This document shows, piece after piece, positions 1-64,000 of a stretch of DNA of 64,000 nt. The notes below the pieces were generated by a model, which worked only from the letters and a program-made list of their open reading frames with translations, made no database searches and was not told where the DNA came from. Both the position numbers and the translations under genes were made by a program. Within the stretch, counting starts at the first letter, position 1, and each line of letters starts with the position of its first letter. Location: contig NW_025766981.1 in the NCBI RefSeq assembly GCF_003918875.1, positions 186,001 to 250,000 of the forward strand, read 5' to 3'. This DNA comes from Haliotis rubra (taxonomy: Eukaryota).

Positions 1-1339
1 AAAAATCGTTTTCCCAATGTAATATCATGATAAGCACGTCATACGCGTCTAGGTTCTGTGTAAGAATGTAGTATCCAACAATACATGTCATGATAAAATT
101 GTTCGTGTGGTCAAGTGCAGTCATGCTGATTGTTACATTACAAACAAACAAACACGTTTGTGGGATGATATGGGAGCAGAACTCCGAGTCAACGACATGT
201 GCTGATCCACAATCATCTTGGGTAGAAAACATAAAGCGATACTGACCACTTCGCTGGATCCTACGAGATCCTTCGAGTCCCAAATATCAGATCAATAATA
301 ACAATCATTCCCACTCCTAATCCGTAAGCAAGTCATCATTGGCTTGCCTAGTTATGAATGCCGGAGACACATATTGCCAGAGAGATTCACCTTCCTCTGT
401 AGTCTTCACTTCAGGGGACTCTCTAGTTGGGTTCTGGGCATCATAAAGTTTCTCCACAACATCTCCTGTATGGGCCGGCATTGTGAGCGTTTTCCAGGAT
501 GTGGCCAACTCTCTACATGCTCTGAGTTCTAGTCTGCAAGTGAAAAAATCGTTGTTATAGTTTACATCATTTATTAGGCATTTATAAAGTCAAATGATTT
601 TGAGAATTACAAAACGGCACCATATGTGTATATTATGTTTCAGTAGATACATACTTCCATCAAACTGTATAACGACATCAATTAATAGAGTATAAGATCA
701 AATGACACATTTACTGATAAGCTTGCAAAAAAATGAAAAGAAATTAAAGCGACTGTTCCAGTTGCACTATAGTTGTTTACGCTAAATGGACGACGGACAA
801 CTCAACATGATACAGTATAATCCTAGATGCAGTGTCACATAGAATTGAGTGCTTCCCTGGATCAAACGCTTAACATAAGCAAGTTCTGCTCCAGCCCCAG
901 TAATGCCAACATCATGTGGTCCCATAGTTCCAGTGCTGCGTAGAATCATGTATTTCTAAAGCTGTAGAATTGAAAAAAACATGTGCTGTCTAAGCCTACT
1001 GAGATGACAGGTTACACTGCAATTGAAGCGACAAAACCCTTTCCACATTCATAAGAAATATCTGCTAAACGCAGAGTCGATTGTACAATTTTGACTATAT
1101 AAAGAGCAAATATTTGTTTCTGCAGTATTACAGTTGCATGATGTTGTTTGTAAACAAATCGCGTCTGGACCAGACAATCCAGTCACTGTCACCACGCAAC
1201 ACGATGACAGAGCATGCGTTTATGAATCACTATGAAATAGTGATGATACCAGCTGTTTGCGAAAAGGTGAGCGTATCCTGCCCCATCGGTGGCACCCGTC
1301 ATAAACATATGCTATAAGATATAAGTCTAGTCAATTGTT

Positions 1340-2400
1340 CACCTGAAATAATTCAGGAACCTATGGAAAAAGTCAAAATAGGGAATTGCATCGGACATCA
1401 ATTTTGTCACTGGTGCATCAAATTTCAAAATGTCTATCATAAAACTTCTTGAAAGCTTTACAAGGCCATTAATGCTGTAACCTTGATCAAACAACTTCTA
1501 CTTTTGTCACTCTTATGCATAGATCTAAATTTGAAACGGTTGAGGTGGTCTCACTTGTTTCCTCAATTTCAAGTTCAGGAGGGTAAATCAGTGAACGGGA
1601 ATTGGCTAGTTGATGGTTATAGAACGATATTAGATCACCCATGTACCAGAAGCTGGAGTTAAACTTTTTGGCCATTTTTTTAGATATTATCCCGAACCTC
1701 TAAAGTTACTGAAGATAGATATGTATGTATATCTGCGTTCACCACCTGTATTTACAAATGCCCCAAGAGTCAAGGAATTAAGTTTTTCTTTAAGCTTGTC
1801 ATGTGGGATAGTGGTGTACAACGTTGAAAAATCAAATATTTGGAGAGAACCGAACTCGGTCTGTTTCTTAGATTGCTAAAAAGTAAGCATTCCTTTGAGT
1901 TTTTGACAATGGTTTAGGTATATTTCTTTCTCAGTTAACATGTGTAGCAGTATTCGATATGGCACGTATACAAACTCTTTGATTGAACAATTTATGAAAT
2001 GATGTTTACATATAATGGTTGTGTTATTTGATGCCTTGTCATTCGGAATATATACAAACTGTCCATGCAGGACAACCAGACAGCTGGCTGGGACAGATTT
2101 TCGTTTTCCAGTTCTGTTTCCTCTTTTCAGTTTGTGCATTCTACCAATAACAGCATCACGCACTGACAAATGGTGATCTGCCAAGTCCACGTTCTGCATC
2201 ACGTTTCTTTAATTGAACAACCTTGATGAAATTGTGTTCGCATAAGAAAATTACATTGTTGGTATTTCCTGAAATCTGAAATATTTTGGCACATTTTGGG
2301 AAACTGATTTTTGCCTCAGAATGTATCTTAAAGTTAAAGCATCAATTCCCTTGTTTGCAAATTTCAGATGCAGGAACATGCGGTCTACATCCCTGGACCC
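1340..2400 (-). mobile_element. Degenerate Penelope-like retroelement reverse transcriptase fragment
   Basis: Broken frames encode DKASNN..ICK, FDFSTLYTTIPHDKLK and IYPPELEIEETSE...NLDL, typical of invertebrate Penelope-like RTs. Confidence 0.7.
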
Positions 2401-2590
2401 AGTCGTTTCCTGGACCCAGTGCTACGTACAATCGTGTGCTGCCCTAGACTCAGTGGTATGTAGAATCATGTGCTGCACTTCATTCAGTGGTACGTAGAAA
2501 CGTGTGGTGCCCTAGACTCAGTGGTACATAGAATCGTGTGCTGCCCTAGTCCCCGTTGTTCATTGAATCGTGTGGTGCCCTAGACCCGGT
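2395..2590. repeat. Short degenerate tandem repeat (~34-bp unit)
   Basis: Repeated AATCGTGTGCTGCCCTAGACTCAGTGGTA-like units; related sequence at ~820-950. Confidence 0.6.
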
Positions 2591-3539
2591 TGTCACACTC
2601 ACAATGAGAACCCTGAAACCGGACATGCAGGAGTACTGGAGGTCATGTGGCCCAGTCAAAGGCCCAGTTGATGGAAAGGATACGGGTCAACGAAAATAAT
2701 GACAGTCGTTTACATGACTGACAGCTTAGCCTTGCGTCAATGTCATGTTGTCCTGAGAACGTCGGTCCGCCATTGTGAACTCAACTCATCGATTTGATCT
2801 GGGCGAATTGCAAGTTGTTTGTGGATAGGCATAAACTCTCTGACGTGAAGGATTTGGTTCATGCTTCGTTTGGGAGGATAATTCCAGAGGTTTGGCGGAA
2901 AGCTGAGGGCCACGTCGTCATTGTCCTTGAGAGAGAGTACCGACGTCGTGACGGCACTCACAATGGTCGAGTTCAACCAATCGTCTTCTCTCTGGCCGAG
3001 TCCGAGTCAGAATGCAGTGACTCCGACATTGATGAAACCTGATTCAGCCTCACATAGGGATGAATCGCACTTGAATCATCATGTAATATTCACAACCCCT
3101 GCTTTTGACATTTGAGAAGAACTTGTAAAGCACTAAATATAAAATGTTACATTTCATTATGCTAAAAATGATTTCATTGTTCAATATTCTTGACAGTAAA
3201 TCACTAAAAAAGAACCAGTCCACCACTTGCCAAGGCACTCGGGAGGTGGTTTAAGTCAAGACTTAATCTCGTTCTGGTTGTATTGCTTGCAACTACTTAC
3301 CGTGAGGACACGGAACTCTGTGATGTACACAGCTTTCATTTAATGCTCCTGTAATAAAATACCACTAAAGAGTGTGCGATGGTGTAATACGTGTACTACT
3401 GAATCGACCCTATATCTTTCAAATGTGTGAATATATGTTTAAAAATTTTGGGCTGCATGCCCTTCCACCGTCATGTGGCATTGTTGCTGCATAGCATTTT
3501 ATTACGATCAGAAGTGTATGTCACACAATGATTCATACC

Positions 3540-4885
3540 TTCAACGAAGTATTGTGTTACCTGGTTGAATATTTTTTTAAAATCACGGAGCAGGATCCAT
3601 ACTGTCAACAGACTGCCCTAAATAGCTCCCTGTACCCTGTAACAATCACTTACCCTCAGTGGTCGACCGAATCTTTTGGTAACACAAGCCTGGACCTCAT
3701 AGGCGATGTGTCCTGTCTGACATTATATTGGGCCTCAGCTTTCCATACACTTTCTGGTAACGAGATTGAATTATATGCTCGTCCACTCATCAGCGCGTCA
3801 CTTCATCTAGCGTGCAATGATGTCGATTGTCCGGAATACCTGCAGTGGCTTTACAAAGCTGCTGTTGCGTGATGCTGAATGTTCTAAACAACGCTCTTTA
3901 AAAACACGGCATGCAACAGCCGAATTCATATATAAGTCCCAATTGTATGATGGGACCATGACCAAGCGCTTTCAGGTGTATGAACTGAAAGCGAACTGAC
4001 CTTACAGTGGCCCAAATCTAACATCTAAGATTCAACAATGACAATGGATACTGGCATATCCCTCGTCAGCAGAGCATTTTCCCCCAGCATTTATAACATC
4101 CGCACAGTTCGTTACCCTCTGGATACACCTCCCGCCAAGCTGTTGATGCAGTGTCGTGTGTCTTCCAAGATTGATTACTGTAATGCCAAAAATGCAAATC
4201 TTTCCAACCAGAGCCAACTTCAAGCTACAGAGGAGTCAGAACTCGACAGCTACACTGTAGGTGTATCTATAAGATCCCTACATCAGAGCATATAACACCA
4301 GTTCTCAAAGCTTTGCAGTGGCTCCCTGTCTCCTCTCGTATTGTCTACAAGATTTGCTGCACGACTCATGACTGTCCAATGACAGTTATGCATCTCTATA
4401 ATGTCTGATCGCGCTTTTTCAGTTTGCAGTTTCATGTTCTGGAACTGACTACTTTCAGAATATGCAAAGAGTGTCTCCTCAAAACCAACCAATTTCGCAC
4501 TGCCTTTCATAAAACTCTATGGGTATTGTCTGTACATATGTTCCTTTACTTTTTCTGATTTTGCCAAAGCACCTGTGAGCACCCACTGATGGATACAAGA
4601 CGCAATATAAATCCATTATGTTTGACAGAAAAAAACAGCAGAGAGGGTTTGGTGATCCTGGCACAGTCAAGCTAGTTAAGGCTCATCATCAGCTCAGGGC
4701 CGTTGGCCCCTCTACACGCAGCCCACACAGCGAATGAGACTTCTCCCAGGAAACGCTGCCTAGTCGAACCCACTAAGAACTTACATATATATTTGGTTGT
4801 TGTCCTCTTTGCCATATGTATTTTATGTTAGACTTGAAATGGAATAAAAAAAAAAAATAAAAAAAAAAAATAAAAAAAAAAAAAA
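3540..4885 (+). mobile_element. Decayed L2/CR1-clade LINE 3' portion followed by an A-rich tail
   Basis: Fragments SSKIDYCN (cf. SRLDYCN) and ITPVLKALQWLPVSSRIVYKI; A-rich tail at ~4843-4885. The tail may belong to a separate element. Confidence 0.7.
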
Positions 4886-4959
4886 CTTTCCTGAACACGT
4901 CGTGGTCGTAGTCGGGAACAGGAATGGTGATGTGGTTGTCTCCGGTGTCACATGCTCCA

Positions 4960-5990
4960 GTTGCAAAAAAAAAAAAAAACTTTCCAGAGAATATGTAGAC
5001 TCCCCAACACTGCAGCCTTCTGTATTACCTAGAGTGTCAGAAGGGATGTGCTCCCGGTGGAGAACCCGGACACTCTCCTGATCTGCACCAAGAGATCAGG
5101 AGGTACCAAACCAAGGTACCCAAGAAACAATGGGGAGTCCGACGACAGTGTTCATGGGATGCAAACGAGACATTTCAAAGGCGAGGTCCACATATTTAGC
5201 TTTTGTTGAATCTTGCCAATCACGTTGCTGTCAAAAGGAATAGTAAATTCAAAGATATAGATAATTTCATAGGCTTTATAAAAGAGGGCAAGATCAGGTT
5301 TGTTGGCTGGAATTCTTGAAAAGCATGATTTTCCAAGACGCCCTGGATATGTTCGGGGTCGTACCATAGATGGACCTCGGAGTCAAAGCCAAAGGCATGG
5401 CGAAGACGGTAGTAGAAGCAGTGAGACATGCCATCATGTATTTAAAGATATGCTGTTTTGCCAAGTAAGGGCATCCACTGACAAGGTGTTGGACAGTCTG
5501 TGTAAATTCATTGCAAAGTGGACATTTCATATTGATATTTTGTTTAAGAATCACATTTTGGCGATTGTGAGTCGGAAGTGACTGGTCCTGAGCAGCAAAA
5601 AGGAAGTCCCCAGTTTCACATTTAAGACCAGCCGACTTCATCCAGGCGAAGGAGTCGGTTAGATTGCTATTCTGTTCCACACACTGCATGTACACACGGT
5701 GCAATGGTTTCTCAGAAAGTTTCTCCACAAAAGACCGACTCTGGGCAGACTTGGTAAAGAAAGTCACCTGGTTTAGAACCATCGCTGTACTGCCCAGCGG
5801 TACATTGCCATCAACAAAATCAACCTCAAATTTCAGATTCTGTACAACAACCTTGGCACGCTTAAAATAGCTGTGGAATTCCTTGCTTTCATCATGAGTC
5901 TTGACATGCAACGCCAGAGGATCAGCCGATAAATATATATGTACAAAAGTACACAATGGCAGAGGGTGGTGGGCTCTGTTATCAGACCTG
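4960..5990 (-). mobile_element. Non-LTR retrotransposon C-terminal fragment with CCHC knuckle and restriction-like endonuclease (RLE-type, R4/Dong-like)
   Basis: ORF 5294-5998 has FAAQDQSLPT...CPLC..TVQHLVSGC; a frameshifted frame has KPDL...IFEFTIPFD; the end reads IQKAAVLGSLHIL. Confidence 0.8.
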
Positions 5991-6760
5991 TATCCCATGT
6001 CTGTAAGATGCCGCTAAAGGTTATACGTGTTCATTATCCAATGCCTGTGAGATACCATTAAAGGGAATAGGTTACCTGTATTTCATGGCTGTAAGAACCC
6101 ACTCAAGATAAATACGTGTCTTCTATCCAATGACTGTAATATGCCACTTAAAGGAATAGGTTACTTGTATTTCATGTTACTAAAGGCAATTCATGCCCTT
6201 TATGCAATGCCTGTAAGCTGCCACAAGAGGAAATACGTGTCCATTATCCAATGCCTGTAAGCTGCCACAAGAGGAAATACGTGTCCATTATCCAATGCCC
6301 TTAAGACACTATAAAGGGAATAGGTTACCAGTATTCAAGTTTGTAAAAAGCCTTTAAAGATAATACGTGTCCTTTATCCAGTGCCTGTAAGATGCCACTA
6401 AAGGGAATAGGTTACCTGTATCCAATGTCTGTAAAAACCAAGCAAAGGGAATGTGTGTCCATTATCCTCTGCCCGTAAAATAGCATTAAAGGGAATAGGT
6501 TACCAGTATTTCAAGTTTGAGAGAACCCACTAAAGATAAAGTCCTTTATCCAATGACTGCAAGATCCACTGAAGATACTACGTGTCCTTTATCCAATGAC
6601 TGCAAGATCCCACGGAAGGGAATATGTTACCTGTGACTGTTTCCTGTGAGATCTGACCAAAGGAAATATGTGTGCTATACCCATGTGTGTACACTCTCAC
6701 GAAAGAAATGCTCGTCCATTATCCCCTGCTTGTAAGATCCCAGTGAAGGGAATAGGTTTT
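5988..6760. repeat. Degenerate minisatellite (~41-bp units, two alternating variants)
   Basis: Recurrent TATCCAATGCCTGTAAGATGCCACTAAAGG followed by either GAATAGGTTACC or AATACGTGTCC. Confidence 0.75.
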
Positions 6761-7024
6761 CAAGTTGGGCGTCTTGCTTCATCATAGGCGGATTCAGGTA
6801 GATTATCAATCTTGATTGATAAATCTAGACACCAGTTTCACTGTCGAGCACTGCTTCTCTGTACACAGGACATAATCTATCTGTCTAGCATTACTTTTCT
6901 GTCCAACTCACAAATTATCATTTACGTTGGAAACTGACAAATATGTTACCTACACAATAGACACGGAAAGATCATGCTTTGCAACCTATGCATGTCGTAA
7001 AATGTGACCAACGGGATCGGGTAA

Positions 7025-8772
7025 TGCTCATGATATGCCTATAATCGTGTGCCAAGTGAGTAGATAGATGCTCATGATATGCCTGCAATCGTGTACCAAG
7101 TGAGTAGATAGATGCTCATGATATGCCTGCAATCGTGTGCCAAGTGAGTAGATAGATGCTCATGATATGCCTGCAATCGTGTGCCAAGTGAGTAGATAGA
7201 TGCTCATGATATGCCTGTAATCGTGTGCCAAGTGAGTAGATAGATGCTCATGATATGCCTGCAATCGTGTGCCAAGTGAGTAGATAGATGCTCATGATAT
7301 GCCTGCAATCGTGTGCCAAGTGAGTAGATAGATGCTCATGATATGCCTGCAATCGTGTGCCAAGTGAGTAGATAGATGCTCATGATATGCCTGCAATCGT
7401 GTGCAATGAGTGTGCCATGATATGCCTGCAAGTGAGTAGATAGATGCTCATGATATGCCTGCAATCGTGTGCAAGTGAGTAGATAGATGCTAGATGCCTG
7501 CAATCGTGTGCCAAGTGAGTAGATAGATGCATGATATGCCTGCAATGTGCCAAGTGAGTGATGCTCATGATATGCCTGCAATCGTGTGAAGTGAGTAGAT
7601 AGATGCTCATGATGCCTGCAATCGTGTGCCAAGTGAGTAGATAGATGCTCATGATATGCCTGCAATCGTGTGCCAAGTGAGTAGATAGATGTAGATAGAT
7701 GTGAGTAGATAGATATGCCTGCAATCGTGTGCCAAGTGAGTAGATAGATGCTCATGATATGCCTGCAATCGTGTGCCAAGTGAGTAGATAGATGCTCATG
7801 ATATGCCTGCAATCGTGTGCCAAGTGAGTAGATAGATGCTCATGATATGCCTGCAATCGTGTGCCAAGTGAGTAGATAGATGCTCATGATATGCCTGCAA
7901 TCGTGTGCCAAGTGAGTAGATAGATGCTCATGATATGCCTGCAATCGTGTGCCAAGTGAGTAGATAGATGCTCATGATATGCCTGCAATCGTGTGCCAAG
8001 TGAGTAGATAGATGCTCATGATATGCCTGCAATCGTGTGCCAAGTGTGAGTAGATAGATGCTCATGATATGCCTGCAATCGTGTGCCAAGTGAGTAGATA
8101 GATGCTCATGATATGCCTGCAATCGTGTGCCAAGTGAGTAGATAGATGCTCATGATATGCCTGCAATCGTGTGCCAGTAGTGATGCCTGCAATCGTCGTG
8201 TGCCAAGTGAGTAGATAGATAGATGCTCAAGTGAGTAGATATGCATGCAATCGTGTGCCAAGTGAGTAGATAGATGCTCATGATATGCCTGATCGTGTGC
8301 CAAGTGAGTAGATAGATGCTCATGATATGCCTGCAATCGTGTGCCAAGTGAGTAGATAGATGCTCATGATATGCCTGCAATCGTGTGCCAAGTGAGTAGA
8401 TAGATGCTCATGATATGCCTGCAATCGTGTGCCAAGTGAGTAGATAGATGCTCATGATATGCCTGCAATCGTGTGCCAAGTGAGTAGATAGATGCTCATG
8501 ATATGCCTGCAATCGTGTGCCAAGTGAGTCGTGTGATAGATGCTCATGATATGCCTGCAATCGTGTGCCAAGTGAGTAGATAGATGCTCATGATATGCCT
8601 GCAATCGTGTGCCAAGTGAGTAGATAGATGCTCATGATATGCCTGCAATCGTGTGCCAAGTGAGTAGATAGATGCTCATGATATGCCTGTAATCGTGTGC
8701 CAAGTGAGTAGATAGATGCTCATGATATGCCTGTAATCGTGTGCCAAGTTAGTAGATAGATGCTCATGATAT
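7025..8772. repeat. 44-bp minisatellite (~40 copies) inside a SINE-like element
   Basis: Unit GATGCTCATGATATGCCTGCAATCGTGTGCCAAGTGAGTAGATA; flanked by the 5' half (~6980-7024) and 3' half (~8773-8875) of the family-B repeat. Confidence 0.95.
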
Positions 8773-9147
8773 CAATCACTAGATTGTATGGTTCATACTA
8801 GATTATTTACAGACCCCCATCATATAGCTAGAATACTGTTTTAGTGCGTCGTTAAGCAACACACAAACAAACAAGTTAAGCGTGCTTAATATATTTTACA
8901 CCCTTGGGTTCAGTCAGGGTATTTTAGATTAGTACAGTAGATTTGAATCTTAAGTAAATTTATAAATATAGTGCCTTTGAGTGCCTCTTTATTCGGCTCT
9001 GTAGAATTTGTGCATGTTTTCTCCATGAAAATACAAATCTAGATGGGCCAGCGAGCTTAAATTTTAAGTTTTCATAAAAAAAAAAAAATTAAATTTTATT
9101 TCCTGAGCATATATTCATGATAATTGTAAGTTAAATTTTGTTATATA

Positions 9148-10033
9148 CACTAAACGCCAAAAGGAACGTTTCCCTCCTTCCTTATTGACGGAGGTACCTA
9201 TCTTCAGCTGGCGTTATCATGCGTGGACCTCCACTTCGTGGTCTGTCTACGGTGACCCCAGTCTGTCTGTAGCGCTGAATAGGTCTTATAACTGTGATAC
9301 GGTGGCACCCGAGGGCGTTGGCAACAGCATGGTATGTCGACCCCATCTGCACCATCCCAATGACTCTTTCTCTCTCTTCAATCGTGGCATATTTCTCGTA
9401 CTTGTGTGTCATATCATGCATTCCAGTCTCTCTTTATACCCTTTAGAATCAATCTGCACGTGAAATTGATACAAATACTGCTTGAATATTGCTACGTTTT
9501 GGCGATTGATATTGCTATATGTAAACAGAAAATGTTACTTTGCAAGCAAAAATATTAACAAGGATAATTTTAGATGTTCCTAAACACTTTTCCACAATAT
9601 CAAAGACACGGTTGACTTATTTTAACTAATGCAAATAAGCAGAAACTGTTTTAAAAGACTGAAATCATAGGAATGATTCTTTTACAATTTTACACACTCT
9701 ACTACGGTTGTTTCTTGTTTAAATAGTTGAAAAATGGTGACTGTAAATGTGTTATCTTTGTCTCAAAGCTGAATTTATTTCAACCTTTCTTTTGGACATC
9801 TAAATCACTGTTATTGGTTCATTTCGGCATGGTCGAAAATAGGACAATTTACCTCTTCTGAAAAAGATGCATTTCACTTAAACATGAATGCATTTGAGAA
9901 TATTTTTTGCGTGATTTGCATAAAGCTGTGTTGTTAAGCATCCTTGTAAACTAATACCTTCTAACATATCTTCGCTAGTTTATAAGTAATTCATAAAGGT
10001 AGGAGGGTAACGTTTATTTTGGCGTTTATAGTG
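9148..10033 (-). mobile_element. Internally deleted Tc1/mariner element
   Basis: TA-flanked imperfect TIRs (CACTAAACGCCAAAA.. / ..TTTTGGCGTTTATAGTG); paired-like HTH remnant in ORF 9182-9421 (DRPRSGGPR). Confidence 0.8.
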
Positions 10034-10419
10034 TATAATACTGGTATGCAAATTGAAAACGGCACATTGGGTATTTAGGCAGAACTTTGCTGAACTATTG
10101 TGGTATGATTAAATGACCATGCGAATTTGACAACAGCATCCCAAGTTATTTGGGTTATGGTGATGTATTTTAACACCAATGCGCAGCATGTCTGAGAAAG
10201 CTCTGAGACATTTCTTGAAAGGAAATACATTATATGCATTTCCATTGCAACAACACAAGAAAAGGTCTTTAGGGGCAAGGCACATCATACAAATATGACG
10301 ATTGGACGATTGCCTATCAAATCCCCTGCCCCTAAACAAAATGAATCAACACTTTTATGCAACGTTGAGGGTTGGATTTCATTAGGTTGCAGCTATGCCT
10401 CGCCTGACAATATTTTTTT

Positions 10420-10571
10420 CTGATTGGTTACTCGTTTGTCTGTTTCTGATTGGATAATAATGTACTTTCATCTCTGATTGGGCAAGTGGTAGGCACTGAT
10501 CTGTGACTGGCTAATCCACTGTCACCGTAATATTTTGAGACGGCTGAGAGGAAGTTTTCTTCAGATGGTAG
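10420..10571 (+). promoter_or_regulatory. Candidate CCAAT-box promoter and first exon, possibly for the MFS gene
   Basis: Three TCTGATTGG boxes (ATTGG at 10423, 10449, 10477), GGAAGT at ~10550, then ATG at 10565 followed by donor-like GTAGGT/GTCAGA. Confidence 0.25.
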
Positions 10572-10839
10572 GTCAGAGCCATGTAAGAGTTAAATGTTTG
10601 TTTGATAAAGTCTTTAAAAAAAGATACGCACAGGCCAAATATAAGGAAATGTGGTAAACGTAATTACCGAACGGACGCTTTAATCACCAGGCTACTCCAC
10701 CGCCCCTAGTATATTCAGGAATCATCTCGCTTGGCAAGAGGTACCACTATACCAACACACAACACAATACCTGAGTGGCCTGAGTGAATAAACGAGTTTA
10801 TTAATCAGTCACAGAATGAATTGTGACGGATAAATTGTA

Positions 10840-12114
10840 CACTCTTCAAAAGAGAGAAACGTATATGCCAAAACTGAAGAAATGTATTAAACGTATGTAA
10901 GTGTACATAAGTCAATTAAGCTTGAACATAGATGAAGGAATCCCCGACACACCGATGAACATATGTATTGTGGTCATTGTCAGCATTAATTTAGTTCGCT
11001 CGCTGCACATGTGTGGACACAATGGGGCGTTCAGGTCAGTACCTGGTGACACCACCCCTTGCAGCCGTCACTGCTCGACACCGACTTGGAAGAGACTGCA
11101 CAAGTCCCCAGATTTTTGCTTGGGGAATTTTTCGCAGTGTCTGAGGACGATGGTGACGTTTACGGACTCGTCGGTCAAGTTCGTCCTATAGATGCTGGAT
11201 CGGGTTCAGATGAGGCGATAGGGAATGCCAGGTAAGGACATTGACGTTTACATTGGCGAGATGGGCACGAACTGTGTGAGGTCGAGCGCTGTCGTGTTGA
11301 AACAGCTCCCTCTGACGGTTAAAAGTGGGAAGAGGTGAGGTCGCAGGATTTGGTGGATGTAGCTATATGCTGTAAAACTGCCTTGAACCACCAACAGCTC
11401 TGATCTAACCGTGTAGGGTTCCCCACACCATGACGCTTTCTGCACCAAATCTGTCGACCTGTCGAACGCAGTTCGGCGCAAAGCGTTAGTGTCGATGTCG
11501 ATAGACACGTTGTCTCCCATCCCGTCATTGCATGAGGACACGCGATTCATCGCAGAAACAAACGCGTCGCCAGTTCCCCAGGTCCCATGCCTGTATCCTG
11601 TTGCACCATTTGGCACGTCGTTGTTGGTGCCATTGTGTTAGGACAGGTCGTAACTTTTGGTCGATATGCTCGAATTCCCACTTCTCTCAGACGATTTCTG
11701 ATGGTTTGGTCGGAAATTATTCGAAGACCAGGCACAATGTCCTGCAGTGTCCGTTGCTCAAGCAAATCGGTAAAACACCTGGATGAATCGGTCCTGAGCA
11801 GGAGTGGTCACTCTTGGTCTTCCACTTCTGGGACGATCTTGGTTCGAATTGAAGCGGGTCTTTTATAGTCGATGTTTCTACTCATGTTTCCGACACATTG
11901 CACGTGTATTACGTGGAAAACGTTTTCTGCATGTACTTTTCATGTATCGTTTCCTTTTTGCATGACAAACGCTTACAAACACATTTTGGGATGCTTTTGC
12001 GCGCAATACACAACCACCACGACATGAATACCGAGATTTAAACATAGGAGTTGTCTTATTCACGATCGAAATGAACTGCTGAAAACGCCTGTTCGTTTCG
12101 TTTTTATCAACAGC
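10840..12114 (-). mobile_element. Degenerate Tc1/mariner transposon
   Basis: Fragments ISDQTIRNRLREVGIRAYRP, ELLVVQGSFTAYSYIHQILRPHL and a degenerate SPHLNPIQHL motif. Confidence 0.75.
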
Positions 12115-12438
12115 ATGAACATCGATCTGCGCGATTGGGAACCGATGACGTGTATCAACCAAGTCAGCAAGCCTGACCACCCGATCCCGTTAGTCGCCTC
12201 TTACGACAAGCATGGGTTACTGACTGACTGACTGACTGAGTTTGGTTTTACGCCGCTTTTAGCAATATTCCAGCAATATCATGGCGGGGGACACCAGAAA
12301 TGGGCTTAACACATTGTGCCCATGTGGGGAATCGAACCCGGGTCTTCGGCGTGACGAGCCAACGCTTTAACCACTAGGCTACCCCACCGCCCCTATGGGT
12401 TACTGAAGATCAATATTCTAACCCGGACCTTCACGGGT
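12115..12438 (-). mobile_element. Family-B SINE-like repeat with a nested tRNA-derived family-A SINE (12224-12393)
   Basis: The nested SINE has A/B boxes, a (CAGT)n tail and a 12-bp TSD ATGGGTTACTGA (12212-12223, 12395-12406). Confidence 0.85.
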
Positions 12439-13345
12439 ACACGAGGTAAAGAAATAAGATAAAGGTGTTCACGTCACATGTCAGCCGATGCATGTTGCCT
12501 CCAGTTCAGACGCTACCATTAACAATATATGTGGATACATGGCTTGATTGTCTCAAGAGTTATGATTTTTGTGATTCTTTTTGAAAATTTGAGTCAATGA
12601 TTTTTTTAATAGAGCATTGTGTGTTGGTGTAGTTAAGCGTACTGTTCGGGAACCATTAAGATTCGGGTTAGAATCGGTCTTGAGTAACCCATGCTTGTCG
12701 TAAGAACAAACCAGGTTCTGGATAGCAACGTAAAACATGGTAGAGAGAAGGCTATACTAATTGGTTTCAATGAAGCCAAACTTCATACTCATACACTCGC
12801 ATACCCGGGATGATTCGGGTTTAGAATTGGTCTTCGGCAACCGATGATTGTCGTAAGAGGCGACTAACGGGATTGGGTGGTCAGACCCACTGACTTGGTT
12901 GACACATGTCATCGTATTCCAATTAATGCCCATGCTGTTGATCACTGGATTGTTTGGTCCAGACACGATTATACTGATAGTTTTGGGCATGCACAAAACT
13001 ACACTGCGAACGCTATTACGCAGGTCATAAGTTATAGATACGATGTGCATCGGTCCCGCATCGGTCGAGTGCGGTACCAGTATGCTATGTCTTCGTGGGG
13101 ATAAGCGGTTCATACGCGGTGATAAGCTGATCTCCCGGCACCAGCTATGAGCCGCGTATATTGGACGTATACAAAGCGTACTTGCAGCGCAGATACAACG
13201 CACGCTGAACGAACTCCTAGCGAATGCCAACGTATTGCACGAATCGGTACCGTTTGTCCTGCGATCGGACAACGCAGTGTACATATTTGTAACTTATGAC
13301 AAACGCACAGATAGCATACTAGCGGTGTTTGCCCTTAAAGCCCAG

Positions 13346-13452
13346 GGCCCAGATTTTCGAAGCTCTCTTAGCGCTAAGTTAGTCGTAAGTGTCATACATT
13401 AACATTATCTTACGACTATCTTAGCGCTAAGAGAGCTTCGAAAATCTAGGCC
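13346..13452. mobile_element. Near-perfect palindromic MITE (PIF/Harbinger-like)
   Basis: GGCCCAGATTTTCGAAGCTCTCTTAGCGCTAAG...CTTAGCGCTAAGAGAGCTTCGAAAATCTAGGCC, flanked by a 3-bp CAG TSD. Confidence 0.8.
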
Positions 13453-15306
13453 CAGAACCATAAAAGTTGTGGGTCCTGATCAGAATGTGTAGTCCCTATA
13501 TTTTAGCTGCAATATACGTTATCTGCAGCTCGGTAGTTTCCACAGTCGACTTCTCATGGAAGAACTGTTCCATTGACGTATCGCAGGGGTCTGCACACCG
13601 CCATATATCGTCTACTATTGTAAATGAACTGAAAGCGATACCTTGTCAGTGTATGCAGTTTGCAATGCATTCGGATAATTTGTTCGAGGTTAAAAAATCA
13701 TATGTCAGTAATCTAAATTGCCTCTTCGAAAATGATACTTGTTTCACTTACAGATAACAGCTGCTGATCGAGATAAAAACTGGAAATTCATATATGATAT
13801 TTTATGAAAAATAGTACTCTTATTTGTTGGGGATGGAAAAGCTGTCGGCCATAAGGATGTACAGAAAACATAAGCTGCGGATCCGAGTGGTTTTCAGTCG
13901 GCGTCGGGCCTAAGGACGGACGTACTTGCAATTGCCGGACATACAGGGTACACCCGAGAATTGGAACAAATATTATGGCTCGGGCGGTCAATGATGACAA
14001 AAGGGTGATGTTCACGCTGTGGAATCTGCACTGGTAATGAAAAAAGCGGGAAGCAGCGGCCTTTAAAATAAATCGGGAATACGCTCGGAATACGTTTGGC
14101 ATTCGTAAGACGTACGTCAGGCGGTCGGCACAAGTTGGGTGCGTCGGGAATACGCTCGACATGCGCACTACATATACAGCCATTTGCAGCAAGAAACATA
14201 GTGTTATGTAAATCATAGTTTACGCACCTCATACGCAATGGATGCGCTGATTTCGTTATTTATACGCTCGATGTGCGTCACACATTAAAGTCCAAGCAAT
14301 CGATTTTTTTCGCAATTCTGAGCGTAGTCACTGAGTCAGCGGTTCACATGCCACAACCTGAAATGAATACTCCAACATAAATTCACAGTTTGAATTATTG
14401 GATTTTCAGCTGCTACTGGTAGTACTTTTCACAGCTGTCGGTTGAACGAGCCAGTGATCAAATTAATCATATATACAATCTGTATGGGAATATCAACACA
14501 TGTATTTAGCTAGTGATACAGGAACAGTTGTGGTCTTACCCCAGCATCAGCACAGTGATGAAGAGGAGGCCGGCAAGGATGACGAAGATGAGGCCGGGGA
14601 AAAAGGAGAGTGACGCCTTGTAGATTAGAGCCACAACACCGAAAACTGACGACGACGACAGTGCCCCTGTAACGTCACAAATAAAGGTAATACTTAAGTT
14701 GAAATTCTCATGTTGTTTCGTGTGGTTTGAGAGTTATCACTCATACCGACTCTTGTGTAATATATACTCAGCAGCAAAAACCCCAAAATAAAAGTCAGTA
14801 CGAATTCAAAATTAGATAGGCACTGTAATCAAATCATTACAGAAATGGACATAATAAGCTGATCAAAAACATTTTTGTGTACAATATCCTGACACATCAA
14901 TAGATAACTCAGCACAATTCGAAGACATTACGTGAACGTTTGCAGTCCATTCAGACTCTTGACTTTAGTATCTAGTGTGACCACCACGAGCGGCAATAAC
15001 TCCAGCACCTGGAAGGAATGTCTTTGCTCAGGTAAAGTTGGAGATGTTGTCAAAAATATGCAATCAAAATAATAATGAGTTAACAGTAATCCGTTTCTGC
15101 AAGGAAAATTCCAAACTGACGTTTCTTTTGCTGCTTAGTATATAGCTGTGGATAAGTAATGGTTATATTGTATTTGAGAGGCAGTTTTCTACAAAAACAC
15201 CCCGAATTGTCCAAACAAGCCATTGTCCTACTGCTTTTAAAATCGAGGTTTTCGCCGCTTCCAATAGTCATGCTGCCTTTTCAAGCCGACATCAATCATG
15301 TTCCTA

Positions 15307-15656
15307 TGAGGTGAGGTGAAATTGGGTTTTACGTCGTGCTTGAGAATATTTCGCTCATATGACGACGTGCATGCGTGTGTATGTGTATGTGCGGCTGCTT
15401 GTACTAGCCCAGACTTAAGCTGGTTTTATAGTGCTAGCCCACTGAGATACCATGCCGCAGTGAAGCATGAATACCCCACTCAGACACGTTATACTGACTC
15501 CGAGCCGACCAGTCCTTTACCCATTAATGCCGAGCGCCAGGCAGGGACCAACAAGTACCATATTTTAACGTCTTTTGGTATGACGCGGTCGGGGATCGAA
15601 CCCGCGACCTTCCGCTCTCCGGGCGGACGCTCTAACCACTACACCACGGAGGCGGT
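15307..15656 (-). mobile_element. tRNA-derived SINE, family C (central GTCATACCAAAAGAC domain)
   Basis: tRNA-like head (GTGGTGTAGTGG...GGTTCGATCCC) and (TCACC)n tail; further copies at 32421-32755 and 44412-44763. Confidence 0.85.
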
Positions 15657-16859
15657 CCATGGTAAACGAGTGTCCGATACTGGTTTTGAATTGATTATAT
15701 TTCTAGGACATTCTACCAAAGATGATAGCATGCCCAGGTAACTGACGTCTAAATTCTGTTGAAAGCTGCTTTCGGAACCTTTGTGTGAGAGAGCTTGTAG
15801 CTACATTTTACCAGCAGTGTTATAGTGACTGGTTCAGAACGGACATTGTCCGATACACATTTCATTCCAAAATGCCATCTACCATGCAACTAAGACATGT
15901 GTAACTTGATTGCAATTATTTATTTGATGCTAATATCCACTCCTTATCGTCATCACCACTGCATTGTATATTGACACAGCCAACCTGTGCCACTCATTCA
16001 TTACTGTTATTTATATTATGGCATATATAACCTTAAATGGTTATCACGTTTGGCCGTGTATGTCGTCACATCAATAATTCCAAGGCAGTGCACCACCGTC
16101 TCTGACATCTATACATTTAGGGGTCCGGTATTCCGGCTGTCTGTGTAAGGACGACCGCGAGCTGTGAGTACCTAGAGGAACGCCCTGAGGTTTAGCTGGA
16201 GCTCTTCTCACTTTATCTGTGTTGATACTTGTCGTAAGAGGCGACTAACGGGATCGGGTAGTCACGCTCGCTGACTTGATAGCACATGTCATCGTTTCTA
16301 AATTGTGTAGATTGAGGCTCATGGTACTCATCACTGGATTGTCTAGCCAAGACTCGATTAATTACAGACCGCCGCCATATAGCTGGAATCGAACCCGGGT
16401 CTTGGGCGTGACGGGCAAACGCTTTAACCACTAGGCTATCCCACCGTCCCTTTGCACGCTAGAAAATACCGTTGACTCATATATATTGTCAGATTTTTGA
16501 CATCATAGCATTGTGAGTCATGTAATTGACGACGTCAGGGCATCGTACACAATCTAATTTCACTCTGATCTCACACAAGCAATATATCCGGTGGAACACA
16601 GTTATGGATGATAAATATTTTGACCATGCAAGTGTCTGATCAAAACCGATTAGACTACAAACTTTGATTTGACTCACTCACTCTGATTAAAATACACTCC
16701 CAGGAAACTCAACTCTGGTACAACATCCATGTAATGGTTCCCAATTGCAAGAGATACCTCAGTTTTGAAGCAATATTCCGTCGTGTGATAATCATACCTG
16801 TTAATTTGGAATGGGAATTTTTAAATTGATTTCCATTTTGAACACCAAACATTAATTTA

Positions 16860-17580
16860 CTTTAATTGGCTCTGTAACAAACTGAAAATCGTCTCCAGAA
16901 TGAAACATTATCTGCAAACATCATTTGCTAACTGATCGACATTAACAGGTAGGTCGATGAAAACGTCCTTGATCAAGATATCAAACAAAACTGGGCTAAA
17001 TACACTTCCTTGTGGAGTACCTTTATCTGTGATGTGCATACCAAAAATACGTACCTGGATGACCATTTCACGAGGAATAATTGAAACAATCTAAACATGT
17101 TACCTTTCATTCCAAGATTTTGCAATTTAAATAGTAAACACTGTAGCCAAATCATATCGAATGCCTTTTCAATATCAAGAAATACGCACAACATATACCC
17201 AACATATATGCTGATCAGTGCATGGACGACATTTTCGAAGCCCTGTTTGAATTCTGGACAAAACCTTGATTTTCTCAGGAAGATACGTCAAGCAGTTCGT
17301 AACAATTCTTTCCATACCTTTACAAATTAGACGTAAGTCTAATTGGCCTATACGTTGCTGGTAGAGAGGGTTCTCTACCTGGCTTTAGCACAGGTATGAT
17401 TGTCCCTCTAAGCATTTCGAACAGATTCAGCGCTTATTCAAAAGCTCGCGAGAACGTCAAAAGCATAAGGATAATCTTTCGAAATCCCCGATTCCACTGG
17501 GCTTTGGGGACTAAGGCTGGATGTTTATTTGCAGATGACATTCCGCTATTTCAAAAATCTGTTTAGTGATATTTCCATTG
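16860..17580 (-). mobile_element. Decayed Jockey/I-type LINE reverse transcriptase fragment
   Basis: YRPIRLTS and VFLDIEKAFDMIW..LLFKLQNLGMKG fragments. Confidence 0.75.
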
Positions 17581-18089
17581 AAGAGTCCCTGGTATGGTGA
17601 TCTACCCTCAGTTGTTGGCGATCTATAGCCTACTTTTATATTGTGTTGTCCTCTATAGTAAAAATGTTTTAGATTTAATTGCTAGTTTTACATTTATATC
17701 TGTGATGTTCTAGTTGTTTTACTGTCCTTTGTTGACAGGATTTTATAATCTATCAATACTTATTATTAATCTATAACTTGGTTTAGTCACGATATGGCTG
17801 AAATATTGCCAAAGTGACTTTAAATTTTAACTCACTCACTCACTCACTCCATTGGAGATACCAACATCGATGAGTTCGTAGACATGCCAGATTCAACCAT
17901 AGGCAGGACTGTCTTCAGTTTCGACATCCACACGGCAGGGACATGCTCTAAGCGCATACAACATGATGGACATTATTACCCAGGATAACCCAAGCTGCCT
18001 GTGAGGCGCTGGAAGGTTGATAGTCATATCACTTATCCCACCAGGTACCCATTTTCTGCTGGTGAATAGAGGCAATTTTGAGCTAACTC

Positions 18090-18492
18090 ATTTATCTTAC
18101 CTCACACATAAATGTCGCTTTCTGATTGGCTGAGCGCTCTTCTATTATTTTCAATGTACCCCGCTTACAAGCGAGTAACATTTCAATGTACCCCGCTGTC
18201 AATGGTAACTCATTTGGTACTTCGTGGTAGTAATTCTTTATCTCGAATAACATTGAATCACGTATGATGTACGGAAATTACCGATGTTTTGCGAATGCAA
18301 ATGGCTAGAAGGGAGATAACTCTAAATCTGTTTTTCTTGTCAGCAAAATCTAGCGATGACTACAAAAGATTTGTACCCGTGCTTCAAACAATTCAAAATT
18401 AACATTAAGGTGTTCGGTAAGATAAATACGTTGTTCACTGGTCCCGAGGGTACATCAACCCATGGGCCCCGAGGTGACCAGTGAACAACTTA
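18090..18492. mobile_element. Non-autonomous element with subterminal inverted repeats and a 3' hairpin (Crypton- or Helentron-like)
   Basis: ATTTATCTTACC...GGTAAGATAAAT followed by the hairpin GTTGTTCACTGGTC...GACCAGTGAACAAC. Confidence 0.45.
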
Positions 18493-19004
18493 TAATACCT
18501 AAGGTGAGACCACATGTGTGCTTTCTTGTGTTACCTGGATGATTACAGTATGATACAGACACATGGCAATACCAATTCACACTCTGCGTGGGATTCAATT
18601 CTACACCAGTCAAGTTTTTTATACGGTTAAATATATCAATGTCTGGCAACTCCATTAGCATGCGTGTGTTTGTAGAGGCGTGAGACTTTGCCAAGCGTGC
18701 CATATTGAAATGGTAGTTGCAACGACTCATTGTTATCCCAATAATAAGGGAGCAGTTATATTAACTGTCTCTCTCAGTCGAAAGGATATTCTGTACAGCG
18801 AACAGATGGCAACCAATACACCCCATTGTCCAACACAACAATAAAACTAAACAGCAATTGATGACAAATCCAATATACATGCATTTGATACGTGGAAGCT
18901 CTTCAATACGTCTCTTGTAGGTAAGGTCTTGAGAGATGGATTATGTAGGGATTACACCTCCTGCATACTGGGTATAATGACATGTTTCGTCTGTGGTGAC
19001 TTGA

Positions 19005-19160
19005 GTGAGTTTAGTTTTACGCCGCATTAGCAATATTCCAGCAATATCATGGCAGGGGACACCAGAAATGGAGTTCACACATTGTACCCATGTGGGGAAT
19101 CGAACCCGGGTCTTCGGCGTGACGAGCGAACGTTTTAACCACTAGGCTACCCCACCGCCC
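19005..19160 (-). mobile_element. tRNA-derived SINE, family A
   Basis: Full-length copy with 13-bp TSD TGTGGTGACTTGA. Confidence 0.9.
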
Positions 19161-19702
19161 TGTGGTGACTTGAAAGAAGTTATTTGTTATTAGTGCTTTA
19201 CGAAGCAAGGCGTCATGTTTTGCCCAAACCGAAAGACGATTGTATGGCCACCAGAAAACCCATATTGAGAATCGAACGCTTTAATCACGAGGCTACCCAA
19301 CCGAACAGCTCGATTTAAGGGAAACTGTGCTACACAAGATACTGAAATGCCTGAAATGTACCCAACTGAACTATACCCTGTTTCAGTCTGTGGCAGCTTA
19401 ACGAACATATGTGCATCTGTTGTAGCCCTAAAAGACCTCTTCAAACCTAAGTCATGACAGCACCTGATGATTCTACTGTACACAAGGCCAGTTTCACAAC
19501 TTCCGGTGATGAAAAAGGAGACGTGGGTAAGTGACCCTCCCTACTCTGTATTCTAAACAAGTCACAACAAATAAATCAATATAGCAATTTTACAGAGAAA
19601 GATATTTTTTCTCCTACAACTTCAAAACAACATTTTATTAATTAAAATCTCGAACTTATAATAAATATTACACCTGGAAAAAACGTTATGCATCGATAAA
19701 TA

Positions 19703-21214
19703 TACTAGCCACATAAAGAAACTGTGCATTGTCAAAATATTATCCCAGTTGATAAGTACCATAACAATGTCAAAGGTACATATAAACTTTAATGGAGGGA
19801 GCATGAGACCATAACAAGTCGGGAGAATTTCAATTGAAAAGTCAATCACAATGACGTCACGAGTCCACAAGCGGGACAGGGGTCAAACGACCATGTCACA
19901 AGCTCCATAACGGGTATGTCCACCATCGGCATTGAGAACAGCAGTGCATCGACGACGCATAGAGCCTATCAAACGTGCAACGAAGGCTTGTGGGGTGTCA
20001 CGCTAGATTCTCTCAAGTTCTGTTGCAAGGTCAAGGACGTTATCTGGCGGATGCGGGAGACGGCGTAGACGTCGATCCATCTCGTCCCAAACATGCTCTA
20101 TCGGGGAGAGATCCGGTGAATTTGCAGGCCAAGGCAGTAAGTCAACGTTGTGGTGTGGCAAGAAATCCATAGCAACCCTTGCCGTATGAGGGCGGGCATT
20201 GTCCTGTTGGAATGTTAACCCAGGGCCATGACGTTGAAGAAAAGGAATTGCCACAGGTCGAAGAATCTGATCCCTCTAGCCCACACCAGTTAAGTTGCCC
20301 TGAACAATCACCAAAGGAGTTCTTTGGCGTGCTGTTATTCCACCCCAAATCATCACGGAACCACCACCAAAGAGATTCCTCTCCAAGACAAAGGCCTGTG
20401 CATAACGTTCTCCCAAGCGTCTATAGGCACGTTGACGTCCATCACTATGGGAAATGTTAAACCTGGACTCATCTGTAAAAACAACATTTCTCCACCAAAA
20501 CAAGGGTCCGCGGACATGATTTCAGCAACACATTCGGCGAGCTTGTCGATGACGTTGTGTCAGAATCGGCCGTATGGCGGGACGTCGTGGTCTGATCCCG
20601 TGATGACGTAAAGGTTGTCGAACTGTGTTGGGGTGGATACGGCGAGGTCCTGGGGTGGTTCGGGCAGTCATCAATGCAGTCTGAAACCTGTGGCGAAGAT
20701 GGGTCACCCTTATCCATCTGTCCTGTCTTGGCGTTGTTACACGTGGACGTCCAGAACGTGGCCGATCGATGACGTCATTTGTGTTCTGGTAGCGTCTCAC
20801 CAGTGCAGAAATGGCGTTCCGGTGGCAGTGGAAATGTGCAGCCACTTGTCGTTGAGACATTCCCCCACGGATCATCCCAATGGCCTCATGACGTTGTGCA
20901 GACGTGAGCCTTGGCATGCTATGCGTTTCAATAGCCGTTTAATTTTTTGAACGATCGCAAGGGCAGGGGTTGAGATTTCCAAAGCGACAGTGTTGTGAGG
21001 CATTCATTTGCTCTGTTTCTCTTTCCCGGAATGGACGTGCAACAACGTATTGCACGTCTCAAGGACGAATCCACTGACGTCACGGAACGTGGCACGTGCA
21101 TGCATGTTGGATTCATTTCACTTATCTCTGAGTTTAAATCCTTATGTGTCTACACAGGTTTGATACATTTAGATTTTATATTTGTGTATGCACAGTTTCT
21201 TTATGTGCCTAGTA
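19703..21214 (-). mobile_element. Near full-length Tc1/mariner transposon with frameshifted transposase
   Basis: TA-flanked TIRs TACTAG(C/G)CACATAAAGAAACTGTGCAT; HTH ORF 20522-20917; VVFTDESRF, FQQDNARPH and SPDLSPIEHVW (DD34E-type). Confidence 0.93.
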
Positions 21215-21519
21215 TATGTTGATTGCTAACATAATCATGTTCAAGTTTGTGTATGTATGTGAGTGAGGAGTGAGTGGGTGGGTGCGTATGTGAGTGAGTG
21301 AGTCAATATGGGGACACCAGAAATTACCCATATCGTTAATCGAACCCGGGTCTTCGACGTGACGAACGAACGCAATAATGTTCATTTAATAAATTATTGC
21401 AAGTGTACTTGCTGGAAAGTGTCTCCCAAACACGCCCTGTGGAGTATGTCCAGAAACAAGTGCAAGCGCCACATGTCGGTAATTATACTGCACAGGTTAT
21501 AATATCCAATCATCTTTCT

Positions 21520-22430
21520 GCCACTATGATACGAAGACGAATATCAGATGGCAAAATATGGCAAATTATTAGGATGCATAAAGCAATTGGAAGGGAAATG
21601 AATGTCCACTGCACAGTTGACAGTCGTTTGGTCAGAAAATACAGGGAATCCAATGAGGTGAAGGATCGTCCACGTCCTGGACGACTCAGGGTGACGTCAG
21701 ATCGTGAATCTGAGGCTCACTATTGAGGCTCACTCGAAGACAATCAATCGCCACAAGAACTGTTCTGAAGCACCACCGATTACCATTTCGACAGGTCTTT
21801 ACAAGAATAGACCGGAATCGCCTGGGGAGAGCCGGTTACAACTCACCAAAAGTCTTCTGCTGAGCGATATTCACATTTGGCTTGGTGTTTACTACGGCAA
21901 TGCTGGAATCGGAATATTTGGCAAAGAATAGATTGGTTTAATGAAAGCCGATCCCTTCTTCATGTAACTGATGGACGCTTGAGATCATGGAATCAGCGCG
22001 ATGCAGCATTTAGAACAAAGAACATTTAACCAACTGTTGCCTTTGCTTAAGGTTCAGTCATGGTGTGGGGATGTGTCTGTCATCACTGTAAACTTAACTC
22101 GGTGACAATAAGTGGGAATTTGATCAATGTATCCAGGAAGTGCTTGATCCAGTTGCTGTCCCTTATTTTGATGATCATCCTCTTGATACAAATAATGTCA
22201 TTATGGGTGACAACGCTAGGCCACACAGTAACAGCTTTCATTCAGAATTATGCAGTGGTCCACCATGAGGACCCCCTTTAGAACATGTGGGACTTTATCG
22301 GGCCACGGATACAAGCACCTGTTCAGCAGCAGCTAAGCACCAAGAATGGCGACAGTTTCATCTGCAAAGGATCCGGGGGATATGCCAATTTGGATACAGG
22401 CAGTTATCCCAGCACATGGAGGGTAAACGA
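21520..22430 (+). mobile_element. Highly decayed Tc1/mariner remnant
   Basis: KDRPRPGRLRVTS, WFNESR and SVMVWGC fragments. Confidence 0.65.
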
Positions 22431-22489
22431 GACGTTAATTCACAAAGTTCCAAGGTTACAAATAAACATTTCTGTCTCATCACATAAGC

Positions 22490-23582
22490 TGGTGCTCAAA
22501 GGGAACTTTACACCGCAACATATTACATAAAAACTCACAAAAACAAAAACGAAGTGATAAAACGATACTGGGCTATGCCGCACACGTATAGACCCATGCT
22601 TTCGAGGAACAAACGGCGAAACCAGTTAACGAATCACCCAAACATCGCAAAAAATCCAAAACGATGTAACACGAAATTCATAGAGACAGTATAAAACAGC
22701 CCACGCCACACGTGACCAACACAGTAGTAAAACGAACATTTGTGGCAGATCGAAAGAGGTAAAGCTGTGGGAAAGGCCCAACACGGAGCTAACCGCACCG
22801 TTATTACCAGAACCTTCGGCTGCACCCAAGCAACTGTCATCCCGCTAAGAAAACACAAAGGCAAAACGTGTAGGAGTGGTCGACCACGTGTGCCAACGCC
22901 CAGGGAGAAATGGTTTTGTAACGGCGACGTCACTAGGACACCGATTCAGTCGACATACAGTGTACCGGCGACAAACAGAACATGGTATCCGAGCACGTCG
23001 ACCCTACCGCGGAGTGCATTTGACTGTTCAAAACCGACGTCGTCGATTGACGTGAGCCAGGCGAGTTCGACAGTAACTGATGCGTGATTGGCGACGTGTG
23101 ATGTTCATCGACGAGAGTAGGTTTTGCATGTACAGTGACGACGGCCGGGCTCGTGTTTACAGACGAGTAGATGAACGTTTAGCGCCGAATTGCGTTCAGC
23201 TGGCCGGACCGTTTGGAGCCGGTAGAGTGATGGTGTGGGGAGGGCTTTTCTGCGGTGATCTGAAAACGAGAATTGTGATTATGCATGGCAATCTCAATGC
23301 TCGAAGATACATGGCTGACGTTTTGCGACCAGCTGCGATGCCATTTATCCAGCAACAACCACGTGGCATTGTCTACCAACACGATAACGCAAGGCCTCAT
23401 ACAGCAAGACTGACAAACGACATAACGCTTGTTTTGCCGTGGTCAGCATGTTATTCCGACATACATCCGTTAGAACACTTATTTGCTGTAGAATTGAATA
23501 CACTATTGAAATTAAACAGATGTTCATTCATATATGCCTTTATTTTATTTTCACGTTTGGTCAAACTTTCTTTTGAGCACTA
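22490..23582 (+). mobile_element. Tc1/mariner transposon remnant with TIRs
   Basis: TGGTGCTCAAA.. / ..TTTGAGCACTA ends; ORF 23080-23583 has VMFIDESRF, VMVWGG and YQHDNARPH. Confidence 0.85.
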
Positions 23583-23999
23583 GTTTACGCTTACTCTCTC
23601 GATCCCTACTTTAACACGTATCATTTTGGGCCAAAATAGATGATTTCTCTATTGTGTCATATCCGTTATTAAAACGTTGACGGAAACTGTCCTTTTGTGT
23701 TCTCTTGTAGTCAAGGCATGATCGTTAAGAAACACACGCAGCTTTACCAACGTACTGTGCGTGCGCACCACTGATATTAGCCAAGGCACACATCATAGAA
23801 AAAATTACAGAGGGCTTAACATTTTTCCGGGTGTAATATATTTTTTTGTTTAAACTAACAGACAGAAATGAATTTCGTGCCAGGCAAACGTGTGTACAAC
23901 AGCGGGAAAATAGTTTTCAAACATTATTGAGACCCCTCACACTCCCAGAATTTAAAATGGTCGACCCAAAACCTATGCATGCTAAATATGTTGTCACTA

Positions 24000-24440
24000 G
24001 GTATGACATTTGCAGTTCCATCGAGTGAAGTATCATATAATTATGGCATCTGCAGTTCATATGTGTGATGTGTCATATGACATTACAAGTTCAACTGTGT
24101 GATGTATGTCAAGTGGTATCTGCAGTTTAAATATGTGAGGCGTCAAATGGCATATGCAGTTCAACTGTGCGAGGTCACATGTCACATCTGCAGTTTAAAT
24201 GTGTGAGGTGTCAAATGGCCTTTGCAGTTCAACTGTGTGAGGTCAGTCACATGTCACATGTACAGTTTAAATGTGTGAGGTGTTAAATGGCATTTGCAGT
24301 GTAAATGTGTGAGGTGTCAAATGGCATTTGCAGTTCAACTGTGCGAGGTGTCAAATGACACCTGCAGGTCATCTGTGTGAGATGTCAAATGACACCTGCA
24401 GTTCAATTGTGTGAGTTGCCATGTCACATCTGCAATGCAA
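24000..24440. repeat. Degenerate ~33-bp tandem repeat in the intron upstream of the large MFS exon
   Basis: Repeated CATCTGCAGTTCAACTGTGTGAGGTGTCAAATG-like units. Confidence 0.75.
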
Positions 24441-24547
24441 CTATATGGTCCATACTCAATTATTTATAGACACGCTACACAGCAGATATATTTCTGCTAC
24501 CTGACTGATATGGCATACACATTGTTAACTTACGTTTTACAATTCAG

Positions 24548-27500
24548 ATTACGGCAGCATTGACCGCACAGTTCCTGCTCCTGGACGTCTCCACTACGTG
24601 CCCCTGGAGGTCTTAGCTCTCTTGTATTTCACCAACGGCAACTTTCTTATATTCCATCTTCAGTTCTACCTCCGCGAGAGGGCAACGCTGGAATACGATG
24701 ACAATCATCTGAACCACAGCCTCAACAGCAACAGCACAGACAGAGAGGACGCCATTCAACTCAAAGCCACGACTGACTTAATACTCCTGTTGTCATGCCT
24801 GATTCTGCCTGCTTGTCTGATTGCTCTCTTCATGGGGGGACTCTCAGACGTGTTTGGGCGGAAGATGCTGATGTATCTCTCACTTACTGGATCTACGGTT
24901 TATTCTATCAATATCATTATTGTCGTTCGGTTCGGTTTAAGTGTCTACTTTTTGTGTATAGGCGCGGTTTTGCATGGATTAGGAGGTTATTTAGCAACAA
25001 TGATGACATCTCTGTTTAGCACTGTAGCTGACATCACTGAAGCAGGGGACAGCAGATCCTGGCGTATGATTCTACTCGCCTTTATCATGTTCTTGTCCTT
25101 TGCTCTTGGAAACGCTATTCTAGGAGTTTGGATTGACCAAGCCGGATACCTCCAACCACTGTACCTCAGCATTGCTCTCTGTCTTGCGTCGTTTCTGGTA
25201 GTGATACTTCTCATTCCAGAAACGCACCAGACAGTCAAATCAAAATATCGTCTGAAAGAAAATTTATCTAACATTAAACAAGGATTTAACTTTTACTTAG
25301 CCCCGTCAGAAAATCGCACGTTGGTCGGTTTGTGTCTCCTGACATTCATCACGTCATTTTCCGTGGAATTTACGAAAAATATTATCCTAAATCTGTTCCT
25401 GCTAACTCGGCCCTTCTTCTGGTCAAAGACCCATATCACCCTGTATTCAGCCGGGAGGGTTTTGTTGTCTTGGTTCGTCATCTTACTGGCCACGCGGTGT
25501 CTGAGACGAGTCATGTCTAGCATCGGCATGACTATCCTTGCTGTCCTGTCAGGCGCTGCGTCTCTTGTCCTCATCGCGGTCAGCACCAACGACGCCATGA
25601 TGTATATAGGTGAGAGTCCATAGCGCCTGCATATTCCGTTCATCCCAGATGGTATTCTCTCTTGTCATTTTAATCTAACCCCTTCCGTGGTCCAGTGAAA
25701 CAGACAGGAATGTTAGTAGTTACATTCACTTGCAGGGGTATCGCAAATGACGTTATTTTGTAAATGGTACTAATGTAATCTGGTACTAAAACCCGGCTTA
25801 GAATTAGTCTTCAGCAACCCACGCTTGTCGTAAAAGGCTACTAACGGGATCGGGTGGTCAGTCTCGCTGACTTGATTGACAAATGCCATCGTAGATCAAT
25901 AACACAGGGACTTGTAGACTAGAAGCACATCATCATATCCATGTACTTCAAATTACGGTCTCATTCATTAGTTTCTAATTGGTCCCTTCAAATCTGCAAT
26001 GCTTGTTTTTTTCATATTCTTTGACGTGAAGTACCTGCAATTAGCATTATACCTTGACACCGAGCCTATCTCTATGTGGCAACTGCAATATGTTCTGTTT
26101 CAGTGGACTCGTGAAGATCGGGGTTAGAATTGATCTTCAGCAACCCATGCTTGTCGTAAGAGGCGACTAACGGGATCGGGTAGTCAGGCTCGCTGACCTT
26201 GTCGACACGTCATCGTATCCCAATTGCGCAGATCGATGCTCATACTGCTGATCACTGGATTGTCTGGTCCAGACTCGATTATTTACTGACTGACTGAATT
26301 TGGTTTTACGCCGCTTTTAGCAATATTCCAGCAACATCACGGCGGGGGACACCAGAAATGGGCTTCACACATTGTACGATTTACAGACCGCCGCCATATA
26401 GCTGAGTGCGGCGCAAAACTTAACTCACTAACCCTGTTTCAGCGGCTTTGGTTGGCGTATATGCCCAGGCAACGGGGCCTTTAATGAGAGGGTTTATGTC
26501 AAGCCTTGCAACGCCAGACCAGCAAGGTAAGCCTGATGTCCCTACATCATATATGCGTGTTTCACCTCAATCACTTTGAGCATCACGATCACACGCGATA
26601 ACAGTCATTTTTTTTGTTCTGTATTGTAAAAATAATTAGTTTCACATACGCATAACTAACGTGGTTGGTGTTTGGTTTTCAGCTGTTACAAATGATGTGT
26701 AATTACATGGAAGACAGCGAATTGGAATTTGCATTTCTGAACAGACAATGAAGCCGTCATATATTAATATAGTGAATGAAATACAATAAACTATGTGAAG
26801 GACAAACACGTTTATAATGAACTGGTCTGGGCTCCATACTTCATATTTTAGAAGAAATGGGAATAACGAACTCCGGTTATAACGAACTACAATTAGTAGT
26901 CTCCATGAGTTCGTTACATCCGGAGTTAACTGTAATGGCAATACCGATGTAAGGTACTTCATGCATTGGTATATCCTTGAACAAATACTCCTGTTATAAC
27001 GAACTACAATTAGTAGTCTCTATGAATTCGTTACATCCGGAGTTAACTGTAATGGCAATACCGATGTAAGGTACTTCATGCAATGGTATATCCTTGAACA
27101 AATACTCCCAAGAAGTCTTTCGTACAATACAGAATTTCGTTACTTGTCGAATAGTTTGAAAATTGTTTGCGATCTTAATGATAACAGTTATTGAACCTGA
27201 CGAGTAACACTACATTAGCGAAGGTCTCAAACTTGAAGACTGACTGACTGAATTTGGCTTTATGTCGCTTTTAGCAATATTCCAGCAACATCACGGCGGG
27301 GGACACCAGAAATGGGCTTCACACATTGTACCCATGTGGGGATTCGAACCTGGGTCTTCGGCGTGACGAGCCAACGCTTTAACCACTAGGCTACCCAACC
27401 GCCCCTCAAACTTGAAGACCGTGAAATGGTATGCTGCTTTTCGAAAGAGTCTCTCCTTACACAACTTAGCTAGGCTACGACGAAACGACTTCCAGCTATG

Positions 27501-29076
27501 TAACCGTGTACGGAATTGAATATAAATCGTCTTTGGGGTGGCGAAAGCCTTAAACACCGTGGCCCTTGTCCCAAAGCCATTAATTTGAGATTGAACATGA
27601 CTAAGTGTACATATATGTTCGGACTTCTGGTGTCAAACATAATCATCCAAGTCGCACATTCTAACCATCCAATCCACAATCGACTCAACGAGAACTATAG
27701 CCTAAATGCAATTATTTCAAAATTTAATTAGTGACAAAAGATATGTTCGATAATTCCTAATTTGACTAGTACCATCCGTTCCAGATTTTTTCAGGTGCAA
27801 AATTAGCCTTTGCCTATGTATCTGACGGGTGTCACTGGTCAAGACACACTCACCCTTTCGCGAACATCTGTATATATCACTGTTTTGACAGTCATAGACA
27901 CATGCCCATGATTTAGCCGGAATTGTACACTCGATTTCGCTTTTAAAATATATTTCTTACGACTGTGGAAGGTGTTTTGTCGCTTTTGGTATGAAGAGCA
28001 TAAAACCCTGTAGATTCCAACTGTTTTAGGTGCCGTGTTCAGTGTGATTGACCTCAGCGAGGTGGTCTCAACTGGAGTGTTTACGATGGTTGGAGGGCTG
28101 CTGTACGAGGTAACACTGGCGATATTTCGCGGCTTCGTCTTCATTGCATTCGCTGTCGCCCTTCTTGCTGTTGCTGCAGCTCTGTTGTGAGTAAACATTG
28201 TGTTTGATATTGTAGTCACATCACTGTTAAGCGTAGGCATCACGTTTTTGTTCCTGGCAGGATTCCCAAATTCACGCAATACTCCTGGTAGAAGGAGATC
28301 GGTTGGTGAGTGAAGCGGGAGGCGCTTGTTCTTGTGGAACATAGGGCGATTGGAATTAACAGTGGCCACGTTCCTGGTAGTAGAAGACAGGGTGATCAGA
28401 ATAAACAGCGGCTACGTTCCTGGTAGTAGAAGACAGGGTGATCAGAATAAACAGCGGCTACGTTCCCGGAAGTAGAAGACATGGTGATGAGAATAAACAG
28501 AAGCGACCTTCCCGGTAGTAGAAGATGGGGTGATGACAATAAGGAGAAGCCATGTTCCTGGTTTTGTGGAAAGATAGGGTGATCAGAATAAACAGAAGCG
28601 ACCTTCCCGGTAGTACAAGATAGGGTGATGAGAATAAATAGAAGCGAACTTCGCGGTAGTACAAGATAGGGTGATGAGAATAAACAGAAGCGACGTTCCC
28701 GGTAGTAGAAGATAGGATGATGGAAACAAAGTTTTATCGTTCCTGGGAGTAGAAGGTAGGGTCATGGGAATAAACAGCGGCCACATTGCTGGTAGTCATC
28801 TAGAGCACATCATTTGTGACCATTATAGTCGAGGGTGGATTAAAGAATCTGGGTCCCGATCCAAAAAGCGTTCGTAAATTTACACTTGTCGTTACCTTCA
28901 CCATCGTTATAGGTCATCATAGGCTTTTGATTGTCGTATCGAAATGAACGTTTTTGTGGATCATGACCCTGCATCGAAACTTGATGAAAGAATTTGCTTT
29001 CCATAAAAATGCAATTATTTTTATTTCATCATTCTTCAGCATCGCCAAACGACTCCATGACCGCAGGGCAGAATGA
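24548..29076 (+). CDS. SLC46/PCFT-like major facilitator superfamily transporter (spliced; first coding exon not identified)
   Basis: Phase-consistent GT-AG exons: 24548-25609, 26443-26526, 28030-28186, 29040-29076 (TGA). Many hydrophobic helices, MFS motif A (GGLSDVFGRK), 'STVADIT...SRSWRM', 'LIPET', and the SLC46-like 'LMRGFMSSLATPDQQGAVFS'. The acceptor at 24547 requires a phase-1 upstream exon. Confidence 0.88.
26107..26433 (+). mobile_element. Family-B SINE-like repeat (with a nested inverted family-A fragment) inserted at an MFS splice acceptor
   Basis: Flanked by CTGTTTCAG(T/C)GG direct repeats at 26095-26106 and 26434-26445. Confidence 0.85.
26876..27108. repeat. Two-copy ~117-bp tandem duplication
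   Basis: GTTATAACGAACTACAATTAGTAGTCTC...GAACAAATACTCC occurs twice. Confidence 0.85.
27241..27405 (-). mobile_element. tRNA-derived SINE, family A
   Basis: Full-length copy with 14-bp TSD TCAAACTTGAAGAC. Confidence 0.9.
28370..28797. repeat. 46-bp minisatellite (~9 copies) in the last MFS intron
   Basis: Unit GTTCCTGGTAGTAGAAGACAGGGTGATCAGAATAAACAGCGGCTAC. Confidence 0.85.
28852..28968. mobile_element. Degenerate Harbinger-like MITE
   Basis: Imperfect TIRs GGTCCCGATCCAAAAAGCGTTC / GAACGTTTTTGTGGATCATGACC with a CTG TSD. Confidence 0.55.
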
Positions 29077-29314
29077 ATGACAGAATGAAGGACGGAGGCG
29101 AAGGACGACGAGTGCATAAATATATACTTTGAGGAAATAAGAGACGTTTAGAGAACGGGATAAACGCAAAACCAAATTGTTCGTTCTAATTATTATTATT
29201 TAATGGAAGATTCTGGTTGCAAAACAGCATGAATATAAGTTTAGGGATAACATGATCAACACGAATGTCTACCAGTATTCCGGCTTCTTTGAGATGCATT
29301 TTAGAAGTTGTAAG

Positions 29315-29447
29315 GATGAAGGAAAACCAAGTTCTATAGATAGCCAACTTCTTTATATCACTTGATAACGGTGTTAGTATCTACACCGAAACGTCGCATT
29401 CATTGCAATAAAGAAGTTGACCATAGAACTCGGTTTTCCTCCATCTA
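29315..29447 (+). other. Penelope-type terminal hairpin with a hammerhead-ribozyme-like core
   Basis: Inverted arms enclose TTGATAA-C-GGTG..CACC-GAAAC-GTC, followed by AATAAA at 29407-29412. Confidence 0.5.
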
Positions 29448-30204
29448 CCAGCATTGTAATATTTTACCTGTATTCACTTATCAGTTCCATTTGACATTTG
29501 AAAATAAGTACACGACAGTGAAAAGAACTGTTGAGATTATACTTTGTGTGAGTTTTACGTCGCTTTTAGCAGTATTCCAGCAATGTCACGGCAGGGTGAC
29601 ACAAGGAATGGCTTCAGACATTGTACCCATATGGGGAATCGAACCCAGGTCTTCAGCTTGATGAGCAAACACTTTAACCACAAGCCCAGGTTATTCTGTG
29701 ACAAAATAATTAGTAATACTCAAATGAATACTAATACTAACGTACAAGTAGATCAGCAATAGGATGATGTTCACCTTCAGTGTGTCCATAATATCTCAAT
29801 TATAATGATAACATTAGATACACCTCGGTTCTGCAACTCATACTCCTTTCTCGTACACCACGTACTGGCTGGAGTGGACACTGTTGGTGAAATGGTCGTT
29901 TACTTCGAACATTTTGTCAGTGCAATATGGCGGGGGTTCCACAAACGTTTGGTAAGCATCTAAGATCCTGATTGGTTCCAACAACAACCCAGCACGACAT
30001 GACATAACGGACGTATTGTTCAAGCCAAACAATGTTTAAACTAAATTAACCTCACTGGATGCTATCTGAGACAAATCATTTCGAATCGAAGGCACCATGA
30101 CGTACCATTCATGGTAAATCCGTCATCACAAATAAACGATGATCATGCAGCCGTAGACGACATGGTCTATCACTCCACCGTGGTACGTCCGATGTTAAGA
30201 AACG

Positions 30205-33200
30205 TCAATCTGTTAGTTTGGAGATACAGGCCCGACAAGCCTCTCGGATCCTCTCCGATGTAGCTGGCACCCGCAAATCGAAATCAGCGTCACAGCCATT
30301 CTCCTTCCGACAATCCAAGATGGCGGCTTTCAGTGCGAGGTACACCGACATAGCAATGCATATCGACGCTTCCCCGATACCCTGTCATAAAACAAACAAA
30401 CGAAAACAATTTAAATACTTGATGCCGTACACAACGAAATGTTTTGGTTATTGTTGCCATATATTTATTATTTATATTTATTTATGGTGTTTTAGACGGA
30501 GAAGATTTGTCTTTGTGAACATGTCATTTGTTTAACTTGAAATTCTTCACATTCGGATACATGCATGACCTTAAAGATAGACTATGTAGTGTTTAATGCC
30601 TTGGTTAGTAATCGAGCATGAATATCAGATTATGCGCGTTGGATATATAATTATCTTCCGTTTAGGGTCGATAGTTCATAATCGCGGCTATGGTGTTTTG
30701 ATGCTGGGTTTGGTAAAATAAACAAAATATGTTCGGTTCCTCTTTGAACAGATCCTCACAAATGGTTGTATTAGTAATCGGAGACCCTAATCTGCAAACA
30801 ATTAAGTTTGTATTCGCTGTGACGTCGGATAAAGCAGTCTGACACTGGTGATTGCTCCCGAATGGTGCATTATACATTTTCTTACTCTGAATGTTAAATG
30901 GACTCAAGAAATGATTAAAGATATTAGGAAAGTGAAGACTGAAATTCTGTATGTTGTTATTGAGAACGAAAATATTGATTTAGTTGTATACAACAATATT
31001 TTTTGACCAGTATTGATTCGAATCACTCAGTTGGAATGCCAACACGTAGCATATCTATCACAAAATGTTGATGGCGAGTGTCTTTCTTACGATCCTTATG
31101 CTTTTCAAATTTATAATCCAATGCTCTCTCTGTTCTGTACAGCATTTATTCAAACCATTTTACTTTTTAAAGTTCATTTCCGGTATGGGAGCCTGACTCA
31201 TAAAATGAATCTAACATACAATCATAAAAATGTAAAATACCAAGCAAAGTGTCAGGTGCCCAATACCAACGCATCGGCGATGTCTTTGAGCAGCAAATTG
31301 TCAGAAAGGTATGTAACTTACTAAATGACAATCGTCATAAAACTATACTTCATTCAGAACTTTCCGTCCGCCAACTACCGATGTTGGAAACAAACGGGTC
31401 ACGGAAATAATTAATAACAACCACTATTATCCTTTTAAATGATTATCTGTTAAACACATTTTAACAACTCACAATAAACCAATATTATCCCGCCACTATA
31501 CCAAGTTTACTATGGTGGTGATATTAAGCATACTATATATACATACGTTTACATTTTCATTCGTTGTCGTCATTGTGACAGTGTTTTTATTTGTGGTTAT
31601 ATTGTTAAATATGTTAAATGTTAAATACGTTTCTGAATTTATTATGTTCATATTTTTTTGTCATATATTCCCTTTTTCATATTTTTGTGCCAATCATCTG
31701 TGCAGTATGAAATTCCCTTGGGAAAATAAAGCCTTATCTCATCTAATATCGCTCTCTTATTGTGCTGTATTGTCTAATAATGTGCATGGATCGTTGCCTG
31801 TAACATCTGAAGTGTCTCTTCCAGCCAAACATTGCTGAGCAAAGAGTAAAGGTAAAAACCCAAATTAAGATCGATCAATCTGAGATCTAACTTTTGAAGC
31901 AAAGGTAAAAATCAGTTTGATATTAATTTAATGTGGTGAAAAGAGCATTAGAAACCTTAAGGAAACACAGAACTGACCTTGGAGGAGTAAATACCATGTG
32001 GGTTGTTGCTGTCCTTGAGCAAGGACACGTTGAGTTTCCGGGGGATGTTCCTCACGGTGGGTATCTTGTATTCACCAGGTCCCTCCTTCACCATCCATCC
32101 ATCCTCAGACACCACGGCGCTCTCCAGCAACATGTGCCCACAGCCCTGGAAGATGAACAAACTGAACATGTCCGGTATAGTAAGAAACATCGGCGTTGAA
32201 CTTTGAAATCACTTGTGTCCAATATAACAAGCCAGAAACAAGGACAGATACAGGCGGCTAACGGGATCGGGTCGTCAGGCTCGCTGACTTGGTTGACACA
32301 TGTCATCGCATCCCAATCGATAGATCGATGCTCATTATGTTGATGACTTTATTGTCTTGATCATTTACAGACCGCCGCCATATAGCTGGAATATTGCTGA
32401 TACATACTGGTGTTTCTGTAGTGAGGTGAGGTGAGGTGAAATTGGGTTTAACGTCGTGCTTGAGAATTTTTCGCTCATATGACGACGTGCATGCGTGTGT
32501 ATGTGTATGTGCGGCTGCTTGTACTAGCCCAGACTTAAGCTGGTTTTATAGTGCTAGCTCACTGAGATACCATGCCGCAGTGAAGCATGAATATCCCACT
32601 CAGACACAGTATACTAACTCCCAGCCGACCAGTCCTTGTTGCACCCTTTAATGCCGAGCGCCAGGCAGGGACCAACAAGTACCATATTTTAACGTCTTTT
32701 GGTATGACGCGGTCGAGGATCGAATCCGCGACCTTCCGCTCTCCGGGCGGACGCTTGGAGTAGAAAGAGTGTATTCCAAATTTTCTAAAGGAATTGAAAA
32801 AACCTTTCATGCTTTGTAGATGTGGTTGTTGATGACGATCTGCAAAAAATGTCGACTTGTTTGGGGTTGAAGAACTAACAATATGATGTTTTGTCCCCGC
32901 CTATTCACTCTAGGCAACTGACATGTAACCCTTAAATATAAGAACCCGGTGGTTGTGTTTCACAGAGGAAGTTCGCCAAGTGACGCTTCGTGTAGGTGTT
33001 GCATACGTCCGTATTCGATCATCCTGTTTCAGACTCTGTGCCAGACGTCTTCTCTCATCCATGGGCAACAAAAGGGACAGGATGGTTACGTTGTTTAACG
33101 CCATCAGCAAGGTTCCGGCAAAGGCGGCGGTATGTAATGGTTCGAGTGTTGACCAGACAGTCCAGTGATCAAGCAAAGTATTGATCTAGTCTGGATCCAT

Positions 33201-36200
33201 GACAGTCCAGTGATCAACAGATCCTGACCACCCGATCCCGTTAGTCGCCTCTTACTACAAGCATGGGTTGCTGAAGACATTTTGAACCTCCGAAGTTCAA
33301 TACTATGATTTACAATATGATAAATACTAAAAACAATATTTTGCGATGTTTGCAACCAGACAAGACGAATACTATACATGTATTTCAATTCCTTATGACC
33401 ATGACTGATCTCATTGAAACTGACCATTTGGAAAGCGCCCTCTATCTGTCCGAGGTCAATCCCGGGGTTGAGGCTCCGACCAACATCGATGACCATGTCC
33501 GTCTGGAGGATCTGGATCAGGACAAACGCACGTGAAATATAATAACATCTCACAAACATGACGAAAATTGATAATGGCTATGAAGAAGGAAAGTCAATAT
33601 TAATGATAAGAAATATGATAACATGTTATACCTGACGCTACCCTGGAGGTTGAATTCTTGACTCTCGCCTGCTGGCGGACATATCTGACTTTCCCCTGTA
33701 TGTGGACATATCTGACTTTCCCCTGTACGTGGACATACCTGACTTTCCCCTGTAAGTAGACATACCTGACGTTACCCTGTAAGTGGACATACTTGACGTT
33801 ATCCTGTATGTGGACATACCTGACGTTACCCTGTAAGTGGACATACCTGACGTTATCCCGTAAGTGGACATACCTGACGTTATTCCGTAAGTGGACATAC
33901 CTGACGTTATCCTGTAAGTGGACATATCTGACTTTCCCCTGTAAGTGGACATACCGAACGTTACCCTGTAAGTGGACATACCTAACGTAATCCTGTACGT
34001 GGACATACCTGACGTTATCCTGTAAGTGGACATACCTGACGTTATCCTGTAAGTGGACATACCTGGCGTTATCCAGAACGTGGACATACCTGACGTTATC
34101 CTGTAAGTGGACTTCCCTGACGTTATCCTGTAAGTGGACATACCTGACGTTATCCTGTAAAGTGGACATACCTAACGTTATCCTGTAAGTGGACATACCT
34201 AACGTTACCCTGTAAAGTGGACATATCTGACTTTCCCCTGTAAGTGGACATACCTAACGGTAGCCTGCAAGTGGACATACCTGGTGTTATCCTGTAAGTG
34301 ACATACCTGACGTTATCCTGTACGTGGACATACCTGACGTTATCCTGTAAGTGGACATACCTGACGTTATCCTGTAAGTGGACATACCTGACGTTACCCT
34401 GTAAGTGGACATACCTGACGTTATCCTGTAAGTGGACATACCTGACGTTATCCTGTAAGTGGACATACCTAACGTTACCCTGTAAGTGGACATACCTGAC
34501 GTTATCCTGTATGTGGACATACCTGACTTTCCCCTGTATGTGGACATACTTTTACGTTACCCTGTAAGTGGACATACCTGACGTTACCCTGTATGTGGAC
34601 ATACCTGACTTTTCCCTTTATGTGGACATACTTACGTTACCCTGTAAGTGGACATACCTGACGTTATCCTGAAAGTGGACATACCTGACGTTACCCTGTA
34701 AGTGGACATACCTGACTTTCCCCTGTAAAATGGACATACCTGACGTTACCCCTGTAAGTGGACATACCTAACGTTACCCTGTAAGTGGACATACCTGATG
34801 TTATCCTGTAAGTGGACATACCTAACGTTACCCTGTAAGTGGACATACCTAGCGTTATCCTGTAAGTGGACATACCTAGCGTTATCCTGTAAGTGGACAT
34901 ATCTGACTTTCCCCTGTAAGTGGACATACCTAACGTTATCCTGTAAGTGGACATACCTGACGTTACCCTGTACGTGGACATACCTGATGTTATCCTGTAA
35001 GTGGACATACCTGACGTTACCCTCTAAGTGGACATACCTGACGTTACCCTGTAAGTGGACTGGACATACCTGACGTTATCCTGTAAGTGGACATACCTAA
35101 CGTTATCCTGTAAGTGGACATACCTAACGCTGTATGTGGACATACCTAACGTTATCCTGTAAGTGGACATACCTAACGTTATCCTGTAAGTGGACATACC
35201 TGATGTTATCCTGTAAGTGGACATACCTGACGTTACCCTGTACGTGGACATACCTGACGTTACTCTGTAAGTGGACATACCTGACGTTATCTTGTTAGTG
35301 GACATACATAACGTTACCCTGTAAGTGGACATATCTGACTTTCCCCTGTAAGTGGACATACCTAACGGTGGCTTGCAAGTGGACATACCTGGTGTTATCC
35401 TGTAAGTGACATACCTGACGTTATCCTGTACGTGGACATACCTGACGTTATCCTGTACGTGGACATACCTGACGTTATCCTGTACGTGGACATACCTGAC
35501 GTTACCCTGTAAGTGGACATACCTGACGTTATCCTGTAAGTGGACATACCTGACGTTATCCTGTAAGTGGACATACCTGACGTTACCCTGTAAGTGGACA
35601 TACCTGACGTTACCCTGTATGTGGACATACCTGACTTTTCCCTTTATGTGGACATACTTACGTTACCCTGTAAAGTGGACATACCTGACGTTACCCTGTA
35701 AGTGGACATACCTAACGTTACCCTGTAAGTGGACATACCTGATGTTATCCTGTAAGTGGACATACCTAACGTTACCCTGTAAGTGGACATACCCTAGCGT
35801 TATCCTGTAAGTGGACATACCTAGCGTTATCCTGTAAGTGGACATATCTGACTTTCCCCTGTAAGTGGACATACCTAACGTTATCCTGTAAGTGGACATA
35901 CCTGACGTTACCCTGTACGTGGACATACCTGATGTTATCCTGTAAGTGGACATACCTGACGTTACCCTCTAAGTGGACATACATAACGTTACCCCTGTAA
36001 GTGGGCATACCTGACGTTACCCTGTAAGTGGACTGGACATACCTGATGTTATCCTGTAAGTGGACATACCTAACGTTATCCTGTAAGTGGACATACCTAG
36101 CGCTGTATGTGGACATACCTAACGTTATCCTGTAAGTGGACATACCTAACGTTATCCCTGTAAGTGGACATACCTGATGTTATCCTGTAAGTGGACATAC

Positions 36201-39200
36201 CTGACGTTACCCTGTACGTGGACATACCTGACGTTACCCTGTAAGTGGACATACCTGACGTTATCTTGTTAGTGGACATACATAACGTTACCCTGTAAGT
36301 GGACATATCTGACTTTCCCCTGTAAAGTGGACATACCTAACGGTAGCTTGCAAGTGGACATACCTGGTGTTATCCTGTAAGTGACATACCTGACGTTATC
36401 CTGTACGTGGACATACCTGACGTTATCCTGTACGTGGACATACCTGACGTTACCCTGTACGTGGACATACCTGACGTTATCCTGTAAGTGGACATACCTG
36501 ACGTTATCCTGTAAGTGGACATACCTGACGTTACCCTGTAAGTGAACATACCTGGCGTTATCCTGTATGTGGACATACCTGACTTTGCCCTGTATGTGGA
36601 CATACTTACGTTACACTGTAAGTGGACATACCTGACGTTACCCTGTATGTGGACATACCTGACTTTACCCTGTATGTGGACATACCTGACTTTCCCCTTT
36701 ATGTGGACATACTTACGTTACCCTGTAAGTGGACATGCCTGACTTTGCCCTGTAAGTGGACATACCTGACATACCTGACGTTACCCTGTAAGTGGACATA
36801 CCTAACGTTACCCTGTAAGTGGACATACCTAGCGTTACCCTGTAAGTGGACATACCTAGCATTATCCTGTAAGTGGACATACCTAGCGTTATCCTGTAAA
36901 GTGGACATATGTGACTTTCCCCTGTAAGTGGACATACCTGACGTTATAATGTAAGTGGACATATCTGACATTACCCTGTAAGTGGACATACCTAACGTTA
37001 TCCTGTAAGTGGACATACCTGACGTTACCCTGTAAGTGGACATACATAACGTTACCCTGTAAGTGGACATATCTGACTTTCCCCTGTAAGTGGACATACC
37101 TGACGTTACCCTGTAAGTGGACATACCTGACGTTATCCTGTAAGTGGACATACCTGACGTTATCCTGTAAGTGGACATACCTGACGTTATCCTGTAAGTG
37201 GACATACCTGACGTTACCCTGTAAGTGGACATACCTGACGTTACCCTGTAAGTGGACATACCTGACTTTCCCCTGTAAGTGGACATACCTGACGTTATCC
37301 TGTAAGTGGACATGCCCTTTGCTCTCCTGCAAACATACACACCTGACATTCTCCTGTAAGACAATCCACTTCCACCTCGGAACACCCTGCGCCATATGTC
37401 ATATACTCGCATTGACGGCCTTTGCCGGTGTTGAAATCGTAGCCGCCCTTTTCACGTGAACTGGCAACCACAATATTGCAAGATGATGTTATGGAGTTTC
37501 ATATCTATAATGTAATTGTACCATTAATCTTCGGTATCCAAGTACTCTCACCGATTACTAAAAAACAAATATTTAGACGAACTTCTATCATTCAGGATAA
37601 TTACAGGCGAAAGACGAAAAACTGGAAGAACCGTTTCAGATTAGTACGCTAGCTATACGCTGTGACCCGTAACTAGATTTTGAAATGAGGGCATGTCTGT
37701 GTAGGGATGAGGGGTGAAAGATAACCAATTTGGACCGGGTCTTTCAGAGAACACCTGAAGAACAGACGCTGTTACCTGTAGTATCCGGCTGCCGACAGAT
37801 TAACATTGGTCATGTAAGCCTCCTGTACCTGAAAACAGATATGTGGACAGAGAACAGTGACGGCTGTTTGGATTTGGTAGGCAGGATGCTGGGACAAGGC
37901 AAATGATATAGATTCACATAAAGGATGAGATCTGGAAGTGACCTACCCAGTCCTTCCAGGTCTTGTCGGGGTTGTTCTTCTTGATGGGCTCCAGCCGTCG
38001 CGTTATCTCCTCACACGCATCCTGCAACAACCAGAACATTGATAGTGGACATGGTGTGATCAAAGACGTTAAACAATGGTTTCTTTATAACTCAGTATTG
38101 AAGAGTGTCACATATATCAGAGGATCTGTTTGAATCTACCGCGTAGGCAGTAAGCAATAATTGTACACAATAATAGGCAGTAGGTGCGAATGATAAAGTA
38201 ATGATTCTGAAACCTGTGCCCGCATCTGAAACCAGCTGACTGCCATGACTTCTCGCGTATTTGACCAGGCTTAGGGTCCTTAAAGTAACAGTCGGCCTGA
38301 AACTTACATTGTACAGTACAACCAGAAATTATTGAGAATTTAAAGATTGTAATTTTTTATAGTTTTTTCACTCAGTTCCCACGTATTAATGTGAATATTA
38401 GCAGAACATAACTCCAGGTGAACAGTTAGTGAGACAGGTGAACAGTTAGTATTTTGTCAAGTCACCATGGGCAGCAATGCAGGCTTCAATGCGGCGGGGC
38501 ATACTACTGATCAAAGAAGTTAGAAAGTCGTGATCCATGCTGTCCAAATATCGGACCACCTCTTCTTTCATTTCAGCAATATTTGTCAGATTTTTCTTAT
38601 TGACACTTTCCTTCATAAGTCCCCAAACATTTTCTATTGGATTTAGGTCAGGGTTATAGTTTGGCCAATCTAATAATGTCATATTTTGGGTCTGAAACCA
38701 GGCCTGTGAATGCTTTGAACGATGTTTTGGGTCGTTGTTTTGCTGGAAAATCCAAAATTTCCATAGAACACGTGAGCGGATGGAAGTAAATGGCCCTCGA
38801 GAATATCTTTTGTACCGCTCACTGTTCATATTCCCTTCGAATACACAGAGGGGCGTTGCCACCCACACGTTAAATTTCGGACTGTACTTTGGGCGCTGAT
38901 AAAACGGTTTTCAGTTTGTTGGGTCCAGAATTTTAAGTGTATTAGGAAACAGCCACACAGAACTTTCATCTGAGAAAATCACATTGTCCCAGTTAAAATT
39001 TCTATGCTGTAAGCACCAGTTCAACCTTCGCTCCTTTTGTTCAGGTTTCATGATCGGTGATGGAATTCCTCGACTTTTCTGCCAACCCATTGCATGCAGC
39101 TCAGTTCCAATTGTCTCCTTACAGACAGCCACAGTTCCTCTATCAATCATATCCAGCCTTAAGTTTTCTAAACTCCTTCGTTTGTTTTTAGAAACAAGAA

Positions 39201-42200
39201 TACCAAGCCGCCTCCTGTCATCGACAGTCAATTTTCTGGGCCTACCTGCGCCTCCCTGGTGCTCAATGCCATATCCATTTGCAATATTTTTCAAAACACG
39301 ATAAACAGTGGACAAAGGGATGCCTGTTCTACTTGAAATCACTTTAGCTGATCTGATGTCCTTGTTATAATACTCTAAAATCAACTTCCTCTTCTCTAAA
39401 TTATCCATACGGAGGATCACTGCAAATGTCGTCTGCTAGCAAGTAAACAAAGGGGGATAACTCTTCACAAACTAATGAAAAAGGATTAACGGAGTTGTCT
39501 CTCTTGAATGAAACCAAGCACTTGATAGCTGGTCAAGGTTGTTTATACTAGAAATCCAATTAAACATATTCCTAAAATTCTCAATAATTTCTGGTCATAC
39601 TATATCACCATTGATAGGAGAGAACGTAAGAGCTACTAAGTCACGTGAGTCAAGTTTGTACTGACGGAATGTTGAAGCAATGTGTTACACTTTAACTGTG
39701 AGACACCTACTTTCACCGCCATGCCGTTTAGATCTGTACTGACACTGGCTCCCGTCGACGATGTATTGGGAACAGTGTTGGTGCTCGTCTCGGCGATGTG
39801 GATGGTGCTAGCTGGTATTCCAAGGACATGTGACGCCACCTGGTTTATGATCGGACCACTGTATTAACGTAACTGTTGTTACATCACAGGACATACACAG
39901 AGATGGTTTGGTAGACCATCAACGATTACTGTTACGCAGCAGTGGAAGACTTAAAAATAAGTTCATTATAGTTTTACTTACAGAAACATGAACCAACGAA
40001 ATATTTCAACGGTACTATATACAGCAATATGTCCTAATTTGACATAACACGACACGGTCCTTATGTGACCACCGAAACCACCATATGGTCCAATTGAAGT
40101 CCTTATTTGACTTCTTACAATTATGCCCTGATTTGGCACTATAAGAGACAGTCGCCGACAGCGTGGCTGCTCTATCGAAAAACAAAACGAACTCCTGCCT
40201 AGTTCAGTGACAATGTACACTGTCGCAAGCTATTGCGCAATTCTGCACGTGGTTCACGCACGGCTATCCACCTCTTTTGAAGTGGTGCGTTCGTGCGAAT
40301 GTTTGGGTTTGTTCGGACCTACTGTCCAATTACTATAGTCGTTAAAGATGTTAGGGAGTATCAGAACAGTCACTGGTTTTAGCATCACCTGTATCATCTT
40401 GATGTAGAGTCCCTGGCCCATCTCCGTCCCTCCCTGGGTCAGCAGCACCGAGCCGTCCACGTACACGTGCACCAGAGCACCTGCCTACATACCAACATGT
40501 TCCCGTACAAACATTTGGAAGAACGGTTGAGGAAATAATGGACATCTAACAGGAACGGATTAAACTTTCCGATGGCTTTGTTGCAGTGATTCTGCAGCTA
40601 ACTCAAATATTTTGAAGATAACGAAAATGTACACGTACCTTACAAAGAAATCTGTCTTTGAAGCCGACGCCAAAGCGATAGGGAACCATCGCAAAGCCAC
40701 GTTTCTTCCAACGATTGTGTCTGTAGTATGTCAACACTGAGGTTCAAGTCAATACAACAGATACAGAATATACGTGAATTGCAAAGTCATTGACATATGT
40801 ATAATACCAGAAATAAGCGAAGTACTTCCGAATGATTCGTTTGTTTTCCTGTACACAGAAAATATAAACATAAGAGAAGACGCAGTCCACTCGTCGTGGC
40901 TGGTATGTTTATAAACCCTACAGAGGTGTTTATAAGCTTATGCCATCCTACACTCATACCTAGTAAACTGTTGTACCTTTCTCGCATGTTCAATATGTGT
41001 AACGGTCATATCGGGATAGTTGCACATGACATACCTGTGAAACTGTTGCACCTGACCCTATCAGGAAATACGTAGATAGCTCTTGTACATGGCCCACCTG
41101 GTAAACCCCTTCATCTGATTCACCTGCTAAATCTATACACGTGGCATACCTGTAAAACTGTTGAGCTTGAACCTATCAGAAAATACTTTGATAGCTCTTG
41201 CACATGGCTCATCTGGTAAATTAAACCCCTTCATCTGATTCAACTGCTAAATTCGCACATGTGGCATACCTGTAAAACTGTTGCACCTGACTCACCTGTT
41301 AAACTCCTTCGCCCTTGTATTCCGGACTTCATACTGACTTTCCTCCAGACACTGACGCCAACACCGAGACAGCGTGCAGTTGTCCAGCAACATCGTCGTC
41401 ACCATGACGTCACCCTCTCTCAACATGTTCATCTCACGCACCTGCCAACAGCATTCTACATAGATATCCGATACTAGGATCGGGTGTGGGTGCGGGTGCG
41501 GGTGTTGGTGTTGGTGTTGGTGTTGGTTTGGTGTGGGTTCGAGTTCAAAGGTGCGGTTCGGGTTCGTTGGTTCGGGTGTGGGTGTGGGTGTGGTGGGTGT
41601 GGGTGTTGGTGTGGGTGTGGATGTGTCTGCGAGTGCGTATGCTCTATTGACATGTCATCTAACATTGTCTGGTCCAGACTCGATTATTAACAGACCGCCA
41701 CCATATAGTTGGAACATTGCTGAGTACGGCGTTAAACAACAAACCAACAAAACAAACATATACGACAATATATTGTATTGCCAAAACGAAACCTATCATA
41801 GGCATGTCAGCATAAGGTGTAAATGCCAAATACTGAATGGGTGAGGGTATTGTGGAAGGATTAATCCAGGTCACCAAGTCCAACAAGGAATTATTATATT
41901 CAATATATACCTTGGCTTCAGCCATGTTGAGCCTGCTGGCAACCTTTGTCATTATCACCTCCGACACCAGGAAACTGTCAGGCAGACCGAACCCTCTGAG
42001 GGCTGTATTAGGTGGAGTGTTCGTCTTACACAGGTAGCCCCGTTATACGGCAGTTGGGGTAACGGTACGCTGACTCGAAGTTCAACACACTCAACTGCAG
42101 AACCTGTGAACATATGAAACGTAACTAGGGTAGACATGTGATTATGATGTCGAACACTATTGTCGTAGGGATTGATCTTGTATATTCTGCGAGAAAATAT

Positions 42201-45200
42201 ATATACTCACGCCAAAGGCTATGTCAGCAGAATGGCCAGCGTCGACGTACATGTCCATGGCAACGCTCTGGATCCGGCCGTCTTTGGTGTAGCCGACCTG
42301 AAGAAACACCAGACGTGTTGGCGTTGGCATTGGCGTTGGTTGTGTTGGTGTTGGTGTTGGTTGTGTTGGTGTTGGTTGTGTTGGTATTGGTTTTGGTGTT
42401 GGTTGTGTTGGTGTTGGTTGTGTTGGTGTTGGTGTTGGTTGTGTTGGTGTTGGTTGTGTTGGTGTTGGTGTTGGTGTTGGTTGTGTTGGTGTTGGTGTTG
42501 GTGTTGGTGTTGGTGTTGGTGATGGTGGTTGGTGTTGGTGTTGGTGTTGGTGTTGGTGTTGGTGTTGGTTGTGTTGGTGTTGGTGTTGGTGTTGGTGCTG
42601 GTGTTGGTGCTGGTGTTGGTGTTGGTTGTGTTGGTTGTGTTGGTTGTGTTGGTGTTGGTGTTGGTGTTGGTGGTTGTGTGGTGTTGTACTGGTGTTGGTG
42701 TTGGTGTTGGTGTTGGTGTTGGTGCTGGTGTTGGTGCTGGTGTTGGTGTTGGTTGTGTTGGTTGTGTTGGTGTTGGTGTTGAATTGCTGGTGTTGGTGTT
42801 GGTGTTGGTGTTGGTGTTGGTGTTGGTGTTGAAGTTTGTGTTGGTGTTGGAGTCTGCTGGCAACCTTTTGTCATTATCACCTCCGACACCAAGAAACTGT
42901 CAGGCAGACCGAACCCTCTGAGGGCTGTATTAGGTGGAGTGTTCGTCTTACACAGGTACCCCGTTATGCGGCAGTTGGGGTAACGGTACGCTGACTCGAA
43001 GTTCAACACACTCAACTGCAGAACCTGTGAACATATGAAACGTAACTAGGGTAGACATGTGATTATGATGTCGAACACTATTGTCGTAGGGATTGATCTT
43101 GTATATTCTGCGAGAAAATATATATACTCACGCCAAAGGCTATGTCAGCAGAATGGCCAGCGTCGACGTACACGTCCATGGCAACGCTCTGGATCCGGCC
43201 GTCTTTGGTGTAGCCGACCTGAAGAAACACCAGACACATGACTGTGTGACGCAGATATTAAGCAAATGTCCACAAGTGTGTTCCTTCCTTAAGGCCACAC
43301 AACTGACAAGTTTTCAGAAGGTTGCAGCAAAAATTTTTCAAGATTCTTTATTTGTAGAGAAGGCCACATGACCCGTTGTACAAATATTAAATATATAAAA
43401 TATTTACGAGTTACAGTGAACATGTCCTTTACTCTTTGAGTAGACATAGGGTATTTGGCTAAGTTGAACAATGCATTACAATAATGTATTATAATGCTAA
43501 AAACGGCGTAAGACCCTGGCCATTCAGTTCACGAAGGTCTTATCAGCCTTTCAAGCACACACTGGAACTCTTTCATCTCAAGTAGTTGAAGTTTCAGCTT
43601 GTGACCCAAACGCGATCTACAGTATTAGATGTTGATGTCCTTACTTTGTACTTGGCGTGAAACCTGGGCCCCTTCCCCGAGATGGTCATGTCCGTTCTCC
43701 GGTCCAGCACACATCTCACCGGCCGCCGGTACCTGCAACAGCGACAACACATCGTGTACACGACGTCATGACAAAACTTTCAGTGCAAAGTATATGTTTG
43801 TTAAACCTTGTCATACTGAGACTCGGTCTCGATTCCCAACATGGGTTCAAGAGGTTCGTTCTGAACGTCTCCGCTGCGAGACCGGGGCGGTGGGGTAGCC
43901 TAGTGGTTAAAGCGTTGGCTCTTCACGCCGACGACCCGGGTTCGAATCCCCACATGGGTACAATGAGTGAAGCCCATTTCTGGTGTCCCCCGCCGTGATA
44001 TTGCTGGAATATTGCTAAAAGCGGCGTAAAACCAAACTCAGTCAGTCAGTCAGTCCCTGCGACACCACTGCTGAAATCAAATGTTTCAGGCAAAATAGTT
44101 TCTGTTATTCTCGTTTCATATGTAAGGTGAGGTGAAATTGGGTTTTACCAATTTCTGGTGTACCCCGCTGTGATATTACTGGAATATTGCTGGAATATTG
44201 CTAAAAGCGGCGTAAAACCCAACTCACAAATAAGGTTGAGTCTGTGATGCATAAACTTACTTGTAGGCAGCTACGGCCACAGGTTGACAAAGGAGGTTGA
44301 TTCTTGTCTCCCTTCCACCGAAAGCACCACCTGTAAGTGAAGCAATGTGAAGAAACATAAAAATACATCAACCTTTAACACTAATACGTATCCGCTAAAC
44401 CTCACAGAAACACCGCCTCCGTGGTGTAGTGGTTAGAGCCTCCCTCCCGGAGAGTGGAAGGTCGCTGGTTCGATCCCCGACCGCGTCATACCAAAAGACG
44501 TTAAAATTTGGTACTTGTTGGTCCCTGTCTGGCGCTCGGCATTAATGAATTACAATAGGGACTGGTCGGTTCGGAGTCAGTATAATGTGTCTGAGTGGGG
44601 TATTCATGCTTCACTGCGGCATGGTATCTCAGTGGGCTAGCACTATAAAACCAGCTTAAGTCTGGGCTAGTACAAGCAGCCGCACATACACATACACATG
44701 CATGCACGTCGTCATATGAGCGAAATATTCTCAAACACGACGTAAAACCCAATTTCACCTCACTACAGAAACACCAGTATGTATCAGCAACATTCCAGCT
44801 ATATGGCGGCGGTCTGTAAATGATGAAGACAATAAAGTGATCAACATAATGAGCATCGATCAACGCAATTGGGATACGATGACATATGTCAACCAAGTCA
44901 GCGAGCCTGACCACCCGATCCCGTTTGCCGCCTCATACGACAAGCATGTGTTGCTGAAGATCAATTCTAACCCGGAACTTCACGGGACCAACTAACATGT
45001 GACTAACATCAAGCACGTGCTAATTTAATGGACCAGGATCTACACGAAAAGGTCAAGAAAGTGCTTGATAAAGGCACTTGCAACTATATCGAAATGTCAA
45101 GCAAGTGCTAGCATAGTAAATATTATTTTTCATGTTATTTCCCGGGGTATACGATGTCAAACTAAAACAGTGAGTCTGTGTGACCCCTGCTGTTTTGTAC

Positions 45201-48200
45201 AGAAAGCAACTCACCCAATCTCTTGACATGACACACCACGCGGTTGAGAGGAATACCCAGGACCTCAGCTACACTATTCTGTAAATGATAGTTAGGATCG
45301 GAACATGTATCAACAATGGGATGCTAACTGATACAAGTCCAGTGATCAATATTATTTACTTAATATACCAACATTATACATTCATATTGAACAAGAAAAA
45401 CATCGAGACAAGCTATGCTCACGGCGCTCCTAATTATTAGCCAAGTCGGCAGTTCATGGATAATTGATTTTGAATTCTCAACTCCATGGGAAGTATACAC
45501 CCTATCTGGTCACTATATATATAAGACCAGAGACATTCATTATTTTATGTAGCTCAGTCATATATCTGACTATGATAATAGGTGTACAATAAATACTCAT
45601 AACCCTGTGGATGTATAATCTAAACATACGCTGTTGGCCTACAAAGACAATCAGCTGACACACAATTATATTAGACAAAAGCAACACACCTGCGCCGAGG
45701 AAGGATCTTGTGCTGTACAGTAGAGGTCCACCTCGTTGTGCTCTGCTCTTGGCGTTACCAGAACACCCTGCCTCTCCATGTAGAAGTGTTCACGGGCGTC
45801 GATGTCCACGTGACCCACAATAACGTCATCAGACGCAGCGAAACCGGCTTCAACGTCACCGAAGACAATGGCTGGCTTTGGCCAGTTCCTCAGTATAAAA
45901 CGCCTTCTCTCGTATGGCGTCCTGGAACACCAGGTGAGAAAGATGATGATTAAATAAACAAGGAGGCAAATGGATAATTGTTGAGTGTGTCAGTCAAGTT
46001 AATACCAGAGTGCCAGCATTTTGTGTTGACCCTGGACGGAGAAGGCTAGAGCAAATTGGCAGTGCCAGTAGCTTAAATCAGGTCTCCTCTCCATTGTGCC
46101 GGTAGTTTAAATCTCCTCTCCATTATAACCTAAACTCAGTTGCCGACACAGAACCAATACCGTACCTCAATAGAAAGAATGGCAGGTAGATCCTCGTATG
46201 TCACCGTCACGTGTCTTGCTGCTTCCTGCGCCACCTGGCGATCTTCGGCAAGCACAAGGCCGATAATCTGACCACAACACTTCACCTGAAGAATTACACG
46301 AATAGTGTAAATGAAAGAGTTTCTGAAATGTCACTGTACGACTGACATAGAGCCTGAGTCATTTTGTATCATGCCATTTCAGAACACTCTATTACACATA
46401 TTGCTGATAAGGGGGCCTTTGGGTGCATTGAGTGAGTGAGCGAGCGAACGAGCGCCTGAGTTTCACTTTTATCTGAAGTTGGCTACAGTCTATCAGTACT
46501 ATACAGTACAAAAACAAAAAGAAAGTATTATACAGAATGAATTTGTTCTAAATCTGTATCAGCTGTCTGTCAACAAGGTTCATTGACTAGTAACCTTTCC
46601 CTTCTGGCAAGCGGTTTTGAATAATTATGATTGAAAGATAACTTTTGTTAACTAACCTCTGTTTCAGCAAATGCCTGTTCATCCTGTATAGCACATCCCC
46701 ACAGGTTCTTCCCTGGCACATCCTGGTGATCCACATATCCCGTTACCCCGGGCAACGCAATAGCTTTGGTCACGTCCACGTCCTTGATTCGAGCGTGTGG
46801 TCGCGTGCTCAGCACAAGTCCAGCATACAGTTCACCTACAGCGTACATCATATATATAGCGTTATGGTAGGACAAATTTAAATTTCTGTGTCAATGCCCA
46901 TTTAATGAAACAATCTAATGCTACGATCAATCTGTCAAACGGACCCTAGGACGGAACAAGGACGTAAAATGTGTTGCCATAGCTACCTTCAGATCGCGGC
47001 ATGTCGTCCAGGTACACAGCCTCTCCACACGTCATCTGTAGGGCACTGGAGTGTGGGATAGGACGACGTATGGCATCTTCCGGAGGTTGATCTGGACCGA
47101 CAGGGTCAAACACTCGGGTACTCTCGTAGTCCACAGTAGACAGGGCAGAGGGGCCGTTGGGGTCAGTCTTCGGTGAAAAGAAACAGGGCGACTAAGTACT
47201 CTGACACTTTCTCTCTGGTGGAGAATATGGAGATAAAACTCTCAGTACAGTCTATAAGGCCAGCAGGTTGACTTTAGACATGGCAGAGGGGCCATTGAGG
47301 ACAGAGAAAGGATACAAAATGACCTTGAACTCTGGTAATCTGTTAGCAGAGAAAGTGCTGTTGGTACAGTGTAGAGAGAGGATTAAATGAACAGCAACAT
47401 CCTACAGTTTGATTCTGATATCCGTGGTTGTAGATGAAACCGCTGTAACAGATGAAACCGCTGTAACAGATGAAATCGCTGTTACAAATGAAACTACTGT
47501 TACAGATGAAACCACTGTTACAGATGAAACCGCTGTAACAGATGAAATCGCTGTTACAAATGAAACTACTGTAACAGATGAAACCACTGTAACAGATTAA
47601 GCCACTGTTACAGATGAAACTGCTGTAACAGATGAGACCGCTGTAACAGATTAAACTGCTGTAACAGATTAAACCACCTCGGTATTCTGATCGTGAGAGG
47701 TGACCGAATGGGATCGGGTGGCCAGGCTTTGTGACTTAGTTGATTGCCTGTATTTATGATGCCCCAGTGTCGTTGATCGTTGATCAATCTTTCAGAAACT
47801 GTCTTGTCTGTGCAACATATTATCTTACAGACCGTTCCTGTTTAAATAACTGCTGCATTCGCATTCGCGGTCGCGTATACCACTTGTCTACCTTTCCACT
47901 GATGGTCTCTTCTATAGCAAACATGAACTTGAAAGCTTGTGCCATAGCGACATGCCGGGCGTCTTTAGTGACGGTCGTCCTGTTGTCGAGGAGATTGCCA
48001 ATGGATTTAAGAACGGTGGTCACCAGTGATAGAGACCAGCATCTGAGAAAGTGAGAAGCAGAATTCACATATTAGCAACGTGGAGATAACAATTGATGTC
48101 AGATGCCAGCTAAATATACTGACGTTAGACATGGTTATAATCATCGACATCTCATAAATATTATCACTGACATCAAATACAATTCTCTTGAAGTCAAATA

Positions 48201-49206
48201 CATGTACGTGACAGGAAGAAATTCACAAAAGGCGGATATAATTTAGAGCGGTTACATCAGATTCCATCTAAACGGAGGTGTTCAGTGATGTATGATTCCA
48301 GTGATGAACCAAAGATCAGTTCAAAATTTCTCATTTACAAATATAATCATCTTTTCCTTGACCATGTTCAGGCTATTCCGTGGAATAAGTCAATGAGAAG
48401 CTGCTCTTTGGCCTGATGATGGCATCACTTATCATACTCACTTTCCTGCCATTTCCTGCTGAAGAGCTTGAATTTTCACAACCGGCTGGAAACATTTCCC
48501 GCCAAAAGTGAAATGAATGTCCTCGATGACATCACTTCCTGGTTGAAATGACATCACTGTTACAGCATTTACGTATGACGTATCGAACCCTCGGCGTTCT
48601 GGCTGCTTGTAGAACATCACGTGATCACCCTGTCACCACAAACATGAATCAAGTTACGACACGTGATAACGCTGAAACTAAATAAGGAATACGTGTGATG
48701 TGAAAACAAAACCATTACTCTTCATAAACACGCACCTGTTTCGTGAAGGGCAAGGTGACGTAGATGAGGACGTCAGTGGGGTCAAGGCCTTTTAAGGGAG
48801 GCATAGACTTTATCACGTCACGGTAAGGCAGAGTGCGTTCACCTTTGACTGGGAAATAAAACTATAGCTGTAATACAATACACTCATCTATTGAAACGCA
48901 AAGTTATCGTTAATTGTATTATATATTTATACGCATCATCAATGCTAATTGAAGACGCATTTAAAACATGTCCTTGAATACCAAACATCTCACATTGAAA
49001 ATGTAATCCATTTCTGTATAGACATCTGAAATGCACAGACACAAACTCTGCTCTTTGCCACCGTTGTGTAGGTGACAGCACTGCGTGTGTAAACTACCAG
49101 AATTATTCTTACCTGCGTTGTCGACGTGGAGCATGGCGTCGAGAGCCAGGAAGACTGGTTGGAGATCAGAAACAGTGGCCGAGTTGAGAAGATTGCCCCC
49201 AATACT
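30205..49206 (-). CDS. Xanthine dehydrogenase/aldehyde oxidase-family molybdo-flavoenzyme, copy A (5'-truncated in window; two 1-bp frameshifts, so either a pseudogene or assembly errors)
   Basis: 23 GT-AG exons, listed 5'->3': 49113-49206, 48736-48848, 48442-48629, 47892-48042, 46987-47167, 46657-46835, 46166-46285, 45690-45921 (+1 nt), 45215-45278, 44261-44330, 43645-43732, 42211-42297, 41911-42103 (+1 nt), 41296-41441, 40639-40720, 40389-40484, 39711-39839, 37947-38021, 37776-37828, 37343-37460, 33425-33511, 31978-32145, 30205-30381 (stop). Motifs [73 protein letters not shown]. Confidence 0.93.
32252..32755. mobile_element. Composite SINE B + SINE C segment, an inverted copy of ~44440-44935
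   Basis: Shares the non-SINE junction GCTGATACATACTGGTGTTTCTGTAGTGAGGTG with the 44.4-44.9 kb segment. Confidence 0.85.
33675..37315. repeat. 27-bp minisatellite (~3.6 kb, ~135 copies) in a copy-A intron
   Basis: Unit GTGGACATACCTGACGTTATCCTGTAA with variants and higher-order blocks. The long ORFs over it are repeat artefacts. Confidence 0.97.
38314..39602 (-). mobile_element. Near full-length Tc1-like transposon in a copy-A intron
   Basis: TA-flanked TIRs CAGTACAACCAGAAATTATTGAGAATTT; ORFs 38911-39420 (GAGRPRK, VIFSDES) and 38446-38868 ([19 protein letters not shown]). Frameshifted, and the second catalytic D is changed to N. Confidence 0.93.
41480..41625. repeat. GT-rich (GGTGTK)n microsatellite
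   Basis: Direct observation. Confidence 0.85.
42315..42850. repeat. (TGTTGG)n microsatellite separating the duplicated exon pair
   Basis: Direct observation. The low-complexity ORFs here are artefacts. Confidence 0.95.
42846..43236 (-). pseudogene. Tandem duplicate of two copy-A exons (43132-43218 complete; ~42850-43024 truncated at its 3' end)
   Basis: Near-identical to ~41925-42316 at a 921-bp offset. The second exon lacks its 3' end and donor and runs into (TGTTGG)n. Confidence 0.85.
43884..44055 (+). mobile_element. tRNA-derived SINE, family A
   Basis: GGGGCGGTGGGGTAGCCTAGTGG...GGTTCGAATCCC head and (CAGT)n tail. Confidence 0.9.
44412..44987. mobile_element. Full-length SINE C (+, 44412-44763) tail-to-tail with SINE B (-)
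   Basis: SINE C is flanked by an ACAGAAACAC TSD-like repeat; the adjacent family-B copy is complete. Confidence 0.85.
47432..47678. repeat. 18-bp minisatellite
   Basis: Unit GATGAAACCGCTGTAACA, ~13 copies. Confidence 0.9.
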
Positions 49207-49375
49207 CTGTAATGAACGGTGATGTATTAAGTACTTTCTGCCATCACCAACCACCACCGACAAAGTTATCATCCTTCAAGTTTTCATTTTTCTGTTTATA
49301 TCCCCAAGTAAGGGAACATATTATCACGTTATAACTTGAGATTTCTAATTTCAAAGCACATACAATACAGAATTA

Positions 49376-49530
49376 TCACCGGGTATTATACAAGAGGTCA
49401 TGTCACCGGGGATTATACAAGATGTCATGTGACCGGGGATTATACAGAAGGTCATGTCACCGGGGATTATACAGAAGGTCATGTCATCGGGGATTATACA
49501 GGAGGTCGCGTCGCCGGGGATTATAACGGA
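49376..49530. repeat. 27-bp tandem repeat starting exactly where homology between the two gene copies ends
   Basis: Unit like TCACCGGGGATTATACAGAAGGTCATG, ~6 copies. Confidence 0.85.
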
Positions 49531-49829
49531 TGGCATCTTGATAAGGACCACATAGGAGTGAGTGAGTGAGTTTAGTTTTACGCCGCTCTCAGCAATATTC
49601 CAGGTATATGGCGGCGGTCGGACCAGATAAGACGGCATGTAAGTGATGCTGATTATATAGGCCTTGTGAGGTAAACATTAGGTGGCCATTGCAATCCGGA
49701 AGATATAGGGGGTCATGTCACTTGGGACTATTAAAGGTCATTTCAACCAAGAGACCATTTATGTAAAGATATGCCCGTGAGATCTTCGCAACCACTAGCC
49801 GTTACATTGTCACTACACGTGTCTTGTAG

Positions 49830-52800
49830 GTTGGAAGACCCGGTCTGTGAGGGTTCTTGAGGATGCTCTCCGCTGGGTGGCTGCAGGACAAGTCAGGAAC
49901 GTGGCGGTGGGTAGCATAAGTGTTTCTGATAGATACAATACGGCATTGAAGTCTTGAAAAGTACCAGATATTTTCTTTATCTTGCTAAGATGCTAATTCT
50001 GTATTGTATGTGCTTTTAAATTAGAAATCTCAAGTTATAACGTGATAACATGTTCCCTTACTTAAACAGGGATATAAACAGAAAAATTAAAACTGGAAGG
50101 ATGATAACTTTGTCGGTGGTGGTTGGTGATGACAGAAAGTACTTAATACATCACCGTTCATTACAGAGTATTGGGGGCAATCTTCTCAACTCGGCCACTG
50201 TTTCCGATCTCCAACCAGTCTTCCTGGCTCTCGACGCCATGCTCCACGTCGACAACGCAGGTAAGCATAATTCTGGCAGTTAACACACGCAGTGCTGTCA
50301 CCTACAAAACGGTGGCAAAAGGTAGATTTTGTGTGCATTTCAGCTGTCTATATAGAATTGCATTATTTTTCAATGTGAAATTTTCGGTATCCAAGGACAT
50401 GTTCTAAAATGCGTCTTCAATTAGGATTGATGATAAATATAAATAAATAATACATTTAACCTTAACTTTGTGTTAAATAGATGAGTGTATTGCATTACAG
50501 CTATAGTTTTATTTCCCAGTCAAAGGTGAACGCACTCTGCCTTACCGTGACTTGATGAAGTCTACGCCGCCCTTAAAAGGCCTTGACCCCACTGACGTCC
50601 TCCTCTATGTCACCTTGCCCTTCACGAAACAGGTGAGTGTTGATGTAAGAGTTATGGTTTTGTTTTCACATCACACGTATTCCTTATTTAGTTTCAGCGT
50701 TATCAAATTTCTTCGTAAATTGATTTATTTTTGTGGTGACAGGGTGATCACGTGATGTTCTACAAGCAGCCAGTGCGCCGAGGGTTTGACACGTCATACG
50801 TTAATGCTGTAACGGCGATGTCATTTCAACCAATTTCAAGTGATGTTATCGAGGACATTCATTTCACTTTTGGCGGGAAATGTTTCCAGCCGGTTGTGAA
50901 AATTCAAGATCTTCAGCAGGAAATGGCAGGAAAGTGAGTATGAGAAGTGATATTATTGCTTAGCCACAGAGCACCTTCTCGGAGACCTTTAACACGAAAT
51001 AGCCTGAATATGATACTGAAAAGACAAAAGTGATATATTTGCAACTGACAAATGTTGGAACTTATCTTTGGTTCAACGCTGGAATCTAAGATCTCTGAAC
51101 ATCTAAATTCTATTTGATGCCATCTTTCCGACCATTTTCTAATGAATATTTTCCTGTCACGTGCATGTCTCTTACATCTCAGAATATATTCATGTGAATT
51201 ACCTTTTACGCGAATTGTATTTGTGGGATGTCGATGATTGTCTGACTAGTTCATGTTTATTCCTGGCAACTAGCCATGGCATCTGATGTCGGCTAGTAGT
51301 TCCATGTCTCAAATACCTGACTTGTGCTTCTCTTTTTCACAGGAGCTGGTCTCTGTCACTGGTGCCAGCCGTTCTTACCTCCCTTGGTAAAATCCTTAAT
51401 AACAGGACGACCATCACGGTAGACGCCCGGCATGTCGCTATGGCCCAGGTTTTCAAATTCATGTTTGCGGTAGAAGAGGAAGTCAATGGAAAGGTAAACT
51501 AGGCACTTAGCTGAATGCAGTGGGGAGCATTGGTGGTGATTTCAGCGCTAAACATACGATATTAACACACACACACGCACGCATGCACGCACGCACACAC
51601 ACACACACGCACACTCACTCAAAATCAGTACAGTCCGTATCCGACTCATGGCCACTACTGTCGACCTGTTTTCACTCTTGACTGTACCGAGAATTCTTTG
51701 TCCTTTAAAATCGTGCCCGAATACATAATCACCTTGTTTCATTTCTCTGAAGACTGCCCCGAACGGTCCCTCTGCGCTGTCTACTGTGGACTACGAGAGT
51801 ACCCGAGTGTTTGACACTGTCGGTCCAGATCAACCTCCGGAAGATGCCATACGTCGTCCTATCCCACACTCCAGTGCCCTACAGATGACGTGTGGAGAGG
51901 CTGTGTACCTGGACGATATGCCGCGATCTGAAGGTAGCTATGGCAACACGTTTTACCTTCGTGCTACGTATTTAATGCTCTGATCCTGGTGCCAATATTT
52001 GCTTCGTAGAACGTAACCCCCATACATGATTTTCCATATGTCGTACCATCAAGTTATATTATCTGATCATTATGATACTTGTATGCTTATATGTGTCATA
52101 CGGGGTCTTGATTGGGCTGCTTGTCTCAGTGATTTTGCTGTTTTGAGTTACGTCCCTTGGGCACGCCAGTAACCTACGATCGTTGATTAAATCCCTGTTC
52201 ATGTTAGGTCAAAGCCATCTCAACGCCAGTACACGAGAGTTTCACACAATTTCTAAACGTCTTTCCTCCAAAATTAAGCTGACTTTCCATCACATAACAG
52301 GAATACTGTTAAAAGCCTTTTAACCAAACTCACTTATACGTACGATACAAGAGTGTGCATACATTGTAGGTGAACTGTATGCTGGACTTGTGCTGAGCAC
52401 GCGACCACACGCTCGAATCAAGGACGTGGACGTGACTGAAGCTATTGCGTTGCCCGGGGTAACGGGATATGTGGATCACCAGGATGTGCCAGGGAAGAAC
52501 CTGTGGGGATGTGCTATACACTGTGAACAGGCATTTGCTGAAACAGAGGTTAGTTAAGAAACTTAAGGCTATCATTCTATTTTTGTTCAATCTTACAAAG
52601 AAGTTCCATTTATCAGCAGTGTTTGCCCTTAACCCCGAAAAGCTGCAGGCTCTAAGGACCCGGGACCAGTAAGTTGTGTGTCCTGATCAGAATGTGTGGG
52701 CCCTATATTTTAGCTACAATATAAGTAATTCCCAGCAAACCATGCCATAAGGACCCGCAGAACACAAAAGCTGTGGGTCCGGTGGTTTTCAGTCGTCTTA

Positions 52801-55800
52801 GGGCCAAAGGACCGACGTTAATTTCGAACGCTGTTTATCAGTATAGAACCGTTCCTAGTTTTGTAAAAAACTCGGAAGACCTCCCACTCACTCACTCAAA
52901 TGATGTAGTCAATGCTCAAACGCAACCTTATTCGGAATATAATGTAGACATATGAGGATGATACATTTAGGGTTCTGAAGTGGCATGATTCTTGATGCGT
53001 CCGTTATTATATACTAGTAATTAAATTTCTGAGACTATTTCATTAATAACTTGAGTAATTCTTCAGGTGAAGTGTTGTGGTCAGATTATCGGCCTTGTTC
53101 TTGCCGAAGATCGACAGGTGGCGCAGGAAGCAGCAAGACACGTGACGGTGACATACGAGGATCTACCTGCCATTCTTTCTATTGAGGTACTAGCTATATA
53201 TATATATATAGTTCTGTGCCGTAGGTGCGTGTTAATAAGGGCCTGTGCTTCGTTCTATAGAACCTATTTCTGAGGGTTGTTGGTATTACATTACCAGTTA
53301 CGCAGTATACCCTGGTTAAAATGCCACCGTTTGTCCAGGAGAAATTGTGTAATTGGCATAATAACCAGGGAGAAATTACTTTTGTTCCAAACGCCATTGG
53401 CAAATGGCATCATATTCAGTTCGGTGTTATAACCAGTGTATTGTAAGGCTAGGACATCAATTCGGGCAAAAACATGACATTATATCCAGGGTGGCATTAT
53501 AACCAGGGGCATTATAACCAGGGTGCACTGTTATGCAAATATAGACTGAAGAGGCAACAACGGCGTCTGGCCTTCTTGATTCAGACTTCTGTCTCTCACT
53601 CCGCTGTAAGACTGTCCCGTTGGACAACGAATTTTGGCAGACTAGAAAATATTAACATCATTGATGCACTCAACAATTGTTAATATGAATATGGTTCTTG
53701 TATCATACATTTGCAAGCCCTGCAATCATTGCATCAACAAAGTTAACACATACCAATTCATCATGAAAACCTGGTGTTCCAGGACGCCATACGGGAGAAG
53801 GCGTTCTTCACCGAGAAACCAGCCACACCAGCCATCGTCTTCGGTGACGTTGAAGCCGGTTTCGCTGCGTCTGATGACGTCATTGAAGGTCACGTGGACA
53901 TCGACGCCCGTGAACACTTCTACATGGAAAGTCATGGTGTTCTGGTAAAGCCAAGAGCAGAACACAACGAGGTGGACCTCTACTGCACGACACAAAATCC
54001 TTCGATGGCACAGGTATATATCATTGTCTTTGAGTAAGTGAGTATGATGTTACGCTGCTTTTACCAATATTCCAGCAATATCACGGCGAGGGACACCAGA
54101 TTGTACCCATATGGGGAATCGGACAAGGGTCTTCAGCACGACGACTGGACGCTTTAACAATTAGGCTACCCCACCGCCCCAATTACCTTGGAAGACCAAC
54201 ACTGCGTGTCCAGAATGCATCCATATAGTAAAGTGTATTTGGTGTATTGCTGTTATGACATTCAGATATCATACAACTGGGGTGTTTCAATTGTATCTGC
54301 GATCGTATATATAATGCCCAACGTTGCATGTATACAATCCCCGCCCCACACGACCGTGAAGATCCGGGTTAGAATTGGCCCTCAGCAACCCATGCTTGTG
54401 GTAAGAGGCGGCTAACGGAATGGTTGGCCAGGCTCGCTGACTTGGTTGACACATGTCATCGTATCCCAAAAGCGTAGATCGATGCTCATACTGTTTATCA
54501 CTGGACTGTCTGGTCCAGACTCAATTATTTACAGACCGCCGCCACATAGCTAGATTATTGGTGAGTGCAGCGTTTAACAACATACAAACAACACAAACGA
54601 TTGTATACTCCCCTGGAAACTGAGAATACAAAAGTAATCTTCTTTGGGCGATTATCATATCTTGTGAGCAATTAGCATCCTGTTATTGACATGCGCTCTT
54701 ATTATCCTTTTTGCAGAATAGTATAGCTCGGGTACTTGGTATTCCTCTCAACCGCGTGGTGTGTCATGTCAAGAGACTGGGTAAGTTATATGTGGGCTTT
54801 GATCTATCATTTGGTACAACCAACGACAGTTGTAAGAAAACTCGTTGAACATTGCAGTCGGAATGTATTCATGCCCGTGTCTTTACAAAGCTTTGGCTTG
54901 AAAATTCTCTGTAGATGCTAGAACCTTTATCACGCACATACAACTGACGTTTAGTTAGAGATTTTTGTGCAGTTATCCAAGCACTTGCTAGAGGTTTAGT
55001 TACAGATGTTTGAACCGTTATCAAGCACTTGCTAGAGGTTTAGTTACACATGTTAGTACCGTTATCAAGCACTTGCTAGAGGTTTAGTAAAAGATGTCTG
55101 TACCGTTATCAAGCACTTGCTAGAGGTTTAGTTACAGATGTTTGTACAGTTATCAACACTTGCAAGAGGTTTAGTTACAGATGTTTGTACCGTTATCAAC
55201 ACTTGCTAGAGGTTTAGTTACAGATGTTAGTACCGTTATCAAGCACTTGCAAGAGGTTTAGTTACAGATGTTTGTACCGTTATCAACACTAGCTAGATGT
55301 TTAGTTGCAGATGATAGTACCATCATCAAGCACTTGCAAGAGGTTTAGTTACAGATGTTTGTACCGTTATCAACACTTGCTAGATGTTTAGTTACAGATG
55401 TTTGTACCGTTATCAACACTTGCAAGAGGTTTAGTTACAGATGTTTGTACCGTTATAAACACTTGCTAGATGTTTAGTTACAGATGTTTGTACCGTTATC
55501 AAGCACTTGCAAGAGGTTTAGTTTCAGATGTTTGTACCGTTATCAAGCACTTGCTAGAGGTTTAGTTACGGATGTTTGTACCGTTATCAACACTTGCTAG
55601 AGGTTTAGTTACAGATGTTTGTACCGTTATCAAAACTTGCAATAGGTTTAGTTACAGATGTTTGTACCGTTATCAAGCACTTGCAAGAGGTTTAGTTACA
55701 GATGTTAGTACCGTTATCAACACTTGCAAGAGGTTTAATTACAGATGTTTGTACCGTTATTGACACTTGCTAGAGGTTTAGTTACAGATGTTTGTACCGT

Positions 55801-58310
55801 TATCAACACTTGCAATAGGTTTAGTTACAGATGTTTGTACCGTTATCAAGTACTTAGTAGGGCGTTTAGTTACAAATGTTCGTGCGGTTATCTAAGCACC
55901 TGCTAGAGGTTTGGTTTCAGATTTTAGTATCGTTATCAAGCACTTGCAAGAGGTTTAGTTACAGATGTTTGTCCCGTAATCAACACTTGCTAGAGGTTTA
56001 GTTACAGATGTTAGGACCTTTATCAACACTTGCAAGAGGTTTAGTTACAGATGTTAGTACCGTTATCAAGCACTTGCAAGAGGTTTAGTTACAGATGTTT
56101 GTACGGTTATTAACACTTGCAAGAGGTTTAGTTACAGATTTGGTACCGTTATCAACACTTGCAAGAGGTTTAGTTACAGATGTTTGTACCGTTATTAACA
56201 CTTGCTAGATGTTTAGTTACAGATGTTTGTCCCGTTATCAACACTTGCAAGAGGTTTAGTTACAGATGTTTGTACCGTTATCAAGCACTTGCAAGAGGTT
56301 TAGTTCAGATGTTTGTACCGTTATCAACACGTGCAAGAGGTTTAGTTACAGATGTTTGTACCGTTATTAACACTTGCTAGATGTTTAGTTACAGATGTTT
56401 GTACCGTTATCAAGCACTTGCAAGAGGTTTAGTTACAGATGTTTGTACCGTTATCAACACTTGCTAGAGGTTTAGTTACAGATGTTTGTACCGTTATCAA
56501 CACTTGCTAGAGGTTTAGTTACAGATGTTTGTACCGTTATCAACACTTGCAAGAGGTTTAGTTACAGATGTTTGAACCGTTATTAACACTTGCTAGATGT
56601 TTAGTTACAGATGTTTGTACCGTTATCAAGCACTTGCAAGAGGTTTAGTTACAGATGTTTGTACCGTTATCAACACTTGCTAGAAGTTTGATTACAGATG
56701 TTTGTACCGTTATCAACACTTGCAAGAGGTTTAGTTACAGATGTTTGAACCGTTATTAACACTTGCTAGAAGTTTGATTACAGATGTTTGTACCGTTATC
56801 AACACTTGCTAGAGGTTTAGTTACAGATGTTTGTACCGTTATCAAGCACTTGCTAGATGTTTAGTTACAGATGTTTGTACCGTTATCAAGCACTTGCAAG
56901 AGGTTTAGTTACAGATGTTTGTACCGTTATCAACACTTGCTAGATGTTTAGTTACAGATGTTTGTACCGTTATCAAGCACTTTGAAGAGATTTAGTTACA
57001 GATGTTTGTACCGTTATCAACACTTGCTAGATGTTTAGTTACAGATGTTTGTACCGTTATCAAGCACTTGCAAGAGGTTTAGTTACAGATGTTTGAACCG
57101 TTATTAACTCTTGCTAGAAGTTTGATTACAGATGTTTGTACCGTTATCAACACTTGCAAGAGGTTTAGTTACAGATGTTTGTACCGTTATAAACACTTGC
57201 TAGCTGTTTAGTTACAGATGTTTTGTTACGTTATCAAGCACTTGCAAGAGATTTAGTTACAGATGTTTGTACCGTTATCAACACTTGCTAGAGGTTTGAT
57301 TAAAGATGTTTGTACCGTTATCAACACTTGCAAGAGGTTTAGTTACAGATGTTTGTACCGTTATCAAGCACTTAGTAGGGGTTTAGTTACAAATGTTCGT
57401 GCGGTTATCTAAGCACCTGCTAGAGGTTTGGTTTCAGATTTTAGTAATAATAATAATAATAATAAGAGTACTTTTATAGCGCCTCATTCCCATCACCCAG
57501 GGACATGCTCTAAGCACTTGCTTCGCGTTTGGTGGATATGTCAGTACCGTTATCAAGCACTAGTTTGTTTCACACAGATGTTAGGGCCCTTATGGCGGAT
57601 TTGCTTGTCGTTTCGTACAGATGTGTGTCTATTATCAAGGACTTGACATTTCGTACATGTACGTTTAACCTTGTATATAAGGAGCCATGGTAAACTGATG
57701 GTTCTTCGTAATGCATTATGTTCACCATCCGAAACACCCAAACGTATTAATCAATTTACTGTACTTACAGGTGGCGGTTTTGGTGGAAGGGAGACGAGAA
57801 ACGACCTCCTGTCCCAGCCTGTGGCCGTGGCTGCCTACAAGTAAGTCGACGGGAGTAGATATAAATTTCATTCTACAGCCCAGACAATCCCACATCCCAC
57901 ATCCCACCCCAAAGAAATCACACATTTCATGCTCCAATTAGCAAAAACAAAGGAACCAATGACCAGAAATCAAACATCCCACATCCCACATTTCATCCTA
58001 AAATAGTCTCACAATACAGTAATTAGCTAGTAATCCCACACCAAGCTTCATTAAGTATACATGTATATATAATATAGAACAGTTAAGAAAGGATGGCATC
58101 CCACATTTCATCCTAAAATAACCTCACAATACAGTAATTAGCTAGTAATCCCACACCCAGCTTCATTGAGCGTAGTGATACACAATGTCTTCTTCATTAA
58201 GAAGTTAATGATTGATTTTAGTGAGAAAATTATTTATCATGAATGGATGCTTCCCGCTATATTTGAATTACGGTTTGCTTAGTGTCACAACAATTGGAAT
58301 GCTGACTATT

Positions 58311-58371
<61 letters not shown>

Positions 58372-61300
58372 CAGTTAAGAAAGGGCGGCATGACTGGATG
58401 ATACTCAATGCATGGTGTACTCTATATATAGAACAGCTATGAAAGGACAGCGTGACTCTCAGGGGTAAATGTTGAAAGTGGATGCATAGGCGGTGTCTAG
58501 GCGGTGTCGGCGTGTTATTTGATGAGAAACTAATTGAAACCCGCGAGGTGTTAAAGTTTCTCTGTTTGTTCTTGGCTGGGTCGAGTTTCCAAAATAGACT
58601 CAAACATCTAGCGATTTTGTTTCAAGACACATGCGCGCTCTAGTCCATCACGAGTCCATCTCGTGGTAGGAATTTCGTGCACTGTAATGAAACTGAAATT
58701 CGCCTTGTGTCATCAGCAAGAGAAACGCTGTATCACGTTCATGCATCGGTTTTCTCATTATCGTATTGTGTCAAAGTGCTGACAAGTAGCTTGATCTGTA
58801 GGTCAAGATGGTTCGCTTTGTATTACTGTCTATAGAACTGAGATGTAAAAGACCCCTCCGTGTTACGTTTCAACATTTTATCAGTAGAACTGGTGATGAA
58901 AAGAATTTGTTAGTACCGCGACAGTTCGTTTAAGTATGCATACGTGCCACATCATCAATAGCTTTTAACCTATTTAAGGGTTTGCAAAATTCGTTTACAT
59001 CTTAAAGCGCACCACTGTACGCAACGAATTTAGTTGGAATATTTCATGTAATGGTTGTTCACGTTACATTTAATGCTACAAAAACAGAGTACGAACTTAA
59101 AATTGGAAATAATATCGCCTCGGATTTTATTTTAGATTTTGAAACAGCTTCCAAATTAAAAGCGTTATTTATCAACTTTATTCGAAAATCTAAGACATAC
59201 AACGAAACCACGTGTTGTTTGTTGAGTCATGTTATAAAAAATTTCATTTCACTTTTGATCCACTGTTTGGATCACTTTCCATTCAAAACTCAGACACTAG
59301 CTCTGTTGTATTATTGGATATCGATGACATGATAACTATTGTTGGATATCTTATTAAAGCCGATGCTATTGTGGAGTTGCATCGATTCAAAGAAGAATTT
59401 AAGGATATAGGTGAGTATATTCATTATTTATATAGAGAAGATGTTTCAGTACTCTATATCTTTTTTGTTTAATTATTTTGTGCACTTTACCTCATCAAAA
59501 GGACTATCATGTACAGGTATCCTCAATGTTTCCACTCTTATTGAAATTTGTTATTATGTGAGTGCTGTATCAAGTGATAGGTTGTTAGATAGAATTATAG
59601 CAGTTAGGCTAAAACGAGAATGGTATTCGTTTGGAACGTACATTGTCTTTATACATATGCGATAGTGAGTTCACTAGCAAACTGAGGGAGATTTTGTTGC
59701 TAACAATAAATTTTAAGCCGCGTGTTTAATGATCTGTTGAAAAGCTGCAGAACCTAACACGCTAGTACTTTGTATCAACTTCGATCATCACATATGTTAT
59801 CACAATCACGTATTATCTATCATGTGATACAGATTACTTTATCTGTCTGATAAGTGGTTTATAATTATGTTCATGCGATTGTCTTGAACAAAGGTGATAT
59901 TCACGAATTTATACATCTTGATAGGTGTAATAAACCGCTCAGATAATGATCTTGTGTACCGTATTCTAGTCGAGTATGAACAACTATTAAGAATTTCTAC
60001 TGAGAACGAGAAAATTCACAAAAATTTCTTGCTCTCACACTTTTAATATCACCCACATCGCGATAGTGTAGGATAAATTTCATATTTATTGCTATATAAT
60101 ATTATTGCTAAGATGCGGGAAAATACCGCTGTGAACTTAGGGTTAATATATTGTAACAGGCTACCGTCTACATTAAAATAAATTCATGCGTATTACTTTA
60201 AGGTGTTAAGAGTTAAAGTTCCTTTGACAATATCTCATCAATATCGTACCTAAACACATTGTTTAACTAATGTAATTTAAAACTTATTCTGCACAAGCTT
60301 TAAAATATATGTACGTTTAAAATGAGTACTACTAGCATCATAATGTCTTATTAAGATGGACAGCATCTCTGTAGTTATTCTGTGAAGTAATCTAAAACGA
60401 TATATGAATGGTGCTTGCGAGATGTTTCTCCGAGGAAACACGTGATCACCCAACTCACACAGCNNNNNNNNNNNNNNNNNNNNNNNNNNNNNNNNNNNNN
60501 NNNNNNNNNNNNNNNNNNNNNNNNNNNNNNNNNNNNNNNNNNNNNNNNNNNNNNNNNNNNNNNNNNNNNNNNNNNNNNNNNNNNNNNNNNNNNNNNNNNN
60601 NNNNNNNNNNNNNNNNNNNNNNNNCCACTCACGACAGGATACACGCCAGAAATGAATAGTATTGATATAATTTATCATTCGGATGGAGAGTGGAGTTTGA
60701 AAATTTCTGAAAAACGTCACCATTTGAAACTATTATCTTAAATAAATTTTCTGCCGAAATCGTTTACAATTATTTAGGAAAATATTTTGAAACGAGCAAG
60801 AGTAAGTGAGGTTGTCACTATTGGTATAAGTTTAAAAAAAATTATTTCCAAAATTTTCCAAAAAACATTTTTCTGGTGTTGTCCTATTGTGCCACGGAGG
60901 TTTAACATTTATCTTAGGATGAAATGTGGGATGTGGGATTTCTGGTCATTGGATCCTTTGTTTTTGCTAATTGGAGCATAAAATGTGTGATTTTTAGGGG
61001 GTGGGATGTGGGATTACCTGTGCTGTAGAATGAAATTTATATGTACTGACGGGGTAGCTAGTGGTTAAAGCGTTCGCTCGACACTCCGAAGATCCGGGTT
61101 CGAGTCCCCACATGGGTGCAATGTGTGAAGCCCATTTCTGGTGTCCCCCGCCGTGATATTGCTGGAATATTGCTATAAGCAGCGTAAAACTAAACTCACT
61201 CACTCACTTTCAGTAAGTCGATGCATGTTCGACCCAACCTGAAATGTATGCGTGAATAAAGGAAACATCACGTTACACAAGCATTTGCAGCCATATTGAG

Positions 61301-63896
61301 GGGAGGGCCGTCTAGAATGAGCTTCTCATGCTACTCCCGATGTGATCGAACCTGAGGCTTCGGTTTGACAAGTAAACGCTATGCCCACCAGGCTAAGCAA
61401 TAACATCTATGTCGCAGAGAACGTTCTGGAATGACGTCGTGTACACACTATGTTGTCGCTGCTCTAGGTACCGGCGGCCGGTGAGGTGTGTGCTGGACAG
61501 GAGAACGGACATGACCATCTCGGGGAAGGGGCCCAGGTTTCACGCCAAGTACAAAGTAAGGACATCAACATCTAATACTATAGCGCTGTTACTCTGGCAG
61601 GATCTTTAACTGCTTATTATAAAAGAGTTTATCATCTAATGGAGGGTGTTATCGTTGCAATAAAGCAATCTGATAAACTTGGTATCCAAATCTGATAACT
61701 ATGCAAATTACGTCAATCCACGAACTACTTTCACAAAACTCCATACACGCCATGCGAATCCTACAACGTTAACATTTCATTGATGACGTCGTCGCGTGTT
61801 TACATTGTTTGTAAACAAACATGGCTGTCCCCATTCTCAAAATTGGTGATTCTGTAAGAATTGATGACAGAGGTTCTGGAGTCGTTACTGCAGTAATTGA
61901 CTTTGGAAAACATGAAACGGAGTACTTCGTTGAAATTGAGATACGGATTATGAGGGACCATTGAAAGGCAATCGTCTAAGAAAGGTACCAACCAAGGATT
62001 TCGATCTATCGATCAAAATACAGACAACGAATCGGTTCCGTCAGGTATCAGAAACTGATATTGATGAGGTGATTACCCGCAATGAAAATAAAAACACTGC
62101 CAGGAAAAATCCTGCCCGATTGTGTTGTTCTTTTGAGACAGAAAGATCTTATTTTAAGCATGAGTTATGTTTGCACTGTATTAGCGACTAGTCACAACCA
62201 TATGCCGCCGCCATGAACGACCTTCACCTTAGTGTACCGCTAAGTATTCTTACGCGAATGCTCGATTCTCTTCAAATAAATTCACGTACGAGTTGCTTCT
62301 TTTTTTAGAGTAATTTTAAGAATGACATTATATGATAAAGAGATTATTAACCTCGTGTGTTTCCGTATCATTAATATCATATATTAGGAGTAAAAAATAT
62401 GTATTATGCTCGCCAAAGGCACGCATAGTACAATTTTTTATTCCTAATATATGATATTAATGGTACGGAAACACTCTCGGTTAATAATCTCTATATCGGT
62501 TGTATGTCCTTTTGTTTTCCATCCCCACCCTACCATCCTATCTGTAAAAGTCCAAAGATATACACCCAGATTATATTTTCGATTTCAGTTCAAGTTTTTG
62601 GTTTTGACTGCATCTTTCGAAATGTCAACTGTTATACTGAAGATAAGGTTTCAAATGATTCAGAATCATTCTTTAATCTTCAATGATTATCTGTTGTGTA
62701 GGGGCGGTGGGGTAGCCTAGTTGTTAAAGCGTTCGCTCGTCACGCCGAGGACCGGGGTTCGATTCCCTACATGGGTACAACGTGTGAAGCCCATTTCTGG
62801 TGTCCCCCGCCGTGCTATTGCTGGATTATTGCTAAAAGCGACGCAAACCTCAACTCACTCACTCACTCTTCAGGTCGGCTACACCAAAGACGGCCGGATC
62901 CAGAGCGTTGTCATGGACATGTACGTCGACGCTGGTCATGCTGCAGACATCGCCTATGCCGTGAGTATATATTTATTCTCCCAGAAGCTGAAAGCACCTT
63001 TCCTACGTAATGGACAAGAGTGTTCGACATCACCATCACATGTCTACCCTAGTTACGCTTCAAATGTTCACAGTTCCTGCAGATATGTGTGCTGAACTTC
63101 GAGTCAGCGTACCGTTATCCCAACTGCCGTATAACGGGGTACCTGTGTAAGACAAACACTCCTCCTAATACAGCCATCAGAGGGTTCGGTATGCCGGACT
63201 GCTTCCTGGTGTCAGAGATGATAATGACGGAGGTCGCCTGCAGACTCAACATGACTGACATTCAGGTGAGTACTTATACCATCCCTGTTCCCTCACTGGT
63301 ACCCGTGAAGATACGGGTTAGAATTGGTCTTCAGTAACCCATGCTTGCCGGAAGGGGCGACTAACGGCATCGGGTGGTCAGGCTCGCAGACTTAGTTGAC
63401 ACATCCTACCCCAATTGCGAATGTCGATGCTAATGCTGTTGATCACTGGATTGTGTGGTCTACACTTGATTATCTACAGACCGACGCTATATATCTTGAA
63501 TATTGCTGAGTGCAGCGTAAAACTAATCACACAGACACTTACACGTTCCATGCAGGGATGACAAGCATCACACTGGCATTTCTCCAGTTTGCTGACATGC
63601 TCTGGATTGTGTTCTCTTTAGCAACAAATTCTTAAAAGTAGGATGTTTAGTGTAAGTGTTATGGAAATACGAATACGATCCCCTCGCAGAACCATTTACC
63701 CGATTGTTGTTGACCCAAGCATACGATCTATATGGTACGCGTGTTTGCAGGTGCGTGAAATAAACATGTTGAGAGAGGGAGACATGACGGTGTCGTGTAT
63801 GTTGCTGGACAACTGTACGCTGTCCAGGTGTTGGAGTCAGTGTCTGGAGCAAAGTCAGTATGAAGCCCGGACAAAAATGGTGCAGGAATTTAACAG
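49830..63896 (+). CDS. Xanthine dehydrogenase/aldehyde oxidase-family molybdo-flavoenzyme, copy B (no 5' exons in window; runs off the 3' end)
   Basis: 15 intact, phase-consistent exons: 49830-49906 (WKTRSVRVLEDALRWVAAGQVRNVA), 50167-50260, 50520-50632, 50743-50933, 51343-51493, 51753-51933, 52370-52548, 53067-53186, 53783-54013, 54717-54780, 57771-57840, 61468-61555, 62874-62960, 63074-63265, 63751-63896. Same exon structure as copy A. Confidence 0.94.
52617..52833. mobile_element. hAT-like MITE
   Basis: CAGTGTT...AACGCTG ends with a perfect 8-bp TSD TTTATCAG (52609-52616, 52834-52841); a related copy lies at ~13322-13940. Confidence 0.85.
54035..54180 (-). mobile_element. SINE family A (degenerate)
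   Basis: Similar to the other family-A copies. Confidence 0.75.
54353..54600 (+). mobile_element. Family-B SINE-like repeat
   Basis: ACCGTGAAGATCCGGGTTAGAATTGG...GCGTTTAACAAC. Other copies at ~12800-12970, 16225-16385, 25790-25895, 33090-33290 and 63301-63530. Confidence 0.85.
54970..57445. repeat. 43/44-bp minisatellite (~56 copies) in a copy-B intron
   Basis: Unit TTATCAA(G)CACTTGCWAGAGGTTTAGTTACAGATGTTTGTACCG. Confidence 0.95.
57854..61047. mobile_element. Polinton/Maverick-like element (long TIRs, 6-bp TSD) spanning an assembly gap
   Basis: 5'-AGTA...TACT-3' termini; ~140-bp imperfect TIRs (57854-~58003 and ~60910-61047); perfect TSD GACGGG at 57848-57853 and 61048-61053; AT-rich interior; N-gap at 60464-60624. 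No hallmark ORF is visible. Confidence 0.7.
60464..60624. other. Assembly gap (161 N)
   Basis: Run of N. Confidence 1.
61050..61207 (+). mobile_element. SINE family A whose 5' end is interrupted by the Polinton-like element
   Basis: tRNA-like head and (ACTC)n tail; TSD AGTAAGTCGA at 57840-57849 and 61212-61221. Confidence 0.85.
61610..62492 (+). mobile_element. Crypton-like non-autonomous element with a long terminal hairpin
   Basis: The fragment RFRQVSETDIDEVITRNENKNTARK resembles Crypton N-termini; a ~150-bp hairpin lies at 62339-62491. Confidence 0.5.
62701..62868 (+). mobile_element. SINE family A abutting a copy-B splice acceptor
   Basis: Full head; the (ACTC)n tail runs directly into TTCAG|GTC at 62873/62874. 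Confidence 0.9.
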
Positions 63897-64000
63897 GTGA
63901 GTCGGACGAAGGTGTTCAACAGGTGAGTCAGACAAACGTTTTCACAGGTGAGTTTAGTAACAATTTACCAAGTATGTCAGGATTAGGGTTTTAAGAGGTG

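What the first reader, a model, noticed from the sequence alone, without database searches (positions are those of the whole stretch)
30205..63896. Two 'headless' XDH/AOX paralogs diverge back-to-back from a 620-bp spacer holding one orphan exon
Seen: inverted homology between the copies ends mid-intron at ~49375 (copy A) and ~49994 (copy B). The spacer contains only a 27-bp repeat, a SINE scrap and one phase-1 exon (49830-49906) with no in-frame ATG (TAG at 49796-49798). I found no 2Fe-2S motif exons (CGEGGCGAC, CGFC, CRCTGY) in the window. Yet splice sites are intact, shared exons show synonymous-only changes, and the introns carry different TEs, so the duplication is old and was under selection. 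Established: XDH/AOX proteins need roughly 330 more N-terminal residues. Inference, most to least likely: central deletion or assembly collapse of a head-to-head pair; an inversion breakpoint with the 5' halves elsewhere; or shared distant 5' exons joined by long-range or trans-splicing, as in Drosophila mod(mdg4). Recombination between the arms would also flip the orphan exon between the copies.
Basis: partly seen in the sequence, partly recalled or inferred. Interest (0 to 1): 0.85.

Follow-up and report, generated by a model that had tools for sequence, protein, structure and literature searches.

The report
Abalone oxidase gene pair missing fronts
Two mirror-image copies of an abalone aldehyde-oxidase-like gene both lack their first third in this assembly. 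They have evolved as complete working genes, so the gap is most likely a young deletion or an assembly fault, not a new way of building a gene.

Summary
The window is Haliotis rubra contig QXJH01000310.1. The structure is as described. Copy A (- strand, 30208-49206) and copy B (+ strand, from 49830) are inverted paralogs of an AOX-like molybdo-flavoenzyme. Their homology ends at 49378 and 49991, and no exon for residues 1-315 lies in the window.

The 'orphan' exon is simply exon 11 of B. It is the same 77 nt, in the same phase, as exon 11 of the 34-exon H. cracherodii relative.

The claim of synonymous-only change is wrong: there are 116 nonsynonymous and 130 synonymous differences. Purifying selection is nevertheless clear (omega 0.24; A branch 0.29, B branch 0.17 in unconverted exons). 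All splice sites are intact. One frameshift in A is an assembly error according to reads.

The A/B split predates the H. rubra / H. asinina split, and the H. asinina ortholog of B is full length. A 4.1-kb spliced RNA contig from a sister species runs from B's exons through exon 11 and about 920 nt further 5'.

The junction 49378|49379 is therefore young or artefactual: a deletion allele, a misassembly, or less likely an inversion. Trans-splicing is not needed. The N run lies inside a B intron.

Ordinary; interest is low.

The parts
30208..49206 (-). Copy A: homologs of exons 12-34 of the 34-exon type-1 AOX-like gene (23 exons). Exons: 49206-49113, 48848-48736, 48629-48442, 48042-47892, 47167-46987, 46835-46657, 46285-46166, 45921-45690, 45278-45215, 44330-44261, 43732-43645, 42297-42211, 42103-41911, 41441-41296, 40720-40639, 40484-40389, 39839-39711, 38021-37947, 37828-37776, 37460-37343, 33511-33425, 32145-31978, 30381-30208.
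   Evidence: tblastn with P0001. Exon-by-exon alignment to B shows AG/GT at every exon. The reading frame is 962 codons without a stop once two single extra bases are set aside.
49207..49378 (-). Remnant of A's intron 11, 172 bp. It is the innermost part of the A arm and is 4% diverged from B's intron 11.
   Evidence: It is homologous to H. cracherodii intron 11 (L003 21365-21567).
49378..49379 (.). Junction in the assembly. A's intron 11 (about 95 bp short of where exon 11 should be) is joined to B's intron 10 (about 450 bp upstream of exon 11).
   Evidence: The X2 contig (record 13, 524 nt) fits 49376-49579 perfectly, and its other 320 nt lie on nothing in 45650-51600.
49376..49525 (+). 27-bp tandem array, 5.6 copies. 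It is an old feature of intron 10 of this gene.
   Evidence: TRF. It is the only copy in about 150 kb of H. rubra sequence, and a homolog sits at the same intron-10 place in H. cracherodii.
49556..49620 (.). SINE fragment (high-copy repeat) in B's intron 10. It is absent in the sister species.
   Evidence: Many copies in the window. Word depth is in the millions, and the X4 joint 49471->49733 skips it.
49830..49906 (+). The 'orphan' exon, which is exon 11 of copy B. It is 77 nt, phase 1, and encodes WKTRSVRVLEDALRWVAAGQVRNVA in the middle of the FAD-binding domain.
   Evidence: Translation. Pfam FAD_binding_5 positions 84-105 of 170. Same length and phase as exon 11 of P0001. Covered as an exact exon by RNA contig X16 record 9.
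50167..63896 (+). Copy B, exons 12-25 inside the window; the gene runs on to exon 34 beyond it. Exons: 50167-50260, 50520-50632, 50743-50933, 51343-51493, 51753-51933, 52370-52548, 53067-53186, 53783-54013, 54717-54780, 57771-57840, 61468-61555, 62874-62960, 63074-63265, 63751-63896.
   Evidence: Exact spliced mapping of NCBI protein P0151 (939 aa) on L001, which is the same contig. All exons are AG/GT.
60464..60624 (.). N run inside the B intron between exons 21 and 22. It does not touch coding sequence.
   Evidence: The letters were not looked up.
30143..30207 (-). Outer end of A/B homology, 62 bp past the stop codon.
   Evidence: blastn of A's 3' flank against B's 3' flank: 30143-30396 aligns to L001 35166-34913 at 90%, and beyond that only SINE matches are found.
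41908..43225 (-). Tandem repeat inside A of exon 23, intron 23 and most of exon 24: rep1 42845-43225 and rep2 41908-42304. The two copies are about 98% alike over the shared ~390 bp and are separated by a (GTGTTG)n microsatellite at 42315-42850. Each exon-24 copy carries a different single extra base.
   Evidence: Probably a false duplication of two haplotypes or a young duplication; not tested with reads.
45876..45877 (-). Single extra base in A's exon 19 (GCCAAAGCC) that would shift the frame. It is an assembly error or a rare allele.
   Evidence: Alignment to B. Contigs of X1 (130 of 130 depth) and X4 (15.7 of 15.7) lack one base here.
24455..25612 (+). Large exon of an MFS transporter gene, the conserved 3' neighbour of the type-1 gene.
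   Evidence: Pfam MFS_1. 78% identical to the MFS gene downstream of P0001 in H. cracherodii. The flank match L003 41373-41628 to window 28281-28021 ties A's 3' flank to that of P0001.

Best explanation
A and B are an old, divergently oriented (head-to-head) pair of complete paralogs. They belong to a Haliotis-specific, AOX-like branch of the xanthine oxidase family, which I call 'type 1'. B's 3' neighbour is the convergent 'type 2' paralog C. A's 3' neighbour is an MFS transporter gene.

Both copies have evolved for a long time as protein-coding genes, with patchy, mostly exon-centred gene conversion among A, B and C.

In this assembly the middle of the pair is missing. That middle should hold exons 1-11 of A, the intergenic region, and exons 1-10 plus most of intron 10 of B, at least about 22 kb in all. 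A's intron 11 is joined directly to B's intron 10 at 49378|49379.

The junction is therefore young or artefactual. It could be:
- a deletion allele carried by the assembled haplotype, with the intact haplotig removed by haplotig purging;
- a chimeric join in a low-coverage Nanopore meta-assembly;
- a very recent fixed deletion.

The 'orphan' exon is B's exon 11, which happens to lie on the retained side of B's breakpoint. No unusual splicing is involved.

Shown: the anatomy, the selection, the orthology, and a full-length RNA contig in a sister species that carries B-type letters where these could be checked.
Inferred: that the two heads once lay between the arms, and which of the three causes produced the junction.
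For: 1. Identity and anatomy. The window equals H. rubra QXJH01000310.1. Exon 11 and its flanks are collinear with the H. cracherodii gene, including the intron-10 array.

2. Both copies look alive. There are 23/23 and 24/24 canonical splice sites, equal exon lengths and no stop codon. A-B omega is 0.24. In the unconverted exons dS is 0.378, with omega about 0.29 on the A branch and 0.17 on the B branch. Binomial tests against neutrality give 6.5e-8, and 2.7e-12 and 5.9e-15 over all exons. A copy headless since an old duplication would have decayed.

3. Age and orthology. In diverged exons 26, 28 and 31, B is 7-8.5% from the H. asinina type-1 gene, while A is 15-19.5% from it and 14-16% from B. 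The duplication therefore predates that species split. The H. asinina gene lies tail-to-tail with a type-2 gene, exactly as B does with C. It is full length: 1301 aa with Fer2, Fer2_2 and FAD_binding_5.

4. RNA. X16 record 9 (4122 nt, from a sister organism about 3% diverged) is spliced. It runs through exons 19-16 and then exons 15-12, which are placed on B. Exons 19-16 are laid on A only because B's copies lie outside the laid stretch, and they carry B-type letters such as 46682-46684. The contig covers exon 11 as an exact 77-nt exon and continues about 920 nt further 5' onto nothing in the stretch. The head CDS of P0001 is 946 nt.

5. Assembly quality. One frameshift is contradicted by reads. 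A 98%-identical tandem repeat flanked by a microsatellite looks like a haplotype duplication. The assembly is a wtdbg plus DBG2OLC QuickMerge meta-assembly with Purge Haplotigs, from a genome with 1.3-1.4% heterozygosity (PMC6774278).

6. Junction. A contig from the same species fits the array perfectly, then stops fitting at 49376.
Against: - No read or contig was shown to carry the undeleted sequence. The remaining 320 nt of X2 record 13 could not be inspected, and tangled k-mer paths between the near-identical arm ends could explain it.
- X1 has normal depth across 49232-49430, which is compatible with a real junction.
- No repeat shared in direct orientation explains a simple assembly collapse at this point.
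- Logan contigs can be chimeric. B's exon 11 shares a 40-nt exact stretch with C's exon 11, so the 5' 920 nt of the RNA contig could in principle be C's head.
- The RNA is from a sister organism, not from H. rubra.
- No type-1 head is annotated anywhere in H. rubra. That fits a real loss as well as an assembly loss.
- Neither H. cracherodii (10 kb upstream of P0001) nor the fetched part of H. asinina shows a head-to-head partner. That the two heads were adjacent is therefore an inference from the two conserved 3' neighbourhoods.
Confidence: 0.75

Rival explanations
1. Young inversion. A recent inversion with one breakpoint in A's intron 11 and the other in B's intron 10 brought the two tails head-to-head. 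The two 5' halves now abut each other elsewhere on the chromosome. Both genes are broken, but too recently to show decay.
For: An inversion between two paralogs lying in the same orientation gives exactly this junction (inference). The intact frames and omega below 1 are compatible with a recent event.
Against: No head exons lie in the window, in L001 or in L002, about 150 kb in all, apart from C's own head. No head-only Haliotis model of 178-567 aa exists in the protein collection. B's tail-to-tail arrangement with C is ancestral, being shared with H. asinina. An inversion would have had to move B's tail and keep that neighbourhood.
Confidence: 0.1
2. Old partial inverted duplication of fold-back or template-switch type. 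One copy was born headless, and the present junction and 612-bp spacer are the original loop. Arm-to-arm gene conversion from a working copy keeps the frames open.
For: The layout is an asymmetric palindrome with a short single-copy centre. Divergence rises with distance from the centre: K is 0.04 in intron 11, 0.12 and 0.09 in the next two introns, and 0.40 after exon 14. Gene conversion is evident.
Against: The junction truncates B, yet B's ortholog in H. asinina is full length and a B-type headed RNA exists in a sister species. In exons not recently converted (9-20% apart), A still shows omega of about 0.29, no stop codons and intact splice sites. A working copy would itself need a head, and none is present.
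Confidence: 0.05
3. The junction is real and fixed, and the headless copies are still used. Their 5' exons would come from elsewhere by very long-range cis-splicing or by trans-splicing to B's exon 11, as in Drosophila mod(mdg4). For example, C's exons 1-11 lie on the same strand as A, about 73 kb upstream.
For: Both copies are under purifying selection with intact acceptor sites at their first retained exons. A and C lie on the same strand. The RNA contig joins exon 11 to sequence that is not in the stretch.
Against: No read evidence for such joints. Orthologs carry their heads in cis. No A-specific RNA contig covers exons 12-15 of A in X16: depth is 0 over 47839-49430. Simpler causes explain everything seen.
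Confidence: 0.03

Closest known systems
Lineage-specific XDH/AOX gene clusters (for example the vertebrate AOX1-4 clusters that arose from XDH by duplication; my own knowledge, not tested here)
   Same: Large multi-exon molybdo-flavoenzyme genes duplicated locally with conserved exon structure. There are 34 exons here, with identical exon lengths between copies and species. The substrate-orienting Arg880 is lost and the catalytic glutamates are kept, as in aldehyde oxidases.
   Different: This is a Haliotis-specific branch, only 36-44% identical to canonical XDH. The copies are arranged in inverted orientations (A-, B+, C-) rather than as a simple tandem array. Two of the three lack their 5' third in this assembly.
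Palindromes and inverted paralog pairs kept similar by arm-to-arm gene conversion (for example human Y-chromosome palindromes; my own knowledge)
   Same: Inverted arms around a short unique spacer. The arms are a mosaic of nearly identical and old segments: exons are 1-6% or 9-20% apart, and intron K ranges from 0.04 to unalignable.
   Different: The conversion tracts are short and mostly exon-centred, and they also involve the third paralog C: exon 16 differs by 1.1% between B and C. Overall the arms are old and diverged. The present centre is a truncation, not the original palindrome centre.
Haplotype-related errors in long-read assemblies of heterozygous genomes (false duplications, lost alleles after haplotig purging, residual indels)
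   Same: A frameshift contradicted by reads, and a 98%-identical tandem repeat at a microsatellite. The assembly is a QuickMerge meta-assembly with Purge Haplotigs, from a genome with 1.3-1.4% heterozygosity.
   Different: No direct repeat explains a collapse exactly at 49378|49379. A real deletion allele is at least as likely as a pure software error.
mod(mdg4)/lola-type trans-splicing of shared 5' exons to 3' cassettes on either strand
   Same: Only the superficial layout: 3' gene parts on both strands without their own 5' exons nearby.
   Different: There are no shared 5' exon block, no evidence of joints, and the orthologs have ordinary cis heads.

Membership tests
Xanthine oxidase family (XDH/AOX molybdo-flavoenzymes) | Molybdopterin-binding part: Ald_Xan_dh_C, MoCoBD_1 and MoCoBD_2 | tested here: met
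   Pfam hits on single exons of A and B. P0151 aligns to human XOR residues 398-1311 with E 1.5e-240.
Xanthine oxidase family (XDH/AOX molybdo-flavoenzymes) | Catalytic glutamates (human E803 and E1262; bovine E802 and E1261) | tested here: met
   Both are conserved in the alignment of P0151 to 2ckj.
Xanthine dehydrogenase proper (as against aldehyde oxidase) | Substrate-orienting arginine (human R881, bovine R880) | tested here: not met
   Replaced by Ile in B ('FLQICV' against 'IMERAL'). The genes are therefore AOX-like, not XDH proper.
Xanthine oxidase family (XDH/AOX molybdo-flavoenzymes) | Two N-terminal 2Fe-2S domains (Fer2, Fer2_2) | tested here: not met
   No match to residues 1-313 of P0001 or to the head of P0154 anywhere in the window. 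They are present in the orthologs P0001, P0152, P0153, P0154 and the H. asinina 1301-aa gene. The lack concerns this assembly, not the family.
Xanthine oxidase family (XDH/AOX molybdo-flavoenzymes) | Complete FAD-binding domain (FAD_binding_5 plus CO_deh_flav_C) | tested here: not met
   B starts at FAD_binding_5 position 84 of 170 (exon 11) and A about 25 residues later. CO_deh_flav_C gives a weak hit.
Inverted paralog pair with gene conversion | Inverted arms with a mosaic of recently homogenised and old segments | tested here: met
Fold-back / template-switch inverted duplication with the spacer as the original loop | The junction is as old as the arms, and the truncated copies have been without function since birth (neutral decay) | tested here: not met
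   Omega is 0.17-0.29 on both branches, the frames are open and the splice sites intact. B's ortholog is full length in H. asinina after the duplication.
Trans-spliced loci of the mod(mdg4) type | A common 5' exon block joined to alternative 3' cassettes, shown by transcripts | tested here: inconclusive
   One RNA contig from a sister organism joins exon 11 to about 920 nt of unseen 5' sequence. Contigs cannot tell cis from trans. Orthologs have their heads in cis.

The most novel reading that the evidence does not exclude
The junction is real and fixed in H. rubra, and the two headless copies stay under selection because they still make full-length enzymes with borrowed 5' exons. A would use the head of the upstream same-strand paralog C across about 73 kb. 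B would be trans-spliced at exon 11.
Probability: 0.03. Interest if true: 0.85.

Novelty: new member of a known kind. Interest (0 to 1): 0.22.

Why it matters
The main value is as a caution. A structure that looks like an exotic gene architecture is best explained by a young deletion allele or an assembly fault in a heterozygous, low-coverage Nanopore meta-assembly. The NCBI models built on it are artefacts of that state: a 939-aa 'headless' protein for B, and three fragments for A.

On the biological side, the locus documents an abalone-specific, AOX-like three-gene cluster (A-, B+, C-). The inverted duplication is older than the H. rubra / H. asinina split, and exon-centred gene conversion acts among all three members. 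That is useful for anyone studying molybdo-flavoenzyme evolution in molluscs, but it is of an ordinary kind.

Tried and rejected
1. Copy A as a decayed pseudogene. This was my first reading, based on a +1 base in exon 19, +1 bases in both exon-24 copies, and the three-way split of the NCBI models. I rejected it. Reads contradict the exon-19 insertion, every splice site is intact, and omega on the A branch is 0.25-0.29.

2. A nested in a giant intron of B, with B's head left of 30 kb. No head exon lies in 1-30205. That region holds an MFS gene and transposons.

3. An inverted triplication (DUP-TRP/INV-DUP) with C as the full copy. C is a much older paralog, of the 'type 2' kind, orthologous to P0152 and P0153.

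4. A search for head-only gene models with P0001:1-324. No Haliotis hit; the best was 47% to Patella.

5. An attempt to fetch the H. asinina type-1 gene's 5' side. That protein is not in the searchable collection, so I could not look beyond L005.

6. Flank synteny for B's 3' side and P0001's 5' side gave only SINE matches.

7. Joints to 49556-49565 with sides of 20-25 letters are SINE flank noise, and I did not use them.

8. Earlier scan notes by words found nothing about head exons elsewhere in this genome.

9. The junction and the exon-24 repeat could therefore not be examined further.
Full report
**What the window is.** A 77-residue exon of copy B found a 1303-aa relative, P0001, at 90% identity. 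Sources name it 'xanthine dehydrogenase/oxidase-like' of Haliotis cracherodii. The NCBI protein P0151 of Haliotis rubra (939 aa) matches copy B exon by exon at 97-100%. Its contig is QXJH01000310.1 of GCA_003918875.1, fetched as L001, and it is 100% identical to the window. The window is therefore H. rubra, record positions 186001-250000. I number exons after the 34-exon H. cracherodii gene, which I mapped exactly.

**Check of the observation.** A self-comparison confirms the inverted arms.
- The innermost block is A 47883-49378 against B 51502-49991, 82.7% identity. Further out only exon-centred blocks align.
- The spacer is 49379-49990, 612 bp.
- It holds a 27-bp array (49376-49525) and a SINE piece whose word depth in read sets runs into the millions.
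- It holds one 77-nt exon at 49830-49906. An in-frame TAG lies at 49796-49798 and there is no in-frame ATG.
- tblastn with P0001 and with the full-length H. rubra paralog P0154 finds nothing for residues 1-313 in the window.

One claim fails. The changes between the copies are not synonymous-only: there are 116.5 nonsynonymous and 130.5 synonymous differences.

**The assembly gap.** The N run 60464-60624 lies in the B intron between exons 57771-57840 and 61468-61555. P0151 is encoded exactly across it, and the two exon lengths equal those of H. cracherodii exons 21 and 22. Nothing coding is missing there. The public record has letters at that place. I masked them in all scripts and did not read them.

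**The 'orphan' exon.**
- It encodes WKTRSVRVLEDALRWVAAGQVRNVA, which matches FAD_binding_5 positions 84-105 of 170.
- It has the length (77 nt) and phase of exon 11 of P0001.
- The stretch 49385-50217 is collinear with H. cracherodii intron 10 (including a homolog of the 27-bp array), exon 11 and intron 11.

It is simply exon 11 of B. The A arm ends in intron 11, about 95 bp before the place of its own exon 11. The assembly thus joins A's intron 11 to B's intron 10.

**Are the copies alive?**
- B has 24 exons with AG/GT borders and an open frame from exon 11 to the stop.
- All 23 shared exons of A have AG/GT borders and the same lengths as in B. The exceptions are an in-frame 3-nt difference and two single extra bases.
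- One extra base (45876, exon 19) is absent from contigs of the same species (X1, 130 of 130 depth) and of a sister organism (X4). It is an assembly error or a rare allele.
- The other lies in a 98%-identical tandem repeat of exons 23-24, flanked by a microsatellite. That looks like two haplotypes placed in tandem; I could not test it.
- With the two bases set aside, A reads 962 codons without a stop.
- A-B dN is 0.0545, dS 0.2255 and omega 0.24. With H. cracherodii as outgroup, the A branch has 48 nonsynonymous and 58 synonymous changes and the B branch 24 and 48. Both are far from neutral (p = 2.7e-12 and 5.9e-15).

**Mosaic divergence.**
- Exons 12-14, 16-18, 22, 27, 29 and 32-34 are 1-6% apart between A and B.
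- Exons 15, 19-21, 24-26, 28, 30 and 31 are 9-20% apart, as far as either is from H. cracherodii.
- Intron divergence rises from K 0.04 next to the junction to 0.40 after exon 14. Beyond that the introns cannot be aligned.
- This is patchy gene conversion on an old duplication. C takes part too: exon 16 differs by 1.1% between B and C.
- In the unconverted exons dS is 0.378. Omega is about 0.29 on the A branch (p = 6.5e-8) and 0.17 on the B branch.
- Both copies have therefore been independent, constrained coding genes for a long time.

**Age, orthology and neighbours.**
- On the H. rubra contig the order is MFS gene (+), A (-), B (+), C (-). C is P0154, a full-length 'type 2' paralog lying tail-to-tail with B.
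- In H. asinina a type-2 gene (P0153) lies tail-to-tail with a full-length 1301-aa type-1 gene carrying Fer2, Fer2_2 and FAD_binding_5.
- In diverged exons 26, 28 and 31 that gene is 7-8.5% from B but 15-19.5% from A. It is therefore B's ortholog. The A/B duplication predates the species split, and B had its head after the duplication.
- In H. cracherodii the type-1 gene is followed by an MFS gene. A's 3' flank and the window's MFS exon match that neighbourhood, apart from a local inversion of the MFS block.
- Both 3' neighbourhoods are thus old. This is why I infer an ancestral head-to-head pair.
- A/B homology ends 62 bp past the stop codon.

**RNA.** No run on record as RNA holds the stretch. 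Several small runs of a second organism (coded B, about 3% diverged in DNA, presumably a sister abalone species) look like transcriptomes. In X16 one 4122-nt contig is laid in spliced pieces.
- Exons 19, 18, 17 and 16 are placed on A. This is only because B's copies lie outside the 6-kb stretch I was allowed to lay. The contig carries B-type letters there, for example at 46682-46684.
- Exons 15, 14, 13 and 12 are placed on B with 0-9 mismatches.
- Exon 11 is covered as exactly 77 nt, judging by bin depth (3.51 = 9.06 x 77/199).
- The contig continues about 920 nt further 5' onto nothing in the stretch. The head CDS of P0001 is 946 nt.
- No contig lies on A's exons 12-15.

A caveat applies. Such contigs can be chimeric, and B's exon 11 shares a 40-nt exact stretch with C's exon 11. 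However, a contig that runs unbroken through several exons nearly identical among the paralogs argues that one transcript dominates.

**The junction.**
- A contig of the same species (X2 record 13, 524 nt) fits 49376-49579 without a mismatch, and its other 320 nt lie on nothing in 45650-51600. Its fit stops at the A-arm boundary.
- That suggests another continuation next to the array, which is unique in about 150 kb of available H. rubra sequence.
- I could not see those letters, and the near-identical arm ends may tangle k-mer paths.
- X1 shows normal depth across the junction bin.
- In the sister organism both arms are present, and B's intron 10 has the array but not the SINE.
- The assembly was made from modest Nanopore coverage with wtdbg and DBG2OLC. 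It was merged with QuickMerge, scaffolded with RNA, and then reduced with Purge Haplotigs. Heterozygosity was 1.3-1.4% (PMC6774278).

**Explanation and rivals.** The best explanation is an old, complete head-to-head pair whose middle is missing from this haplotype or assembly because of a young deletion allele or a misjoin (confidence 0.75). Within that, I cannot choose between a polymorphic deletion, a software error and a very recent fixed deletion.

| Rival | Confidence | Main objection |
|---|---|---|
| Young inversion | 0.10 | No heads are found in 150 kb, and no head-only models exist |
| Old fold-back duplication, headless from birth | 0.05 | Contradicted by selection on both branches and by B's full-length ortholog |
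| Long-range or trans-splicing | 0.03 | No supporting observation |

**Comparison, novelty and score.** The proteins belong to the xanthine oxidase family. The Moco domains and both catalytic glutamates are present. The XDH arginine (human R881) is replaced by Ile, so the genes are AOX-like. That agrees with an earlier scan note. The cluster is a new member of a known kind: a lineage-specific XDH/AOX paralog cluster with inverted members and gene conversion. The headless state is most likely not a property of the working genes. Interest is 0.22.

Noticed in passing
window 45876-45877: The assembly has one base too many in A's exon 19 (GCCAAAGCC), which splits the NCBI gene models of copy A. 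Contigs of X1 and X4 lack it. Residual indel errors of this assembly can fake pseudogenes.
   Followed up: yes
window 41908-43225: A tandem repeat of exon 23, its intron and most of exon 24 in copy A. The two copies are about 98% alike and are separated by a 540-bp (GTGTTG)n microsatellite. Each exon-24 copy carries a different extra base. It is likely a false duplication of two haplotypes.
   Followed up: partly
window 51753-51933 and 46987-47167; L002 31517-31708: Gene conversion also involves the older paralog C. Exon 16 differs by only 1.1% (B-C) and 2.2% (A-C), although most C exons are 15-35% away.
   Followed up: partly
window 24455-26562 and 28021-28281; L003 41373-50447: The MFS transporter gene next to A is the conserved neighbour of the type-1 gene in H. 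cracherodii. Its orientation relative to the oxidase gene is flipped, so there is a local inversion between the species.
   Followed up: partly
window 50833: The 3-nt insertion in B's exon 14 (PISSDV against PGSDV) is absent from the X1 contig and present in X2. It is a polymorphism or a conversion variant.
   Followed up: no
window 49472-49732: The sister organism's contig joins 49471 to 49733. The SINE piece and its flanks in B's intron 10 are therefore specific to H. rubra or polymorphic.
   Followed up: no
window 33677-37313, 54949-57446, 7339-8407: Large minisatellites. A 27/54-bp unit repeated about 134 times sits directly after A's exon 31. A 43-bp unit repeated about 57 times sits in B's intron 20. 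A third array lies near 7.3-8.4 kb.
   Followed up: partly
window 38449-39435 (-), 20006-20938 (-), 5297-6013 (-): Tc1/mariner transposase remnants (HTH_Tnp_Tc3_2 plus DDE_3) in A's intron 28 and left of the MFS gene. A zf-RVT ORF of a retroelement lies at 5.3-6.0 kb.
   Followed up: partly
window 60464-60624 / L001 20226-20386: The public record fetched as L001 shows no N at the place of the window's N run. The run therefore seems masked rather than a true gap. I masked it in my scripts and did not read it.
   Followed up: no
window 57841-61467: B's intron 21 is 3.6 kb, against 528 bp in A and 265 bp in H. cracherodii.
   Followed up: no

Follow-up and report, generated by a model that had tools for sequence, protein, structure and literature searches.

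Two head-to-head copies of a xanthine dehydrogenase (XDH)-like gene in the abalone Haliotis rubra raise a double question: whether they derive from an enzyme that has moved away from xanthine, and whether, as assembled, they encode a complete enzyme at all. The window considered here, by which we mean the whole 64,000-nucleotide stretch of contig NW_025766981.1 that was analysed, had been interpreted from its letters alone as harbouring a hybrid active site, in which the Glu802 of XDH is kept and Arg880 is lost, and as pointing to an oxidase derived independently of vertebrate AOX.

A and B represent an inverted duplication of one gene, and their products carry the RefSeq name 'xanthine dehydrogenase/oxidase-like'. 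Copy B corresponds to the RefSeq model XP_046575146 (P0159, 939 aa), which begins at an internal Met and threads exactly onto QXJH01000310.1, a record 100% identical to the window. Copy A, divided among three gene calls in the recorded annotation, was mapped exon by exon onto B; exon lengths are conserved and all splice sites are AG/GT. With two 1-nt insertions masked, the joined model of A is an open frame of 962 aa containing no in-frame stops. The gene models are as follows.

30205..49206, minus strand: copy A, 23 exons, residues ~345-1303 of a type-2 XDH-like protein (tblastn with P0001)
49206-49113, 48848-48736, 48629-48442, 48042-47892, 47167-46987, 46835-46657, minus strand: copy A exons 1-6
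46285-46166, 45921-45690, 45278-45215, 44330-44261, 43732-43645, 43218-43132, minus strand: copy A exons 7-12
43024-~42866 (upstream exon 13 copy), 41441-41296, 40720-40639, 40484-40389, 39839-39711, 38021-37947, minus strand: copy A exons 13-18
37828-37776, 37460-37343, 33511-33425, 32145-31978, 30381-30205 (stop codon at end), minus strand: copy A exons 19-23
49830..63896, plus strand: copy B, the part within the window, the gene continuing to window-equivalent 75342 (P0159 threading)
49830-49906, plus strand: copy B exon 0, residues 314-344, with a phase-1 acceptor (tblastn with P0001 and P0395, 96% identity)
50167-50260, 50520-50632, 50743-50933, 51343-51493, 51753-51933, 52370-52548, 53067-53186, plus strand: copy B exons 1-7
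53783-54013, 54717-54780, 57771-57840, 61468-61555, 62874-62960, 63074-63265, 63751-63896, plus strand: copy B exons 8-14
60464..60624: assembly gap or masked stretch in copy B intron 10, between exon 10 (57771-57840) and exon 11 (61468-61555)

The run of Ns at 60464-60624 removes no codon: exons 10 and 11 join in frame in P0159, with no residue missing relative to XOR. The public record QXJH01000310.1 has letters at these positions, which were masked in this analysis.

The alignment to XOR (44% identity, E 1e-240) has hardly any gaps and fixes the residue correspondences, and with ~44% of more than 900 residues shared with XOR, the motif similarity is not a matter of chance. When P0159 is aligned to human XOR 2ckj (phmmer, E 1.5e-240), no gaps occur in the stretches immediately flanking the sites, and the states, in bovine numbering, are E802=E, E879=Q, R880=I, F1009=Y, T1010=N and E1261=E. 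For copy A, MAFFT gives R880=L, F1009=F and T1010=K, while a phmmer comparison of the relevant exon with bovine 1fo4 sets its Glu on E802, bearing out the numbering used in the sequence-only reading. The positions concerned are these.

44302..44322, minus strand: FGGRETR of copy A (44322-44302), Glu802 equivalent at codon 44310-44308
57779..57799, plus strand: FGGRETR of copy B, Glu802 equivalent at codon 57791-57793
43015-43013, minus strand: Leu codon at the Arg880 position of copy A, in the upstream exon 13 copy
63074..63265, plus strand: copy B exon 13, with an Ile codon at the Arg880 position (63083-63085), GFGMPD (63182-63199) and Phe914 kept
42916-42899, minus strand: GFGLPD of copy A, repeated at 41994-41977 in a duplicated exon
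43677-43660, minus strand: GKGPRF of copy A
61523-61540, plus strand: GKGPRF of copy B
48596-48579, minus strand: RRGFDT of copy A
50776-50793, plus strand: RRGFDT of copy B
40639..40720, minus strand: copy A exon 15, with GVGFKD (40671-40654), Phe1009 kept and Thr1010 replaced by Lys (MAFFT)
30205..30381, minus strand: last exon of copy A, with GIGE (30381-30370) and the stop codon

Each motif change proposed earlier was thus located: FGGRETR retained in both copies, GFGGPQ replaced by GFGLPD or GFGMPD, the presence of GKGPRF, the FAD loop RREDDI altered to RRGFDT, Thr1010 exchanged for Lys in A, and the Glu1261 equivalent preserved in the GIGE of A, which lies outside the range covered by the sequence-only reading but within the window. 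Copy B also keeps GIGE, beyond the window end. The further motifs DIAFGVLQL (A) and DIAYAFLQI (B) exist as claimed, but each is spliced across the exon 12/13 intron and is not contiguous in the DNA; the splice producing DIAYAFLQI is that of P0159, and copy A has homologous AG/GT sites. Formal alignment to human and bovine XOR finds no Arg at 880, where A has Leu and B has Ile, as had been stated. The Glu802 and Arg880 pair of genuine XDH is accordingly absent, Glu802 alone being present, and absent too is the Phe1009-Thr1010 pair, which reads Phe-Lys in A and Tyr-Asn in B, Thr1010 being a soft marker that is Ser or Gly in some canonical XDHs of the comparison set. A, B and the five other members of the clade described below all retain Gln767, Arg912 and Phe914 as well as Glu1261, the catalytic base.

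Relatives more than 70% identical to the copies were found in Haliotis only, the next best matches being canonical XDHs at 44-45%. The Haliotis clade has a support of 100, sits on a stem of 1.51 substitutions per site and lies near gastropod XDH in the tree, vertebrate AOX being nested inside the vertebrates (support 99). Within the clade, A and B are sisters (97) in a type-2 group alongside P0001 and P0151, and copy C (P0158), their neighbour in H. rubra, clusters with P0156 and P0157. Forcing a joint clade with vertebrate AOX worsened the likelihood by 29.6 lnL, a marginal rejection in the AU test (p 0.037). Phylogeny with metazoan XDH and AOX therefore sets the copies in an XDH-derived Haliotis clade apart from vertebrate AOX, and the suggested independence of the two derivations is supported by tree placement together with this marginal test result.

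Arg880 is absent from all seven clade members, which carry Ile, Val, Leu or Gln instead. Glu802, kept in A, B and all type-2 members, is also lost in two of the seven, being Ile in the H. rufescens type-1 protein and Gly in H. rubra copy C; the type-1 members P0156 and P0158 retain neither residue. The hybrid site of the earlier interpretation is consequently real as a residue state, but it is neither a unique nor a fixed design: Glu802 varies within the clade, and the state is a recurrent one, because XDH-like paralogs of other animals also combine a retained Glu802 with a lost Arg880. The columns of the pocket are variable within the clade (13 of 14, vs a background of 37%; Fisher p 2e-5), and most substrate-contact positions, together with the acidic FAD loop (RREDDI to RRGFDT), are remodelled in full-length members.

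Neither copy encodes a complete enzyme in this assembly, because exons for residues 1-313 (B) or 1-344 (A), which specify the 2Fe-2S domains together with the first half of the FAD domain, are absent as assembled. Both N-terminal [2Fe-2S] domains, with their eight cysteines, are thus without an exon in the window for A or B. These cysteines are present in the full-length P0001, P0158, P0151, P0156, P0157 and P0395, full-length clade members being ~1300 aa. In Pfam, P0159 has no match to Fer2, Fer2_2 or FAD_binding_5, all seven domains being found in P0001 and P0158. A and B begin inside FAD_binding_5 (residues 345 and 314, respectively), do not match that model, and score 26 bits, at cut-off, for CO_deh_flav_C; full-length relatives score 117-121 bits for the former and weakly for the latter. 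P0159 does contain the a/b hammerhead and both Moco-binding domains by which the xanthine oxidase family is recognised (Ald_Xan_dh_C 105 bits, MoCoBD_1 259 bits, MoCoBD_2 283 bits).

A tblastn search for 5' exons with P0001 and P0395 (E up to 10), over the whole window, 21 kb beyond it and the 78-kb locus of copy C, returned only C's own exons and B exon 0; exons for residues 1-313 were found nowhere in the ~150 kb examined. An orphan N-terminal Haliotis protein was likewise lacking from a search of 5.8 billion proteins with P0001 residues 1-330, where the best match was from Patella (46%), and the H. rubra protein set holds no orphan 5' gene model. P0320, considered as the missing N-terminal part, was rejected at only 40% identity. 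In H. asinina, the orthologue P0395 (in the 90% cluster of P0159) is full length, has 34 exons and lies tail-to-tail with a type-1 gene, an order in which B and C agree with that species.

The arms meet at a clean, non-homologous junction (49375/49376), and copy A shows irregularities of its own.

49376..49990, plus strand: asymmetric centre between the arms, the inner arm ends being 49375 (A) and 49991 (B)
49376-49525: 27-bp minisatellite (TRF)
49556-49619: SINE-like piece, high-copy
remainder of the centre: B exon 0 and 84 bp of B intron
45690..45921, minus strand: copy A exon 8, 232 nt vs 231 nt in B, with an extra letter at ~45876/45877
42866..43218, minus strand: copy A exon 12 (43218-43132) and upstream exon 13 copy (from 43024)
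42315..42850: GTGTTG-type microsatellite that separates the tandem exon 12/13 copies of A (TRF)
41911..42297, minus strand: second tandem exons 12/13 of copy A (42297-42211, 42103-41911; blastn self-comparison)

The upstream exon 13 of A has one additional nucleotide near its end and is then cut off by the microsatellite; the second copy also has one additional nucleotide (GGGGC vs GGGG in B), shifting its frame. The extra letter of exon 8 is absent, exactly at that position, from DNA contigs of runs X1 and X4, and this frameshift is thus contradicted by DNA contigs of two organisms. In H. asinina, the intron that precedes exon 0 is collinear with the centre, 49376-49990. Short-read contigs, compared over window positions 45600-51600, fail to span the junction because of the repeat at 49419-49619, where depth reaches ~1.6e7. 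The arms differ by ~11% (blastn self-comparison). Set beside its counterparts in H. rufescens and H. asinina, the locus is rearranged: the 3' flank of copy A matches the type-2 flank of H. rufescens, and the 5' region of an MFS gene is inverted and adjoins A. Most other flank matches are SINEs. A simple inversion restoring either gene was ruled out, there being three 3' ends (A, B and C) for one 5' end.

Both copies nevertheless look to be under purifying selection, with intact splice sites. Between A and B, dS is 0.24 and omega 0.24; the branch leading to A has an omega of 0.31 and that leading to B one of 0.16, over a dS of ~0.1 per branch. A 3233-nt contig of a related organism, from runs presumed to be RNA, is spliced at the predicted sites and stops precisely at the acceptor of exon 1, and depth in these runs, which come from another organism and whose RNA status is a guess, also covers exon 0. 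An A-like locus, including an intron, is present in a second organism.

On balance, we favour the view that the clade is a Haliotis-specific pair of paralogs that arose from XDH by duplication in the gastropod lineage, independently of vertebrate AOX, with A and B representing type-2, and that the type-2 genes once formed a complete palindrome. Its centre, with both 5' halves, would either have disappeared from the genome recently or have been collapsed during assembly, and one or other of these events is the likeliest explanation of the truncation. Were the junction as old as the duplication (dS 0.24), A would have been born truncated and its low omega would be left unexplained.

It is possible, though in our estimation unlikely, that A and B are dead relics, an inverted partial duplication or a deletion having cost them their 5' third, so that only the full-length copy C works in H. 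rubra and the active-site pattern is inherited history with no present function. The missing exons, the clean and non-homologous junction and the rearranged locus all fit such an account, as do the two insertions and the split exon pair of A, its three gene calls, and a model of B that starts at an internal Met without Fe-S domains. This account sits poorly, however, with the branch omegas, with 962 codons of A free of in-frame stops, with splice sites kept throughout, with the disappearance of one of A's two frameshifts from independent DNA contigs, and with the intron-bearing A-like locus of the second organism. Constraint, splice sites and contigs together imply that the death of A and B would be very recent.

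Another account, which we would entertain without expecting it to prevail, holds that the head-to-head junction is an artefact: A and B would be complete genes in the animal, the draft hybrid assembly having skipped the centre of the palindrome. The full constraint apparent on both copies, at least one indel error of assembly in A, the minisatellite and SINE that adjoin the junction and break every short-read contig, and the good phase-1 acceptor of exon 0, which implies an upstream exon, are all consistent with it. Against it, no repeat is common to both sides of the junction that could explain a false join, the divergence of the arms rules out a fold-back read artefact, and the absence of an orphan 5' model among H. 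rubra proteins is awkward; a contig of the second organism also leaves the A arm at ~49371 into SINE-like sequence, weak evidence with only 21 letters on one side. That the copies are ordinary XDHs of purine catabolism whose substitutions are tolerated drift is hardly credible despite their RefSeq name and their retention of Glu802, Phe914, Phe/Tyr1009 and Glu1261, given that Arg880 is lost throughout the clade whereas an automatic alignment of 132 full-length relatives, re-read by eye before use, has the E/R/E triad in 102, that Haliotis already has a canonical XDH with E802 and R880 (P0171, Haliotis cracherodii), that the stem is so long, and that mutants without this Arg lose xanthine activity (PMC2671166; PMC5746545).

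If the favoured reading of an XDH-derived type-2 pair holds, the chemistry would be the ordinary one, Mo-OH attacking the C-H carbon with hydride transfer to Mo=S. A pocket without Arg880 would no longer orient or stabilise xanthine, and by analogy another substrate, perhaps of the aldehyde or N-heterocycle type, would take its place. To speak of an oxidase, in the sense of O2 in place of NAD+ as acceptor, or of dietary aldehydes or heterocycles as substrates is a guess. More ambitiously, and we think rather improbably, the clade may be an abalone-private, fast-diversifying family of XDH-derived molybdenum hydroxylases with a frozen catalytic core, in which almost all substrate contacts differ from one paralog and species to another. 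Such a family would parallel, among invertebrates, the AOX radiation of rodents, and its pockets might be adapted to heterocycles or aldehydes of algal or xenobiotic origin. Bolder still within this improbable reading, the 5'-less A and B could remain in use, either as alternative 3' cassettes joined by splicing to 5' exons of a same-strand neighbour (C for A) or as stand-alone Moco subunits, which would explain purifying selection on truncated copies.

The change from XDH to AOX is a classic example of enzyme neofunctionalisation, and in the AOXs that have been characterised, to our knowledge, both Glu802 and Arg880 are lost. With an independent clade at the Arg-lost, Glu-kept stage, and sister paralogs that have gone on to lose Glu802, the order of the two replacements and their effect on specificity could be followed in a series provided by nature. 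These abalone paralogs were not described in any paper that the literature searches brought up. Annotations of the 'xanthine dehydrogenase/oxidase-like' kind in molluscs hide non-XDH enzymes. The draft H. rubra locus, truncated or rearranged, is unsuitable as a gene model; full-length orthologues are available in H. asinina (XP_067682412), H. rufescens (XP_048258936) and H. cracherodii.

Compared with canonical XDH (bovine 1FO4, human 2CKJ, P0171), the clade shares domain order, 44-45% identity, the eight Fe-S cysteines, Gln767, Glu802 (in type-2), Arg912, Phe914 and Glu1261, with a 34-exon gene in its full-length members. It differs in the exchange of Arg880 for Ile, Leu, Val or Gln, of Thr1010 and most pocket residues, of GFGGPQ for GFGxPD and of RREDDI for RRGFDT, and in a CO_deh_flav_C score of 21-26 bits vs 102 bits in the Haliotis XDH; the window copies additionally lack residues 1-313 (B) or 1-344 (A). 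Vertebrate AOX (human 4UHW, mouse AOX3 3ZYV) is similarly XDH-derived, lacks Arg880 together with part of the acidic FAD loop, and combines a pocket variable among paralogs with a retained catalytic Glu. Its origin is separate, however, and it has also exchanged Glu802 for Val, Ile or Thr and Ala1078/1079 for Gly-Gly, whereas Haliotis type-2 proteins have Glu802 and mostly Ala-Ala.

Experimental precedents point both ways. In the R310M mutant of R. capsulatus XDH, which like A and B has the Glu and a hydrophobic residue in place of the Arg, activity on xanthine was undetectable, kcat for hypoxanthine was 9 vs 2666 per min and kcat for benzaldehyde was 211 vs 33 (PMC2671166, table 5). This is, however, a point mutant in an otherwise XDH-like pocket, and the abalone pocket is altered at many more positions. 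Counting against our main reading, mutagenesis of mouse AOX1 (PMC2671166) shows that specificity is not determined by positions 802 and 880 alone. The nicotinate hydroxylase HxnS of Aspergillus nidulans (PMC5746545) is likewise an XDH duplicate of a single lineage that has acquired a new heterocycle specificity and retained Glu802, but it also keeps Arg880, has an Ala insertion after Phe1009 and is of fungal origin unrelated to the Haliotis clade. A retained Glu802 without Arg880 also marks uncharacterised paralogs, entered in databases as XDH or XDH-like, from Patella (P0247, P0266), Mytilus (P0162), amphioxus (P0192, P0208, P0241), Lineus (P0184) and horse (P0245), which are only 42-45% identical to the Haliotis clade and lack RYPNC, GFGxPD and RRGFDT. 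P0162, P0184, P0192, P0208, P0247 and P0266 fall outside the Haliotis clade in the tree, from which P0241 and P0245 were left out, and the signature therefore probably arose separately in these lineages.

Our analysis supports placing the paired genes A and B in an independent, non-xanthine offshoot of the xanthine dehydrogenase (XDH) family. No description of these abalone paralogs was found in the literature searched, and their proteins already stand in RefSeq as predictions. The sequence of the window is that of Haliotis rubra contig QXJH01000310.1 (assembly GCA_003918875.1), and the public locus record L001, reached via the RefSeq protein XP_046575146 (P0159, 939 aa), matches it at 100% over 40239-60463 and 60625-64000. 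A phmmer search with one exon retrieved a full-length H. cracherodii relative, P0001 (1303 aa, named 'xanthine dehydrogenase/oxidase-like'), with which tblastn resolved two copies in head-to-head orientation.

Features of copies A, B and C (window coordinates)
49206 down to a stop codon at 30205, minus strand: copy A, by tblastn with P0001
49830 to past the window end, plus strand: copy B, by tblastn with P0001
49830-49906, plus strand: B exon 0, residues 314-344, upstream of the P0159 exons, acceptor and donor both good
57771-57840, plus strand: B exon 10, carrying FGGRETR
60464-60624: N run in B intron 10, between exons 10 and 11
61468-61555, plus strand: B exon 11
82862-141306 (window-equivalent), minus strand: copy C, P0158, 1271 aa, 34 exons (L001 42624-45104 / L004 10001-68445)
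A exon 8: +1 nt
A exons 12-13: tandem duplication around a GTGTTG microsatellite
A exon 13: +1 nt in each of its copies

XP_046575146 is copy B, and its exact threading onto the DNA gives 23 exons. When A was mapped onto B exon by exon, AG/GT sites were found to be kept in every A exon and lengths to be equal except in exons 3, 8 and 13, exon 3 of A being shorter by 3 nt (one codon) with the frame kept. In P0159 the reading frame continues from B exon 10 into exon 11, and across the N run no residue is missing from the human XOR alignment; the public record has letters at this place (L001 20226-20386).

B intron 9 holds ~57 copies of a 43-bp minisatellite (54949-57446), between the exon ending in KRLG and that carrying FGGRETR. 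A intron 20 holds ~134 copies of a 27-bp minisatellite (33677-37313), which adjoins A exon 20 (37460-37343) and whose unit ends in GTAAGT-like donors; a homologous array (80-85% identity) occupies a B intron at L001 31076-32500. The remnant of a Tc1/mariner-type transposase lies on the minus strand in A intron 17 (38449-39435), its two adjacent open frames matching DDE_3 (47.6 bits) and HTH_Tnp_Tc3_2 (38.7 bits). A ~170-bp element of very high copy number occurs, for example, at 12225-12394, 27238-27406, 43884-44051, 61051-61208 and 62700-62868; H. rufescens and H. asinina carry it at their orthologous loci as well.

A sequence-only reading had proposed that both copies keep Glu802 and lose Arg880 (bovine numbering), and all the motifs it quoted were located in the window. 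Formal alignment upheld these residue assignments. In A, alignment of the exon to bovine 1FO4 puts its Glu on E802, and a MAFFT alignment gives Leu for Arg880, Lys for Thr1010 and Phe for F1009. In B, represented by P0159 against human XOR 2CKJ (E 1.5e-240, with no gaps around each active-site position), Glu802 is kept and Arg880 is Ile, while E879 is Gln, F1009 Tyr, T1010 Asn and E1261 Glu. The strings DIAFG/VLQL (A) and DIAYA/FLQI (B) are each spliced across intron 12. The accompanying proposal of a putative distinct oxidase is supported in part, namely as to an independent non-xanthine offshoot, and it overlooked the truncation of both copies.

No exons encode residues 1-313 of B or 1-344 of A; what is missing is the pair of 2Fe-2S domains together with the first half of the FAD domain. 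The absent 5' exons were not found in the window by tblastn with P0001 and P0395 (a close H. asinina orthologue) at E up to 10, nor in the 21 kb past its end; the copy C locus yielded only C's own exons, and P0159 had no Pfam match to Fer2, Fer2_2 or FAD_binding_5. The inverted arms end internally at 49375 (A) and 49991 (B), and A/B homology ends ~60 bp beyond the stop codons. The 615-bp centre between the arms (27-bp minisatellite, SINE piece, exon 0 and 84 bp of intron) is collinear with the H. asinina intron upstream of exon 0. The simplest reading is of an A/B palindrome, once complete, that lost its centre and with it the two 5' halves, either by a recent deletion or by collapse in the assembly. 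No junction-spanning contig was found among those of four public runs, because 49419-49619 is repeat at a depth of ~1.6e7; the SINE-like piece (49556-49619; summed contig depth ~1.6e7) interrupts every short-read contig. As assembled, A and B would give products with no Fe-S wire, incapable of normal turnover. Public gene calls break A into three fragments, exactly at its three local defects (the exon 8, exon 12-13 and exon 13 changes).

Several observations nonetheless speak against the two copies being old wrecks. Once its two indels are masked, A reads as an open frame over 962 codons. A and B differ by dS 0.24 and dN 0.055 (omega 0.24). When orthologues from H. asinina and H. rufescens serve as outgroups, 83 synonymous and 85 non-synonymous changes fall on the A branch (omega about 0.31) and 59.5 and 31.5 on the B branch (omega about 0.16). 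Contigs of the four runs were compared with 45600-51600 (6,001 letters). Organism A, which may be the source sample, and a second organism both have DNA contigs that lack one letter at 45876/45877; the frameshift in exon 8 of copy A is thus either an error of the assembly or a private allele. The second organism's contig spans A's own intron 7, indicating that an A-type locus is present there too. In a run guessed to be RNA, a 3233-nt contig joins exons 1-8 at the predicted splice sites and stops precisely at the acceptor of exon 1 (50166/50167). Exon 0 also has RNA depth. Exon 1 has an in-frame upstream extension with a Met start (MITLSVVVGD...) in both copies (B 50098-50166, A 49272-49207); in an RNA-type run, a 151-nt contig reads across the B acceptor (50108-50257), for which either an alternative start or unspliced RNA could account.

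Only Haliotis species (H. cracherodii, H. rufescens, H. asinina and H. rubra) have proteins that share more than 70% identity with P0001; after these come canonical XDHs at 44-45%, among them Haliotis' own (P0171). In an IQ-TREE analysis (40 rows, LG+C20 PMSF, quick search) this Haliotis-like clade has support of 100, with a stem length of 1.51 substitutions per site, and is weakly joined (85) to Haliotis XDH and two Patella proteins; vertebrate AOX falls within vertebrates (99). The suggested independence from vertebrate AOX is supported: a forced joint clade was 29.6 lnL worse (p-AU 0.037), a marginal rejection, although long branches would favour joining. The clade comprises two old paralogs, type-1 (P0156, P0396, P0157 and copy C) and type-2 (P0151, P0001, P0395, A and B), with A and B as sisters (97).

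Type-1 and type-2 lie in tandem in this order in H. rufescens, followed by an MFS gene, and tail to tail in H. asinina, as do B and the full-length copy C (7.5 kb apart) in H. rubra. The 3' flank of A is that found after type-2 in H. rufescens. The 5' region of an MFS-transporter gene adjoins A (24455-25086, plus; 28021-29236, minus); this gene faces A, whereas in H. rufescens it lies downstream of type-2 in the same orientation, which suggests a further inversion or a misjoin. No single rearrangement history could be derived from the flanks compared across these three species.

All seven clade members lack Arg880, with Ile, Val, Leu, Ile, Gln, Leu and Ile in its place. Glu802 is present in type-2 and in H. 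asinina type-1, and is replaced by Ile in H. rufescens type-1; copy C has lost both residues (Glu802 to Gly, Arg880 to Ile). Gln767, Arg912, Phe914 and Glu1261 are invariant, as are all eight Fe-S cysteines in full-length members, and the acidic FAD loop has changed from R-R/K-E/D-D-D-I to R-R/Q/K-G-F/Y/S-D-T. Of 14 pocket columns picked beforehand, 13 are variable in the clade, compared with 37% of columns overall (Fisher p 2e-5). The Glu-kept, Arg-lost pair is not peculiar to this clade: an alignment checked by eye shows it also in database 'XDH' or 'XDH-like' proteins of horse (Equus caballus, P0245), amphioxus (Branchiostoma, P0192/P0208/P0241), Mytilus (P0162), Patella (P0247/P0266) and Lineus. 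Rather than a special design, the 'hybrid' site most plausibly marks a stage reached early and repeatedly as XDH diverges, and the accessions listed may be further non-XDH paralogs.

By inference from established XOR chemistry, Glu1261 would take a proton from Mo-OH, which would then attack the substrate carbon with hydride passing to Mo=S, and electrons would exit via two Fe-S clusters to FAD. In XOR, Arg880 stabilises the transition state for xanthine. Mouse AOX1 mutagenesis indicates that specificity is not fixed by positions 802 and 880 alone (PMC2671166). The R310M variant of R. capsulatus XDH, in which Glu is still present, shows undetectable xanthine activity, a hypoxanthine kcat of 9 per min vs 2666, and raised kcat for benzaldehyde and acetaldehyde (PMC2671166, table 5); Arg880 mutants of Aspergillus HxA lose xanthine use (PMC5746545). 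From the role of this arginine and the behaviour of both sets of mutants, the full-length type-2 enzyme is predicted to lack activity on xanthine and to use other substrates, aldehyde or heterocycle.
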